Notes: generated by a model from the letters alone, not told the origin. 64,000 bases of DNA from an uncultured delta proteobacterium (GCA_963841435.1 CAWJCS010000003.1:96001-160000); one strand, 5' to 3'. Positions 1 through 64,000 are shown, numbered from the stretch's first letter. Translations and numbers: made by a program.

Positions 1-1153
1 TGAGGTCAACCTGCGCGAGGGCGTGCACGCAGTCCTTTCTCGTCGGGTCGAGCTTGCCGTCGACGGTGAGGCAACGCGTGTCGGGGGAGCGCAGCGCGAC
101 GTCGACGATGCCGGCGCCGGCACGACCGTAGCGGGCGCTGAAGTTGCCGGGGAAGAAGTCGATGCGTTCGAGCAGCTCGGTGGGGACGACGCTCGTGAGA
201 CCGCCGAAGTGGTAAATGAGCGGCACGCTCGCGCCGTCGATGAACTGCAGCGTGTCCTCGGGGGCGGAGCCGCGCACGATGAGCAGGCCGGCGAGACCCG
301 GCGGGCGCGCGACACCGGGCAGGCTCTGGATGGAGCGCAGCGCGTCGCCACCGGTGCCGGGAATGCGCTCGATCTCGCGGCGTTCGACGGTGCGACGCGT
401 GACCTCGCGCGGCGGTCGCTCCCCGCGCACGACGACCTCGACCTCGCTGGAGGACGGCGTGAGCCGCAGCGTGACGTCGGTTTCTTCGCCGACGACAACG
501 TCCTCGGTCGAATCGAGACTATCGAACCCCACGAGGCTCACCTTGACCTGGTACTTACCGGGCGGAACGCCGTCGGCGCGCCAGCGTCCCGCGGCGTCCG
601 TCGTCAGTCGCACCTCCTTCTGGTCGGGCCCCACGAGCACAACGTCGGCGCCTGCCATCGGCTGATCGGTGTCAGCGAGACGCACGAGCCCCGTCAGATT
701 GCCCGTGGTGGGCGCGGGCGGCGCGGCCTTCTCCACTTTCTGCAACGTGAATTTGTATAGGTAGCCAATCTTCACGGGGATCGGCTTGCCGTCGCGCGTT
801 GCGGGCGAGAAGACGAACTTGAGCGCTGCCGCCTGCGCCGCCTCGTCGAAACCATGCCCCGCGGGCGTGACAACGTCGGCCGCCGTGACGTGCCCCTCGC
901 GATCGACGGTGAGCGCGAGCTCGACGTTGGCCTCGAGGTCGAGCTCGAGCGCCTCCTTCGGATACGGCGCGCTGACGAACTGCAAGAGCTCCGGAGGCTT
1001 GACGACGGGCTTCGGCGAGCTCGCGGGCGCTTCCTCGCGCACGGCGCCCGTCTCCCCTCTGGGTATCGCGCTCCCGCCGTCCTGCGCGAGCGAGGGGCTC
1101 GCAACGAGCAGCGCGAGGGCCGCGCCGAGTGCACGTGTCGCGCGCGGGGCCAT
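1..1153 (-). CDS. TonB-dependent receptor, myxobacterial type (TonB C-terminal domain + carboxypeptidase-regulatory-like domain + plug); runs off the left edge
   Basis: Hand translation from ATG 1153: signal peptide MAPRATRALGAALALLVASPSLA; TonB_C-like APYPKEA...GHGFDEAAQAAALKFVFSPA; plug motifs IPGTGGDALRSIQSLPGV, IYHFGGLTSVVP, IDFFPGNFSARYG. Missing from the ORF track because no stop lies in the window. Confidence 0.9.
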   Translation of the reverse strand, partial: MAPRATRALGAALALLVASPSLAQDGGSAIPRGETGAVREEAPASSPKPVVKPPELLQFVSAPYPKEALELDLEANVELALTVDREGHVTAADVVTPAGHGFDEAAQAAALKFVFSPATRDGKPIPVKIGYLYKFTLQKVEKAAPPAPTTGNLTGLVRLADTDQPMAGADVVLVGPDQKEVRLTTDAAGRWRADGVPPGKYQVKVSLVGFDSLDSTEDVVVGEETDVTLRLTPSSSEVEVVVRGERPPREVTRRTVERREIERIPGTGGDALRSIQSLPGVARPPGLAGLLIVRGSAPEDTLQFIDGASVPLIYHFGGLTSVVPTELLERIDFFPGNFSARYGRAGAGIVDVALRSPDTRCLTVDGKLDPTRKDCVHALAQVDL

Positions 1154-1323
1154 GTGCACGCTCCCGTTTAGTGCGTACGCGCGCCATCCACAAGGGGGGG
1201 GACGGCCCGGTGCGCAGGACGGTGCCCGCCCGCGCGCCTCACGGCGCGCTCGGTGCTCTTCGGACGACGAGCCGGGGTGCTTTTCGAGCGCTCGATGTGC
1301 CGCCGCGCGGCTATCTTCCGCCC

Positions 1324-2091
1324 GTGAAGGTCGCCACCTGGAACGTGAACGGGATCCGCGCCCGCATCGACGCCGTCGCCGGCTGGCTCGAGGCCCACGA
1401 GCCCGACGTGCTCGCGATGCAAGAAACGAAAGTGGAGGACGACGAGTTCCCGTTCGAAGAGTTCACGCGCCTCGGGTACCAGGTCGCGCTGGCAGGGCAG
1501 CCGGCGTACAACGGGGTTGCCATCGTCGCGCGCGCGCCGCTCGGGGACGTCAAAGTGGGCCTCTTCGACGACGCACCCGACGCCGAGCGACGCCTGATCG
1601 CGGCGACCGTCTCCGGGGTCCGCGTGATGTCGGTCTACGTCCCGAACGGCAAGAGCGTCGAGCTGCCGAGCTTCCCCGAAAAGCTGCGTTTCCTCGAGCG
1701 ACTGCGCATGACGCTCAACGTCTCGGCGCGCCCCGACCAGAGCCTGGTCTTGTGCGGCGACTTCAACGTCGCGCGCGACGCACGCGACGTGTTCGACCCC
1801 GCAGCAATGGCGGGGCACCTGCATTTTCATCCCGAGGAGCACCGCGCGCTCGACCGCGTGCTCGGCTTCGGCCTGTTCGACGCGTACCGGGAGCTCCATG
1901 CCGAGAGCGGCCGCTACTCGTGGTGGGACTACCGTGGGGGTGATTTCCGCAACAACCGCGGACTTCGCATCGATTACCTGTTCATCACTGCGCCCCTGCG
2001 CGCCCGGCTGCTCGGCGCCGTCATCGACGCCGAGCCCCGGCGCCAACCGAAGCCCTCCGACCATGCACCGGTCGTCATCGAGCTCTCCTGA
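1324..2091 (+). CDS. xth: Exodeoxyribonuclease III
   Basis: ATWNVNGIRAR, MQETK, YVPNG, GDFN, GLRIDY, PSDHAP motifs; GTG start 1324. Confidence 0.95.
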   Translation: MKVATWNVNGIRARIDAVAGWLEAHEPDVLAMQETKVEDDEFPFEEFTRLGYQVALAGQPAYNGVAIVARAPLGDVKVGLFDDAPDAERRLIAATVSGVRVMSVYVPNGKSVELPSFPEKLRFLERLRMTLNVSARPDQSLVLCGDFNVARDARDVFDPAAMAGHLHFHPEEHRALDRVLGFGLFDAYRELHAESGRYSWWDYRGGDFRNNRGLRIDYLFITAPLRARLLGAVIDAEPRRQPKPSDHAPVVIELS

Positions 2092-2161
2092 GGGGACCCG
2101 TCCACCGCCTGCGACGAAACGGGCGACGTGAGCGGGGCGTCAACCTAGAATCTGCTGCGCC

Positions 2162-3094
2162 ATGGGCACCGAGACTCAAGAGCTCGTCGTCTTCCAGGCG
2201 GTGGTCAAGCACGCAAGCTACGCGAAGGCCGCCGACGAGCTCGGCCTCAGCCCGTCGGGTGTGAGCCGCATCGTCACGCGCCTCGAAGAGCGACTCGGAG
2301 TCCGGCTCGTGCAAAGGACGACGCGCAAACTGTCGCTCACCGAGGCAGGCACGACGTTTCACGGTCGCATCAGCCAAATCCTGCTCGACCTCGCGGATGC
2401 CGAGGCCGAAGTGCAAAAGACGTTGCGGAGCCCGCGCGGGACCGTCCGGATCAGCGCGTCCGTCGTGTTCGGCCACCTGTACGCCGCGCCGCTACTCGGC
2501 GAGCTCTTGGCCAGGTTTCCCGAGCTCGGCGTCGAGCTGATTCTCACGAACCGCTTCGTCGATCTCATCGAGGAAGGCATGGACCTCGCGATCCGCATCG
2601 GGTCGCTGACGGACTCGCGGCTCATCGCGCGGCGGCTTTGCACCAACAAGCGCGTGCTCGTTGCCTCACCGCGCTACCTCGAGCAACGCGGCGTGCCGAA
2701 AAGCCCAGCCGACCTCAAGGATCACGAGTGCGTGCTCTTCACCGGTTTCGCAAAGTCCCGCGAATGGCGGCTGAACGGACCGGACGGCCCCGTGACGGCC
2801 GCGGTCTCGGGCCGGCTCGCGACCAACAACATCGAGGTGCTCACGTCGGCCGCGAAGCAGGGTTTCGGCATCACGGTGGGGGCGACGCTCTCGGTCGGTC
2901 CTGCCCTGATTTCCGGCGAGCTCGTGCGCGTGCTCAGCGACTACGAGTTCGAGCCCACGGCGGTGTTCGCCGTGTATCCGTCGGCGCGACAGCTCTCGAG
3001 CAAGGTGCGCGCGACCGTCGATTACCTCGTCGAGAAGCTCGAGGATCCTCCGAGCTGGGATCGCGCGCTCGCAGGGCGCGTCCCAGGCTTCTGA
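2162..3094 (+). CDS. LysR-family transcriptional regulator (CrgA-like)
   Basis: N-terminal HTH (SYAKAADELGLSPSGVSRIVTRLEERLGVRLVQRTTRKLSLTEAG) and substrate-binding domain (DLIEEGMDLAIRIG). Confidence 0.95.
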   Translation: MGTETQELVVFQAVVKHASYAKAADELGLSPSGVSRIVTRLEERLGVRLVQRTTRKLSLTEAGTTFHGRISQILLDLADAEAEVQKTLRSPRGTVRISASVVFGHLYAAPLLGELLARFPELGVELILTNRFVDLIEEGMDLAIRIGSLTDSRLIARRLCTNKRVLVASPRYLEQRGVPKSPADLKDHECVLFTGFAKSREWRLNGPDGPVTAAVSGRLATNNIEVLTSAAKQGFGITVGATLSVGPALISGELVRVLSDYEFEPTAVFAVYPSARQLSSKVRATVDYLVEKLEDPPSWDRALAGRVPGF

Positions 3095-3140
3095 CGGCGG
3101 CGGCACGTTCGCGCGGGCCGACCACGTCGCCGAGCACGAG

Positions 3141-4236
3141 CTACGGAAGGCCGACCCCTTTCGAACATGCGCGCCGCGCGCAAATCGACACGCCCGCGCT
3201 CGAGCCACGCCTCGAGCTTCGGCTGCTCCGCGAGCGCCCTTGCGACTTCGAGGTACGCCGGCAGGTAGACGATTTCGCGCGCCAACCCTCCGCCGCGATG
3301 CACGCGGATCGCGATGTCGACCGCCTGTTCGAGCGGCGCGCCGAGCTCCACGAGGCGCCGCGCCGTTTCCTCGGGCAAAGCGCCGTCGCGCGCGGCGAGG
3401 GCCGCACGGTGGCGGAGGGCGAGCTCACGCGCGCGCTCGGCGTCGAGCAAACCGAGTCGCGCCTCGACGAGCAGCGCCCGCCCTTCCTCGTGCTCGGCCG
3501 CCCCCGCGGTGCCGGCGCGGAACACCGGTGACGACGCGTGCAGCGCGCGAGCGCGGGGCAGCGCGTGGCCGTGGAGCTCGTGTGCCGCAATGCGCTCCGA
3601 CGCCGCGGCCGACAAGCGCACGCGGGGCCGAACCGCAACGAGGCCCTCGCCGGTCGCCGCGACGGCGAGCTGCTCCGGCCGGACCTCGATGCGCAGCCTG
3701 AGCCCGAGCTCGAGCGAGCGCCGGCGCAAGAGCGAGCACAGACTCTTCGGGTCACCGAGATCGTCGGTGGTGTGCTCGCGCGCCGCGACGGGCGCCGGGT
3801 CGGCGAGCGCACGGTCGACCAGGGCGAGCACGTCGTGCGCGAGCCGTCCGCCCGGCGCGGGAAAGCGACGCGCCGCGAGCGCGCGAGCGTCGCTCGTGAA
3901 CAGCGCTTCGGAGAGGGCCGCCTCGAGCTCGAGCTCCCTCGCGCGCTCCGCGACCAATGTCGCAACCGGGTCCCGGCCGGAAAGCTCGCCCGCGAGGCGC
4001 TCGAGCGCACGACGCAAGGCGGAAAGATCCAAGCGCGGCACCTGCCTCTGGGAAGGACGCGCGCGCTCGCGCCGCTGAACGGCCTTGGCGAGGCTCGCCC
4101 GCTCGAGAGCCGGATCCTTCGGTGTGGCTCTCGGAAACAGCGAGATCCGGTGCTCGGCTCGGCGCAGCGTGTCGCACGCCGCCGCGAGTGCGAGCTGGGA
4201 GCCTTCGAGGGGCTGGGAGGACGGATGGTGCGCCAC
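3141..4236 (-). CDS. DUF1704-type HExxxH metallopeptidase (tyrosine/phenylalanine carboxypeptidase-like); probable +1 indel near 3160
   Basis: AHELHGH ... EEGRA ... RVHRGGGLAREIVYL motifs. As sequenced the frame runs to 3022 and overlaps lysR; removing one base at about 3160 gives a clean end RMFEGVGLP* at 3141. GTG start at 4236 is inferred. Confidence 0.7.
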
Positions 4237-4291
4237 CGGGGGAGCGAGGATAGCGGCTTGCGGCCCGATTGGAGGCCTGTATCTTGCCCGG

Positions 4292-7954
<3,663 letters not shown>

Positions 7955-8019
7955 AACCGTGCGCCGCCGGATCGGTTTATGACCGACGAGCGCGCCGGTA
8001 CGCTACGTTAACTGTTGTC

Positions 8020-9388
8020 GTGGTGCGTGAGTCTGGTTCGGCCGAGCGCTCCTGGGCGCGGGTGGCTCTGCTGCTCGGGGTCCTCGGCTGGGCGTCGTGC
8101 TCCGTGTACGACGTGAGCCTACTCAACAGTGCGAGCGCGGGGACGGCCGGCACCACCGCAACCGGCGGCTCCGGCGACGGCGGCAGCGGCGGCTCGAGGC
8201 GGGTCGAGCGGCGGCAGCGGTGGGAGCGAAGCAGGAGGCGGCGGCTCGAGCGGGTCCGGCGGCTCGACGGGCGGCTCGAGCAGCGGCAGCGGCGGCTCGA
8301 CGGGCGGGTCGAGCAGCGGCAGCGGCGGCTCGAGCGGGTCCGGCGGCTCGACGGGCGGCTCGTCGTCCGGCGGATTGGCCGGTTCGTCGGGCAAGGGCGG
8401 CACCGGCGGCGCGGCCGCGGGCAGCGGCGGCGCGAGCGGCACGAGTGGGATCGCGGGCGAGGCTGGCGCGCCCGATTGCATGACGACGGGCGACTGTTGC
8501 CCGATGGACGACCAGAAGACCGACCCTGGTCAATGCGGGTGCGGCATGCCCGACACCGACACGGATTCGGACGGCACAGCGGACTGCCTCGACGAGTGCC
8601 CCGACGACGACCAGAAGATCGCGGCCGGTGCGTGCGGCTGCGGCGTCGCGGGCGACGATGCCGACTGTCAGGAGCTGGCGGACGCCCTGGTTCATCGATA
8701 CCAGTTCAGCGGCACGGGCACGGCCGTCACGGATTCGAAAGGCACGGCAAACGGCACGGCGCGCGGGACCGGCGCGAGCCTGAGCGGCGGCAAGCTCAAG
8801 CTCGCGGGCGGCGTGGCCCCGGCAAACGACACGAACAAGCAATACGTCGAGCTTCCCACCAACTGCCTCGCCGGGCTCGACGACGCGACGTTCGAGACCT
8901 GGCTCAACTGGTTGACCACCTGTAGCCCCACGCCCTGCACCGATTCGCTGAACTGGCAACGCATCTTCGATTTCGGCGAGACCTCGACGACCACCACCGG
9001 CTCGTACCTCTTTCTCACGACCCGAACGAGCACGACGGGCTTCCTGCGTGGCGCGTCGAGCACGATGGGCGCGAGCAACGAGGTCGGCACGGGCTTCGTC
9101 GTCGACGGAGGCGCGTTGACGGCCGGTAGCCACCAGTTCGTCCTCGTCGTGGACCACACGGGCGGCGAGGCGCTCCTCTACATGGACGGCGCGGTCGTCA
9201 ACAACGGTACCTACGCCGGCTCGCTCTCCGCGGTCGTCGCGACGAACTGCTGGCTCGGTCGCTCGCAGTACGCCTCCGATCCGTACCTCAACGGCACCTT
9301 CGACGAGTTTCGCATCTACGACGCCGCGCTCGGCGCGAGCGCCATCGCGCAAAGCTTTGCCTCGGGCCCCGACGCGACGTTCTTCTAG
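8020..9388 (+). CDS. Lipoprotein with Gly/Ser linker, Cys/Asp-rich (TSP3-like) segment and C-terminal LamG/ConA-like jelly-roll; frameshift at about 8197
   Basis: Lipobox VALLLGVLGWASC is in one frame and the rest is in ORF 8129..9388. At about 8197 the repeat unit ggctcgaCGggcgggtcg lacks CG. CGCG..DTDTDSDGTADCLDECP; WQRIFDFG; WLGRSQYASDPYLNGTFDEFRIY. Confidence 0.8.
8160..8450 (+). repeat. Coding tandem repeats encoding GGS(T/S)GGSSSGS-type low-complexity linker
   Basis: Repeated ggcggctcgacgggcggctcgagcagcggcagc-like units. Confidence 0.8.
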
Positions 9389-9442
9389 CGTGCCGAGTCG
9401 CGGACCGAGCGCACCAGGCCGACGACCGCGTGCCGACGCAGC

Positions 9443-9676
9443 TCAGCACGTAGGCCGGCTCAGCACATTCTCGAGCCGCACGCCCAACGAAAAGACCGCC
9501 TCGACATCAGCCGCTGAGCACGCGCCCAGGGCGCCAGCGATCTCGACGGCGGCGCAAGCCTCACAGCCTTCCGCCAGCGCAACGGCGTGAGCCCGACCCT
9601 TCTCCGCGAGCGTCTGCCGCGACCCGCCCCGCCCCCGAACAGTCGCTCCCGGCTCCCGCTCCCGCTCGCAGCACTG
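9443..9676 (-). pseudogene. Probable relic of a four-helix-bundle protein (23S rRNA IVS protein-like), C-terminal half
   Basis: Hand translation: GGSRQTLAEKGRAHAVALAEGCEACAAVEIAGALGACSAADVEAVFSLGVRLENVLSRPTC*. No plausible start codon for the fragment; begins with a (GAGCGG)n microrepeat. Confidence 0.4.
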
Positions 9677-12661
9677 CTACGGCAGCGCAACATCCACGGA
9701 GGTGCCGTCGTAGGGGACGGTCTTGTCGGCAGTCGGCGCGAAGGAAAAGCCGACGGCCTTACCGCTCTTGACCAGAACGACCTCGAAGGTGCGGCTCTGC
9801 AGCATGCCCGTGAACGTACCCTCGCGCGCGCCGATCGTGAGGGTGCTCGTGGCATCGTTCCAGGTGAGCGGGATGCGAGTGTAGGCGCCGGTTTCGTAGC
9901 CGTAGCTCGTCCCGTCGTCCTCGTAGAGCTCGAAGCTGCCGTCCGCACCGGCGTAAACGAAGAGCGTCAGCGGATCGGCGGGCTTCTCGGACACGTACAT
10001 GAGCTCGGGGCCGAAGGGGACGATGGACCCCGCGCGCACGTGCACGGGGATGGCGTCGAGCGGTGCCGAAACCATCTGCGCCCCGCCGCCCGCGACGGCG
10101 GAGCCGCTCCAGAAATCGTACCAGCCGCCCGCGGTCGGCGGCAGGTACACCGAGCGGCTCGTGGCCTGGTACGCCGTGACGGGGCTCACGAGCAGCGCCG
10201 GCCCGAACATGAACTCGTCCTTCACGTCGAGCGAACCGGGGTCGGTGCGAAAATCCATGACGAGCGGCCTGAGCATCGTGCCGTCGCGCAGCGTGACGGC
10301 GCCCGCGAGCGAGTACACGTACGGCAGCATCCGGTAGCGCAGCCGGTCGAACTTGAGCATCGCCAGGTACGCGCTGCTCGACTCGCCGCCGAACTGCCAC
10401 ATCTCGCGCACGGGTGCCTGACCGTGGACGCGAAGCAGCGGCAAGAAGGTGGCGTACTCGAACCAGCGAGTGTTGAGCTCACGCCACTCGGCCGCGTTCT
10501 GTCCGTTCGAGAACTGGGGCGGCACGGCGAAGCCACCGGCGTCGACCGTCCAGTACGGAATGCCCGAGAGCGAGAAGCCGAGCCCGCCGGGGATCTGCCT
10601 CTTGAACGCCGACCAGGTGGAGCTGATGTCACCGGACCAGGTGGCCGAGGCGTAGCGCTGCTGCCCTGCGAAGGCCGAGCGCGTGAGGATGAACACGCGC
10701 TGGTCGGGTGCGGCGGCGCGCTGGCCTTCGTAGATGCCCTGGCTGTTGACGAGCGAGTAGGCGTTGAGCATGCGGGAGCCCGAGCCGAGCGCCGTCGGGT
10801 GCATGTGCGTCTGGTAGAGCATGCGCCCTTCCGCGAGGCTCGTGTACGGACCTTCGACGACCTCGGGCTCGGTGGCGTCGAGCCACCACGCGTTGACGCC
10901 GAGGCTGAACAGGCGCTGGTTGATCTGCTCCCAGTACATGGCGCGCGCACCCGCGTCGAACGCGTCGTAGAACGCGAAGGGCTGGTCGAGAAAATCGAGC
11001 ACGCCCTGCTCGTAGGGGTACATGAAGCCCGCCTGCTGGAGGCTCTGGTAGTTCGTGGTGTTCGTGTAGAACTTCGGCCAGACCGACAGCATGAATTTGA
11101 CGTGCATGTCGTCATGCAGTGTCTTGATCATCCCGGCGGGGTCGGGGAAGCGCGAGGTGTCGAACTGGTGCGAGCCCCATTGACCGTCGGGCCAGTACTG
11201 CCAATCCTGCACGATCGTATCGAGCGGGATGTTGCGCGTGCGGTACCCGTCGACCGCCGCCGTGATGTCCGCGGCCGACGTGTAGTGCTCCCTGCTCTGG
11301 AACAGCCCGAACGTCCACTTGGGCATCAGCGTCGCCTGCCCGGAAACGTGCCGGTAGCCCGCCATCACGCGATCGAGGTCCGGCCCGTACATGAAGTAGT
11401 AGTCGATGCCGTCGCCGACCTCCGACCAGAGCGAGGTCGCCGACGGTGACGCGAGCGGAGGCTTCCAGGAGAAGCCGAGCGTGTTGACGCCGATGTCCGC
11501 CGTCCACTCGAGCCGCACGCTGACGGCCTGCCCCGCCGTCAGCGGCACGCGCGCTATGTCGTCGTCGGGCAGCCAGCCTTGGCGCCAGTGGTCGATCACG
11601 ACGGTGCCGCCCACCGTGAGCTTCACGTTGCCCGACGCGAACACCTTGAACAGGTAGTCGCCCGTCACGTTCGGCGTGACCTGTTGCGTGGCGTTGACGC
11701 TGCCGGTCGTCGTGCCGTTGACGTTGTCGGAGGAGTCGTAGGAAAAGCCGGGCACGCGCTCGTAGCTTCTGAGATCGCCGAAACGCGTGTACGACGTGTT
11801 GTCCCAGAGCACGCCGTAGCCGCGGCTCGAAACGAGCGTCGGGACGACGGCGTTGGTGTTGTACTGGGAAAGCTCGAGGTCGTAGCCTTTGATGTCGAGC
11901 GCCCCGAGCTGGTAGTTGCCGAGACCGTAGAGCGCCTCGCCTTCGTTTTGCTCCCACTCCTGGCGCACGTGATAGGTGCTGTCGCCCTGCACGGTCGCGC
12001 TTTCGAGCGTGCGGCCGCTCCCCAGCTTTTCGGCGACGATGAGATTGCCCTGGCGGTCGTAAAACGAAATGCGACCCGTCGCGTCGTCGACGCGCAACTC
12101 GACGCGCGTCGTCCTCAGCGTGGTCGTCGTACCGTCGGAGACGACCTCCCAGGGCGTCATCGGGTTGCAGCTTCGCGCGCCCGCCACCAGGCTCTTTCGC
12201 GCGAAGAACGCGGGGTCCTTCGCGAACGCGACGCGAATCACGTCCTCGAGGCACACCTCGAGCTGGAGCGTCCCGTCGCCGACCGTGATGGGCGGCACGT
12301 CGCCCATCATCGCCATGCCGCCTAGACCGGCGTCGGCGCCACTCCCCGCGTCGCCCCCCATGCCGCCCGGTGCTCCTCCGAGGCCCGCGCCTGCGCCCGT
12401 TCCGGCGCTGCCGGCCGCCAGCCCGCCGGCACCGGCGCCGTCACTGCCCGCGCTGGCGCCGCCGCTCGCCGACTGACCACCCGTTGCGCCCGACGCGCCC
12501 GACCCGCCCGAACCGCCCGACGCGCCGCCCGATGACATGCCGGCGCTCGCGCCGGTCGCTCCGCCGGCGCCGGGCGTCGTGTTCCCGCCGTTCTTGTTTC
12601 CGCATGCCACCGCGAACAAAGCGGCGGCGACCATCTGAGCAGCAAAGCAAATTCTGGACAC
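9677..12661 (-). CDS. GH31 glycoside hydrolase (alpha-xylosidase-like) lipoprotein with PA14-like insert and DUF5110-type C-terminus
   Basis: Lipobox LFAVAC, Gly-rich linker, WWLDATEP (nucleophile), WSGDI, LLRVHG, LYEDDG. Start chosen at GTG 12661 (alternatives 12670, 12634). Confidence 0.9.
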   Translation of the reverse strand: MSRICFAAQMVAAALFAVACGNKNGGNTTPGAGGATGASAGMSSGGASGGSGGSGASGATGGQSASGGASAGSDGAGAGGLAAGSAGTGAGAGLGGAPGGMGGDAGSGADAGLGGMAMMGDVPPITVGDGTLQLEVCLEDVIRVAFAKDPAFFARKSLVAGARSCNPMTPWEVVSDGTTTTLRTTRVELRVDDATGRISFYDRQGNLIVAEKLGSGRTLESATVQGDSTYHVRQEWEQNEGEALYGLGNYQLGALDIKGYDLELSQYNTNAVVPTLVSSRGYGVLWDNTSYTRFGDLRSYERVPGFSYDSSDNVNGTTTGSVNATQQVTPNVTGDYLFKVFASGNVKLTVGGTVVIDHWRQGWLPDDDIARVPLTAGQAVSVRLEWTADIGVNTLGFSWKPPLASPSATSLWSEVGDGIDYYFMYGPDLDRVMAGYRHVSGQATLMPKWTFGLFQSREHYTSAADITAAVDGYRTRNIPLDTIVQDWQYWPDGQWGSHQFDTSRFPDPAGMIKTLHDDMHVKFMLSVWPKFYTNTTNYQSLQQAGFMYPYEQGVLDFLDQPFAFYDAFDAGARAMYWEQINQRLFSLGVNAWWLDATEPEVVEGPYTSLAEGRMLYQTHMHPTALGSGSRMLNAYSLVNSQGIYEGQRAAAPDQRVFILTRSAFAGQQRYASATWSGDISSTWSAFKRQIPGGLGFSLSGIPYWTVDAGGFAVPPQFSNGQNAAEWRELNTRWFEYATFLPLLRVHGQAPVREMWQFGGESSSAYLAMLKFDRLRYRMLPYVYSLAGAVTLRDGTMLRPLVMDFRTDPGSLDVKDEFMFGPALLVSPVTAYQATSRSVYLPPTAGGWYDFWSGSAVAGGGAQMVSAPLDAIPVHVRAGSIVPFGPELMYVSEKPADPLTLFVYAGADGSFELYEDDGTSYGYETGAYTRIPLTWNDATSTLTIGAREGTFTGMLQSRTFEVVLVKSGKAVGFSFAPTADKTVPYDGTSVDVALP

Positions 12662-12886
12662 GCGAAGCACGATATTTAGGACGTTCGAACGCGGCGAGAG
12701 CGAGCACCTGAAAGCAGTAATGCATTGCCACCGATTCACGGCGGCCGCGGCGTTTCCTGCGCTCCTTGCGATTTTCGCGTGTGAGCAGAAGCCGAGCGCG
12801 CCCTATTGGCGCGGCCAAGCCCCGTCTGTCACTGGGCCGCGGTCCGGGGCGCTCGAGCGGGGTCGCCCGCCCTTGCGGCCCGCGGT

Positions 12887-15631
12887 TCAGTGCGGAAGGA
12901 GCGTTCGAAGCTCGAGGTACGCCGAGCCGAGGTACGCCCCGCCCACGAGCCAGAGCCGGAAACCTTTGACGAAGGGCTCGGAGCGCAGGCGATAGACGAG
13001 CGGCGCGACGAAGCAGAGCACGCCGAAGAGCGCGCGGGCAGCGAGGCTCGCGCCGTAGAGGTCACGGAGCCCGAGGAGCACCGACAAGACCTCGTAGGTG
13101 CCCCAAAACCACAACAGAATGGCGACCATCGGCACCCACGCGCTCGCCTGCTCCGGAAAGCCGAGCGCCTTGAGCAGACCCTTCGGGAAGAGGCCGAACG
13201 CCACGGCGACCGTCAGGTTTCCGATGCCGAGGCAAAGCAAGGCGGAAGAGGGCTCGTTCGGCGCGAGCAACCAGGCGCTCACGAGCGCGCTCGCGAGATC
13301 GGGAAGCGCCATGACGAGCAGCAGCGTGGAGCCGAGCCCGCGACCGAACGTGATGAAGAGCACGTACAGAAAGACGGAGACGCGGCCGACCACGCTCAAC
13401 CAGAAGAACGCGCGCACGTCGAAGATCGCCGCCGTCGCGTAGAAGGTCGCCATCACGAGCGGGGTCGCGCCGAGGATCGGGATCCAGGGTCCGTGCTCGC
13501 TCGGGAAGCCGAGCCGCCCGAGCACGCGGCGCGGCATCGCATAGACCGACAAACCGAAGAGCAGCATGTAGGCGGCGTACCAGTAGGCCGCGCGAGCGGG
13601 TCCACTCGGCTCGGGTGGCGCGGCGCGAAAACACGCCGCCGGCAGCGTCGCCGCGCCGAGCCCTTCGAGGGAGCGGCAGGCCGAGTGAAACCCGAGCACC
13701 CAGAGCTCGTCGAAAAAGTGCCCGAAAACCCCCAGCGCCACGCCGAGCAAGAGGAGGATCGGGTAGAGCGGCCGCGGCAGCGCCGCGAACCAGGCGAGCA
13801 CCCGGAGCGTGCTCGCCGCGCTCACGAGGAAGAGCTTCACCGCCCAGTCGACGACGAGCGGATTCTTCCACGCCAACTTGGCGCGGAAGCGCTCCGCGTC
13901 GCGGCGGCGGAGCCAGCGGAACGGCTCCTCTAGCTCGAAAATCTCCGCGTCGTCGAAGCTCGACTTCGACCGCTCGAGGATGGCGTTCGTGGCCGCGCGC
14001 GCCGCCTCGTTGGCGGCCTCCATCGTCGCGAGGTTCGTGTTCGTGCGCACGTAGTCCGACGCGAGATAAAGATTGTCGATCTCGGTCGTCGCCTCGGGCC
14101 GGAGCTTCCAGCTATCCTCGAGATTGACGAGCAGGGGCTCGGCGTTCGTCAAGAGGTCGGGCGCGCCGTCAACGCGGGCCACGGTGCGCCGGCGCGGGCC
14201 ACGCCGGCGCCCGCCGGGCGGCGCTGTCTGCTGCTTCTCCATGCGCTCGGCGATGTCGTCGTCGAGGTGAAACGGCTGGGTCGGGTGCAGCATCGAAGCG
14301 CGAAGCACCTGCTTTTCACCCTGATTGAGCGACGCCGAAAGCTGATGAAAGCACTCGTCGGCGACCTCGCGCGGCTCACAGTCCCAAGCTTCCTTGCCGT
14401 TCTGGCCCGGCACGTCCCACGCCGAGATGTCGACGGACACGACGGTCTTCACGGTCCCGTCGCCGAAGCTCGCCACGGGGAAGCGCGGCCAGAACTGGGA
14501 CTGCGCGATCGTCGTGAGCGCCCACGGCGAATCGACGTGGTTCACGTGGCCGTCGGCGAGGCTCACCTCCTCGGTGAGGTAGAACTGGATGCCGTTCATC
14601 CACTCCACTTGGTCCTCGCCGAGCGTGATGACGCCGGCGAGGCTCGGTGCCGCCTTCACGAGCTCCGGCTGTTTTCTGAGCAGGCTCGCCATCACCTCCA
14701 CGGGAACGGCGAGCACGAAGTGATCGCCTTTCACGAGCAGGGGCTCGCCCGCTGGGGCGGCGGGGGCGGCGTGCCCGGCGAGCGCGGCGCGCGGCCTCAC
14801 GACAACGCTCTCGACGTGCCGGCCCGTGGGGTCGAGGTTGATGCGCTCGAGCTCGAAGCCGCGTTCGTACTCGACGCCGAGCGACTCGAGCTTGGCGAGC
14901 CAGGGGTCGATCCACACCGGATTGGTGGGCCCGTCGAGGATGCGATCGGCCGTGTGGCCCGGCGTGATCAGGTCCAAGAGCAGCTGAAGACCGACCTGCC
15001 CCACCGTGCGCGCGTTCGCTGCTTCGGCACGGCTTGCCACGAGGTTTCGCGTTAGCCCGACGACGAGCAGGCGGCGAAACGCCTCGGAGCGCGCATCGGC
15101 GTCCATGAAGTGCCACCAGGTCTCGGGCTCGAGCTCGGCGAGCCGCCGGTCGCCCGACGACGTGAGGACCTGCCAGAGCTTCCACCACGTGAACACGAGG
15201 TCGTCGACGGTGATGCCCAGCTGCCCGACACCCTCGAAGAAGCCGAGCACGTAGCCGACCTCGCGCAGCGTGCGTGGAAAGCGCGCCGGCAACACGAACG
15301 GCGCGCGCCCCTGGAACGCGAAGGTCATCGTGTTGACCGCGATCAAGCGTTCGAACACGGTCTTGCCCGTGCCGTCCGGGATGCGGCGCATCGTGTCGGG
15401 CAGGTGCCGGTAGAAGCCGGGAAAAAAGCGAAAGCCGTGCTCGCCGGGCAGCGGCTCGTTCGCACCGACGGCGCTACCCGCGACCTCCGTGCTGCGTGCC
15501 TTGCCGCCCGGCACGTCGCGCTTCTCGAACACGCGAACGGCAAACCCCCGCTCCGCGAGCTCGTGGGCCGCCGTCATCCCCCCCACGCCGCCACCGAGAA
15601 TGACGACGCGCGCCTGTTCGGCGTCTGGCAC
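12887..15631 (-). CDS. FAD-dependent oxidoreductase (amine oxidase/carotenoid-hopanoid desaturase-like) fused to a C-terminal multi-TM domain
   Basis: GGGVGG dinucleotide motif, GEHGFRFFPGFYRHLPDTMRRIP, LYLASDYVRT..ATMEAANEAAR; last roughly 330 aa are mostly hydrophobic. Confidence 0.8.
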   Translation of the reverse strand: MPDAEQARVVILGGGVGGMTAAHELAERGFAVRVFEKRDVPGGKARSTEVAGSAVGANEPLPGEHGFRFFPGFYRHLPDTMRRIPDGTGKTVFERLIAVNTMTFAFQGRAPFVLPARFPRTLREVGYVLGFFEGVGQLGITVDDLVFTWWKLWQVLTSSGDRRLAELEPETWWHFMDADARSEAFRRLLVVGLTRNLVASRAEAANARTVGQVGLQLLLDLITPGHTADRILDGPTNPVWIDPWLAKLESLGVEYERGFELERINLDPTGRHVESVVVRPRAALAGHAAPAAPAGEPLLVKGDHFVLAVPVEVMASLLRKQPELVKAAPSLAGVITLGEDQVEWMNGIQFYLTEEVSLADGHVNHVDSPWALTTIAQSQFWPRFPVASFGDGTVKTVVSVDISAWDVPGQNGKEAWDCEPREVADECFHQLSASLNQGEKQVLRASMLHPTQPFHLDDDIAERMEKQQTAPPGGRRRGPRRRTVARVDGAPDLLTNAEPLLVNLEDSWKLRPEATTEIDNLYLASDYVRTNTNLATMEAANEAARAATNAILERSKSSFDDAEIFELEEPFRWLRRRDAERFRAKLAWKNPLVVDWAVKLFLVSAASTLRVLAWFAALPRPLYPILLLLGVALGVFGHFFDELWVLGFHSACRSLEGLGAATLPAACFRAAPPEPSGPARAAYWYAAYMLLFGLSVYAMPRRVLGRLGFPSEHGPWIPILGATPLVMATFYATAAIFDVRAFFWLSVVGRVSVFLYVLFITFGRGLGSTLLLVMALPDLASALVSAWLLAPNEPSSALLCLGIGNLTVAVAFGLFPKGLLKALGFPEQASAWVPMVAILLWFWGTYEVLSVLLGLRDLYGASLAARALFGVLCFVAPLVYRLRSEPFVKGFRLWLVGGAYLGSAYLELRTLLPH

Positions 15632-15976
15632 GAAATGTCATGTTATCTCGCCCCCTTCGTGGAGCCAAGCCCCCCTCCGCCCCGGGCGGCCTCGGGAGCG
15701 TCAAAAAGGCGCGCGCGAAACGGCGTGCCCCGAGCGCGGGTGCGACAGGGACTCACATGTGACCGTCCTGAGCGCGAACAACTACGCGACGCGCGCGGTC
15801 ATCGTGCGTGAGCACAGGGAGGCGGCAATGGGAGGGGTCGCGCGACGTGATGTGCGGCGCTCGGGTGGGGCGGGATGCCCGCCTGGGGCGTGCATGTCCA
15901 GGCGGTCGTGCGCGACGGGTGAGCGCTCACGTCACGACCAGCACCGTCTAGCGCAAGATTCGAGCTCCAGGCGAAC

Positions 15977-15992
15977 TGGCCCGCGTCTTGCT
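15977..15992 (+). promoter_or_regulatory. sigma54-type -24/-12 promoter
   Basis: TGGCCCG-CGTC-TTGCT upstream of the DUF4398-ompA-CDF operon. Confidence 0.75.
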
Positions 15993-16020
15993 GACTGATC
16001 GGGGCAAGAAAGGAAACACC

Positions 16021-16404
16021 ATGCGACTGACAAGTCTGCATCTGCTCGGAACCGCGCCGCTCGTGCTGGGCTTGGCCTGCGGCGGAGCTTCACTTCCGGC
16101 ACCGAAGGTCACGGAAGCGGAGTCTGCCGTAAGCGCTGCCGACGCAGTCGGCGCGGAGAACAATCCGCAAGCCGCGTTACATCTGAAGATGGCGCGGGAT
16201 CAGCTGGCCGAGGCCAGGAAAATGGTCGAGGACGGTAAAGAGGACGAGGCGCGGCTGGTGCTCGAGGGAGCAGAAGCCGACGCGAACCTCGCGCTCATGC
16301 TCACGCGTGAAGCGGACGCCCAGGCGCGCGCACGAGAGGCACAGAAGCAAGTGCGTGACCTTCAGGCGAGCGCCGACCAGACCCAATCCACCCAGACCCA
16401 GTAG
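16021..16404 (+). CDS. DUF4398-type lipoprotein
   Basis: Lipobox LGLAC; AESAVSAADAVGAENNPQAALHLKMARDQL...AEADANLA; RBS-like aaggaa. Confidence 0.8.
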   Translation: MRLTSLHLLGTAPLVLGLACGGASLPAPKVTEAESAVSAADAVGAENNPQAALHLKMARDQLAEARKMVEDGKEDEARLVLEGAEADANLALMLTREADAQARAREAQKQVRDLQASADQTQSTQTQ

Positions 16405-16430
16405 ATACCGGGACAAAAAGGACTTTCGTC

Positions 16431-17321
16431 ATGAGACAGCTTTTTCTGGCTCCGTTCGTGATTACTGCCGTGGCCTGCGCCAGCACCGCGCCGTCCAGGG
16501 AGCTCGTGGACGCGCGCCACGCCTATGACCAGGCCCGCGCCTCCCACGCCTCCGAGTACGGTCCGAATCGCGTTCTGGAGGCCAAGCAGGCTCTCGATCG
16601 CGCCGAGGCCGCCCACGCGGATGACCCGGGCTCTTTCCAAGAGAAACGCCTCGCCTACGTGGCGCATCGCGACGCACAAATCGCCCAAGCGTACGGCGAC
16701 TTCGCGTACGCGAAGGGCAACAAGGACGAGGCGCACAAGGCCTACGTCGCCGAGCAGGATAGGCAGCGGCGCGCGGCCGAGGCCGAGGCGGCAAGGCGCG
16801 GCGAACAGCTTGAAGAGGCACGCGATCAAATCGCGACCCAGAAGAGCAGTCTCGCCACGGAGCGGGCGGCGAGAACCAACGCCGAACGCCGAGCGGACGC
16901 CGCAGTCGCCAGTCTGAAGAAGCTCGCCCAGGTCAAGGAGGACGAGCGCGGAACGGTGATCACGCTCGACGGCTCCGTGCTGTTTCTAACAGGCAAATCG
17001 GAGCTGTTGCCGCTGGCCAAGCAGAAGCTCGACGACGTGGCGAAAGCGCTCGGCAACCTCGAAGACGAGCAGTCGATCACGGTCGAGGGCTATACGGATT
17101 CGCGCGGCTCGGCTGACAACAATCAGAAGCTGTCCGAAGCGCGCGCGCAGGCGGTTCGTTCGTATCTGGTGGAAAAGGGCGTCAAGGCGGACCGGATCAA
17201 GGCGGTCGGTAAGGGTGAGACCGATCCCGTGGCGTCCAACGACAACTCAGAGGGACGCGCCAACAATCGTCGCGTCGAGATCGTCATCGGTAAGCAAGGA
17301 ACGAAATCGACGACGAGCTAG
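16431..17321 (+). CDS. OmpA-family lipoprotein (DUF4398 + coiled coil + OmpA C-terminal domain)
   Basis: VEGYTDSRG, NQKLSEARAQAV, GRANNRRVEI. Confidence 0.9.
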   Translation: MRQLFLAPFVITAVACASTAPSRELVDARHAYDQARASHASEYGPNRVLEAKQALDRAEAAHADDPGSFQEKRLAYVAHRDAQIAQAYGDFAYAKGNKDEAHKAYVAEQDRQRRAAEAEAARRGEQLEEARDQIATQKSSLATERAARTNAERRADAAVASLKKLAQVKEDERGTVITLDGSVLFLTGKSELLPLAKQKLDDVAKALGNLEDEQSITVEGYTDSRGSADNNQKLSEARAQAVRSYLVEKGVKADRIKAVGKGETDPVASNDNSEGRANNRRVEIVIGKQGTKSTTS

Positions 17322-17342
17322 GGGCGGACGCGCGGACCTGCG

Positions 17343-18290
17343 ATGGCCGAAGAAGGCAAGCCACGACCCATCGCGGTGTACGGCGCCCTCGCGGCCAACC
17401 TGGGGATAGCGGTCGCGAAGTTCGTGACCGCCACCGTTTCCGGCAGCTCCGCCATGCTCGCGGAAGGCATCCACTCGATCACCGACAGCGGCAACGAGCT
17501 CCTTCTCTTGCTCGGGCTCCGCTTGAGCCGCAAGCCGCCGGACGAACAGCATCCGTACGGTCACGGTAAGGAGCTCTATTTCTGGAGCCTGATCGTCACG
17601 CTCGTCCTGTTCTCCGTCGGCGGGGGAATGTCCATTTACGAAGGCATTCAGCACCTTTTCAAGCCCACCCCACTGGAAGATCCGACTGCGAACTACGTCG
17701 TGCTCGGCATCGCCTTCGTGTTCGAAGGAAGCTCGCTCTTCGTCGCGGTGCGCGAGCTACGCCGCACGAGCTGGCGCGGGTCGCTGTGGCGCTCGGTGCG
17801 CGCGAGCAAGGACCCGTCCGTGTTCGCGATTGCCGGAGAGGACTCCGCGGCGCTCGTAGGGATCGCACTTGCTTTTTGTGGGATTGTTCTGTCGCACGCG
17901 ACCGGACTTCCCGTATTCGACGCGCTGGCGTCGCTCTTGATCGGCCTCGTGCTCTGCGCGGTGTCGGTCTTCCTGGCGGGCGAATGTCGCGCCCTCTTGG
18001 TCGGCGAGAGCGGGTCGCGCGAGCTCGTCGGCGACATCCGGCGCGTGGTGGCCGGTGACCCTGCCGTTCGGCGGGTGGGCAACCCCCTCACCATGCACCT
18101 CGGACCGCGCGAGGTGCTCCTCAACTTGAACGTCGATTTTCGACCGGATCTCAACGTGGATGACCTGCGGGACGCCATCGGCCGCATCGAGCGCGACGTC
18201 CGCCGAGCACGACCCGAAGTGACCCGGATCTTTCTCGAGTCCGCTTCACTGCAAGTTCCGACCACCGAGCACGCGCGGGGCTCAGGGTAG
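17343..18290 (+). CDS. Cation diffusion facilitator (CDF) family transporter
   Basis: GSSAMLAEGIHSITDSGN, HPYGHGKELYFW, EDSAAL. Confidence 0.9.
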   Translation: MAEEGKPRPIAVYGALAANLGIAVAKFVTATVSGSSAMLAEGIHSITDSGNELLLLLGLRLSRKPPDEQHPYGHGKELYFWSLIVTLVLFSVGGGMSIYEGIQHLFKPTPLEDPTANYVVLGIAFVFEGSSLFVAVRELRRTSWRGSLWRSVRASKDPSVFAIAGEDSAALVGIALAFCGIVLSHATGLPVFDALASLLIGLVLCAVSVFLAGECRALLVGESGSRELVGDIRRVVAGDPAVRRVGNPLTMHLGPREVLLNLNVDFRPDLNVDDLRDAIGRIERDVRRARPEVTRIFLESASLQVPTTEHARGSG

Positions 18291-18442
18291 GGTGAACTCG
18301 TAGGCTGGATCGACTTCCAGCGCCCCAGGAGCGCTCTCGTCTGCCTCCGCGCGGCCCTCGGGAATGACCGCGTGTGTCGCGGCTGTTTGGGGGGCCTCTT
18401 CGTCGTCGCCGGCCCATTCGAAGAGGCCGACGCAGGGCTTGG

Positions 18443-18964
18443 TCATTTCATCGTCGGGGGCGCCGTAGCGCGGAAGGGGCGGGGCTTCGTTCGGGGTGTC
18501 TCCATTGCGGGAAGAGGGCTGGGGGCTGGCGACAAGTCGCCGGACAATACGTGGTCGAGGTGCTCCGCCAGAGTCAGGCGGTCGACTGCCGAGATCCGGA
18601 CGAGTTCGAAGGCGTGGCGCTGCGCGATGCTGCGCACGGGGCGCGCGACGACGCGGACGGGCGAGGTCGCGCCGGGAACGAAGAGGTCGAGGCCGTAGCG
18701 CTGATCGGAGCGGAAGACCAGGCGCCCGCGGCGACCGACGAATTCCAGCACGACGCCGGTCGCGGAGAGCTCGACCGCGATCGCGTACGCGCTGCTGCTG
18801 CGGCCGGACAGGAGAGCCCAGCAGTGCGTCGGCAAGCGGAGGCCGAGCCGCCGTTGTCGCCGGTGCCCAAAGGCGCCGAAGTCGACCGCCGGGAGGTCGT
18901 CGATGCGGGCTAGGATCGCTTGCCAGGCGCGGTCGAGCTGCGCGAGTTCTTCGAGTTGACTCAT
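18443..18964 (-). CDS. PilZ-like domain protein
   Basis: RRQRR (RxxxR) followed by ELSATG (D/NxSxxG variant) and a beta-rich remainder. Confidence 0.6.
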   Translation of the reverse strand: MSQLEELAQLDRAWQAILARIDDLPAVDFGAFGHRRQRRLGLRLPTHCWALLSGRSSSAYAIAVELSATGVVLEFVGRRGRLVFRSDQRYGLDLFVPGATSPVRVVARPVRSIAQRHAFELVRISAVDRLTLAEHLDHVLSGDLSPAPSPLPAMETPRTKPRPFRATAPPTMK

Positions 18965-18977
18965 CGCACAGGCACCG

Positions 18978-18993
18978 TGCAGCTTCCGGGCCA
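18978..18993 (-). promoter_or_regulatory. sigma54-type promoter
   Basis: Minus strand TGGCCCG-GAAG-CTGCA, 13 nt before ATG 18964. Confidence 0.65.
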
Positions 18994-19386
18994 CGTTGCG
19001 TCGGGCGTCCAGGGCCCTCGTTTAGCGTCTTCCGTGCGTCATTGTGCCACGCGCGTGCAAGACCGCCCGCGACGCGCCGCCACTCGGGCCGCCACCGGCT
19101 CGGTTTGCTCGAGCCAATTCGCGAGCCCCTCTAGCGCGCGATCCTGACGCTTCCCAGGCCACCCGCTGAGCTGCCGCCCGTGCCGCCGAGGCCTGCGGGG
19201 CCTCCAAAGGTCCCCCCGACTCCGTCGCTGAGCTGCGCGACGGCGGGCCTGATAACGGTCTCTTGGTGCTCGGGTTCGGCGGAGCTAGGTCGTCGCTTGT
19301 CGAGCGCGAGCGGGGCGTTTTGGCTGAGGTGGGTCAGCGGTACGCGCGAATCTCGGCATCAGCGCCGAAACGCGAGGGGCGACGCG

Positions 19387-19402
19387 AGGCACGAAATCTG
19401 CA
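19387..19402 (+). promoter_or_regulatory. sigma54-type promoter
   Basis: AGGCACG-AAAT-CTGCA, 11 nt before ATG 19414. Confidence 0.7.
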
Positions 19403-19413
19403 CGATGCCGGGC

Positions 19414-19653
19414 ATGACAACCCGCACCCGCAAGTCGAACGGCAACAAGGTCGAAGGCGAAGGCAGCTATAGCGCAACGCGCAATTACAATCGACATCTC
19501 GCCAGCGCCCTCAGTGACGAACGCAGCATTCGGAGCGGCGCCGAGCGGGCGCGCCGAGCGGTCGAAGGCCCGGAGGCGGCGGCGCTCCGCGTGGCGGAAA
19601 GAAAGGCCAAGGCCGGCCCACGCCCGACAGGCAAACGGGCCCGGGTCCGTTGA
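19414..19653 (+). CDS. Small hydrophilic conserved protein (EGEGxYxAxRxYN type)
   Basis: MTTRTRKSNGNKVEGEGSYSATRNYN...ARRAVEGPEAAALRVAE; directly behind a sigma54 motif. Confidence 0.65.
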   Translation: MTTRTRKSNGNKVEGEGSYSATRNYNRHLASALSDERSIRSGAERARRAVEGPEAAALRVAERKAKAGPRPTGKRARVR

Positions 19654-19826
19654 GAAAGAGAGCGCCGGCAGCGTGGTAGCGCGCGAGCTGGTCCCCTTGC
19701 GGCTCGCGCGCGAAGCGCTGGACATCTGGCGAGAGGCCGAAGTCGGGGCGGACGGCTCACGAGGTCCAGGGTGACGTGCTTGCCGAGGAGCGTCAGCGCG
19801 CCGCGCACGGCGTGCCCGGGCCCTAG

Positions 19827-20327
19827 CTACTTCTTCGCGGCTTCGTAGCGCGGCAGGAGCTGCTCGGCATGGTCGGAACCGAGTGCCTCCTGCGCTCGCG
19901 GAAAGAATTCGCCTTCTTCCTCGTCAACGTGGCTCTCGACCAACTCGACGAGCTGGTCGAAGGCACGCTTCCACGCGTCCGAGCGGATGGCCTGCGCGTC
20001 AACTTCCGCAATGGCTGCCTCGAGCTCTTGAGCCTCTTCTGCGTGCTGCGCGGAAATGGCGGCCGTTTCGGGAAACTCGGCAATTGCGGGATAGACGACC
20101 GCGAGCTCGCCTTTCTCGTGGGACAAGAGCTCCTTACGGATCGTCGGGTAGAGCTCCTCGCGGACTTTCGGGTCCGAGCTTGCCTTCACGCGCTTGAGCA
20201 ACGAGCCGACTTTCCCGTGCTCCTCCATCAGGTGCATGAAGACTCCGCTCAAACCCTTCATGCCGGCTTTCACGTCCTTCATTGCCCCTCTGGCCTGTGA
20301 GGCCAAATTGTCCGTCGTTTTCAACAT
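19827..20327 (-). CDS. Hemerythrin-domain protein
   Basis: EEH...HEKGELAVVYP...HAEEA...HVDEEEGEFFP pattern. Confidence 0.85.
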   Translation of the reverse strand: MLKTTDNLASQARGAMKDVKAGMKGLSGVFMHLMEEHGKVGSLLKRVKASSDPKVREELYPTIRKELLSHEKGELAVVYPAIAEFPETAAISAQHAEEAQELEAAIAEVDAQAIRSDAWKRAFDQLVELVESHVDEEEGEFFPRAQEALGSDHAEQLLPRYEAAKK

Positions 20328-20387
20328 AGCGCTCCCTGCTTTCGTGATGGCGATTGCTTCTCGTTGGCAATCGCGAGCGGAACCACA

Positions 20388-20403
20388 AGCAACGGTCGTG
20401 CCG
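20388..20403 (-). promoter_or_regulatory. sigma54-type promoter
   Basis: Minus strand CGGCACG-ACCG-TTGCT upstream of the hemerythrin gene; hairpin GCGATTGC/GCAATCGC (20350-20374) in the predicted 5' UTR. Confidence 0.75.
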
Positions 20404-20764
20404 CAGGCGTTCTTGGAACGACGGTAGAGCGAGACCCGGGGCGCTCCCGAATTCGGGAACACTGGCGTCGGGCTGTGGCGGCCAGTCTGCCTCGGCGCGA
20501 CAGGCTGGTACGGCTGGGGTCGCCGTCGAAACCGAAGCACGACGGCAGGGCGATGGCCGGCCCTGCGACCGTCCTCACGGAAAGCGGCGCCACTCGTCGT
20601 CCAGTCACGGCGCACGACGGCATCGCGCTCGACCCGACGAGCGCTGCGGGTTGGCTGGCTGCCACGCTGGAGGAAGCCATTCGGGCCCTAGCGCCTCGCG
20701 CAGCCACGGAGGATGCATACGAGGGCGGCGCAATCAGCTCGCTGTGAGCTGATTCCTTCGTTGT

Positions 20765-21157
20765 TCAGGACTCGCCGCGCTGGGGGGCCGAAGCCGGCGC
20801 CGGAGGTGCGGCGGGCAGCGCGGCGATGGCCCGTCGCACGACGAGTCGCACCAAAGCGGTGGCGAGGGAGCCCGCCAAAGCACGGGCGAATTTTTGGCCG
20901 AGCGAAGCTTCCGACACCCAACGTAGCCTCATGCGTCGGGGTTGGGCGGCCGCTCGCACGAGCAGGGCCAGCCCGGCGCCCGTTAGTATCCCGGCCGCGA
21001 CGAGCGCCGGCTTGGCCTCGCGCAGGGCCTTGCTCAAGGCTTTGCGTCCGTCCTCCGACACGCTCGCCAGATCGGCGGCGAGCGCGGCGCGCGCGCGCTC
21101 GGCCTCGCGCGCAGCCGAGTTGACGGTCGCCGACATTGAGTTCAGGCTATGTTCCAT
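20765..21157 (-). CDS. DUF3618/DUF883-like membrane-anchored small protein
   Basis: AREAERARAALAADL helix followed by a TM segment; sits downstream of the YqjE-like gene. Confidence 0.55.
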   Translation of the reverse strand: MEHSLNSMSATVNSAAREAERARAALAADLASVSEDGRKALSKALREAKPALVAAGILTGAGLALLVRAAAQPRRMRLRWVSEASLGQKFARALAGSLATALVRLVVRRAIAALPAAPPAPASAPQRGES

Positions 21158-21524
21158 GCGGTTTCCTCGTTGCTGGAGGGTCGAAAGCTGAGTCTGCGTG
21201 TCGGCTCTGCAGGTCCTTGAGACCTCGAAGCGCAAAGAGGAGGAGCACCGCGGCGGCTCCCAGCGGCAGCGCCACCCAGGACAACGCCAGAAACCATCCG
21301 GCGCGCGGGGCCGAGGCGGGCGAAAGCACGACGGCAATCACGGCGGCTTGCATCAAGGAGCTCGCCAATAGCACCAGGACCAGGACCTTCAGGGCGCCTG
21401 CCAGGAACGCCTTCGCGTGCGCCAGCACCAGCTTGATCTCGGCGTGCGCCAGCTCCGTCGCGCTCTCGGCGACCCGGGCCAGGTGCGCGGCCGATTGCGC
21501 CTCGGTTCCGCTCTTGTCGGTCAT
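21147..21524 (-). CDS. YqjE/'phage holin family'-like membrane protein
   Basis: ELAHAEIKL motif followed by two TM helices; typical gene order with the DUF3618-like gene. Confidence 0.6.
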   Translation of the reverse strand: MTDKSGTEAQSAAHLARVAESATELAHAEIKLVLAHAKAFLAGALKVLVLVLLASSLMQAAVIAVVLSPASAPRAGWFLALSWVALPLGAAAVLLLFALRGLKDLQSRHADSAFDPPATRKPHGT

Positions 21525-21556
21525 TCGAGTCCACTGCTGCATCCGCGTCCGCGTCC

Positions 21557-21859
21557 TCAGTAGCCAGGTGGATCACTGGCAGGGAACGATTCCCAGCTTG
21601 CTTCGTCCACGCGATCGCGCGTGCCTGCTTGGAAGCCTTGGCGGGCCCGAGTGCGCAGGACACGAACGCGCGGGTGCTGGCGGGCCTGCTCGAGCAAGAG
21701 GTAGGTGCCTGCCACGCCAGCCGCGAGGCCAATCCAGCCACTCTTGAGGATTCCCAATGCCAGAAGGACCAGCCCGCCCGACGCAATGACCCCGCGTCCT
21801 AGGCCGCTGTGGGGCTCGGTGGCGCGCCCTACCGCCATGATATCGAACGTCTCGGACAT
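21557..21859 (-). CDS. Small membrane protein with C-terminal DEASxESFPASDPP motif
   Basis: Two short TM segments; ends RVDEASWESFPASDPPGY. Confidence 0.7.
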   Translation of the reverse strand: MSETFDIMAVGRATEPHSGLGRGVIASGGLVLLALGILKSGWIGLAAGVAGTYLLLEQARQHPRVRVLRTRARQGFQAGTRDRVDEASWESFPASDPPGY

Positions 21860-21911
21860 CTCGACCTCTCTTTCCGCGCACTCTCTCGACGGAGCTTTCG
21901 CGGAAGGGCCG

Positions 21912-21927
21912 TGCAGATTTCATGCCC
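21912..21927 (-). promoter_or_regulatory. sigma54-type promoter
   Basis: Minus strand GGGCATG-AAAT-CTGCA. Confidence 0.7.
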
Positions 21928-22007
21928 GGAGCGCCGAGCCGGACTTTCGCCGCGCACTCGTTGCGCAAGGGCTCACCCGACGCAGGGAGCCGCGCGCCCA
22001 TGAGCTC

Positions 22008-22023
22008 AGGCACCGGGATTGCA
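22008..22023 (+). promoter_or_regulatory. sigma54-type promoter with no recognisable gene behind it
   Basis: AGGCACC-GGGA-TTGCA, followed by aaggaac and ATG 22040. Confidence 0.55.
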
Positions 22024-22299
22024 GGAGCAAGGAACAACGATGGCCTCGAGCGCGAGTGGGACTGATGCACGAGTCCGCGACGCTGTCCGCTGCGAAGCGG
22101 ACGTTTCACGACGTGCGGCAGTTCTTGCACCGCGGCTGCATCGCCCGTGAAGGCTCGAACCTCCGCGGCACGCCAACCCGCGCGGTCGTGAGCGTTCGTG
22201 CCCCACCGAGGCAGTTTTGGCCACCCGAAGCGGCCGAACGACGACGTGCTGTGCCCTTTGCGGCTGAACCCAGCGACTCGAGGGGCGGCTGTCTGCGGA

Positions 22300-23044
22300 T
22301 CTCGCGACGCTGGCTCTGCCTCCGGCGCGCGCCGAGCGGGTGAAGCTCGTCGCGACGGCCCAGGGCGGAATCGCAGTCTGCCCTCGAGCTCGCGCTCGGG
22401 AATGTCCAGACCGACGCGGACCGGTAGGTGTTCGAGGGCAAGACCGCAAGGTCTGGCCGAGCCAAGTTCGGCGGCTCGAACTGGGCGCTGAACGCGGCGA
22501 GCGACCCGTGGCGGTCGAAGAGCAGGGCGTCGAACCGACTGTCCCCGGTGGTGCCGTCGACCATCGCCACCAGATCGGCGTCGAAACCGTCGATAGACCA
22601 GGGCGCCGTCCGGCGCGCGCTGGCCCTCGTCCCAGCGACCGCTACCGAGCCATGCAGATTCACGAGCTCGGCGCGCGTCGCACCTGGGCGCGGCAGCTCC
22701 ACTTGAAGACCAAATACGAGCAGCGGGGCGGGCAACTTTCCTTTGCAGCGCGTTCGGGCCGTGGCCAAGTGCTCGACCGTCGCAGCACCTGGAGCGGTGA
22801 TCTGCTGGCGCGCCTCCGGGCGCCGCAGTGGCCCGGCTCCGGCGACTTGAACCTGAACGCGGATCTCGAGCTCCAGGGCTTTCCGTCGGGACCAGTACCG
22901 CAGCTGTCCGGAGTTGCAGAAGCGCGCGTGCCCGGCCTCCGCGGGTCGCTGCGAGCCGCGGAGGGGGCGCGTCGGCGCTCGATCTCATCTGGCGGCACCG
23001 CCCCCGGGCGGGCGGCTCGGCGGTGGGCGACCGAGCCCTTCTGA
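22300..23044. pseudogene. Possible decayed, rearranged TamB/AsmA-like fragments
   Basis: Beta-rich, protein-like pieces on opposite strands: minus PWSIDGFDADLVAMVDG...ALEHLPVRVGLDIPERELE; plus YEQRGGQLSFAA...WSGDLLARL...LNADLELQGFP. Family call is by eye only. Confidence 0.25.
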
Positions 23045-23113
23045 CATGCTGCGCGAGCGACAGCGAGGCGATTCTGTTGCGTGCTGCGAGGCGCCGGGAC
23101 GGAGCGATCGGGA

Positions 23114-23129
23114 TGGAACGCTCCATGCA
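23114..23129 (+). promoter_or_regulatory. sigma54-type promoter
   Basis: TGGAACG-CTCC-ATGCA before the YihY-like gene. Confidence 0.6.
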
Positions 23130-23143
23130 AGCCGCGAATCGTG

Positions 23144-24220
23144 ATGCGCTCGACCGGCCCCAGCCTGGAAACGGGCTCTCGTCGCAGCGGCGCCGGAGCG
23201 CGGTTTCGGTCGCTGCGCGAGCAGCTCGCTGAGCGGATCGTCGCGCTGCGACGCTGGCTCATGGGCCCGGCACACCAGATGGTGAACGCGACCCTCGACG
23301 AGTTTGCTCGCGATCGCGGGGACCTGGTCGCGGCAGCGCTGGCGTTCTACACACTGCTCTCGCTCGCGCCGCTCGTCATCATTGCAGTCGCGGTCGCAGG
23401 CGCGGTGCTCGGGCGCAGCACCGCGCAAGTCGAGGTGACCCGACTGCTGCGCGCCTCCATGGGCCCGCGCGCGGCGCAAACGGTGCATGACTGGGTGGTC
23501 CAGGCCGGCGAGTCCGGCGCCATCGCCTCGGTGGTGGGCGTCGTGCTGATGCTGTTCACGGCGTCGCGTCTCGGCACTCAGCTCAGGACCGCCCTCAATC
23601 AGATCTGGAACGTCAACGTGGAGTTGGCCGAGGGCTTCAAGGCCGCGGTTGCAGACTACGTTCACCGACGCATTTTCGCGTTCGTGCTCGTCTTCGCCTC
23701 CGGTCCTCTGTTGCTGGTGGTGTTCGCGTCGCGCGCCGCGCTGAGCGCGCTGTCCGCCGTGCTCTTCTCGCGGGCGCCCTTCTTGGGGATGCTCGCGCAG
23801 ACGCTGCAAATCGTGCTGTCCGTGTTGCTGGTGGCCGGGATCACGGGCGTCACCTTTCGCGTCATTCCCGATACGCGCGTCGGCTGGAGCGCGATCTGGC
23901 GCGGGGCGCTGCTCACGTCCGTGGCCTTCAACCTGGGCAACGTCGTGGTCGGCCTGTATCTCGGGCGCGCAGGCGTGGTCGCCATGTACGGAGCCGCCGG
24001 CTCGGCCGTGGTGCTCTTGCTATGGCTCTACTTTTCGGCTCAGATTTTTCTGTACGGGGCCGAGTTCACTCAAGTCTACGACCAGCGCTACGGGCAGGAC
24101 TCCAACAGCGCTCGAGCCCTCGAGCGAGTCGAGCGCGCCGGGGCCGGCGCTGCTTCGCCCTCGAGCACGCGGCGAGGCTCGGGCGAGATTCCTGCGAATC
24201 GGCGTGGAAGTCACTCCTGA
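23144..24220 (+). CDS. YihY/virulence factor BrkB family membrane protein
   Basis: AAALAFYTLLSLAPL, ALNQIW, YGAAGSAVVLLLWLYFSAQIFLYGAEF. Confidence 0.9.
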   Translation: MRSTGPSLETGSRRSGAGARFRSLREQLAERIVALRRWLMGPAHQMVNATLDEFARDRGDLVAAALAFYTLLSLAPLVIIAVAVAGAVLGRSTAQVEVTRLLRASMGPRAAQTVHDWVVQAGESGAIASVVGVVLMLFTASRLGTQLRTALNQIWNVNVELAEGFKAAVADYVHRRIFAFVLVFASGPLLLVVFASRAALSALSAVLFSRAPFLGMLAQTLQIVLSVLLVAGITGVTFRVIPDTRVGWSAIWRGALLTSVAFNLGNVVVGLYLGRAGVVAMYGAAGSAVVLLLWLYFSAQIFLYGAEFTQVYDQRYGQDSNSARALERVERAGAGAASPSSTRRGSGEIPANRRGSHS

Positions 24221-24353
24221 CGGCACTCGCACCCTCTTTGGTGCAAGCAACCGCTGGCTCGAACGCACCAGGGCGAGGCTCGAGTGACCGCGTTGGAGGT
24301 TGCTGCGACGGCGTTCGAGGCATGCGGTCGGCGCGGTGGGCCACCAAGGTCTT

Positions 24354-24369
24354 TGGCCCGGAGCTTGCA
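24354..24369 (+). promoter_or_regulatory. sigma54-type promoter
   Basis: TGGCCCG-GAGC-TTGCA upstream of the YtxH-like gene. Confidence 0.75.
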
Positions 24370-24415
24370 ACTCTCGAAGTCGTCCCAACCATCCACCCCA
24401 ACCGGAGGCTCGAAG

Positions 24416-24772
24416 ATGAACACGAAGAAGTTGCTAATGTCACTCGGCGCAACGATCGCGACCAGCCAAATCGCGAAGTCCATTTCCAACGTCACTGCGG
24501 ACGACATGCTCGGCACGGTTGGCCTTGCACGGCGCAGGAGCCACCTGCTCGAAAACATTGGGCTAGTCGCGCTGGGCGCGGCAGCGGGCGCCGGTGTGGC
24601 GTTGCTGCTGGCTCCCGAGAGTGGCACCGAGACGCGTCGCCGCATCGGACGCAAGATGGACGAGCTCGGCGAGAAGGCCAGCGAGGCGGCCCAAAACGTG
24701 AGGCACCAGCTGCCGAACCTCGAGTCAATGCCCTCGACGAGCAACCAAGGGAACACCCACATTCACGGGTGA
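24416..24772 (+). CDS. YtxH-domain protein
   Basis: GAAAGAGVALLLAPESGTETRRRI motif; RBS ggagg. Confidence 0.85.
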   Translation: MNTKKLLMSLGATIATSQIAKSISNVTADDMLGTVGLARRRSHLLENIGLVALGAAAGAGVALLLAPESGTETRRRIGRKMDELGEKASEAAQNVRHQLPNLESMPSTSNQGNTHIHG

Positions 24773-25233
24773 GGGCGTGGTTGCGAGCGCGCCGTTCGCT
24801 CTCGCTTCCGCGAACACGGATCGACCGTCGAGGCCGACTGGCAGAAGCCATCGCGCGCGACAGCCGCGCTGAAAGTGCTGAAAGAACTTCGCGCGTGGTC
24901 CTTCGCCGCGCGGTTTCCCGTGCGCAGGCCTCGCTCGGTCGTGTTGGCGACAGCCACTCATCGCGTGCAACACGAACAGCGCCAGAGCGATCCAGCCTTG
25001 CGGCAGTCTCTGCCACGGCCCCAGGCCGAGGTGCACGCTCGCCCCCGGCCACAATGTGAGATCCGCCGATCAGGCTCGACTGCAGCGGCGCCAGTGAGGC
25101 ATACCGAAAACGCCACGCTGCGGTGCGGGGTCAATAGCAGTGAGGCGCGCTGCAACGAAGGGGCAACCGCCCTCCACTCATTTGCGGCGATAGTTGCCGA
25201 TGTAGCAAGTGCGAAATCTGATCCTTTTCGAGG

Positions 25234-25249
25234 TGGATCGAGAGTTGCA
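25234..25249 (+). promoter_or_regulatory. sigma54-type promoter
   Basis: TGGATCG-AGAG-TTGCA before kinase ATG 25267. Confidence 0.6.
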
Positions 25250-25266
25250 GCGTGCGTGGCGTTAAC

Positions 25267-26776
25267 ATGTCTTACATGCAAGCCCACTGGCCGAGTGATG
25301 ATGTCATTGGAGGACGCACGCGCGGGGACCTGCTCGGCGGAAAGTACGAGCTCATCGAGGTGCTCGGCGTGGGCGCAACGAGCGTGGTTTGGACGGCGCG
25401 CGATCGGGTGCTCGACGTGCTGGTCGCGGTCAAGCTCCTGGAGCACCCTGGCGACGAACGCGAGGAACTCGTGCGGCTCGCCCTGGGCGAGGCGCGCATC
25501 GCGGCGCGGCTGTCCGATCCAGCAATCTGTCGGGTCATCGAGTTCCGCACGACCGAGCTCGGTGATCCCTTCGTGGTGAGTGAGCTCTTGCACGGCGAGA
25601 CCGTGGAAGCGCTGCTCGAACGCGAACACCGACTACCGGCCGTGCGGGCAGTGCGCACGTTTCTGCCGATTCTGGGTGCACTGGAGGTGGCCCACGCGCT
25701 CGGCATCATCCACCGTGACGTCAAACCGTCGAACATCTTCCTGCACGAGCTGTGGGCGGACGGCGCGCAGCCGCGGCTCGTGCAGCCCAAGCTGCTCGAC
25801 TTCGGCATCGCGCGCTCGTTGCTTGAGCCCAAGGCTCCGTCGATCGGGATCTTCGGAACGCCGCACTACATGCCGCCAGAACAAGGATGCGACGGCGAAG
25901 TGGACGAGCGCAGCGACCTGTGGGCTTTCACGGCCAGCTTGTACGAAGCCATCACCGGCGAGGCACCGTTCGACGGCGAGACCGCTGGGGCGGTCCTCAG
26001 GGCCGCGAGCGAGAAGGACGCTCCCCCCTTGCCCTTGGAACATGGAGTCGACCACGAGCTGCGTTCCATCGTGCAGAAAGGGCTCGCGCGCGAGCCCACG
26101 GCCCGCTGGGCGTCGGCGGCCGAGCTCGAACGCGCGCTCACGGAGTGGCTGCTCGCGCACCAGGTCGAAACCGACGTGTCCGGCCGGTCACTGCACACCC
26201 GCCTTCGAGCGCCGACCCCCTCGGAGTTGACGCAGGCGAGTGACCTCGTCGCCGTCGCGGACGGCCGTTCCATCGGAGCCAACCGTACGAGGCTGCCGCG
26301 GAGCCGCTGGGTCGTGGTGCTCGCCGCCGTGCTCACCGCGGCTCTCGCGGCTGCGTTCAGCGGTACCGACGAGAGTCCCTTTTTCGCGCAACGCCTGGGA
26401 CCTACGCCCGCACGTTCACCCCTCTCCCCACCTGTCGTCTCGCCACCGACGGGCGCCGCACGAGCCGCGACTCTCGGCATCGAGGCCGCGGCGACGGCCG
26501 CGACCGCGCCCGCGGCGACGGCCACGATGGAGACTCCGCGGGCGACTGCCGCGCGGATGCTTCCGGCACGTTGACGGACGAAGCCAGCGAGGGAATCGAT
26601 GCCTCACGTGCCCGCGGCTCCCCTTGCGTCCCCCATCACCTCCTCGAGTCACCTCGCGACGACGCCCGCCGAAGTGGGGACGAAGCCGATCTCGCCGTCG
26701 CCATCTCGCACGACGACGAAGCCGCGCGCGACGGCATCCGGGCCGAACGCGCTGGGTTACGACTTTTGGCTTCTGA
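25267..26776 (+). CDS. Membrane Ser/Thr protein kinase; Pro/Thr-rich C-terminal tail disrupted by indels
   Basis: LGVGATS, VAVK, HRDVKPSN, DFG, GTPHYMPPE; TM WVVVLAAVLTAALAAAF. ORF stops at 26574, but the same frame continues to ...NALGYDF, and removing one T of TTTT (26764-67) gives YDFGF* at 26776. Confidence 0.8.
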
Positions 26777-26839
26777 GCGGTGCTCGCGGGACCGCCTCGC
26801 AGGCCCAGCAGCACCAACGGCGCACGCTGGGAACGCGTA

Positions 26840-27136
26840 TCAAACGAGCAGGATCACGATGATGACGCCGAGCAGCACGACGATCGCTGCCGTCGCGCTG
26901 ATGACGACGACGTCACCACCACGAAAGTTCGCTGCTTCTTTCGCAATCGCTTCTCGAATCGCATACCGCTCCTCGTCGGACAAGGGTCCGGTCGACGTGC
27001 GTGGGATGCGGATGACGTGAGTCGATCCCCTGGCGGGCGCCCTCTCCACGAGTGACGTGGAGAGTCTCGCTTGCGCCGGTGCGGCAGCAAGGGAGAGCAT
27101 GAGCGAGCCGATCAGCATGACTCCGAGCTTTTTCAT
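26840..27136 (-). CDS. Putative C39-peptidase substrate: Sec signal + Gly-Gly motif + 24-aa hydrophobic tail (PA2779-like architecture)
   Basis: MKKLGVMLIGSLMLSLAAAPAQA|...YAIREAIAKEAANFRGG|DVVVISATAAIVVLLGVIIVILLV*. Confidence 0.75.
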   Translation of the reverse strand: MKKLGVMLIGSLMLSLAAAPAQARLSTSLVERAPARGSTHVIRIPRTSTGPLSDEERYAIREAIAKEAANFRGGDVVVISATAAIVVLLGVIIVILLV

Positions 27137-27149
27137 GCTCCGACTCCAG

Positions 27150-27165
27150 TGCAAGCGACGTGCCG
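27150..27165 (-). promoter_or_regulatory. sigma54-type promoter
   Basis: Minus strand CGGCACG-TCGC-TTGCA in the 36-nt gap between peptidase stop and precursor start. Confidence 0.75.
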
Positions 27166-27172
27166 CGACCCT

Positions 27173-27781
27173 TCAATCCGGCGCGGCACGCCGGGGGGGC
27201 AGGAAGGCCACAATCGTCACTCCGCGGGTGAGCGCCCATTCCTTGGCGAACCCGGCAAGCTCGTCCAGCTGAAAGCCCTTTCCCGGGTCGAGCAGCAGCA
27301 CGCGCTGGCGTGCGGGCTCGTAGCCCAGCACCAGCTCGTAATGCGCCAGTAGGCGCCCGGAGCCATAGTCCTTGGCGAGGCCGACGATGACGGGACGACC
27401 GCGCCCGAGCTCATAGACGATGTCGCTCATGGTGCCGAAGAACACATAGGAATGCAGGCCCCTGCTGCGCGCATACAGCACCATGTCGCCCGCGCGTAGC
27501 CGCGCGGCGCTTCTGCCGAGTGCCGACTCGATCGCCTGGACGCTTTCCGGCTGGCGCCAGTACTTCAACATGGCCGCGAGTACCGCCGCGCCACAGTCGG
27601 TGCCGTTTTGCTGCCGCACCTCGGGGAACGAACGCACCGCGAGCCATTCGCCATTCTTCACGACGGCCCGCGGGTTGGCTGCGCGTGCGGTGCCCCGGTA
27701 CGATGCGCAACCGCCGGTGAGAATCCCCAAGAGCACCACGACGACGATCGTCCGAAGCGCGCGACGGCGGCGCGCCTCCAC
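27173..27781 (-). CDS. Stand-alone C39-family cysteine peptidase, lipoprotein
   Basis: Lipobox LTGGC; RQQNGTDCGAA (Gln/Cys), AHYELVLGY (His), LLLDPG (Asp). No ABC domains. Start GTG 27781 or ATG 27844. Confidence 0.85.
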   Translation of the reverse strand: MEARRRRALRTIVVVVLLGILTGGCASYRGTARAANPRAVVKNGEWLAVRSFPEVRQQNGTDCGAAVLAAMLKYWRQPESVQAIESALGRSAARLRAGDMVLYARSRGLHSYVFFGTMSDIVYELGRGRPVIVGLAKDYGSGRLLAHYELVLGYEPARQRVLLLDPGKGFQLDELAGFAKEWALTRGVTIVAFLPPRRAAPD

Positions 27782-28007
27782 GACGCCGAACCCAGTGGAA
27801 GCAGGTGCCACAGCGACCCGAGACGAAAATGGAGCCTGGATCATGGCGCCCACTCCGCAAGAAACGGGCCCGCGCGGGGACGCGGTGGGTGCAACGCCAG
27901 CCGCGACCAATCCCGCTTCGCCGTGGGGCAAGGCCGCCACGTCGCGGGTGCGAGACCTCGTCCCATGACCTGATCGAGGGGCAGCGGACGCCGCGCCTTC
28001 CGCGCTT

Positions 28008-28023
28008 CGGCCCGTGCCTTGCT
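28008..28023 (+). promoter_or_regulatory. sigma54-type promoter
   Basis: CGGCCCG-TGCC-TTGCT before the relic at 28039. Confidence 0.65.
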
Positions 28024-28038
28024 TGGTCCAGGTCCGAC

Positions 28039-28140
28039 ATGGACACGCGTCGTGACCTGCACCTGCTCGACATCCTCGCCGACTTCGAAACCGCAATGCT
28101 CGTCACCCGTGAGGTCAACCCCTTCATTCGAGACCTCTGA
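28039..28140 (+). pseudogene. Truncated N-terminus of general stress protein 26 / pyridoxamine 5'-phosphate oxidase-like protein
   Basis: MDTRRDLHLLDILADFETAMLVTREVNPFIRDL*; DF-x-TAMLVT matches the family N-terminus, then the similarity ends. Confidence 0.55.
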
Positions 28141-28215
28141 GCACGAAACGTCGCCGCCGGCCCCGACACGAGATGGGAATGAGCGCGCTGACGCACGCTC
28201 TCCGCGGCACCGGCG

Positions 28216-29469
28216 TCAAAAGAGCTGCCCGGCGGCGAGATACAAGCCGACCGGGCGCGCATCCGGGGACCACGCTATGTCGCCGCGCAGCACGAAAGAC
28301 TCGCCGCTCGCCCAGCGCACCCCCCCACCGACGCCGTACTTGAGGCCCAGGCCGGTGCCGTCGAGCGTCGGGGCGGGTCGATAGTCGAGCCAGACGCGGC
28401 CGGTATCGAAGAACCCCGTAATACCGAGGACGTTGCCCTTCGAAAATGCGTGAAAGCGCACGAGCTCACTGCGAAGCTCCAGGTTGCCCAAGAGCTTGAT
28501 CTTGCCGTAGTACGCCTGGGCAGGCACGCCGCGCACGCCGTTGCCGCCGCCAATGGCGTAGGTATCGTCGAAGCGGGCAAGCTCGTAGAAGGGCACCTTT
28601 CCGAATAGCGCGTCGGCGACGACCCGTGTCGCGAGGAAGACTTTGGACGCGAGGGGCACGTAGCCGCGAAGCGTAAGGTTCGCGTTGCCATATTCGTAGG
28701 GAAACATCCCCGTTCCGCCCGGCGCCAGAGTCAGGCGGACGCCGTGAAATTGGCCGCGGTGCGTGGAGATCTGGTCGTCACGACTGTCGTAGCTCACCCC
28801 GTACGAGGCCTGGACGACGGCGTGGGGTTCGTCGGTGTGCAGCAGGCGCCGGACGTACGCCGGTCCATTTCGCATGTCCTCGGCCAGCAAGCCGTCTTGT
28901 GGCACGCGCAGCCAATTCTGGGTGTAGGAAAGCCCCCATTCGAGCCGCACGGTGGGGACGACGCGATAGCGAGCGTCAACCCGAAGCGTTGGGTGGGTCC
29001 GGCCGTACTCGTAGCGGGGCAATGTCGGGCTCGTACCGGCCGGCGCGCGCGCCGCATTGCCGAGACCGTAGTATTTGAGATTCTCCTCGCGCGTGAATGA
29101 AATTCGAGTGTCGATCCGAAACCGCTTCGGAATGACGTGGGGCAGCTCGAGCAGGAGGTAGTCGTCGGTGTAGGGAACCTCGAGGTGATCGCCCGCGGGC
29201 TTGAAGGTGACGGAGCCGGCGTTTTCCAGGCGATATAGGAACGGTTCACGGTCGTTCGCCATCTGCGCGTAAGAGGCGACGTAACCGCCGCCGAAGCCAA
29301 CGTCACTGCTTCCGCCAACGACGGGCACGACGATGAGCTCGTGGTCCTTCCCCGACCTGGCCGCTGCCGGGCGCGCGGCAAGCGAACCTGCGAGCACCAT
29401 GGCCTGCACGAAGCCCAGCTGCCCGGCGTTTCTACGAGATCCAGCGAATACGCCGCACACCCCTCTCAC
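28216..29469 (-). CDS. Omp85/BamA-TamA-family beta-barrel without POTRA domains
   Basis: PVVGGSSDVGFGGG, YDSRD, GVRGVP, FFDTGRVW, GVGGGVR, C-terminal GQLF. Start uncertain. Confidence 0.8.
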   Translation of the reverse strand: MRGVCGVFAGSRRNAGQLGFVQAMVLAGSLAARPAAARSGKDHELIVVPVVGGSSDVGFGGGYVASYAQMANDREPFLYRLENAGSVTFKPAGDHLEVPYTDDYLLLELPHVIPKRFRIDTRISFTREENLKYYGLGNAARAPAGTSPTLPRYEYGRTHPTLRVDARYRVVPTVRLEWGLSYTQNWLRVPQDGLLAEDMRNGPAYVRRLLHTDEPHAVVQASYGVSYDSRDDQISTHRGQFHGVRLTLAPGGTGMFPYEYGNANLTLRGYVPLASKVFLATRVVADALFGKVPFYELARFDDTYAIGGGNGVRGVPAQAYYGKIKLLGNLELRSELVRFHAFSKGNVLGITGFFDTGRVWLDYRPAPTLDGTGLGLKYGVGGGVRWASGESFVLRGDIAWSPDARPVGLYLAAGQLF

Positions 29470-29605
29470 TCCACGGAGTCACTGCCCCGGTAAACGGCGA
29501 GCGCCAGAAGGTTCATGATCGGGAGGACCCGCGCATGACGAGCACCACCGTGCAAATTGGGCGCTCCGCCCGATCGCACGCCGGCGAGCGAACACGAGTA
29601 GCGGG

Positions 29606-29621
29606 TGCAGGGGGCGTGCCA
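29606..29621 (-). promoter_or_regulatory. sigma54-type promoter
   Basis: Minus strand TGGCACG-CCCC-CTGCA upstream of the Omp85-like gene. Confidence 0.65.
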
Positions 29622-29890
29622 GCTCGCACCCGCACGAAGACTCGCTTCAATGCAAGGAGCGCAAGGTGGCTTGCGCCGTCGAGCGGGGAGCCTCGCCTCA
29701 CCGTCCCAAAAGCGCCATGGCGCACGCCCGCCCCGGGGAACGGGGAGCACGGGTAACGTTCCCGGAGAGCGCCGACGCGAGCCATCATCGCGCCAAGGAA
29801 AATCGCGCTGGGAAAAGCGTAGCGATGCCGCTCGGGGCGATCTGCCTCGCGCGCGCCGAGGCCCCTCTGAACCCCCTGGCACCGCCGCCT

Positions 29891-29906
29891 GGGTATGTGC
29901 CTTGCA
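29891..29906 (+). promoter_or_regulatory. sigma54-type promoter
   Basis: GGGTATG-TGCC-TTGCA before pqiA. Confidence 0.65.
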
Positions 29907-29923
29907 GCGTTGAACGCGACGTG

Positions 29924-31186
29924 ATGCACGCTCCGCACGAGATTGCCTGCTGCCACGACTGCGGGCTCTTCCAACGGCTTCCCACCGATCCCGGCGAGGG
30001 GGCGATCGTGTGTGCGCGCTGCGAGGGGACGCTGAGCCGCTCGCCGGCAGGCGGCGTGGTCTTGCCAGTGCTCGCCGCCTACGCCGGGCTCGCGCTGCTC
30101 GGGCTCGCGCTCCTCTTCCCCTTTGCGGAGGTCTCGCTGTCGGGAGGACGCTTTGCGTCAACCACGCTCGCCGCCGCGCCGGAGAGCCTGGCTCACGACG
30201 GGTATTGGGGACTATCTGCCGCCGTGTGGACGACCCTCATCGTGCTGCCGGCGCTGCGACTCGGGACGGTGGCGGCGTTCGGCGCGGCGCTGGCCATCGG
30301 TCGGGTGCCGGGCTGGCTCCGGCTGGCCCTTCGGGCGACGACGAAGCTCGTCACCTGGGCCATGCTGGAAGTTTTTCTGGTGGCAGCCGCGATCGCGCTG
30401 TTTCGACTCCGAGTCTGGATGCACGTGGAGCTCGGGCGGGCCGCGATCGCGCTCGCGGGCGCGGCGGCCTGTTCCCTCCTGCTGAATGCGACGTTCGAGC
30501 GTCACGCGTTCTGGCGTCGCGTGGCGCCGCGTCCGACCGGCGAAAACGAGGCGACGGCGCTGCCGGTGGCGTGTACGGAGTGCGATCAAATCGCGCACGC
30601 GCCGGACGGTGTGCCCTGCCCGCGCTGCGGAGCCCGGCTTCACCGCAGAAACGCGCTGAGCGCGCAACGAGCGTGGGGCTTCCTCATCGCGGCGACGTTG
30701 CTCGCCGTGCCCGCGAACCTCATGCCGGTGCTCACGATCACGAAGCTCGGCCGAGGGGGACCCAAAACCATTCTCGGCGGCGTCGCCGAGCTCGCTGACC
30801 GGGGGTTGATGCCGCTCGCCGTGATCGTCTTCGTGGCGAGCATCCTCGTGCCGCTCCTGAAGCTCGGAACGCTCGGGGCGCTGCTGGTCACGACGCACCT
30901 CGAGTCCGGGGCGCGCCTGGCGCTCCGCACCAAGTTCTACCGCGCAACCTGGCTCATCGGCCGCTGGTCGATGATCGACATCTTCGCAACCATGACGCTG
31001 GTCGCGCTCGCGCGCTTCGGCTGGCTCGGCAACGTGCAACCCGAAGCGGGCGCGACCGCCTTCTGCGGCGTGGTGGTCTTCACCATGCTCGCCTCCGAAT
31101 CGTTCGACCCTCGCTCGATGTGGGACGCCGCCGGGCTCAACCCAGCGGTTGGGCTGCAGGACGGCGCCACGGGGGTGTCCTCGTGA
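29924..31186 (+). CDS. pqiA: Paraquat-inducible protein A (two PqiA domains)
   Basis: CHDC..CARC, WAMLEVF, CTEC..CPRC, IGRWSMIDIF, SFDPR. Confidence 0.9.
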   Translation: MHAPHEIACCHDCGLFQRLPTDPGEGAIVCARCEGTLSRSPAGGVVLPVLAAYAGLALLGLALLFPFAEVSLSGGRFASTTLAAAPESLAHDGYWGLSAAVWTTLIVLPALRLGTVAAFGAALAIGRVPGWLRLALRATTKLVTWAMLEVFLVAAAIALFRLRVWMHVELGRAAIALAGAAACSLLLNATFERHAFWRRVAPRPTGENEATALPVACTECDQIAHAPDGVPCPRCGARLHRRNALSAQRAWGFLIAATLLAVPANLMPVLTITKLGRGGPKTILGGVAELADRGLMPLAVIVFVASILVPLLKLGTLGALLVTTHLESGARLALRTKFYRATWLIGRWSMIDIFATMTLVALARFGWLGNVQPEAGATAFCGVVVFTMLASESFDPRSMWDAAGLNPAVGLQDGATGVSS

Positions 31187-32935
31187 ACCGCCTCGACGCG
31201 CCGCGCGAAGCCCGAAAGCAGCGTGAGCCCGAGCTGCCCGAAGCGCGCCGCCGGCGCCGGCGGTTGTCCACCGTGTGGCTCGTGCCGATCGCGGCGCTCG
31301 GGCTCGTCGCGTACCTCGCCTACAGTTGGTTTTCCACGCGGGGCCCCGAGATCACCATCACGTTCGAGACGGCGGACGGCCTCGCCGCGCAGCAAACCGA
31401 GGTTCGCTACAAGGCCGTCGCGCTCGGGCTCGTCGAGTCGATCAGGCTGAGCGACGACGCGTCTCACGTCGTCGCCACGGTGCGGATGAACGAGGAGGCG
31501 GAGGACCTGCTCACCGATCATGCTCGCTTCTGGGTCGTTCGACCGCGCCTCAACGGGGGCCCACAAGCGCTGGAGGTCGGTCTCGAAACGCTGGTCTCCG
31601 GCGCCTACGTCGCGATGGACCCGGGAGCCAAGCGGGGGAAATCCAGCTCGCACTTCAAGGGGCTCGAGAAGCCACCGAGCGTGCGCTCCGACGAGCCGGG
31701 CACCGTGTACTTCGTCGATAGCGCCGACGCCGGCAGCCTGTTCAACCGGCGCTCCCGTGTACTTTCGTGACGTGAGCGTGGGGGAGATCCTAGGGCACGA
31801 GCTTTTGGGTCAGCACGTCAAGCTGCGCGTTTTCTTGCGCGCTCCGTACGATCGCTTGATTTCGGACGACACGCGCTTTTTCGACGCTTCGGGGGCACGC
31901 GTCGTGAACGACGGCGGTGGGCTGCGTCTGGAGCTCACCTCGCTGAGCGCCCTGGCAACGGGCGCGATCTCTTTCTGGACACCTCCGCAAGCATCTTCGG
32001 CGACGCCGCGCGAGCGAGCCGAGGCAGGCCGTGTGTATCACCTGTTCGAGAGTCGCGATGAGGCGGAAGCCGACGCATACGCCCGGTCGCGCGACGCTCG
32101 CCACCTGGTCAGCTACTTCGACGGCTCCGTGGGCGGCCTTCGACCAGGGGCGCCGGTCACGTTGCTCGGTGAGCGACTCGGGGTGGTGACCGACGTCTCG
32201 TTGGTTCCGGATCCCGAGGCGAATCACGATGGGCGCCTCGCCGCCCGCGTCGCCTACGTGATCGACGCGCCGGCCCCGGACGCTCCGCGGAAAAGCTCGC
32301 CGACCGATCTCAGCGACCGGCCGGTTCGGCACCAGGGGACGATTCCGGGTCTCGACGCAGGCCGGATCGGCGCCGTTCTCGAGGCGAGCGATCCGCTGAC
32401 GGGCATGAAGCTGATTTCGCTCGAGTACGCCGAGGGGCCGGCGGGCGACGCACGATATGAGGGCGACGCCCTCGTCCTTCCGGGCCGAACCGCGGATTTT
32501 CAGCAAGCGCTCCGCTCGCTCGGCTCGCTCTCGGATCGCCTGTCACGGATCCCGTTCGAGCGGATCGGAAAGAACCTGGATCGCAGCATGGCGTCGCTCT
32601 CTCACGCGCTGAGCGGTCCCGAGCTCCGCCGCTCGATTGTCCTCCTGCAGTCGACGCTCGAGGAGACGCACGCCCTCGTGAGCGAGGTTCGGACCGGCGT
32701 CAAGCCGACGCTACAGCGGCTACCTGCCATCGCTGAGCACCTCGACCAGGCGGTCGAAGGCGCGCGCGACGCGATCGGCCAGTCGGGATACGGGAGCGAC
32801 TCCACGGTGCAGCGGAACCTCCAGCGCATGCTCGACGAGACGGCCAACGCGGCAAGGAGCTTGCGGCTGCTCGCCGACTTCCTGAATCGCCACCCGGAAG
32901 CCCTCCTGAACGGGCGTTCGACGGAGGCGCCGTGA
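31183..32935 (+). CDS. pqiB: PqiB MCE-domain protein; +1 indel at about 31741
   Basis: WLVPI, GPEITITF, FWVVRP, TLVSGAY. After the extra T the frame continues GAPVYFRDVSVG...SVGGLRPGAPV...HPEALL. Confidence 0.85.
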
Positions 32936-33544
32936 GGCGGGCGGGGTGTCTCGTGCTGACCGCCGCGCTGACGGTGGTCGGCTGCGCGAGCTCGCCCGAG
33001 CCCGATTTTTACGCCCTTTCACCAATGGGAGGCCAAGCGCTGTCGAGCACCGAGCTTCGGGTGGAAGTGCGGCGACCCACGGCGCCGTCGTACCTCGATC
33101 GACCCGAGCTCGTGACCCGCACGAGCTCCGAAGAGCTCGCGCTCGACGAAACGGCGCACTGGGCCGCTCCGCTCGCCGAAATGGTCGGGCGCACGCTCGC
33201 CGAAAACCTGGCGGCGCGCCTGCCACGCGCTGCCGTGTACACGGAGGGCTTCGGCGGAGGGCAGGCGCCGGACCTGGTGATCGACGTTCGAGCTCTGGCG
33301 TTTCGAAACCGTGCGGGGTTCCGGGACGAAGCTCGACGCGACCGTCGCTTTGGGCTGGGCGTCCACTCACGCACCCGCGACGATCGAGCGCTTCACGCTG
33401 AGCGCTCCCGCCGGGACGACGGCCGGCGACCAGGTGCGCGAGCTCAACGCGATGCTCGGCCGGCTCGCCGATGCGGTTGCACGGCTGGTTCTGGCAGGCC
33501 CGGCAGGTGGGCATCGCGCCGCGGCGGCTCGTTCCGGAGACTGA
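32932..33544 (+). CDS. pqiC: PqiC-family lipoprotein; +1 indel at about 33287
   Basis: Lipobox VVGC, FYAL, YLDRPELV, WAAPL. The corrected frame ends ELNAMLGRLADAVA... Confidence 0.8.
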
Positions 33545-33567
33545 CCCGGCATCGTCCGAGCTCGCGT

Positions 33568-33583
33568 CGGCACGAGTCTTGCG
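33568..33583 (+). promoter_or_regulatory. sigma54-type promoter
   Basis: CGGCACG-AGTC-TTGCG before the antiporter gene. Confidence 0.7.
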
Positions 33584-33614
33584 CGTATCGCGCGCTGGAG
33601 ACGGATTCCGACCG

Positions 33615-34820
33615 ATGCAACCCGAGATCGTCCTCGCCTTCGGCATCGTGCTGATCGTCGCCGTGCTCGTCTCGGCTCACGCGCACGAGACCGTGCTGTC
33701 GACGGCCGTCCTGTTTCTCTTGTGCGGATTTCTGGTGGGCGACGGAGCGCTTGGCTGGGTGCACGTGGGAGCGGAGGACGACACCGTGCGGGCGTTCGCC
33801 GAGCTGGCGCTGTTCGCCATCCTCTTCGTCGATGGCGCCGAGCTCAGCATGCGGGAGCTGGGCAAGGCCTGGAGGCTGCCTGGGCGGGCGCTGATCGTCG
33901 GCCTGCCGATCACGCTCGGTCTGATCGCGCTAGCGGGGAAGCTTTTTTTCGGTCTCACCTGGACGGAGGCGATCCTGGTCGGCGCGATCCTGAGCCCCAC
34001 CGACCCCGTGCTCGTCGCGACCATCCTCGGACGAGAAGCGGTCCCCTTGCGCCTCAGGCGCCTGCTGAGCGTCGAGAGCGGCCTCAACGACGGCCTCGCG
34101 TTGCCCATCGTGATGGTGGCGCTCGCCTACGCTGGCCACGAGCGCCCGAGCTTCGTCGAGCTGCTTCTCGACGGTGTTCTCGGCGTCGGCGTGGGCATCG
34201 TCGTCCCACTGGTTTTCTCCTGGCTCGAGGAGCGCTCCGTGTTCGGCGCCGCGCCGGCTTACCGCTCGCTCGCGGGGGTGGCGATTGCATTGGTGCTCTT
34301 CGGCCTCACCCGGGTGCTCGGCCTCAACGAGTTTCTCGCCGCCTTTGCGGGCGGTGTGGCGCTCGCGTCGAACCGACCGGGCTTCGCGCGTGATTTGCGC
34401 CGGTTCGGCGCCCCGCTCGCGGAGATCGGCAAGCTTTCGACCATCTTCCTGTTCGGGTCGCTCCTCAGCGTGCGGATGCTCGCGGCGCCCGGGCCCGCGG
34501 GGCTCGCGTTCGCAGCGGTTGCGCTGCTCGCGGCCCGGCCGGTGGCCCTGTTGCTCGCTCTTCGCGGCGCGGGACTCCAGCGCAAGGAGTGGCTCGCCGC
34601 GGCGTGGTTCGGCCCAAAAGGCTTCGCATCGTTGCTCTACGCGCTCCTGATGCTTCACGCCGGTCTGTCGCGCGGTGAGTTCCTGTTTCAGATCGTCGCG
34701 CTCGTCATCGCGATTTCGATCGCCGCTCACTCCTCGAGCGACGCCCCGCTGGCGCGCGCGTTTCGAACGCGAGAGAGCACCCCTGACGACGGACGAGAGC
34801 ACCGCTCGGTCGCGCCATGA
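33615..34820 (+). CDS. CPA1/NhaP-type cation:proton antiporter
   Basis: ILSPTDPV, VESGLNDG, WFGPKG. Confidence 0.9.
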   Translation: MQPEIVLAFGIVLIVAVLVSAHAHETVLSTAVLFLLCGFLVGDGALGWVHVGAEDDTVRAFAELALFAILFVDGAELSMRELGKAWRLPGRALIVGLPITLGLIALAGKLFFGLTWTEAILVGAILSPTDPVLVATILGREAVPLRLRRLLSVESGLNDGLALPIVMVALAYAGHERPSFVELLLDGVLGVGVGIVVPLVFSWLEERSVFGAAPAYRSLAGVAIALVLFGLTRVLGLNEFLAAFAGGVALASNRPGFARDLRRFGAPLAEIGKLSTIFLFGSLLSVRMLAAPGPAGLAFAAVALLAARPVALLLALRGAGLQRKEWLAAAWFGPKGFASLLYALLMLHAGLSRGEFLFQIVALVIAISIAAHSSSDAPLARAFRTRESTPDDGREHRSVAP

Positions 34821-34936
34821 CGGGACACTCGTCGCTATTTGCCACGGCGTGGCACGTCTGCCTCGTCACGATACCCACGCCGTGTCTCTCTTGCCCCACT
34901 TCGCTTGCCGAGGCGAACACGATACGCCGCTCCGAC

Positions 34937-34952
34937 CGGTACGCCGTTTGCA
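34937..34952 (+). promoter_or_regulatory. sigma54-type promoter
   Basis: CGGTACG-CCGT-TTGCA upstream of actA. Confidence 0.65.
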
Positions 34953-35002
34953 GCCCGTCGCGCGCCAACTCGCAAGCCCCATGTTGCGCAGTTGTCCACC
35001 CG

Positions 35003-35653
35003 ATGAGCGCACCTTTTCCCCCGTGGTCGAACTCCGCAGTACGCATGGGCGCGTTTGCGCTCGTTGGAGTCGGGGTCGCGGGACCGGCCGCGCTGATGGC
35101 CTGGGTGCGAAGCCCGCTGCACACGGGAAAAGGCGAGCCCATCGTGCAGCCCGTTGCCTTCGATCATCGCCATCACGTGCGCGACGACGGCATCGATTGT
35201 CGATATTGCCACTACGACGTCGAGCGCTCGCCCATGGCGGGCGTTCCTGACACAGGGCTTTGCATGAACTGCCACGCGCAGATTTGGACCGATAGCCCAC
35301 TGCTCGAGCCGGTACGAAAGAGCTACTTCGAGAAAGAGCCGATTCGCTGGGAGCGCGTCAACGTGCTCCCCGACTTCGTCTTTTTCAACCATTCGATTCA
35401 CGTGTCCCGGGGCGTCGGCTGCGAGGCGTGCCATGGCCGCGTCGATTTGATGGCGGGAGTTCAGAAGGCGAGCTCGCTCGATATGGATTTCTGCCTCGGG
35501 TGCCACCGTGAGCCGTGGAAGCACCTGAGACCGGCCGACGCCGTCACGCAAATGGGCTACGTGCCGAGCGAGCCGCAAGCCGAGCTCGGCTGGCGACTCC
35601 AGCGCGAGCACCACATCAACCCTCCCACCTACTGCAGCGGCTGTCACCGCTGA
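35003..35653 (+). CDS. actA: Alternative complex III pentaheme cytochrome c subunit
   Basis: Five CxxCH (CRYCH, CMNCH, CEACH, CLGCH, CSGCH); QPVAFDHRHH; LPDFVFFNHSIH. Confidence 0.92.
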   Translation: MSAPFPPWSNSAVRMGAFALVGVGVAGPAALMAWVRSPLHTGKGEPIVQPVAFDHRHHVRDDGIDCRYCHYDVERSPMAGVPDTGLCMNCHAQIWTDSPLLEPVRKSYFEKEPIRWERVNVLPDFVFFNHSIHVSRGVGCEACHGRVDLMAGVQKASSLDMDFCLGCHREPWKHLRPADAVTQMGYVPSEPQAELGWRLQREHHINPPTYCSGCHR

Positions 35654-35663
35654 GGGCGCGACG

Positions 35664-38528
35664 TTGGAACGACTCGTCCCCACCACCGCGCTCACTCGAA
35701 GGCGACTGTTCGCCTACGGTGCAGGGCTCGCCGCGGAGCTCTACGGCTGCAGCAAGCCACCGCCCGAAAAGATCGTGCCGTATGCCGAGCGCCCGCCGGA
35801 GGTGGTGCCGGGAGTCGCGCGCTACTACGCAACCTCGACGTTCCGCGAGGGCTACGCCGTCGGGCTCCTCGCCGAAAGCCACGAGGGCCGCCCGACCAAG
35901 CTCGAAGGGCACCCGCACCACCCGTCGAGCCTCGGCGGACTCTCGTCGCGCGAACAGGCGGCGATCATCGGCTTGTACGATCCCGATCGGGCCCGCGGCA
36001 CATGGAACCGCGGCGCCCCCGCGCCGTACGCGCGGCTTCGAAGAGCACTCGGGCCGGACGGCCAGGAGCGCTGGATGCAGGGGCGGGGCGCGCAGCGTGG
36101 CGACGGGCTTCACGTCTTGATGGAGCCTACATCGTCGCCGCTCGTCGAATGGCTCGTCGGGCGGCTTCGCGATCGGTATCCCGCCGCGTGGATCCACGTC
36201 GCCTCGAGCGCGGGGGTCCCGGCGCGCTGGCTCGCTGCGCGTCAGCTCCTCGGTGAGACGCTGGAGCCGAGGTTCGACCTCGGGAAGGCGGACGTCGTCG
36301 TCGCCCTGGATGCCGACTTCCTCGCCACGATGCCGGCGTCTCTGCGCATGGCGCGCGATTTCGCGAGCGGCCGCGGCGGCGCGACCCCGTCGGCGCGACG
36401 CAATCGCCTGTACGCGATCGAGAGCACCGTGACGCCCACCGGAGCCAGCGCGGACCACCGGCTCGCGGTCCCGGCGGGGCGCGCCGGGGCGCTCACAGCC
36501 GCCCTGTTCCGCGCCGTCGCGGCCTCGGTGGCTCCGGAGCTCCGCGTTGCGGACGCCGCCGGCCGCGCCGCACTTTCGGGGTTCGAGCGCGCGTTCGTCG
36601 AGGCCTGTGCGCGCGATCTCACGAAACATCGCGGCGCGAGCGCCGTGATCGTCGGCGACCGCCAACCGGCGTTCGTCCACGCTCTCGCCCTCGGCATCCA
36701 GGCGCTACTCGACGACTTCGGAAAGACCGTGGAGCTCGTGGAGCCGCCGCTCTTCGGGGCACGCGAGGACGCCTGGTCCAACGCCGGCCTCCTCCAGGCC
36801 CTGGACGCGGGCGCCGTCGACACGTTGCTCGTGCTCGGGGCGAATCCCGCCTACACGTTGCCGCACGACGCGGATTGGTCGCGCCGGGTGCAGAAGGCAC
36901 GCGAGCGGATCCATCTGTCACTCTACGAGAACGAGACGACCAAGGATGCGACCTGGTTCGTCCCGGCGACGCACTTTCTCGAGGAGTGGGGCGACGGCCG
37001 CGCGCACGACGGCACGCTGACGCTCCGCCAGCCGCTCATCCGTCCGCTGTTCGATGGGACGAGCGCGGTCGAGCTGCTCTCGGCGCTCGTCGGCGTCGCG
37101 GACGACGCTCCACGCGCGCTGCTCGAGACATGCCACCGCGTCGCGAGCCGGCACAAGCTCAGCGCCTCGGAGTTCGAGCAGGCGGTGGAGCGCGGATTCG
37201 TCCCGGACACCGCGACGCCGGCGAAGCACGCGGCGATCGACCCGATTTTGCTCTCCGCCCTCGTCGATCGAGAGGATCTCGAGCCCCACGCGGGGATCGA
37301 GATCGACCTGTCGCCCGACCCACGCGTCGGCGAAGGCGACCTCACGAACAATCCCGTGCTGCTGGAGCAGCCAGAGGCCATCAGCAAGCTCGTGTGGGAC
37401 AACGCCGCCCTCGTCTCGCCCGTGCTCGCTCGCACGCTGGGAGTCGAGACGGGTGACGTGCTCGCGATCGACGCCGCTGGAGAGCGCGTCGAGCTCCCTG
37501 CGTTCGTCCAGCCGGGCCAGCCGGAGCGGAGCATCGGCTGCTGGCTCGGGTATGGGCGGAGCGGTAGCGAGCGCATCGCCGCGGGCGTCGGTGTGAACGT
37601 GTCACGCCTCAGAACGCGGGCATCACCCTTCGTCACGCGCGATGTGACCGTTGAGAAGACGGGGCGGCGCGTCGAGCTCGTCTCGACCCAGCGCGACGCC
37701 GAGCAACACGACCGCCCGCTCGCGCTGCGCTCGACGCGCGCCAGCTGGCGGGCGAACCCCGAGCTCGAGAGCGAGCCGCCGAGCATCCTTCCCGAGCGAC
37801 TCCACGGCTCGCCGCAATGGGGCATGTCGATCGACCTCGACAAGTGCACGGGCTGCAGCGCCTGCGTCGTCGCCTGTCAGATCGAAAACAACGTGCCCGT
37901 CGTCGGAAAGCCTCAGGTCGGGCTGGGTCGCGAGATGCACTGGATCAGGATCGATCGGTACTATGAAGGACAACGGTCGCCGCGCATCGATCTCCAACCG
38001 ATGGCGTGCCAGCACTGCGAGAAGGCGCCCTGCGAGTACGTCTGCCCCGTCAACGCGACGGTGCACAGCCCCGACGGGCTGAACGAGATGGTTTACAACC
38101 GCTGCGTCGGCACGCGTTTTTGCTCCAACAATTGCCCCTACAAAGTCCGGCGTTTCAACTTCTACAACTACAACCAATCACCGGACGAGATCGAGAAGCT
38201 CGAAAAGAACCCCGACGTGACCGTGCGCGGGCGGGGCATCATGGAAAAGTGCACGTACTGCGTGCAACGTATCCGACGCGCAGAGATCGACGCGAAGGTT
38301 GCTGGCCGGCCGCTTCGCGACGGCGATGTCGTGACGGCGTGTCAGGCAACGTGCCCCACCGGAGCCATCGTCTTCGGTTCGGTTTCCGAAAGCGAGTCGG
38401 CGGTGTCGCGCTCACTCGATACGAGCCGTGCCTATTCGGTGCTCGGCGACATCGGCACGCGTCCCCGCACGCGCTACCTCGCCCGGATAGACAACCCGAA
38501 CCCGGACCTCGTCGATGGTTCCGGCTGA
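35664..38528 (+). CDS. actB: Alternative complex III ActB (molybdopterin-oxidoreductase-like fold + Fe-S domain)
   Basis: TRRRLF Tat-like signal and LYGC; EGRPTKLEG; CTGCSACVVAC, CQHCEKAPC, CVGTRFCSNNCPY, CTYC..CQATCP. Confidence 0.92.
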   Translation: MERLVPTTALTRRRLFAYGAGLAAELYGCSKPPPEKIVPYAERPPEVVPGVARYYATSTFREGYAVGLLAESHEGRPTKLEGHPHHPSSLGGLSSREQAAIIGLYDPDRARGTWNRGAPAPYARLRRALGPDGQERWMQGRGAQRGDGLHVLMEPTSSPLVEWLVGRLRDRYPAAWIHVASSAGVPARWLAARQLLGETLEPRFDLGKADVVVALDADFLATMPASLRMARDFASGRGGATPSARRNRLYAIESTVTPTGASADHRLAVPAGRAGALTAALFRAVAASVAPELRVADAAGRAALSGFERAFVEACARDLTKHRGASAVIVGDRQPAFVHALALGIQALLDDFGKTVELVEPPLFGAREDAWSNAGLLQALDAGAVDTLLVLGANPAYTLPHDADWSRRVQKARERIHLSLYENETTKDATWFVPATHFLEEWGDGRAHDGTLTLRQPLIRPLFDGTSAVELLSALVGVADDAPRALLETCHRVASRHKLSASEFEQAVERGFVPDTATPAKHAAIDPILLSALVDREDLEPHAGIEIDLSPDPRVGEGDLTNNPVLLEQPEAISKLVWDNAALVSPVLARTLGVETGDVLAIDAAGERVELPAFVQPGQPERSIGCWLGYGRSGSERIAAGVGVNVSRLRTRASPFVTRDVTVEKTGRRVELVSTQRDAEQHDRPLALRSTRASWRANPELESEPPSILPERLHGSPQWGMSIDLDKCTGCSACVVACQIENNVPVVGKPQVGLGREMHWIRIDRYYEGQRSPRIDLQPMACQHCEKAPCEYVCPVNATVHSPDGLNEMVYNRCVGTRFCSNNCPYKVRRFNFYNYNQSPDEIEKLEKNPDVTVRGRGIMEKCTYCVQRIRRAEIDAKVAGRPLRDGDVVTACQATCPTGAIVFGSVSESESAVSRSLDTSRAYSVLGDIGTRPRTRYLARIDNPNPDLVDGSG

Positions 38529-39906
38529 CAACGAGCTCATCGAAGGGCGCTTCACGGACGCGAGCCTAACGGATCGCTTGCTGTCGCCGCTCGCCGTGCG
38601 CTCGAAGGCGTTTCGCCCGCTGTTCGTCGTGCTCGGCCTCGGCGCCCTGATGGAATTTGCGGCCATCGGCTACACGTTCCTCACGGGCATCGGCACCTGG
38701 GGCAACAACATCCCGGTCGCCTGGGCATTCGCGATCACCAACTTCGTCTGGTGGATTGGCATCGGCCACGCGGGCACGTTCATCAGTGCGATTCTCTTGC
38801 TGCTCGAACAGCGCTGGCGCACGTCGCTGAACCGCCTCGCCGAAGGCATGACGCTGTTTGCGCTGGTTCAGGCCGCGACGTTCCCGCTCCTTCACATGGG
38901 GCGGCCGTGGTTCTTCTACTGGCTGATCCCCTACCCGGCCACGATGGGCGTCTGGCCGCAGTTCATCAGCACGCTCACCTGGGACGTCGCGGCCGTCACC
39001 ACGTACACCATCGTTTCGGTCCTGTTCTTTTACCTCGGGCTGATTCCCGATCTCGCAACGGCCCGCGATCGTGCGAGGTCACGCACTCGGCGCACCGTGT
39101 ACGGCCTGTTCGCGCTCGGCTGGCGGGGCTCCGGCAAGCACTGGCGCCATTACCGCAGCGCCCAGCTTTTGCTCGCGGGGCTCGCGACGCCGCTCGTCCT
39201 GTCCGTGCACAGCATCGTCAGCATGGATTTCGCGATCGCCAAGCTGCCCGGCTGGCATTCGCCGATTTTCCCGCCGTACTTCGTCGCGGGCGCGATCTTC
39301 AGCGGCTTTGCGATGGTCATCACGCTGATCGTGCCGCTCAGGCGCTTCTTCCACATGGAGGACGTGATCACGAAGCGGCACCTCGACCTGATGGCCAAGC
39401 TGATGCTGCTGACGGGGCTCATCGTCGCCTACAGCTACGCGAGCGAGCTTTACGTCGCCTGGTACAGCGGCGACCCGTACGAGCGCTGGATGGCCTTTCA
39501 CACCCGCATGCGCGGGCCGTTCGCGTTCGCGTATTGGACCGTCATCGCCTGCAACGTCGTGGCACCGGCGACGCTGTGGTTCCGCGGCGTGCGCACCAAC
39601 GCCTGGTGGCTCTGGGTCGTCTCGCTCGTCGTTCAGGTCGGAATGTGGGGTGAGCGCTTCATGCTGATCGTCACGTCGTTGTCGCAGGATTACCTACCCT
39701 CGAGCTGGGACCTCTACGTCCCCACGGTGATCGACGGCGCCATTCTGTTCGGCACCATCAGCTTCTTTCTCTTCCTTTTCCTCGCGATGCTGCGCTTCGT
39801 ACCGTGGCTGCCGATTGCAGAATCGAAGGAGCTCTTGCAAGAGCTCGAACGAGCACACGCGACTGCTGGAGAGGAGGCAAGCGATGCCGCGACTGCTGTT
39901 GGCTGA
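38515..39906 (+). CDS. actC: Alternative complex III quinol-binding membrane subunit (NrfD/PsrC-like)
   Basis: NFVWWIGIGHAGTFISA, HMGRPW, SVHSIVSMDFA, PPYFVAGAIFSG. Confidence 0.92.
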   Translation: MVPADNELIEGRFTDASLTDRLLSPLAVRSKAFRPLFVVLGLGALMEFAAIGYTFLTGIGTWGNNIPVAWAFAITNFVWWIGIGHAGTFISAILLLLEQRWRTSLNRLAEGMTLFALVQAATFPLLHMGRPWFFYWLIPYPATMGVWPQFISTLTWDVAAVTTYTIVSVLFFYLGLIPDLATARDRARSRTRRTVYGLFALGWRGSGKHWRHYRSAQLLLAGLATPLVLSVHSIVSMDFAIAKLPGWHSPIFPPYFVAGAIFSGFAMVITLIVPLRRFFHMEDVITKRHLDLMAKLMLLTGLIVAYSYASELYVAWYSGDPYERWMAFHTRMRGPFAFAYWTVIACNVVAPATLWFRGVRTNAWWLWVVSLVVQVGMWGERFMLIVTSLSQDYLPSSWDLYVPTVIDGAILFGTISFFLFLFLAMLRFVPWLPIAESKELLQELERAHATAGEEASDAATAVG

Positions 39907-40417
39907 GTTCGCCGACGAAAAGGCCTGCACTCTCGCCGTGCGGCGCATGCGCGAGGCCGGGCACAGCGAGATCGACGTGTACATGCCATACCCGTCGAAG
40001 CCCATCGAGGAGGCACTCGCTCTGCCGAAGTCGCCCTTGCCGCGCTACGTGCTCGCCGCGGGGCTGCTCGGCGCCGCGCTCGCGTACCTGATCCTCTGGT
40101 GGACCCAGCACGTGGACTATCCCCTCGACGTCGGCAGCCACCCGACGCACTCCTGGCCGGCGTTCATCGCCATCACGTTCGAGACGGCGGTGTTGTTCGC
40201 GTCACTGACGGCGTTTTTCGGTGCGCTCGCGCTCTGTCGCCTGCCGAAGCTCTACCACCCGGCGTTCAACGTCGAGGGGTTCGAGCGTGCGTCCGTCGAT
40301 CGCTTCTTTTTGACCCTCGTCCTCGAGCCGGAAGCCGAGGAGCGCGAACGGAGCGCGCTCGCCGAGCTCGGCCCGCTTCGCGTCGAGGGCGTCGACGCCC
40401 CGCCGGAGGGCACGTGA
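39884..40417 (+). CDS. actD: Alternative complex III ActD (DUF3341)
   Basis: DVYMPYP, YPLDVG, SWPAFIAITFE. Confidence 0.88.
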   Translation: MPRLLLAEFADEKACTLAVRRMREAGHSEIDVYMPYPSKPIEEALALPKSPLPRYVLAAGLLGAALAYLILWWTQHVDYPLDVGSHPTHSWPAFIAITFETAVLFASLTAFFGALALCRLPKLYHPAFNVEGFERASVDRFFLTLVLEPEAEERERSALAELGPLRVEGVDAPPEGT

Positions 40418-41019
40418 ACGCCGCCTTCGGCTTCGTCCCCCTGGCGCTCTTGCTCGCGAGCTGCCGCTCGGAGCACGTCTTCCGGCGCATCGATCCGAGC
40501 TTCAACCGGATGCAGGTGCAGCCCCGCTCTGATCCGTACGACGAAAGTCGCCTGTTTTCCGACGGGAGCACGATGCGCGCGCCCCCGGAAGGGACGCGGC
40601 CCTACGCGTCCACACCCGCCGATCCTCTCGTTGTCACCGGACGCTGCGGCGCCGCGCCCGTCGATTCGTTACCCGTCCCCTTGACGCGTTCGTTGCTCGA
40701 GCGCGGGCGCGGGCGGTTCGGCGTGTTCTGCGCCCCCTGTCACGGGGTGCTCGGCGACGGCGACAGCGTCGTCGCGACGCACATGGCCCGCCGGCCGCCG
40801 TCGCTCCACGAAGCGCGCATCCGGGCGCTCGCCGACGGCAACGTCTTCGGCGTGGTGACCGACGGGTACGGGTTCATGCCGGGGTATCGAGCGGAGCTGT
40901 CGTCCGAGGACCGCTGGGCCGTGGTCGCCTACGTGCGCGCGCTCGAACGGAGTCGCCACGCGCCCATGGCGGAGCTCCCTCCCGACATCGCCCATGAGGC
41001 CGAACGGAGGGCGGAGTGA
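40414..41019 (+). CDS. actE: Alternative complex III monoheme cytochrome c lipoprotein
   Basis: Lipobox LASC, MQVQP, CAPCH, DRWAVVAYVRAL. Confidence 0.88.
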   Translation: MNAAFGFVPLALLLASCRSEHVFRRIDPSFNRMQVQPRSDPYDESRLFSDGSTMRAPPEGTRPYASTPADPLVVTGRCGAAPVDSLPVPLTRSLLERGRGRFGVFCAPCHGVLGDGDSVVATHMARRPPSLHEARIRALADGNVFGVVTDGYGFMPGYRAELSSEDRWAVVAYVRALERSRHAPMAELPPDIAHEAERRAE

Positions 41020-42170
41020 GCCGCCGCACCCTCGTCGCCGGCCTCGTGCTCGCCGGCATCTTCGGCACGCTCACCGCCTGTGGCTGGGTCGTCGCTCCGA
41101 AACAGGCGAGCCACGCCTACCTGTTCGCCTACATGTGCGCGCTCTCGATCGTCATCGGCGCACTGTTCCTGCTGATGATCGGCCACGCGGCGAACGCCAC
41201 GTGGTTCGTCCCGCTGCGGCGCTCGTGCGAGGCAGTCGTCGCGACCCTGCCACTGCTCTGCGTGCTGTTCGTGCCGATTTTGCTCTCCCTCGACAGCCTG
41301 TACCCCTGGACGCACCCCGACACCCTCGACCGGGTGGCGCGGCGCCACGTGCTCGAGAAGCGCGCGCTGCTGAACGAGCCCGCCTTCGCGCTCCGAGCGG
41401 CCGTGCTGTGGGCCGTGTTCTTGGTGCTCGGGGAGCTGTTGCGTCGCTACTCGCTCCGGCAGGATCGGGAGCAGCCCGAGAAGAATCGCACCAAGCTCGT
41501 CGCGCTCGCGGTAGGGGGGCTTCCCGTCCTCGCGCTGACCGTCACGGCCGCCTCCTTCGACTGGCTGATGTCGCTCGAGCCGAGCTTTTACTCCGACATT
41601 TACGGCGTGTACGTGTTCGCAGGCGGGTTCCTCGCGGCGCTCGGCCTGTTCGGCGGCATGACGGTCGTCGCCGCCCGGAGTGGGCACCTGCGCGGCGTCA
41701 CTCCCGAGCACTACTACGCCATCGGCAGGCTCGAGCTAGCGATGGTCATCTTCTGGACGTACATCGCCTGGGCCCAGCTCATGCTGATCTGGGTCGCCGA
41801 TCTGCCGCTCGAGACGAGCTTTTACCTCACGCGGTCGCGTCACGGCTGGCTGTGGGTGGGAGTCGCGCTGGTCGTCGTCCACTTCGCGATTCCCTTCGCC
41901 TTGCTGCTGTTTCGCGAGCTCAAGCGGCGACCGCGCGCGCTCTTCGCGGTGAGTGCGTGGCTGGTCGTGGTCCACGTGCTCGACCTCTACTACCTGGTCG
42001 CACCCGCGCTGGAGCCGAAGCATCCGGCTCCGTCGCTCCTGGATCTCAGCGCGCTGCTTGCCGTGGCCGGCGCGTGCATGGCGTTCGCTGCGCTGCGCGC
42101 GCGCGGTGTGGCTGCCGCACCCGAGAACGACCCGCTGTTCCGCGCGGGTCTCGAATACGAGCCGCCATGA
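41016..42170 (+). CDS. actF: Alternative complex III ActF membrane subunit
   Basis: LYPW, DWLMSLEPSFYS, FWTYIAWAQLMLIW. Confidence 0.88.
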   Translation: MSRRTLVAGLVLAGIFGTLTACGWVVAPKQASHAYLFAYMCALSIVIGALFLLMIGHAANATWFVPLRRSCEAVVATLPLLCVLFVPILLSLDSLYPWTHPDTLDRVARRHVLEKRALLNEPAFALRAAVLWAVFLVLGELLRRYSLRQDREQPEKNRTKLVALAVGGLPVLALTVTAASFDWLMSLEPSFYSDIYGVYVFAGGFLAALGLFGGMTVVAARSGHLRGVTPEHYYAIGRLELAMVIFWTYIAWAQLMLIWVADLPLETSFYLTRSRHGWLWVGVALVVVHFAIPFALLLFRELKRRPRALFAVSAWLVVVHVLDLYYLVAPALEPKHPAPSLLDLSALLAVAGACMAFAALRARGVAAAPENDPLFRAGLEYEPP

Positions 42171-42637
42171 CCACCGAGCGTTCGATTCCGAAGCAAGCCG
42201 CCGAGAACATTCGGACCGGAACCGTGGCCGCGGTGCTCACGGTCGCCTTCGTCGTGGCTGCATTCTCCGTTTTCGTAGCGGGGCTCTTGCTGCACGGCTT
42301 CCGGGGCGCTCTCGGCGACGCTCACGCCAAAGCGCCGGGCGAGACCGTGGGCACCATCGAGCAGGGCCTCGTGCGAGGCCCGTCACGCGCGGAGCAGAAG
42401 GCACGAGCCGCTCACGACGAGCTCGAACGCTACGGCTTCGCGGATCGTGACGCCGGCTTCGCTACGATTCCGATCGAGCGCGCGTTCGACTGGATGCTCG
42501 CGGCGCAATCAGCTTCGCCGCCGGTCCCGCAGGCCACCTGCCCCCCCGCGGTCGATGACGCGAGCGGAGTGGACGCCGGCGCCGTCGAGCACGCCGGTGC
42601 GCCGACCCAGGCGGCCGAGCCCGCGGAGGCGCCATGA
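42167..42637 (+). CDS. actG: ActG-like single-TM subunit
   Basis: One TM helix; LERYGFADRDAGFATIPIERA motif; position after actF. Confidence 0.7.
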   Translation: MTTERSIPKQAAENIRTGTVAAVLTVAFVVAAFSVFVAGLLLHGFRGALGDAHAKAPGETVGTIEQGLVRGPSRAEQKARAAHDELERYGFADRDAGFATIPIERAFDWMLAAQSASPPVPQATCPPAVDDASGVDAGAVEHAGAPTQAAEPAEAP

Positions 42638-43746
42638 GCGAGCCGCTCTACGACCTCTTCCGCCGGCTGCTCTTCTTGCCCCCGGCTGGCACCGAGGTCG
42701 CTCGCGAGAATCGACCATCTGCACTTCTTCGTCATCAGCGTGACGATGCTCGGTGCGCTCTCCGTGTTCCTCGTCGCGCTCTGGTTCGTCGTTCGCTACC
42801 GAAAGCGGCCCGGTGAGAGCAGCACCCCGCACATCGTCGCGCGCCCCGGCGTCGAAGTCGCGACGGGGGCTCTCTTGCTCACCCTCTTCATCGTGTGGTG
42901 GGTCATCGGATTCCGACAGTACGTCACCCTGGCGACCCCTCCGGAAAAGGGGATCGAGACCTACGTCACGGCCAAGCAATGGATGTGGAAGTTCGCGCAC
43001 GCGAACGGCAGAAGCAGCGTGGGCATTCTGGTCGCCCCGCGGGGCAAGACCGTGCGCCTGCTCATCACGTCGCGCGACGTGATCCACAGCTTCTACGTGC
43101 CCGCTTTTCGGCTCAAACAGGACGCGGTGCCGGGTCGCTACACCTCGACGTGGTTCCGGGCGACGCGCACCGGCAGCTTCCCGATTTACTGCGCGGAATA
43201 TTGCGGCGTCGGGCATTCTCGCATGTGGGCGCGCGTCGTCGTCGTCGAGCCCGAGGACTACGAGCGCTGGCTGGACGGCGAGGTGCCGAAGGCCGTGGCG
43301 GAAGCAAGCGCCGAGGTCAGCTACGCCGTGAGCGTCACCGGGGGAGAAGGCGAGAGTCTCGCAGCCCGCGGACGCGAGGCGGCTGCCAAGCACGGCTGCT
43401 TCGCGTGCCACACGATCGACGGGCAGCGCCACGTCGGCCCGAGCTTCGTCGCGCTCTTCGGCAGCAGCGTCACGCTCGAAAGCGGTGAGCGCGTGATCGC
43501 GGACGAGAGCTACCTCACCGAGAGCATGATGGACCCCGCGAGCAAGGTAGTGCGCGGCTTCGCGCCCGTCATGCCGACGTTTCGCGGCCGCCTCTCGCAA
43601 CCGGACGCCGCGGGCATCGTCGAGTTCATCAAGTCGTTGAAAAACGAGCGCCCGCAGCCCGCGGTACCGCTACCGCGCGTCGAAGCCACCCCCGACACCA
43701 AGACTCCGACCGCGCCTGCCGCGGCGACGGCAGAGAGAGGGGCGCC

Positions 43747-43750
<4 letters not shown>
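42634..43750 (+). CDS. ctaC: Cytochrome c oxidase subunit II with fused cytochrome c (caa3 type); +1 indel at about 42709
   Basis: KQWMW, DVIHSF, CuA motif CAEYCGVGHSRM, CFACH. N-terminus is in ORF 42634..42816. Confidence 0.9.
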
Positions 43751-45370
<1,620 letters not shown>

Positions 45371-45378
<8 letters not shown>

Positions 45379-46000
45379 AGGCGGCCTCGAACGCGAAGAG
45401 CACTTCGAGTCGATCGAGCGCCAGGCGGGCGCCGCTCGGCTCGGTATGTGGGTGTTTCTCTCCAGCGAGATTTTGCTGTTTGGCGGGCTCATTACCACGT
45501 ACGTCGGGTACCGGACGCGCTGGCACGACGCCTTCGTGGCCGGCGTCCGCGACAACACGACCTACCTCGGCTCGCTGAACACCGTCGTGCTCATCACGAG
45601 CAGCTTCCTCGTCGCGCTCGCGGTCGAGCGGCTCGAGCGCGGTCGCAACCGCGGGAGCGTGCGCCTGCTCTTGGCGACCGTCGGTCTCGGGCTATTGTTT
45701 CTCGGCATCAAGGCGGTCGAATACGGCATTCATTTCGCCGACGGCATCTTTCCCGGTGGGCGCGGCGCGCACTTTCAGAGCGCGCCCATGGGACAACAGG
45801 CGTTTTACACGCTCTACTTCGCCAGCACGGGGCTTCACGCCGTCCACGTCGCGATTGGTGTCTGTGTGCTCGGGTGGTGTGCCCAGCGCATTCACCGGCG
45901 CCGGCTGGCGCCGCACGCGCTCGAGGTCTCGGCCTTGTATTGGCATCTCGTCGACATCGTGTGGATCTTTCTCTGGCCCCTCTACTACCTGATGCGCTGA
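45371..46000 (+). CDS. ctaE: Cytochrome c oxidase subunit III
   Basis: GMWVFLSSE, TGLHAVHV, YWHLVDIVWIFLWP. Confidence 0.92.
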
Positions 46001-46006
46001 CTCCCC

Positions 46007-46309
46007 ATGACGACCAAAGACACTTCACAGCGCGGCTACGGCACTCGCGGTCTCGTCTGGGCCTTCTTGGGACTGCTCGTCCTCACCGCGTCAACGTTCG
46101 GGCTGTCGTTTCTCTCGCTCGGCGCGTTCGAGGTGCCTGTCGCGGTCGGCATCGCCGTCATCAAAAGTCTCGTCGTCGCGTTCGTCTTCATGCGTCTGCT
46201 CGATGAGCCCGCGAGCCATCGGATCGCAGGCGCGACGGCCGTGATCTTCGTCTGCATTCTGGCCGCACTCGTGAGCAGCGACATCTTGACGCGCGGCGGC
46301 GCACCGTGA
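46007..46309 (+). CDS. ctaF: Cytochrome c oxidase subunit IV
   Basis: LLVLT, IAVIKSLVVAFVFM; three TM helices; operon position. Confidence 0.8.
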   Translation: MTTKDTSQRGYGTRGLVWAFLGLLVLTASTFGLSFLSLGAFEVPVAVGIAVIKSLVVAFVFMRLLDEPASHRIAGATAVIFVCILAALVSSDILTRGGAP

Positions 46310-46361
46310 GGCGAATTGCCTCGAGAAATGCCCGTTTCGCACGTCTTGAGAGCTCGCTCTC

Positions 46362-46377
46362 CGGTACGGAAATTGCT
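46362..46377 (+). promoter_or_regulatory. sigma54-type promoter
   Basis: CGGTACG-GAAA-TTGCT, 11 nt before ATG 46389. Confidence 0.7.
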
Positions 46378-46388
46378 GCATCCTCGGC

Positions 46389-46607
46389 ATGAGACGTCAC
46401 GCGAAAGGGCTCGCCATTTATCTGGTCGCGAGTTTGTTGCTCGTCGTGGTGGCCATTTACCTAAAGGTATTGTGGCTCGCCGTCGCGGTCCTGCTGTCCG
46501 CACCCGTCATGGGCGCGATCCTCGCCACCGCGTTCATGCGCGCCCGCGGGCACTCGCCCGAGCATCATCCGCCGATTGACCGCCACCTTCACGACACGCG
46601 GCCCTGA
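46389..46607 (+). CDS. Small two-TM membrane protein with His-rich tail
   Basis: 72 aa, hydrophobic, directly behind a sigma54 motif. Confidence 0.6.
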   Translation: MRRHAKGLAIYLVASLLLVVVAIYLKVLWLAVAVLLSAPVMGAILATAFMRARGHSPEHHPPIDRHLHDTRP

Positions 46608-46626
46608 GGGGCCAAGGAGGCAAGCC

Positions 46627-47817
46627 ATGCTGGAGAGTTTTTTCGGGGCGCCCCCGACCGACATCGAAGTGCTCGTCGTGGGGGCCGGCCCCGTGGGTCT
46701 GTCGGCTGCTCTGTTGTTTTCGCTCGCGGGAGTGGATACGCGCGTGGTGGAAGAGCGCTTTGCGCTCCAGGCTCAGGGTGAGGAGCTCTTGCTCGAACCA
46801 GCCGCGCTCGCCGTGCTCGAGGAGGTCGGTGTGTTGCCGGAGCTGCTTTCCGCGGGAGAGCCCCTCGACGGAGTGGTCGTCTACGATCGGGGAAGTCCGA
46901 GCAAGCGCACGCCATTTGCGAAGGGTGAGCAGGGGCCGGCCGCCGCCCTCGTCGTCGCGCGCGAGCGGCTCAAACAGCTGCTCCTCGACGAGCTCGTGGC
47001 GCGCGACGTACCGATCCACTTCGCCCATCGCTTGCACACGCTGGACGCGGGCGAGGACGGCTGCCGGGTCGGTATCGACCAGCTCGATCACGTGGGGGCG
47101 GGCATCTCCCTGGAGGCGGCGGAAGCAGTGGTCGTCAAGAGCCACGACATCCGAGCCGGACTCGTGATCGGCGCCGACGGCCCGGCGTCCACCGTGCGGC
47201 GGGCGCTCGGCATCGCGTTCGCCCCCATCGGCAACGTCCGGTGCGAGCTCGTCACCGAGCTCGAAGGCCCCGCCGAGTTCGAACCGCAGGTGCGCGTCAA
47301 CGTCACGGAAACTGGAGCCGATGTGCTGTGGCCGCTCGGCGGCCGGCGCTATCGGCTGGTCCGACGCCTCGATCTGGCGGAGGCGACCCGTAAGCTTCGC
47401 ATCGAACCCCACGAGCGAGACGAGTTCGCGCGCCTCCCCGTTCCGGAGGCCTACCTCCGCACGTTGCTCGACCGCGCGCCGGCCCGCATCGACCTCGACT
47501 TGCAGCGGCCCATCGGTGCGCACGCGCTCGTCTACCAGCCGCGTTGCGCCGTGCGCGTGGCGGGCCAATCGGTCGTGCTCGCGGGCGCGGCCGCCCACCT
47601 TTTGCATCCCTCGCTGGGCACGGGCGATAACCTCGGCATTTTGGAAGTGCGCGAGCTCGTGCGCCATGCGCTCGCAGTCACGAACGATCAAGACGGCACG
47701 CACGTCCGGCCGCACGGGGCAGCGTATACCCGCGCGTGCGGGATACTGCTCGACCGCGCGGCGAGCGGCGTCTCGCCCCTCCCGTCACCCATCGCGTCGA
47801 GCGGCTCCGTCGCATGA
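46627..47817 (+). CDS. FAD-dependent monooxygenase-like protein (FAD_binding_3), degenerate
   Basis: VGAGPVGL, IGADG..STVR, LAGAAAH (GD motif altered); RBS aaggagg. Confidence 0.75.
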   Translation: MLESFFGAPPTDIEVLVVGAGPVGLSAALLFSLAGVDTRVVEERFALQAQGEELLLEPAALAVLEEVGVLPELLSAGEPLDGVVVYDRGSPSKRTPFAKGEQGPAAALVVARERLKQLLLDELVARDVPIHFAHRLHTLDAGEDGCRVGIDQLDHVGAGISLEAAEAVVVKSHDIRAGLVIGADGPASTVRRALGIAFAPIGNVRCELVTELEGPAEFEPQVRVNVTETGADVLWPLGGRRYRLVRRLDLAEATRKLRIEPHERDEFARLPVPEAYLRTLLDRAPARIDLDLQRPIGAHALVYQPRCAVRVAGQSVVLAGAAAHLLHPSLGTGDNLGILEVRELVRHALAVTNDQDGTHVRPHGAAYTRACGILLDRAASGVSPLPSPIASSGSVA

Positions 47818-48518
47818 TGCCCGCTTGGCTCCAGAGCGTGGCAGCGGTGTCACTCGCCGCTGGCGTCGGATCGGCACTCTTCATCGCGGTCGATATCGCG
47901 CGCGGGCGACGCCAGAAAATGGCGATCATGAACGTCGTTTGGCCGATCACCGGGCTCTGGGCGGGCGCGCTCGGTCTCGCGGGATATCTCCGCTACGGTC
48001 GCGCCCCCCGCGCGGGCGAACAAGCCACGAAACCGACGCGCGCCGGGCACGGCACGCACGGCGGCGATCCGCCGGTCCCCGTCGCAGCCGCTCGGGGAAC
48101 CACGCACTGCGGGGCGGGCTGCACACTGGGTGACGTCGCGGCGGAGCTTTGGGTACTCGCTTTCCCCCTCGCGCTGTTCGGACATCGACTGTTCGGAACC
48201 TGGGCCTACGACTACGTGTTCGCACTCACCTTCGGCATCGCCTTTCAGTACCTCGCCATTCGGCCGATGAACCACGACCTATCGGTCGGAAGCACGCTGA
48301 AGCGAGCCATAGCGGCCGATTTTCTTTCGCTCACCGCCTGGCAAGTCGGCATGTACGCCTGGATGGCCTTGGCAACCTTCGGCATTTTCGGCCACGAGCT
48401 TTCCAAGGGCGGCCCGACGTTCTGGTTCATGATGCAGATTGCCATGCTGCTGGGCTTCTTCACGAGCTACCCGGTCAACGTGTGGCTCGTCCGGCGCGGC
48501 ATCAAAGAGGCGATGTGA
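47814..48518 (+). CDS. DUF4396-type membrane protein
   Basis: MNVVWPITGLW, HCGAGCTLGD, WQVGMY, FWFMMQIAM, YPVNVWL..GIKEAM. Confidence 0.85.
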   Translation: MMPAWLQSVAAVSLAAGVGSALFIAVDIARGRRQKMAIMNVVWPITGLWAGALGLAGYLRYGRAPRAGEQATKPTRAGHGTHGGDPPVPVAAARGTTHCGAGCTLGDVAAELWVLAFPLALFGHRLFGTWAYDYVFALTFGIAFQYLAIRPMNHDLSVGSTLKRAIAADFLSLTAWQVGMYAWMALATFGIFGHELSKGGPTFWFMMQIAMLLGFFTSYPVNVWLVRRGIKEAM

Positions 48519-48539
48519 GGCGTGACGGGCAGCACCGCT

Positions 48540-50135
48540 CTAGTCGTGCTTTGCGACCGCCAGACGGTTGTCAACGGTGAGCGCCCCGGCATCGAAGGCG
48601 CTGTCCGCAGCCGCGGTACGCTCCGCATAGCTGTCCACGACCCCCGTCAGAATCGCGGCGCCGGCGACGACGGCGACGTTCACGTCACCGCGATCGACGA
48701 GCGGATTCCAGGAGAGCTCCTGCCGGATCTCGCTCTCGAGCGCCTCGTCCGAACGCAACGTCGTGCTCGGCGTGTAGCGCCAGTGATCGACGTACGGCTC
48801 GTACGGGTCCAGGTACCAGTTGTACACGTACGGGACCTCGGGCTCCCTCACCTTGAGCTCGTTGTCAACGCGGCGAACGCCGTTCACGCCGGCCGCAACG
48901 TCGGTCGCCGCTGCGCGCTCGTAGCTCGTGTCCACGGTCCCATCGAGCGTCACCACGCCGCCGTGCGCCTTCACGACCGTTCCGAACGCTTCGGTCACGG
49001 GGTTGTAGATCAGTCCGAGCCGCACGTTCTTCGCGATTTCGGAGTCGCTCACCGCTTTGCCGGGTTCGACGACGATCCTATTTCGCACGGCGACCACGCC
49101 GAGCGTATTTCTGGCCAGCGCCTCCGCCGCGAGCTTGGCTTGCGTCGTTTCCTGCGGACCGCTGATCGTAGCGATGCCTCCGGAAACGCTCACGACGAGC
49201 TTGCCGGACTCGACACGCGGATCGAAAGCGGCCGCGTCGCGAATGGCGCTCGCGATCTGGGTATCGGGCTTGTCAACGAACTCGCTCTTCCTGAGCTCGT
49301 CGTTCTCAGCCCACCACTCGACGGCGAGACCGTCGTCGTTCACGCTCTTCACGCCCGCTACCCAGGCGTCCGATTCCGCGCGCCGCTTCTCCGCCGCGCT
49401 GCCGACGACGCCGTTCAAGCTGACCTCGCCGCTTTTGACGTTCGCTTGCATGAGCCCGTCCTGCACGAGCGCGTCCCAGCGGAGGCGACTCTGGACGTCG
49501 GCGAGGATCTGCGCGTCCCTTCGCTCTTCCGCGTACGCGATGGCAAGCTCGTTGTGGACGCCGCGAACGCCCCGCACGCCTTCGGCGACGCGCGCGGCGA
49601 GCTCCCGCTCCGGTGCGGACTGCACCGTGCCGTTCAGCGACACGATGCCGTCCGAGACCGTGACCGCGACTTCGTACGAATCCGTGGCGGCGTTCGAAAG
49701 GAGCGCCGTCTCCACTTCGCGCTGAATGGCGGCGTCGGGGCGTGTCGCCACGATGAGCTGCGTGCGATCGCTAACCGCGCGGACGCCGCGCACCGTCTCC
49801 GCGATGCGCGTCGCCCGGCGCTTGGACAACAGGTCGCGCACCGTGCCGGTGAGCTCCACGATTCCTTCCTCGGTCTTGACGCGGATCTCCTTGGGGTCGA
49901 GACCCGGATCACGCGCAAAAGCCTCACGCACCGCGCGGCTGATGTCGGCGTCGTCGAGGTCTTCGTGCTCGCTCTTCTTGGCGGCGACCGGGTCGGGCCG
50001 CTGAGCCTGAGCCGTGGTCGGAGCGGCCGGCGGGGCGATGCTCTTTTGCTCAGCGTCGTTCCGACGACAGCCGGCGGCGAACGCGAGGCAAGCGAGGGCA
50101 ACGAGCGGTCTGTGATTGATCGGTGAAATTCGCAT
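48540..50135 (-). CDS. Lipoprotein with six BON domains
   Basis: Lipobox AAGC; six D..I...V...L...G.V.L.G.V......A...A...GV..V.N.L units. Confidence 0.9.
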   Translation of the reverse strand: MRISPINHRPLVALACLAFAAGCRRNDAEQKSIAPPAAPTTAQAQRPDPVAAKKSEHEDLDDADISRAVREAFARDPGLDPKEIRVKTEEGIVELTGTVRDLLSKRRATRIAETVRGVRAVSDRTQLIVATRPDAAIQREVETALLSNAATDSYEVAVTVSDGIVSLNGTVQSAPERELAARVAEGVRGVRGVHNELAIAYAEERRDAQILADVQSRLRWDALVQDGLMQANVKSGEVSLNGVVGSAAEKRRAESDAWVAGVKSVNDDGLAVEWWAENDELRKSEFVDKPDTQIASAIRDAAAFDPRVESGKLVVSVSGGIATISGPQETTQAKLAAEALARNTLGVVAVRNRIVVEPGKAVSDSEIAKNVRLGLIYNPVTEAFGTVVKAHGGVVTLDGTVDTSYERAAATDVAAGVNGVRRVDNELKVREPEVPYVYNWYLDPYEPYVDHWRYTPSTTLRSDEALESEIRQELSWNPLVDRGDVNVAVVAGAAILTGVVDSYAERTAAADSAFDAGALTVDNRLAVAKHD

Positions 50136-50160
50136 CGGACCTCCTTGTCGGAGGGGTCCG

Positions 50161-50176
50161 TGCAACCCGTGTACCT
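50161..50176 (-). promoter_or_regulatory. sigma54-type promoter
   Basis: Minus strand AGGTACA-CGGG-TTGCA. Confidence 0.6.
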
Positions 50177-50253
50177 GCCGGTCGCGCGCCAGAGCGCCCA
50201 ATTGGCGCGCCAATCTGCCCCGGTCGGACCATCTCGCCACCACACGCGCTCGC

Positions 50254-51261
50254 TCACGCCGCTCGGCGCACCCACGCCGCTGCGGCGGCGGCACCCAGCG
50301 CCACCGCGCCCAGCACCCAGGCACCGCGATGAACCGCGAACCACGCTTCGATGCTGTACTCGCGAGCCCGATCGTCGAAGCGGCCGTGTGCGCCGTGATC
50401 CCCGGGGAGTGGGTGGAACAGATTGTCGGCGCGGGGAGGCTCGGGCTCTCCGTCCACCTGCTGCCCCTCGTAGCCTTTTTCACCGAGGTAGTGATCGAGC
50501 ATCCCGGATGCGAGCCGAGAGCCCCAGATGCCCTTGACGGCCGACCCACCAATCCACACCTCGCGCCTGTCTTTGCCGATGATTCCCGCCACCGCCCGAG
50601 CGATGACCTCCGGCTGGTAGATCGGCGGCACCGGCTGAGGTCGCTCGGGAAGGCGCGTGCGACACCAATCGAACTGAGGCGTGTTGACGGCCGGCAGCTG
50701 CACCATCGTGAGCAAGATGCTGCTCCGGTCGTGATAGAGTTCGCTGCGCAGTGAGTCGGTGAAGCCGCGAATCGCGTACTTCGACGCGCAATAGGCCGAT
50801 TGCAGGGGAATGGCCCGGTACGAGAGCGCCGAGCCGATCTGAATGACGTGGCCCTGGTCCCGCGGGCGCATGCGCCGGAGCGCCGCCAGCGTGCCGTAGA
50901 CCGTGCCGAGGTAGTTCACGCGCGTGACGCGGTCGTATTCGTCGGCGGACATCGCGGTGGCGGGGCTCAGCACGGTGACCATGGCGTTGTTGATCCACAC
51001 GTCGATGGGGCCGAGCTCCGCTTCGACGCGATCGGCGGCGCTTTCGACCTGCTCCGACTCGGAAACGTCCGTAACGATGGGCAGCGCCGTGGAGCCGAGC
51101 GCCACGATTTCTTCGCGCGCCGCCAAGAGCCCCGCGTTTCCCCGCGCAAGGAGCGCCACCTTCGCGCCCTGGCGACCGAGCTCCGTGGCGATGGCTCTCC
51201 CGACCCCGGCGCTCGCTCCCGTTATGACGACGACTCGACCTTCGAGCGTTGATTGCATCAT
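50254..51261 (-). CDS. Short-chain dehydrogenase/reductase with C-terminal membrane anchor
   Basis: TGASAGVG, NNA, YCASK. Confidence 0.92.
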   Translation of the reverse strand: MMQSTLEGRVVVITGASAGVGRAIATELGRQGAKVALLARGNAGLLAAREEIVALGSTALPIVTDVSESEQVESAADRVEAELGPIDVWINNAMVTVLSPATAMSADEYDRVTRVNYLGTVYGTLAALRRMRPRDQGHVIQIGSALSYRAIPLQSAYCASKYAIRGFTDSLRSELYHDRSSILLTMVQLPAVNTPQFDWCRTRLPERPQPVPPIYQPEVIARAVAGIIGKDRREVWIGGSAVKGIWGSRLASGMLDHYLGEKGYEGQQVDGEPEPPRADNLFHPLPGDHGAHGRFDDRAREYSIEAWFAVHRGAWVLGAVALGAAAAAAWVRRAA

Positions 51262-51284
51262 TCGTCTCCTTCGTCCGCCTGCGT

Positions 51285-51300
51285 TGCATCACGCGTGCCG
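51285..51300 (-). promoter_or_regulatory. sigma54-type promoter
   Basis: Minus strand CGGCACG-CGTG-ATGCA. Confidence 0.7.
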
Positions 51301-51383
51301 CGCACCGGGGTCGCGCACGTCACGGCATCGCCCCACTCGCATTCGCCACAGCGGGGCATGCTGCGACCCTGACGCCCGCCCAC

Positions 51384-51878
51384 TCAACGACCGCGCGAGG
51401 ACCTGCTGTCGAGCACGATGACCTCGTCGCGTACCTGGATCGCGCCCGCGGCGTTGCGACAGAGGCGGAGCGCGAAATCCTTCGCCCGTGCGCTGGGGCT
51501 CTCGCCGCGCAGGATCAGCCCTTTCGGCGCGGCGACGACCTCGAGCCGAGCAGCCGCGAGCACCATCGCCTCGGCGAGCGCGCCGCACGCGTCCTGCTGT
51601 GCACGCTCGAGCATACCGGCGAAGCCCGGCGCGCGACCTGCGGCGCCTTCGGGGGCGTCCTCCACCGCGACGGCACCCCGGGTCGTCTTCCTGAGCGGCT
51701 GCTCGACGACCTTTTCTCGCTCGTCACGGGCGCGCGCGGTCCGTTCGCGCGCCCCCTCCGAGCGCGCGTGCTCGGCGTTCCCGTCGGGATCCGCGGGGCG
51801 CCGCCCGTCGAGCTCGTAGGCGCCCTGCCGATCGAGGCGTTGCGGGTCGGAAGGTGCTCCCTGCCGCGCGTGCGTCAT
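51384..51878 (-). CDS. Hypothetical protein with divergent C-terminal BON-like domain
   Basis: Charged N-terminus; LEVVAAPKGLILRGES...AGAIQVRDEVIV. Confidence 0.55.
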   Translation of the reverse strand: MTHARQGAPSDPQRLDRQGAYELDGRRPADPDGNAEHARSEGARERTARARDEREKVVEQPLRKTTRGAVAVEDAPEGAAGRAPGFAGMLERAQQDACGALAEAMVLAAARLEVVAAPKGLILRGESPSARAKDFALRLCRNAAGAIQVRDEVIVLDSRSSRGR

Positions 51879-51926
51879 TCCTACATCATCCGATTTCGGC
51901 GTCAACATTGGCGTCTTGCAATCCGC

Positions 51927-51942
51927 AGCAAACGCCATGCCG
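51927..51942 (-). promoter_or_regulatory. sigma54-type promoter
   Basis: Minus strand CGGCATG-GCGT-TTGCT. Confidence 0.7.
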
Positions 51943-51958
51943 AGCCGAACGGCCACGC

Positions 51959-51974
51959 TGGCACGCGTGATGCT
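51959..51974 (+). promoter_or_regulatory. sigma54-type promoter
   Basis: TGGCACG-CGTG-ATGCT, 13 nt before ATG 51988. Confidence 0.75.
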
Positions 51975-51987
51975 TCGCGTTCGGCCC

Positions 51988-52362
51988 ATGACCCCGGCTC
52001 TCGGAAAGAAGCGCTGGGCGATCGCCGAGGGCTACATCCCGACCTGGAGCCACGGCTCCGGCCGCGAGCTCGAGAGCCACGAGACCGCCTGCATTTTGAA
52101 CACCAACGACGAGGACGCCCTTCTGCGCATCACGGCGTACTTCGCCGACCGGGAGCCGCTCGGCCCCTTCGAATTGCGCGTGGGCGCGCGCCGCACGCTG
52201 CACCTACGTTTCAACGAGCTCGGCTCGGGCGCGATTCCCCGCGGGGTCGACTACTCGAGCGTCATCGAGTCGAACGTGCCCGTGGTGGTCCAACACACCC
52301 GACTCGATACGCGACAGGCGGAGAACGCGCTCCTCAGCACGATGGCATTCGGCGCGGACTGA
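51988..52362 (+). CDS. Anabaena sensory rhodopsin transducer (ASRT)-family protein
   Basis: GKKRWAIAEGYIP, SHETACILN, ARRTLHLRFN, VPVVVQHTRLD. Confidence 0.9.
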   Translation: MTPALGKKRWAIAEGYIPTWSHGSGRELESHETACILNTNDEDALLRITAYFADREPLGPFELRVGARRTLHLRFNELGSGAIPRGVDYSSVIESNVPVVVQHTRLDTRQAENALLSTMAFGAD

Positions 52363-52447
52363 AGCGGCGTCCTTCGCTGGCGACGCAAGGGCGGCGAGCA
52401 CGCACGTGGGCACGACGACGCGCATCCACAGACAGGAGAAATCGACG

Positions 52448-54235
52448 ATGAACGTGAGCGATCAACTGCTGGCCCGACTGAAAGCTTGGGGCGTCCGCTA
52501 CGTCTACGGCTACCCCGGCGACGGCATCAACGGCATCATGGGGGCCTTCAACCGCGACGACCAAGGCATTCGCTTCATCCAGGCACGCCACGAGGAGATG
52601 GCTGCCTTCATGGCCTGCGGGCACGCGAAGTTCTCGGACGAGGTGGGCGTGTGTCTCGCGACGTCGGGACCCGGCGCCATCCACCTCTTGAACGGGCTCT
52701 ACGACGCCAAGCTCGACCACGTGCCCGTCGTCGCCATCGTCGGTCAAGCAGCGCGCACGGCGATGGGTGGGGACTACCAGCAGGAGGTCGACCTTGCGAG
52801 CTTGTTCAAGGACGTGGCGCACGAGTACGTGCACACCTGCATGAGCCCGAGCTCACTGCGCCATCTCGTGGATCGGGCCTTGCGCATCGCGAAGGCCGAG
52901 CGCACCGTCACCTGCCTGATCATCCCGAAAGACGTTCAGGAGCTCGACGCCGAGGACCCCGAGCACGCGCACGACACGGTGCACACCTCGGTCGGCTACG
53001 TGCCCCCGCGCGTGGTCCCGCCCACCGCCGAAATCGAGCGTGCCGCGAGCCTCTTGAACAAGGGCGAAAGAGTGGCCATGTTGATTGGACGGGGTGCGAA
53101 GGGGGCAGAGAAAGAGGTCGGCGCCGTCGCCGAAAGGCTCGAGGCGGGCGTCGCGAAGGCTCTGCTCGGCCGTGCCGTCGTGGACGACGACGCGCCGTTC
53201 GTCACGGGCGCGATCGGCTTGCTCGGCACCAAGCCGAGCTGGGAGCTGATGATGCACTGTGACACCTTGCTCGTCGTCGGGTCGAGCTTTCCGTACTCGG
53301 AGTTCTTGCCGCGCGAGGGACAAGCACGAGGCGTTCAGATCGATCTCGACGGGCGCATGGTCGGCCTACGCTACCCCGTGGATGTGGGTCTCGTCGGCGA
53401 TGCGCGCGAGACGCTCGGCGCGCTCTTGCCACGGCTCGAAAAGCGACCGCCGGACGGCCCCTGGCGGAAGAAGATCGCCGACTGGAAGAAGGATTGGGAC
53501 GAGCTGATGGCCGAGCGCGCAGCGCTCGAAGCCAAGCCCATCAATCCGCAACGCGTTTTCACGGAGCTCTCCCCGCTGCTGCCCGACGATTGCGTCATCA
53601 CCTCGGACTCGGGCTCCGCCGCGAACTGGTTTGCGCGCGACCTCAAGCTCCGGGGCCACATGAAAGCGAGCCTTTCCGGCTCGCTCGCGACGATGGGGCC
53701 GGGCGTGCCGTACGCCATCGCGGCAAAATTCGTGCATCCCGATCGCCCCGTCGTGGCGCTCGTCGGCGATGGCGCCATGCAGATGAACGGCAACGCCGAG
53801 CTTCTCACGATCGCGAAATATTATCGGGAGTGGCAGGACCCGCGCCTCATCGTGCTGGTTTTGCACAACAACGACCTCAATCAGGTCACTTGGGAGATGC
53901 GCGCCATGGCCGGCGACACCCGCTATTCGGCGTCGCAGGACCTGCCCTCTTTTCCGTACGCGCGCTACGCCGAGCTGATTGGGCTGCAAGGCATCTACGT
54001 TGACCGGCCCGACGAGCTCCGGAACGCGTGGGAATCCGCGTTCCGGGCCGACCGCCCTGTGGTCATCGAAGCCATGGTGGACCCCGACGTGCCGCCGCTC
54101 CCGCCGCACATCACGCTCGAGCAGGCGAAGGCGTTCGGCCTCAGCGTGCTCAAGGGCGACGAAGACCGCGGTGGGATGGTCAAACAAGCCATTGGACAGC
54201 TCTTTCCGAAGCTCGGCAAAAAGGCGGACTCGTGA
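52448..54235 (+). CDS. Thiamine pyrophosphate-requiring enzyme (pyruvate oxidase-like)
   Basis: YGYPGDGING, ARHEEMAAFMA, TSGPG, GDGAMQMN...NN. Confidence 0.92.
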   Translation: MNVSDQLLARLKAWGVRYVYGYPGDGINGIMGAFNRDDQGIRFIQARHEEMAAFMACGHAKFSDEVGVCLATSGPGAIHLLNGLYDAKLDHVPVVAIVGQAARTAMGGDYQQEVDLASLFKDVAHEYVHTCMSPSSLRHLVDRALRIAKAERTVTCLIIPKDVQELDAEDPEHAHDTVHTSVGYVPPRVVPPTAEIERAASLLNKGERVAMLIGRGAKGAEKEVGAVAERLEAGVAKALLGRAVVDDDAPFVTGAIGLLGTKPSWELMMHCDTLLVVGSSFPYSEFLPREGQARGVQIDLDGRMVGLRYPVDVGLVGDARETLGALLPRLEKRPPDGPWRKKIADWKKDWDELMAERAALEAKPINPQRVFTELSPLLPDDCVITSDSGSAANWFARDLKLRGHMKASLSGSLATMGPGVPYAIAAKFVHPDRPVVALVGDGAMQMNGNAELLTIAKYYREWQDPRLIVLVLHNNDLNQVTWEMRAMAGDTRYSASQDLPSFPYARYAELIGLQGIYVDRPDELRNAWESAFRADRPVVIEAMVDPDVPPLPPHITLEQAKAFGLSVLKGDEDRGGMVKQAIGQLFPKLGKKADS

Positions 54236-55374
54236 GCACCGACGCGGCGACGGTCAGGCGGCGGGCCGCCCCGATCGAGGGCGTGAGCGTTGCCGCGTTC
54301 GCGATCCCGACCGACGGCCCCGAGGCCGACGGGACGCTGAGCTGGCAGCGCACCGTGCTCGTGGCGGTCGAGCTCGAAGCCGGCGGCCAGCGGGGCCTCG
54401 GCTACACGTACGCCGACGAGGCCACGGCAAAGCTCGTGGAGTCGATGCTGGCGGACGCGGTGATCGGCCGCGATCCCTTCGACGTAGCGCTCGTCGACGC
54501 CTCGCTGAAGAGGGCCGTCCGCAACCTCGGCTCCCGCGGTATCGCAGCGATGGCCATCTCCGCGCTCGACATCGCACTCTGGGATCTCAAAGCGCGCCTG
54601 CTCGACATCTCGCTCGCCGCACTGCTCGGCCTACGGCGCGCCGCGGCCCCTGCGTACGGCAGTGGCGGATTCACGACCTACTCGGGCGAACGGCTCCAGC
54701 GCCAGCTAGCTGACTGGGTCGCTCGCGGCATCCCGCGCGTGAAGATGAAGGTCGGCAGCGACCCTCGCGAGGACCCCGACCGCGTCCGGCTCGCGCGCGA
54801 AGCAATCGGAGCCTCGGCCGAGCTGTTCGTGGATGCCAACGGCGCGTACTCGCGCAAGCAGGCGCTCGCTCTCGCCGAGAGCTTCGCCGAGCAAGGCGCG
54901 GTTTGGCTCGAGGAGCCCGTGTCGTCCGACGATCTGGAGGGGCTCAGGCTCGTCCGCGACCGCGCGCCGGCGCCGATGGAAATCGCGGCCGGTGAGTACG
55001 GCTACGACGCGCCGTATTTCTTGCGGATGCTCCAGGCAGGCGCGGTCGACGTGTTGCAGGCCGACGCGACGCGTTGCGGCGGCGTGAGCGGTTTCCTCGA
55101 AGCGGATGCGCTCGCGGACGCTTGCCAAACGCCGCTCTCGGCCCATTGTGCGCCGGCCCTGCACGGAGTGATTGGTTGCGCCGCGCGGCGGCTCCGACAC
55201 GTGGAATACTTCTACGACCATGCGCGCATCGAGGCGGAGCTCTTCGACGGAGCCCTCGAGCCGGTGCGCGGCGAGCTGCGACCGGATTCCACGCGACCCG
55301 GCCTCGGACTAACGCTGCGCCCACGGGCCGCCGCGCGCTACGCGCTCGCCACGGCGCGCAGGGAGCGAACGTGA
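54232..55374 (+). CDS. Mandelate racemase/muconate lactonizing (enolase superfamily) enzyme
   Basis: DIALWDLK, KMKVG, VDANG, EEP, GEY, SAHC. Confidence 0.9.
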   Translation: MSTDAATVRRRAAPIEGVSVAAFAIPTDGPEADGTLSWQRTVLVAVELEAGGQRGLGYTYADEATAKLVESMLADAVIGRDPFDVALVDASLKRAVRNLGSRGIAAMAISALDIALWDLKARLLDISLAALLGLRRAAAPAYGSGGFTTYSGERLQRQLADWVARGIPRVKMKVGSDPREDPDRVRLAREAIGASAELFVDANGAYSRKQALALAESFAEQGAVWLEEPVSSDDLEGLRLVRDRAPAPMEIAAGEYGYDAPYFLRMLQAGAVDVLQADATRCGGVSGFLEADALADACQTPLSAHCAPALHGVIGCAARRLRHVEYFYDHARIEAELFDGALEPVRGELRPDSTRPGLGLTLRPRAAARYALATARRERT

Positions 55375-58300
55375 GGTCGCTCGTGCATCCGGTGCAGACC
55401 GAGAACACCGCGCGGCGACCTCGGACGGCGCTCCCCGTCCTCGACGGCCGGCGTGCTCCGGCAGAGCGGCACGACTCCGACGTGTTTTGGTCGCACCTTG
55501 CGGCGAGCGTGCAAGGCGACGTGCGCTCGGACGCCGGGACGCGCGGGCTCTACTCGTTCGACGCGTCGAACTACCAGCACGTGCCGCTCGGCGTGGTGCT
55601 GCCGCGATCGGAAGCAGACGTGCTCACGACGCTCGGCGCTTGCCGAGAGGCAGGCGTGCCCGTCGTGTGTCGCGGCGGAGGCACTTCGCTCGCGGGTCAG
55701 GCCGTGAACGAAGCGGTGATGCTCGACTTCTCGAGGTACATGACGGAGATCCTCGGCTTCGACCCCGCTTCGCGCAGCGCAACGGTCGAGCCCGGCGTCA
55801 TCTGCGACGCGTTGCAAGCGCTTGCCCGACCGCACGGCTTGCAGTGGGGACCGGCTCCGGCGACCCACGACCGGTGCTGTTTCGGAGGCATGCTGGCAAA
55901 CAATTCGGGCGGCATGCACGCCCAGGAAAGCGGCATCGCCGTTCACCACGTGCAGGCGATGCGGGTCGCGCTCGCCGACGGCAGCGTGATGGACCTCGGC
56001 TGGATGGACGAGGAGAGCCTGCGGGCCGCTGCCCGACGCGACGGAAGCGAAGGGCGCGTCTATCGCGAGCTAGCGGAGTTTCGCGAGCGTCACGCGCAGC
56101 TCATCGCCGAGCGGCTGCCCAAGCTTCCGCGCCGTGTGTCGGGGTACAACCTGGACCAGCTGTTGCCGGGGCCCGACGGGCGTTTCAACGTCGCGCGCGC
56201 CCTCGTCGGCAGCGAGGGCACGTGCGCCACGATGCTGCAAGCGACCGTGGGCCTCGTTCCCTCGCCTCGAAGGCGGCTCGTCGTCGTGGCGGGTTACGAC
56301 AGCGTCTTCGACGCGGGAGACGACGTGACGCTGCTCGGCGAGTTCGCGCCGCTCGCGGTCGAGGGCATGGACAAGCGCCTTTACGACCACGTGACCAAGA
56401 AGCACATGCGCGGCGAGCGCTACCTCGATCTCTTGCCGCTGGGGCACGGTTGGCTCCTCGTCGAGCTCGGCTCCGACGACGGCGCGGAGCTCGAGGACCG
56501 TGCCGAGCACCTGATGGAAAAACTCCGGCGAAGCGCGAGCGCGCCCCTGGAATTGCGGCTGGTTCGCGAACGGGACCAACAAGAGCATCTCTGGAAGGTG
56601 CGCGAATCCGGGCTCGGGGCGACGGCGTTCGTGCCCGGCGAGCCCGACGCCTGGCCTGGATTCGAGGATTCCGCGGTGCCCCCCGAGCGGCTCGGCGCCT
56701 ACCTGCGTGACCTCGGAGAGCTCTTTCGTCGCTACGACTACTCGCCCTCGCTCTACGGTCACTTCGGCATGGGGTGCGTGCATTGCCGCGTCGGGTTCGA
56801 TCTCACGAGCGCTGGCGGCGTCGCGAAGTACCGGCGCTTCATGCAGGACGCCGTGCAGCTCGTGCGGCGACACGAAGGGTCGCTGTCCGGCGAGCACGGC
56901 GACGGCCAGGCCCGCGGTGAGCTGCTCGGGGCGCTCTTCGGTCCCGAACTCTACCAGGCATTCCGAGAGTTCAAGGCCATCTGGGACCCGGATGGTCGCA
57001 TGAATCCGGGGCGCATCGTCGATGCCCGCCCGATCGATCGAGACCTCCGCCTCGGGCCCGGCTACGACCCCGAAGAGCCGCCGACCCACTTCCACTTCCT
57101 CGAGGACAACGGCTCGTTCGCGCGCGCGACACTGCGTTGCGTCGGCGTCGGCAAGTGCCGCAGGCGAGAGGCGACCGGCCCCGAGGACGTCATGTGCCCG
57201 AGCTTCATGGCCACCGGCGAGGAACGGCACTCGACGCGTGGTCGCGCGCGCTTGCTCTGGCAAATGCTCCAGCCGAACGGCAATCCCATCCGTGGCGGCT
57301 TCCAGGACGAAAACGTGAAGGAGGCGCTCGATCTTTGTCTCGCCTGCAAGGGCTGCAAGCGCGACTGCCCCGTCGGCGTCAACATGGCGACCTACAAGGC
57401 CGAATTTCTGGCCCACTACTATCGCGGGCGGCTTCGTCCCCGCCAGGCGACGGCCTTCGGCCACATCGATCGCTGGGCGGCGCTCATGAGCGTGGCGCCG
57501 GGGCTCGCCAATCTCGTGACGCAGAGTCGCATCGGCGCGCCGTTCGCCAAGGCGGTGGCCGGCGTGGCCCGCTCGCGCGAGATCCCGCCGTTCGCCGGCG
57601 AAACGTTTCGCGCGTGGTTTGCGCGCCACGCGCCGCCCGCCGCCCCGCGAAAGCGCGTGCTCCTCTTCACCGATACCTTCACGAACCACTTCGAGCCGGG
57701 CATCGCCAAGGCGGCGGTGCGCGTGCTCGAGCACGCGGGCTACGAGGTGGAGATACCACCGCGCCAGGTCTGTTGCGGCCGCCCACTCTACGACTACGGC
57801 CTCCTGGACGACGCCAAAGAGCACCTCGAAACGGTGCTCTCGACGCTCGACCCGTGGCTGACCGCGGGCGCGCCGATCGTGGTGCTCGAGCCGAGCTGCG
57901 CCTCGGTGTTTCGCGACGAGCTCGGCGCCCTCTTGCCCGGTCGCGTTTCGGGACAACGCCTCGCCGCACAGACCCAGCTGCTCGACGAGCTCCTCACGCG
58001 CGACGCCATGGCCCGCTTGCCGAAGCTCCGGCGCAAGGCGCTCGTGCAGGGCCATTGTCATCACAAATCGGTGCTCGGCTTCGATGCGGCCAAGAAAGCA
58101 CTGTCGGCCCTGGAGCTCGACGCCGAGGTGCTCGCATCGGGCTGCTGCGGCATGGCGGGCGCCTTCGGCTTCGAGCCCGACAAGCAGGAAGTCTCGCTCG
58201 CGTGCGGCGAGCGATCGCTGCTTCCGAGCGTGCGAGAGGCCGCAGAGGATACGCTGATCGTCGCCGACGGCTTCAGCTGCCGGCAGCAGATTGGCCAGAA

Positions 58301-58523
58301 CACCGGACGGCAGGCGTTGCACTTTGCCGAAGTGGTGGAGCTGGCGCTCGAGCACGGGTCCAACGGGCCACCTCGAGCGGAACCGCCCGAGGCCGGACCC
58401 CGAGACGCACAGCGGCTCGACGTGCGGCGGTCGATGTGGCGAGCCGGCACCGCGCTGGCGGCGGGGGCTCTCGCCGTCCTCGGCGCGACGCTGCTCGCCT
58501 CGAGCAAGGACGCACGGCGTTGA
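55371..58523 (+). CDS. FAD-binding + Fe-S oxidoreductase (YdiJ/GlcD-GlcF-like)
   Basis: RGGGTSLAGQ, GSEGT, SGEHGDG, CVGVGKC, CLACKGCKRDCP, CCG motifs; C-terminal TM. Confidence 0.92.
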   Translation: MRSLVHPVQTENTARRPRTALPVLDGRRAPAERHDSDVFWSHLAASVQGDVRSDAGTRGLYSFDASNYQHVPLGVVLPRSEADVLTTLGACREAGVPVVCRGGGTSLAGQAVNEAVMLDFSRYMTEILGFDPASRSATVEPGVICDALQALARPHGLQWGPAPATHDRCCFGGMLANNSGGMHAQESGIAVHHVQAMRVALADGSVMDLGWMDEESLRAAARRDGSEGRVYRELAEFRERHAQLIAERLPKLPRRVSGYNLDQLLPGPDGRFNVARALVGSEGTCATMLQATVGLVPSPRRRLVVVAGYDSVFDAGDDVTLLGEFAPLAVEGMDKRLYDHVTKKHMRGERYLDLLPLGHGWLLVELGSDDGAELEDRAEHLMEKLRRSASAPLELRLVRERDQQEHLWKVRESGLGATAFVPGEPDAWPGFEDSAVPPERLGAYLRDLGELFRRYDYSPSLYGHFGMGCVHCRVGFDLTSAGGVAKYRRFMQDAVQLVRRHEGSLSGEHGDGQARGELLGALFGPELYQAFREFKAIWDPDGRMNPGRIVDARPIDRDLRLGPGYDPEEPPTHFHFLEDNGSFARATLRCVGVGKCRRREATGPEDVMCPSFMATGEERHSTRGRARLLWQMLQPNGNPIRGGFQDENVKEALDLCLACKGCKRDCPVGVNMATYKAEFLAHYYRGRLRPRQATAFGHIDRWAALMSVAPGLANLVTQSRIGAPFAKAVAGVARSREIPPFAGETFRAWFARHAPPAAPRKRVLLFTDTFTNHFEPGIAKAAVRVLEHAGYEVEIPPRQVCCGRPLYDYGLLDDAKEHLETVLSTLDPWLTAGAPIVVLEPSCASVFRDELGALLPGRVSGQRLAAQTQLLDELLTRDAMARLPKLRRKALVQGHCHHKSVLGFDAAKKALSALELDAEVLASGCCGMAGAFGFEPDKQEVSLACGERSLLPSVREAAEDTLIVADGFSCRQQIGQNTGRQALHFAEVVELALEHGSNGPPRAEPPEAGPRDAQRLDVRRSMWRAGTALAAGALAVLGATLLASSKDARR

Positions 58524-58537
58524 GCGGCGAGGTTGTT

Positions 58538-61500
58538 TCACTGCGATTGGGTGTTGCGGCGGGGCAGGCGAACCACGAACGCCGTTGATTCGTTCCCGGA
58601 AGAGACATCTATCGCGCCTCCGTGGGCGCGCACGATCTCCCTCACGATGAAGAGGCCGAGGCCAAGACCTCGTGAGCGCTGGCGTCCGACGCGGGTGGTC
58701 CGAAACGGATCGAACAGATGCGGCAGGACTTCGGGCGAGATGGTCCCCACGTTGCGGACCTCCACGCGCACCTCGTTTGTAGCCTTGCCGTCCAACCGCA
58801 ACAGGATTTCCTCGTCGGGACGTCCGTGTGCCCCGGCGTTCGCAACCAGATTGGAGACGATCTGCATCAAACGGTCCCCGTCCCAGCTCCCGGTCAAATC
58901 GCCGTTGGACTCGGTACGAATCTTCCATGCGGGGTAGGCGACCTGGAGCTCACCCAGGGCCTGTGCGCAGAGCTGAACGAGGTTGATTGGCCGTGGTTGC
59001 ACCTCGATGCCACCCCCCGTCCGCGCGCGGGTAAAGTCGAGGAGCTGCTCGATCATGCGCTGCATGCGCTGTCCGCTCCCGATGATGCGGCTAACGGCCT
59101 TCACCTCAGGCCCGTCCATCCCGGCTTCGCCCTTGCGATGCATGAGCAGCAGCTGGGCTCCGTTCATGATCGCCGCGAGCGGATTCAAGAGGTCATGCGC
59201 CAGAACCCCAGCAAAAAGTTCGTTGGCTCTAATGGTGTCCTCGAGGCGTGACACCGCCGCGAAGCGCGCGATCACCGATCCGAGGTGATTCGCAATTGCC
59301 CGAGCGGTGCCCACCTCGTGCGACGCAAACGAGTGCGGCTCGTCATAGTAGACCATGAACTGTCCGAGAAGGCGGCGCCGGGCAACGAGCGGGATGAACG
59401 CCAAGGCGCCGATCCCTTCGCGCTCGAACAGCGGGCCATACGGGCTCATTGCGGGATCGTTCTTCACGTCCGGCACGAGGACCGGCTCAGGTGAGGTTGC
59501 ATCCGCTGGCCACGGGGAGTGGCCTTCGACCGCAGCGCGATACGCCTCCGAAAGGCCGCGCCAGGCGACGAAGCGCATGACACCGGTCCGATCGAGCGTG
59601 AGCACCGATGATCGAGTCACCCCCAGCGCAGCGTGAATCCCATCGAGCGCCGCGTCCAGAACCGTTTCGACCTTGTCGGCAGCAACGACGGCTGCGGCGA
59701 ACTTGTACAGGTGTTCCGCCCGGCGTCGGCCGTTCACGTTTTCCTGAAACAGCTGCGCGTTCTCAATCGCCGCGGCGGCACGTTCAGCCAATTGTTCGAC
59801 GAGATCCAGATCGGCCGCGGTATACGTCTCGCCGGGTCGCGTGCGCGTGGTCGTGACCGTGCCGATCACCTGACCGCGCGAGCGGAGCGGAGCGCAAATC
59901 ATGGCGTAGCTCGGATGGCGCTCGAGAAATGCGCGGTATGCCGGGGCCACGCGATCGAGCAGCTCGACCGGGTCGAGATTCGCAATCATCTGGCTTTTTC
60001 GGGTCGCTGCCACGACCCCCGTAACGCCCTCGCCCAAGCGCAGCGGCGACCTGGCCATGACTTCCTTCAGGAGCGCGCCAGCTTTCGCGTCCGGATGATA
60101 AGCCGCGCGGCCATGCAGGAGGCCGTCCTCCTCGAGAAGGTTGATACCGACGCAACTTTCGAGGCTCGTTCCGAGCTCGCTCACGATCGCTTCGATCCGA
60201 GGTCCGAGTTCCAGATCGGTTTCAACGAAGGCACGCGATGCCCGACTCAGTACGCCCATGCGATGGGCGGTGGCGTCCGCTTCGTTCCTCGCGCGACGTT
60301 CGGCATCGAAGAGCCGCAGGCGCTCGACCGCTTGGCTCGCGTAGCGCGCGGCGAGAAGCAAGAGCGCCTGAGCTTCGTCATCCTTGTCGCCCACCTCCGG
60401 AAGCGTGAGAGCAACGCCACCGAGCACCTTGCCGCGTGCTACGAGCGGTAGGCAGCACACGGCATAGTCGCGATCAGGTGAGACGAGGGGCTCGATGTGC
60501 GGATAGAGCCGAACGAGCTCCGCTTGTGACTCGATCCAGATCGCCTCTCCGCAGCGCATCGCGTCAAGCGCGGGTATCGGCAAGGAGGCATGGAGCGGAA
60601 TCGTCTCGATCTGGCGCCTCGCGTGCGCCGAGTATCCGATCGCACGCATGAGCCGCGCCGTCTGCGTCTCGTCGTCGACGAGCCAGAGCGCGGCACTCGT
60701 TGCAGCCAGAGCCTCGTGGACGCGGTCGACCAGCGCGACGAACACCTCTTCGCTCGTGACCGCCTCGGCGATCGCAGCAGTGATCTTCGAGAACCTCGTG
60801 ATGCGGTTGGCAGCGTGCTCGCGAGAGCGATCGAAGACTTTGCGTTCCGAGATGTCGGTGACGAGGGCAATGAAGCCGTGCACTGTGCCGTCTGCCGACT
60901 CGTGCGGCACGTAGGTCCCTTCGATGAAGCGTGCACCGCCGTGCGGGTAGGGGATCTCCGCCTCGAACGTGACCTCTTCTCCCCGCAATGCGCGCTCGGC
61001 GTACGGGAGGATGCGGTCGTAGCCATCGACCCCGACAATCTCCCGCAAATGCTTGCCGACGACGTAGCCGGGGGGGAATGCGAACCAACGCTCGTACGCA
61101 GCGCTGGCGAACCGGTACCGTTGCTCCGTGTCCACGTAGGACACCAGCGAGGGCAGGGCATCGGCAATGAGCTGCAGTTGCTGCGACTCAGCACGATGGA
61201 GCGCGGCCCCGTCGGAATGGGACGGCTCGCGGCCCGCAGGTGGGACCTCGGCAGGTGTCCCGTACGAGCGCAGCACGAACGGTTCCCGACGCCCCCCAAA
61301 CTCGCTGCACAACTCCTCGAGCAAGATCGCGGCGCCGCGCTTCCCCTGCCTCCAGAGTACCGCCGCCATGTCACCACAAAGCCTGACGCCACGTCCCTTC
61401 GAACCCATGGGCGATGCGTCGAAGAGCCGCCCGATCTCGGCCTCGAAGAGGCGCGGTTCGGGGACGCCATCGCGCATGATCCTCGACAATAGGTCGTGGG

Positions 61501-61732
61501 CGTCGACGCGCACGAACCGCCCGTGCCTTTCCTCCGCGGCCAGGTCGCAGCCTTCGCCGTCCAGACGTCGCTGGAACGTTCCCAGATAGTCGGACGTCGC
61601 GATCACGGCGACACGGTCCCCGGTGCAGAAGCCCTGCTGCGCGAACCTCACGTCAGCGTCAACGAGCAACTTCTCGTCCTGCAAGAGTCGGACGAGATCA
61701 TCGAGCGGGCTGTCCGCCGGGGCGAACGACAT
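58538..61732 (-). CDS. Sensor histidine kinase: MEDS-like + PAS + three GAF + HisKA + HATPase
   Basis: VRLCGDMAAVLW..G...AAILLEE (MEDS); LVSYVD..QRYRF (PAS); three GAF-like segments; AHDLLNPL; GLGLGLFIV. Start uncertain. Confidence 0.88.
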   Translation of the reverse strand: MSFAPADSPLDDLVRLLQDEKLLVDADVRFAQQGFCTGDRVAVIATSDYLGTFQRRLDGEGCDLAAEERHGRFVRVDAHDLLSRIMRDGVPEPRLFEAEIGRLFDASPMGSKGRGVRLCGDMAAVLWRQGKRGAAILLEELCSEFGGRREPFVLRSYGTPAEVPPAGREPSHSDGAALHRAESQQLQLIADALPSLVSYVDTEQRYRFASAAYERWFAFPPGYVVGKHLREIVGVDGYDRILPYAERALRGEEVTFEAEIPYPHGGARFIEGTYVPHESADGTVHGFIALVTDISERKVFDRSREHAANRITRFSKITAAIAEAVTSEEVFVALVDRVHEALAATSAALWLVDDETQTARLMRAIGYSAHARRQIETIPLHASLPIPALDAMRCGEAIWIESQAELVRLYPHIEPLVSPDRDYAVCCLPLVARGKVLGGVALTLPEVGDKDDEAQALLLLAARYASQAVERLRLFDAERRARNEADATAHRMGVLSRASRAFVETDLELGPRIEAIVSELGTSLESCVGINLLEEDGLLHGRAAYHPDAKAGALLKEVMARSPLRLGEGVTGVVAATRKSQMIANLDPVELLDRVAPAYRAFLERHPSYAMICAPLRSRGQVIGTVTTTRTRPGETYTAADLDLVEQLAERAAAAIENAQLFQENVNGRRRAEHLYKFAAAVVAADKVETVLDAALDGIHAALGVTRSSVLTLDRTGVMRFVAWRGLSEAYRAAVEGHSPWPADATSPEPVLVPDVKNDPAMSPYGPLFEREGIGALAFIPLVARRRLLGQFMVYYDEPHSFASHEVGTARAIANHLGSVIARFAAVSRLEDTIRANELFAGVLAHDLLNPLAAIMNGAQLLLMHRKGEAGMDGPEVKAVSRIIGSGQRMQRMIEQLLDFTRARTGGGIEVQPRPINLVQLCAQALGELQVAYPAWKIRTESNGDLTGSWDGDRLMQIVSNLVANAGAHGRPDEEILLRLDGKATNEVRVEVRNVGTISPEVLPHLFDPFRTTRVGRQRSRGLGLGLFIVREIVRAHGGAIDVSSGNESTAFVVRLPRRNTQSQ

Positions 61733-61994
61733 CGTACTTGAACTGCCGAGCATCGGGCTCTCCGCAGGCACGTGGTCAGCGACCTTAACCACTTGGCACC
61801 CTAGTGCAAGACGAAAGCGGCGCCTTCCGGAATCTACACGGATGAACGGATGTTTCTCCCTGGGCCTTCGGGGTCGCGCGCCCAGTCCTAGCCCACACAC
61901 CGGATTTCGCCAGGCTATCGGCGGGAGTCGAGATTGCGGATCCCGCCGCTTGAACCAGGCGCGCTGCGATCAGAGCCGCGGGTTTGCGGGCGAG

Positions 61995-62131
61995 ATGCTG
62001 AACTTCAATCATCTCCAACTTCCACGTCCACGGCGTTCCACGGCTCGCAGACCGACGCCGCGGAGCAACTCGGCGTCACGCAGCCCACCGGAAGCGAGCG
62101 GATCCGCATGCTCGAGCGTTCGCTCGGCTGA
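61995..62131 (+). pseudogene. Relic of an NhaR-like LysR regulator HTH
   Basis: MLNFNHL / FHV / TAFHGSQTDAAEQLGVTQPTGSERIRMLERSLG* spread over frames, then no similarity. Confidence 0.7.
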
Positions 62132-62315
62132 TGAGACAGTCTGCCATCGGGGGCGTGGCAACTTTGCCACACCGACGCTCGTTTCGTTCACGCAGCAGGA
62201 GTGCAGGCGTTCGCGCGCCTGCCGGCGCGAAGGGCTCCGCACGATGCCTCCTCAACGAAGCAAGGTGCCGCCCTCGGCTCGCGCCCGGGCCCCGCGGCCG
62301 TCGTGGGGCCCGGAC

Positions 62316-62729
62316 TCAGCGCGGGGCCTGAAATTCTCCCGTGATCTCGTTCGGCGGTGTGTATGCCGGCACGGTCGGATCAGGGTCGGGAACCGCCTTG
62401 CCGGAAGCGTCGAACCAAACGCTCTTTGCGAAGAGCAGCCTTCCGTCGTCGGTGTAGTGCGACACCCAGGGGGCGAGGCGACTTGCCACGTGTGCACTCA
62501 CCCACCCGCCACGCCGCCACACGTATTGGGTGCGTGCCCAGTTCCAGAAACCGTCGACCCACAAGAAGTCACCCGCCGGCTTCGGCGGCACGGTCTCCAC
62601 GAGTGCTGCCGGTGGGGGATAGGGCACCTCGACGAAATCGCTTTTCGGGTGATCGGCGTGCGCTGGGACGGGGAGCGAACTGCCACATCCGGTGAGCAGG
62701 AGAACGAAAGGGAGCAGACGACGAAACAC
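62316..62729 (-). CDS. Lipoprotein with Pro-rich and WxxGxW (YXWGXW-like) repeats
   Basis: LLTGC; VPYPPPAALVE; WVDGFWNW..YVWRRGGW. GTG start chosen because ATG 62759 lies inside the sigma54 motif. Confidence 0.75.
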   Translation of the reverse strand: MFRRLLPFVLLLTGCGSSLPVPAHADHPKSDFVEVPYPPPAALVETVPPKPAGDFLWVDGFWNWARTQYVWRRGGWVSAHVASRLAPWVSHYTDDGRLLFAKSVWFDASGKAVPDPDPTVPAYTPPNEITGEFQAPR

Positions 62730-62747
62730 TGTGCGGAGTGAAACCGA

Positions 62748-62763
62748 AGCACGGTGCATGCCA
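62748..62763 (-). promoter_or_regulatory. sigma54-type promoter
   Basis: Minus strand TGGCATG-CACC-GTGCT. Confidence 0.65.
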
Positions 62764-62767
62764 GTGC

Positions 62768-62783
62768 TGGCCCACGCCTTGCA
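62768..62783 (+). promoter_or_regulatory. sigma54-type promoter
   Basis: TGGCCCA-CGCC-TTGCA, 12 nt before ATG 62796. Confidence 0.7.
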
Positions 62784-62795
62784 CTGATCGCGGCG

Positions 62796-64000
62796 ATGCA
62801 TTCCGCGCCGCCCTCGAAACTGGCTCGCGCGGCTCGGATCATGTTGCTTGCGATACTGACGCCGTGCTGTGCCACCGTTCCCGGGCGTCGCTATTCGCTC
62901 GACTCCATCAGGTTCCAAGGGAACGACGCGCTCCCCGACGACGAGATCGAGGAGAAGATCGCGAGTCGCGAATCGTCGAAATTTCTCGGGCTCTTTCCCG
63001 GTTTCATCTATGAGTATGAGGTCTTCGACCGTCACGTGCTCGAGCGCGACTTGCAGCGTATCGAGCGGCTTTATCGGGCGCGCGGCTACTACCGCGCGCG
63101 CGTTCGCGCGGGGCGCGTCACGTTCCACGGCAAGCGGGGCGCGCGCGTCGAGATCGTCATCGAGGAGGGCCCGCCCGTCTTGCTCGCGCGGGTCAACGTT
63201 CACGGGCTCGACGACGTCGCGGCGCCGATCCGTGAGCGCGCTCTCGCGGCCGCGCAGGCCGCCCTGCCAGTCGATCGACCGTTCGAGGAGCAGCACTTCA
63301 TCGACGGTGGGGAGGCGGTAAGGCGCGCCCTCAGCGACGAGGGCTACGCCAAGGCGGTCGTTCGACGCAACGCGCGCGTCAACCTTCCGAAGAGCCGGGC
63401 GAGCGCCGGCTACTTCGTCGAGCGCGGCGAACGCATGCAGTTCGGCAAAGTGCGTCTCGAGGGGCTCGGCGGGGTCCCCGAAGGTCCCGTACGGCGAGCG
63501 CTCGGGATCGTCGCGGGTGAGCCCTACTCGGAGGCCGACCTCGAGGCGGCGCAGCGAGCGCTGCTCGATCTTGGCGCTTTCTCGTCCGTGACGGTCGAGC
63601 CCGAGCTCGAAAAGACCACGAATCATCGGGTTCCCATCCTCGTCAAGCTCGTGCCTACCGACTTTCGCAGCGTGCGCCTCGGCGCGGGCAGCGAGCTCGA
63701 CACGCTGCACGCCGACGTTCACGGCTTGATCGCGCTCGAGGATCGCAACTTCTTCGGTGGGCTCCGGCACGCCTTGCTCGAGATCAGGCCCGGCGTGGTG
63801 CTCTACCCGACGCGTATCCCGGAGATCCAGGCGCCCCAGCGACTCCTGCCACAAGGCAAGGTGAGACTCGAGTTCCGCCAACCCGGGCTCATCGAGAAGC
63901 GGACCAATCTGCTGCTTCGCGGGGAGGCGAACATCTACCCGATCCTGCTTTCGCGCGTGGAGCCGGGTGCGCCGATTCTGGGCAACCGCGATTATCGCGC
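62796..64000 (+). CDS. BamA/TamA-family outer-membrane assembly protein with POTRA domains; runs off the right edge
   Basis: Hand translation: IRFQGNDAL...VLERDLQRIERLYRARGYY...VIEEGPP...LSDEGYAKA...GEPYSEADL...LGAFSSV...DRNFFGG. Confidence 0.88.
   Translation, partial: MHSAPPSKLARAARIMLLAILTPCCATVPGRRYSLDSIRFQGNDALPDDEIEEKIASRESSKFLGLFPGFIYEYEVFDRHVLERDLQRIERLYRARGYYRARVRAGRVTFHGKRGARVEIVIEEGPPVLLARVNVHGLDDVAAPIRERALAAAQAALPVDRPFEEQHFIDGGEAVRRALSDEGYAKAVVRRNARVNLPKSRASAGYFVERGERMQFGKVRLEGLGGVPEGPVRRALGIVAGEPYSEADLEAAQRALLDLGAFSSVTVEPELEKTTNHRVPILVKLVPTDFRSVRLGAGSELDTLHADVHGLIALEDRNFFGGLRHALLEIRPGVVLYPTRIPEIQAPQRLLPQGKVRLEFRQPGLIEKRTNLLLRGEANIYPILLSRVEPGAPILGNRDYR

Follow-up and report, generated by a model that had tools for sequence, protein, structure and literature searches.

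A dense neighborhood of predicted sigma-54 promoters in a soil myxobacterium

Almost every transcription unit in a chromosomal neighborhood of this organism, a soil myxobacterium of the order Polyangiales, has its own predicted sigma-54 promoter. In the window—the whole 64,000-nucleotide stretch that we analyzed—about 23 motifs of the −24/−12 type lie at positions 15975–62785, and their conservation in relatives indicates that they are genuine, functional promoters. We propose that they serve a program of the stress, oxygen-limitation, or dormancy type, on which a small number of the roughly 40 activators in the genome, not a single master, would act in trans; we give this reading an even chance.

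The region is a chromosomal neighborhood, not a mobile island. The initial annotation had called it an island, and in the mobile sense this term fails: the composition is ordinary (GC 0.64–0.71, as compared to 0.687 for the genome), the region contains no tRNA and no long direct or inverted repeats, and its gene order is shared only in part with relatives, with partial synteny to one of them, G051. No integrase is found among the general Pfam-scan matches of the window.

Density and placement of the sigma-54 sites

The consensus TGGCACG-N4-TTGCW, with at most two mismatches, occurs 26 times in the window, as compared to 9.5 ± 3.0 times in shuffled sequence (100 shuffles, largest count 18), which confirms the excess. 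Counted in 64-kb windows across the whole genome, the matches average 9.2 (sd 3.9), and the highest count, 26, belongs to the studied window itself. An independent weight matrix of 20 columns, for which the training set was limited to intergenic co-oriented sites and left out C3:80–180 kb, finds 23 sites at 15975–62785, in agreement with the 22 claimed by the initial annotation; 19 score at least 12 bits and four score 9.3–11.3 bits. Each of the 23 immediately precedes a gene or operon and has the same orientation, some of these placements being reached after correction of start codons that came from a crude in-house gene caller. In the window sites, the GG and GC are exactly 10 nt apart inside the extended consensus.

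Only two intragenic sites of at least 12 bits are present in the same interval (53321 and 55776, both on the minus strand), versus the 19 upstream ones, and the upstream regions, approximately 8 kb in total, would contain about 0.3 such sites by chance, as estimated by hand from the coding-sequence rate of 3.4e-5 per base-strand. The density of upstream co-oriented sites is 15–16 per 48 kb, as compared to a genome mean of 1.7–2.3 (sd 2), and is thus about 7 sd above it. Despite its exclusion from the matrix training, the region is the densest such stretch of the 7.8-Mb genome, and the cluster runs on beyond the window end. The positional and strand enrichment also holds genome-wide, where 174–271 upstream co-oriented sites are found, depending on the threshold: a cutoff of 14 bits leaves 174, versus 109 in coding sequence, counted on both strands and with coding sequence making up 86% of the genome.

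Promoters and the genes behind them

The predicted elements are as follows (window coordinates, strand, matrix score, and downstream genes; ATG distances are counted from the end of the 20-mer).

15975..15994, +, sigma-54 promoter, 14.9 bits, ACTGGCCCGCGTCTTGCTGA; DUF4398 lipoprotein 16021–16404, OmpA-like 16431–17321, CDF cation efflux 17343–18290
18976..18995, −, sigma-54 promoter, 12.2 bits; ATG 12 nt past, 173-aa protein without known family, 18443–18964
19385..19404, +, sigma-54 promoter, 14.8 bits; small ORF to 19653 (ATG 19405 or 19414), without family
20386..20405, −, sigma-54 promoter, 18.4 bits; hemerythrin 19827–20282
21910..21929, −, sigma-54 promoter, 13.8 bits; three small genes 21557–21859, 21147–21524, 20765–21157
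23112..23131, +, sigma-54 promoter, 12.2 bits; BrkB/YihY-family membrane protein 23144–24220
24352..24371, +, sigma-54 promoter, 15.3 bits; YtxH-like protein 24416–24772
25232..25251, +, sigma-54 promoter, 12.6 bits; Ser/Thr protein kinase 25267–26574
27148..27167, −, sigma-54 promoter, 16.9 bits; ATG 12 nt past, 98-aa protein without family, 26840–27136
27854..27873, −, weak sigma-54-like site, 9.3 bits; ATG 10 nt past, peptidase C39-like protein 27173–27844
28006..28025, +, sigma-54 promoter, 14.8 bits; then only a 33-codon ORF, 28039–28140
29604..29623, −, sigma-54 promoter, 16.9 bits; 195 nt before Omp85-superfamily gene 28216–29409
29889..29908, +, sigma-54-like site, 11.0 bits; ATG 16 nt past, PqiA 29924–31186, two MlaD/MCE 31183–32935, PqiC-like lipoprotein 32932–33654
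33566..33585, +, sigma-54 promoter, 17.4 bits, within the 3′ end of the PqiC-like ORF; Na+/H+ exchanger 33615–34820
34935..34954, +, sigma-54 promoter, 13.7 bits; 91 nt before alternative complex III (ACIII) operon 35045–42637
42685..42704, +, weak, doubtful sigma-54-like site, 9.4 bits, TCGC for TTGC; cytochrome c oxidase II, I, III, IV, 42740–46309
46360..46379, +, sigma-54 promoter, 14.6 bits; ATG 10 nt past, 72-aa membrane-like ORF 46389–46607, FAD monooxygenase 46627–47817, DUF4396 47814–48518
50159..50178, −, sigma-54-like site, 11.3 bits; six-BON-domain protein 48540–50135
51283..51302, −, sigma-54 promoter, 13.5 bits; short-chain dehydrogenase (SDR) 50254–51261
51925..51944, −, sigma-54 promoter, 15.8 bits, back to back with 51957..51976; single-BON protein 51384–51878
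51957..51976, +, sigma-54 promoter, 18.6 bits; ATG 12 nt past, ASRT-family protein 51988–52362
downstream of ASRT, +, TPP enzyme PRK08273/pyruvate-oxidase-like 52448–54235, MR/MLE enolase 54232–55374, FAD/FeS oxidase YdiJ-like 55383–58523
58538..61900, −, orphan sensor histidine kinase, MEDS-PAS-GAF x3-HisKA-HATPase
62746..62765, −, sigma-54 promoter, 17.7 bits; WXXGXW lipoprotein 62316–62729
62766..62785, +, sigma-54 promoter, 12.5 bits; TamA-like Omp85/POTRA gene (62841 to beyond the window), TamB-like gene

Both near-identical promoter pairs that had been pointed out are borne out. The sites at 19385 (+) and 21910 (−) are identical at 17 of 20 positions, and GGCACGCGTGATGC is common to those at 51283 (−) and 51957 (+) (14 of 14). 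In both pairs, no likeness is found outside the promoter core, and the proteins downstream of 19385 and 21910 are unrelated.

The envelope genes of the cluster encode OmpA-like, Omp85, TamA/TamB, PqiABC, BON, YtxH, and BrkB proteins. The CDF and Na+/H+ genes concern ion balance, while hemerythrin, the ACIII and oxidase set, and flavoenzymes concern oxygen or redox functions. Two sensors, the GAF/PAS-domain kinase and the Ser/Thr kinase, are also encoded, and several products match no Pfam family. Transcription from 62746..62765 may continue into the histidine kinase gene; no response regulator or activator adjoins this kinase here or in the examined flanks of the relatives.

The cargo list of the initial annotation is largely upheld by Pfam, which recovers YtxH, BrkB/YihY, BON, hemerythrin, SDR, and the pyruvate-oxidase-like TPP enzyme. 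The YqjE-like protein, the product of 21147–21524 in the middle of the three small genes, has one weak Phage_holin_3_6/YqjE-type match, which is sub-threshold (E 0.014). General stress protein 26 has no Pfam match at all, and the promoter at 28006 leads only into the 33-codon ORF, probably the relic of a lost gene. We infer the general-stress label from gene content and family names. As for the proposed co-regulated spare respiratory chain, the ACIII and oxidase set is indeed a second copy in the genome, but its co-regulation is not supported: the oxidase promoter is weak, and the promoters of the chain are not conserved in the two relatives viewed, where no sigma-54 site is seen before ActA of the ACIII operon.

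Conservation in relatives

Are the sites retained in related genomes? Among orthologues in same-genus MAGs (40–68% protein identity), hemerythrin has an upstream site of at least 12 bits in 25 of 29 relatives and a site of any strength in 28, with 27 of these 28 lying 59–89 nt before the match start. The upstream site of ASRT is kept in seven of ten relatives, and the back-to-back promoter pair in four. Six of nine copies of the six-BON protein have a site directly before them and one more has it at the head of a putative operon, with a genome from another family among them; the sites of these orthologues are stronger than the local one. The BrkB family has an upstream site in 14 of 25 relatives. 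In contrast, the control genes rarely have one (LysR neighbor, 2/28; amine-oxidase-like neighbor, 1/7). In G043, a 17.2-bit site stands before the orthologue of the histidine kinase, and BON, OmpA, BrkB, USP, and CDF families are likewise found behind sigma-54 sites in the relatives' loci.

Activation of the cluster

How could these promoters be switched on? The sigma-54 polymerase forms closed complexes and fires only once an AAA+ enhancer-binding protein (EBP) hydrolyzes ATP. The genome has a single rpoN (one PF04552 match, C6:1626847–1627326) and 52 PF00158 matches, of which 40 score at least 125 bits, corresponding to about 40 activator genes. As the initial annotation had stated, there is no activator on board: C3:96001–202719, including the window, lacks any PF00158 match, and the nearest lies at C3:202720–204153, about 42.7 kb past the window end. 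Control must therefore act in trans. We propose that RNA polymerase with sigma-54 is poised as closed complexes on the approximately 23 promoters, and that ATP hydrolysis by an EBP encoded elsewhere would trigger firing. The on-board sensors would then feed back positively on the program, as follows if they are under sigma-54 control themselves. Which signals induce the program, how many activators take part, and whether the sensors feed back are the parts of this model that we infer.

Five different kinds of search, of which the (l,d) search alone had matched controls, reveal no shared enhancer. No common upstream motif of the promoters in the region emerges from k-mers, gapped dyads or pairs, or perfect palindromes, and the best (l,d) motif covers 11–12 of 25 promoters, as compared to 11–13 of 25 in five random sets of other sigma-54 promoters. 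Furthermore, no conserved block is present upstream of the promoters of the 29 hemerythrin orthologues. The claim that the region is wired as one regulon is thus unsupported, and the lack of a common motif favors several activators, as does the small size of the known myxobacterial EBP regulons (NmpR and PexR, as far as described in the accounts cited below). This failure is no proof of several activators, since the sites may be degenerate, distant, or intragenic.

Alternatively, one activator encoded at a distance, with input perhaps from the histidine kinase or the Ser/Thr kinase of the cluster, might fire all of the promoters as a general stress response, in the role that SigB, RpoS, or EcfG has elsewhere; we regard this as rather unlikely. 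It would account for the extreme clustering, the coherent functional theme, the necessity of control in trans, and the two kinases, each behind a sigma-54 promoter, and in G051 the syntenic cluster does contain an FHA-type activator gene, flanked by those for BrkB and a Ser/Thr kinase. However, G051 is the only relative viewed in which an activator adjoins the cluster, and the present genome contains no clear orthologue of either its activator or its kinase (the best matches, at 44% and 54%, respectively, lie at unrelated loci). Moreover, all 36 activators mapped to the gene call keep 140–185 residues after the ATPase domain, so that there is no obvious candidate without a DNA-binding domain that could act independently of an enhancer; the missing shared motif and the missing hemerythrin block also speak against a single activator.

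The next alternative, which we consider unlikely, is that no common program exists and that new or duplicated genes acquire or carry in sigma-54 promoters during local turnover, in a genome that uses sigma-54 widely (about 170–270 promoters) and has a second dense stretch at C5:457–503 kb. Consistently, the Na+/H+ exchanger gene, although preceded by a 17.4-bit promoter, lacks an orthologue in all 46 relatives (E<=1e-40); the hemerythrin gene is duplicated with its promoter on another contig (C4:710113–710831, 92.5% nucleotide identity); a strong promoter precedes the 33-codon relic; and the gene order is only partly common to relatives. Nevertheless, the cargo is far from random, the envelope and stress-type families recur in the relatives' loci as well, and turnover would have to explain a density about 7 sd above the genome mean.

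Comparison with known systems

The general stress regulons of Bacillus (SigB), Escherichia coli (RpoS), and Alphaproteobacteria (EcfG) switch by sigma replacement, whereas each promoter of the present cluster would be turned on by an activator that is driven by ATP. The cargo of those regulons overlaps in kind with ours in YtxH, BON/OsmY-like, YqjE-like, and OmpA-like proteins and small proteins of unknown function; by gene content alone, YtxH and BON are present here, the YqjE-like match is weak, and general stress protein 26 is not found.

PspF and psp constitute a sigma-54 envelope-stress system. The present cluster resembles it, and the portrayal of sigma-54 as “controller of the bacterial exterior” (Francke et al. 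2011, PMC3162934), in the focus of the sigma-54 targets on the envelope and outer membrane; its scale and its clustering in one neighborhood are absent from the part of that description used here, and no PspA/PspF pair is among the products listed above.

The closest likeness within the phylum is to the NmpRSTU/NmpR system of Myxococcus xanthus, a sigma-54 oxygen-utilization regulon that comprises seven promoters and 23 scattered genes including its own operon (PMC11841059). Its NtrC-type activator binds two GCGCA-N5-TGCGC sites, 5–50 bp apart and at most 500 bp upstream of the sigma-54 site, and its targets, which include hemerythrin, a universal stress protein, and a terminal oxidase, are read as a low-oxygen response (PMC11841059). 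The two systems share sigma-54 promoters, hemerythrin, and a terminal oxidase. In contrast to the regulon as described there, our cluster has no activator nearby, is three times larger, and encodes an aa3-type oxidase with ACIII, not cbb3. The NmpR motif is not enriched, with 14 loose matches in the window versus 13.2 per 64 kb and one lone perfect copy at 21952–21966.

PexR likewise runs a stress response of Myxococcota through sigma-54. In this peroxide regulon, as far as the cited text covers it, a dedicated activator replaces the usual OxyR/PerR and acts at ahpC, katB, and pexR, i.e., two or three promoters adjoining its own gene, through CACCG-N6-CGGTG repeats (PMC12754779). Our cluster, whose stress role is suggested by its gene content, has no peroxidase or catalase genes, and the PexR motif is not enriched (12 in the window versus 10.7 per 64 kb).

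Start-codon phasing

Start codons peak 10–13 nt after the 20-mer of the genome's sigma-54 sites, with 65 of 271 upstream sites phased in this manner, as compared to 19 of 502 control sites. A peak this sharp is what a transcription start some 12 nt past the GC would produce. That the sites are chance matches in GC-rich DNA, or bind sigma-54 without transcription, is very improbable: four of them reach only 9–11 bits and similar-scoring matches exist inside genes genome-wide, but the shuffle control, the genome-wide position and strand bias, the upstream excess at 12 bits or more, the conservation beyond that of the control genes, and this phasing all argue against it.

In about a quarter of the genome's sigma-54 promoters, the predicted transcription start coincides with the start codon, which would yield leaderless mRNAs.

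Sigma-54 sites in the host genome and in the island

The host genome comprises 7.78 Mb in six contigs (C1–C6), with 68.7% G+C. When up to two mismatches to the textbook sigma-54 consensus are tolerated, the window holds 26 matches, whereas shuffled sequence gives 9.5 ± 3.0; the 64-kb windows of the genome hold 9.2 ± 3.9, their maximum of 26 being the window itself. When at most one mismatch is allowed, 84 of the 125 matches genome-wide lie between genes and are directed towards the following gene, even though coding sequence makes up 86% of the genome. We then scored sites with a 20-column weight matrix, built in four refinement rounds from intergenic co-oriented sites; C3:80-180 kb was left out of the training, and the matrix is therefore independent of the finding. 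At 14 bits or more, it returns 174 upstream co-oriented sites in the genome as compared to 109 in all of the coding sequence. Thus, the positional and strand bias sought in the initial annotation is present, and the motif behaves like a promoter throughout the genome.

Within the island (window 15975-62785), the matrix places 23 sites before genes; 19 of them reach at least 12 bits, and the other four, at 27854, 29889, 42685, and 50159, score 9.3-11.3 bits, while only two sites of at least 12 bits lie inside genes over the same span. This bears out the dense series of gene-preceding motifs described from the sequence alone. The density of 15-16 upstream co-oriented sites per 48 kb, against a mean of about 2, is the genome maximum at a threshold of 10 or 12 bits; at 14 bits or more, one stretch of C5 exceeds the island, with 10 sites per 48 kb versus 9. 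The series also runs on past the window: at C3:165937, a site of 20.1 bits precedes an OmpA-like gene, and another, of 16.4 bits, lies at C3:178080. Promoter duplication does not account for the cluster, as the repeats do not extend past the promoter cores.

Genes were called with a codon-usage caller trained on long ORFs with high GC3; the starts are approximate, and several were corrected by eye. Three sites (18976-, 27854-, and 29889+, named by start and strand) were first scored as coding, and in each case an in-frame ATG 10-16 nt further on gives a sensible product. The following assignments were made:

15975: DUF4398 lipoprotein, with its ATG 26 nt past the site
18976, minus strand: 173-aa protein, in-frame ATG after the site
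19385, plus strand: 82-codon ORF
27854, minus strand: C39-like peptidase, in-frame ATG after the site
28006, plus strand: 33-codon ORF alone, without continuation in any frame
29889, plus strand: PqiA, starting MHAPHEIACCHDCGL, in-frame ATG after the site
62746, minus strand: WXXGXW lipoprotein

The short ORF behind 28006+ fits the mention of a relic in the initial annotation. In addition, window 21860-23110 (about 1.25 kb) carries long ORFs on both strands that score poorly as coding sequence and match nothing in Pfam, and may represent decayed genes.

Gene content of the island

What do these promoters precede? Using Pfam and NCBIfam, we assigned a set of envelope proteins: OmpA-like, Omp85-type, TamA/TamB-like, YtxH, and BrkB/YihY proteins, PqiA with two MCE proteins and a PqiC-like lipoprotein, and six-BON and one-BON proteins. 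The ion-related cargo consists of a CDF exporter and a Na+/H+ exchanger, and the oxygen and redox cargo of a hemerythrin, an alternative complex III (ACIII), an aa3-type oxidase, and an FAD monooxygenase with DUF4396. A single operon is metabolic and encodes an ASRT-family protein, a PRK08273 TPP enzyme (pyruvate-oxidase-like), an MR/MLE enolase, and a YdiJ-like FAD/FeS oxidase. Signalling is represented by a histidine kinase of MEDS-PAS-GAF build and by a Ser/Thr kinase. Several of the small products could be placed in no family. The YqjE-like protein named in the initial annotation is represented by a single sub-threshold match (E 0.014), and no Pfam match to general stress protein 26 turned up among the cargo. 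Scans of the window returned no Rfam family and no tRNA. Just past the window end, in the adjoining stretch L002, the TamB-like gene that follows TamA looks split into a 1346-residue ORF (L002:2895-6932) without a Pfam match and a 154-residue ORF (L002:7096-7557) matching the C-terminal end of TamB only.

Conservation of the promoters in relatives

Across the broad same-genus set, the orthologues are 40-68% identical, and thus their intergenic DNA is effectively randomised. Nevertheless, the sites are kept before the hemerythrin, ASRT, BON, and BrkB genes more often than before control genes. The hemerythrin gene is preceded by a co-oriented site of at least 12 bits in 25 of 29 genomes and of at least 9 bits in 28 of 29, and 27 of these 28 sites are placed 59-89 nt before the match start. 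For ASRT, a site is present in seven of 10 relatives, four of which retain the back-to-back pair seen at 51925/51957. For the six-BON protein, a site lies no more than about 80 nt away in six of nine copies, with one positive genome belonging to another family; of the remaining three copies, one is behind a site that heads a putative operon, another is ambiguous, and the last lacks a site. In the BrkB family, where 25 of 28 rows were scored and two were dropped for missing upstream DNA, a site of at least 12 bits occurs at 14 of the 25 loci with enough upstream sequence, divided between four of 11 closer orthologues and 10 of 14 members of a more distant subfamily. The controls, scored alike, gave 2/28 with scattered positions for a LysR gene (2162-3091) and 1/7 for an amine-oxidase-like gene (12887-15631). 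This conservation, which had been named as a check on the motifs, argues that the promoters of the stress-type genes are functional.

The respiratory genes differ in this respect: in the relatives G051 and G018, no site of at least 12 bits precedes either the ACIII or the oxidase genes. For the Na+/H+ exchanger (window 33615-34820), whose promoter scores 17.4 bits, none of 46 same-genus genomes yielded an orthologue at E ≤ 1e-40; this gene, although gained recently, is thus already equipped with a strong sigma-54 promoter.

Spacing between promoters and start codons

Genome-wide, at 65 of the 271 upstream co-oriented sites of at least 12 bits, a coding ORF begins 10-13 nt past the 20-mer, a spacing found at just 19 of 502 sites in non-promoter contexts. 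Outside the island, 59 of 253 sites show it, with a sharp peak at 11 nt (27 sites). The phased start codon is ATG in 53 of the 65 cases (82%), as compared to 57% across all called genes. When the C of the GC element is set at -12, offsets of 10-13 nt place the A of the start codon at about +2 to +5, and the 11-nt peak places it at +3; the leader would thus be absent or a few bases long. The spacing therefore implies that about a quarter of the sigma-54 promoters in this genome would produce leaderless or near-leaderless mRNAs.

In the island, starts lie 10-14 nt past the promoters at 18976, 19385, 23112, 27148, 27854, 28006, 46360, and 51957, and 16-17 nt past those at 25232, 29889, and 62746. 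Over the wider C3:111-179 kb, six of 18 sites fall at 10-13 nt and two more at 17 nt, and the spacing is retained in six ASRT orthologues. The titles and abstract openings of the surveyed literature (including PMC3616915 and PMC12754779) report no coupling of sigma-54 to leaderless mRNAs. If borne out by mapped 5′ ends, the phasing would tie an activator-dependent class of promoter to leaderless translation.

Candidate activators

How are these promoters fired? The sigma-54 holoenzyme binds the promoter, and opening needs an ATP-driven activator; myxobacteria have dozens of them. The host genome encodes one copy of rpoN and has 52 matches to the activator ATPase family PF00158, 40 of them strong. 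None lies in the window, just as the initial annotation had stated. The nearest activator is an FHA-AAA+-HTH protein at C3:202720-204153, adjoining a Ser/Thr kinase. All of the 36 activators mapped to gene calls (four were unmapped) retain 140-185 residues past the ATPase domain, so that each of them probably has a DNA-binding domain. A 331-residue activator of PspF-like build (C3:300814-301287) has just 16 residues ahead of its ATPase domain, and hence no regulatory domain.

A 773-residue membrane protein at C3:171588-173909 (L002:13588-15906, 11.6 kb past the window end) was not counted among the activators, since its ATPase likeness is weak (E ~1e-7) and it has neither Walker A nor GAFTGA. 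Its N-terminal part is long and membrane-embedded, its C-terminal part weakly resembles the ATPase and lid of sigma-54 activators, and it may be a degenerate, membrane-anchored relative of them.

In G051, the gene order oxidase-ACIII-SDR-ASRT-TPP-MR/MLE-oxidase-BON-BON-BrkB is kept, and it adjoins an FHA-type activator and a kinase. For neither of the two does the host genome hold a clear orthologue: the best host match of the former is 44% identical and lies in an unrelated context (C6:1714668), and the best matches of the latter are at other places in the host genome. Around the orthologues of the island histidine kinase in five relatives (G043, G007, G003, G013, and G056), the flanks retrieved, which reach at most 11-14 kb, or 0.5-5.5 kb on two short contigs, contain no activator. 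The G043 orthologue also lies behind a site, of 17.2 bits. The location of two sensors behind their own sigma-54 promoters suggests positive feedback.

Searches for a shared enhancer

A single DNA-binding activator would need a shared enhancer at its promoters. First, exact k-mers upstream of the island promoters revealed none. Second, palindromic dyads and gapped 4-mer pairs gave nothing outstanding (best p 4e-6 over 77,101 pairs). Third, no perfect 5-N(3-9)-5 palindrome stood out at any promoter. Fourth, the published NmpR-type and PexR-type sites are not enriched in the window. Fifth, the best (l,d) motif covered 11-12 of 25 island promoters, versus 11-13 of 25 in five random sets of the host's other sigma-54 promoters. 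Finally, footprinting of 29 hemerythrin promoters detected no conserved block; the only enriched words there are the start of the neighbouring gene (in close relatives), a weak CGAAAAGC, and a weak AATTCGG. The perfect 12-nt palindrome CCCGAATTCGGG, at window 20446-20457, lies about 40 nt upstream of the island's own hemerythrin promoter and is unrepeated elsewhere in the window (3 matches versus 5.0 expected). The published NmpR site, GCGCA-N5-TGCGC, has a single perfect palindromic copy at window 21952-21966, 23 nt upstream of promoter 21910-.

These six negative searches do not disprove a single activator; they take away the only evidence at the sequence level that could have supported one.

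Control of the island

We favour the firing of the set by a few activators rather than one, because the enhancer searches were negative, because the stress genes and the respiratory genes are not alike in how far their promoters are conserved, and because the known myxobacterial activators control few promoters. To our knowledge, the regulons described so far are small, belong to a few such activators, and are all from Myxococcus. We read the island set as a programme for stress, low oxygen, or dormancy that would be switched on in trans. The motif series described earlier is confirmed, and the interpretation put on it is supported in part: the promoters, with their positions and conservation, and the absence of a local activator are borne out, whereas the single regulon is not supported and general stress protein 26 is missing from the Pfam matches.

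In gene content only, the island resembles the SigB, RpoS, and EcfG regulons. The nearest systems described are two small regulons of Myxococcota, each with its activator beside a target: the NmpR oxygen-utilisation regulon, with hemerythrin, USP, and cbb3 oxidase under sigma-54 at seven promoters (PMC11841059), and the PexR peroxide regulon, in which PexR acts at ahpC, katB, and pexR (PMC12754779). In contrast, the island has about 23 promoters and no activator in the window. Its control is a variant of a type already known.

The island is a compact, conserved set with some 23 predicted promoters, from an order that has received little study, and it suggests that sigma-54 targets there include envelope, ion, and oxygen functions. 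It raises the question of which remote activator or activators fire the promoters, and whether enhancers are needed at all. It seems unlikely that sigma-54 is the general stress or dormancy sigma factor of this lineage, with a large trans-activated regulon that remodels the envelope and switches on a spare respiratory chain and with many leaderless mRNAs; if it were, this neighbourhood would be the core of that regulon, and a start at the AUG could allow joint gating of transcription and translation of the set under stress. Among the sequencing runs, one soil-metagenome DNA run contained 5% of the sampled words, and no RNA run matched.

Second copies and a second dense stretch

The ACIII/oxidase set of the island is a second copy; the other set, at C2:884-897 kb, has higher family scores and no sigma-54 site. 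The hemerythrin gene is duplicated together with its 18.4-bit promoter (window 19819-20538 and C4:710113-710831, 92.5% nucleotide identity), and the C4 copy sits in another, smaller cluster of sigma-54 sites. The DUF4398-OmpA pair (window 16007-17299) has a 79% copy at C2:514288-515565, starting just past the promoter. The second densest sigma-54 stretch of the genome, C5:457000-503000, includes a gene for an activator (C5:478156-479556) as well as one of the COX1 family, which begins 13 nt past a 16.5-bit site, and one of the sites in this stretch shares the core GGCACGCGTGATGC with the window sites 51283 and 51957.
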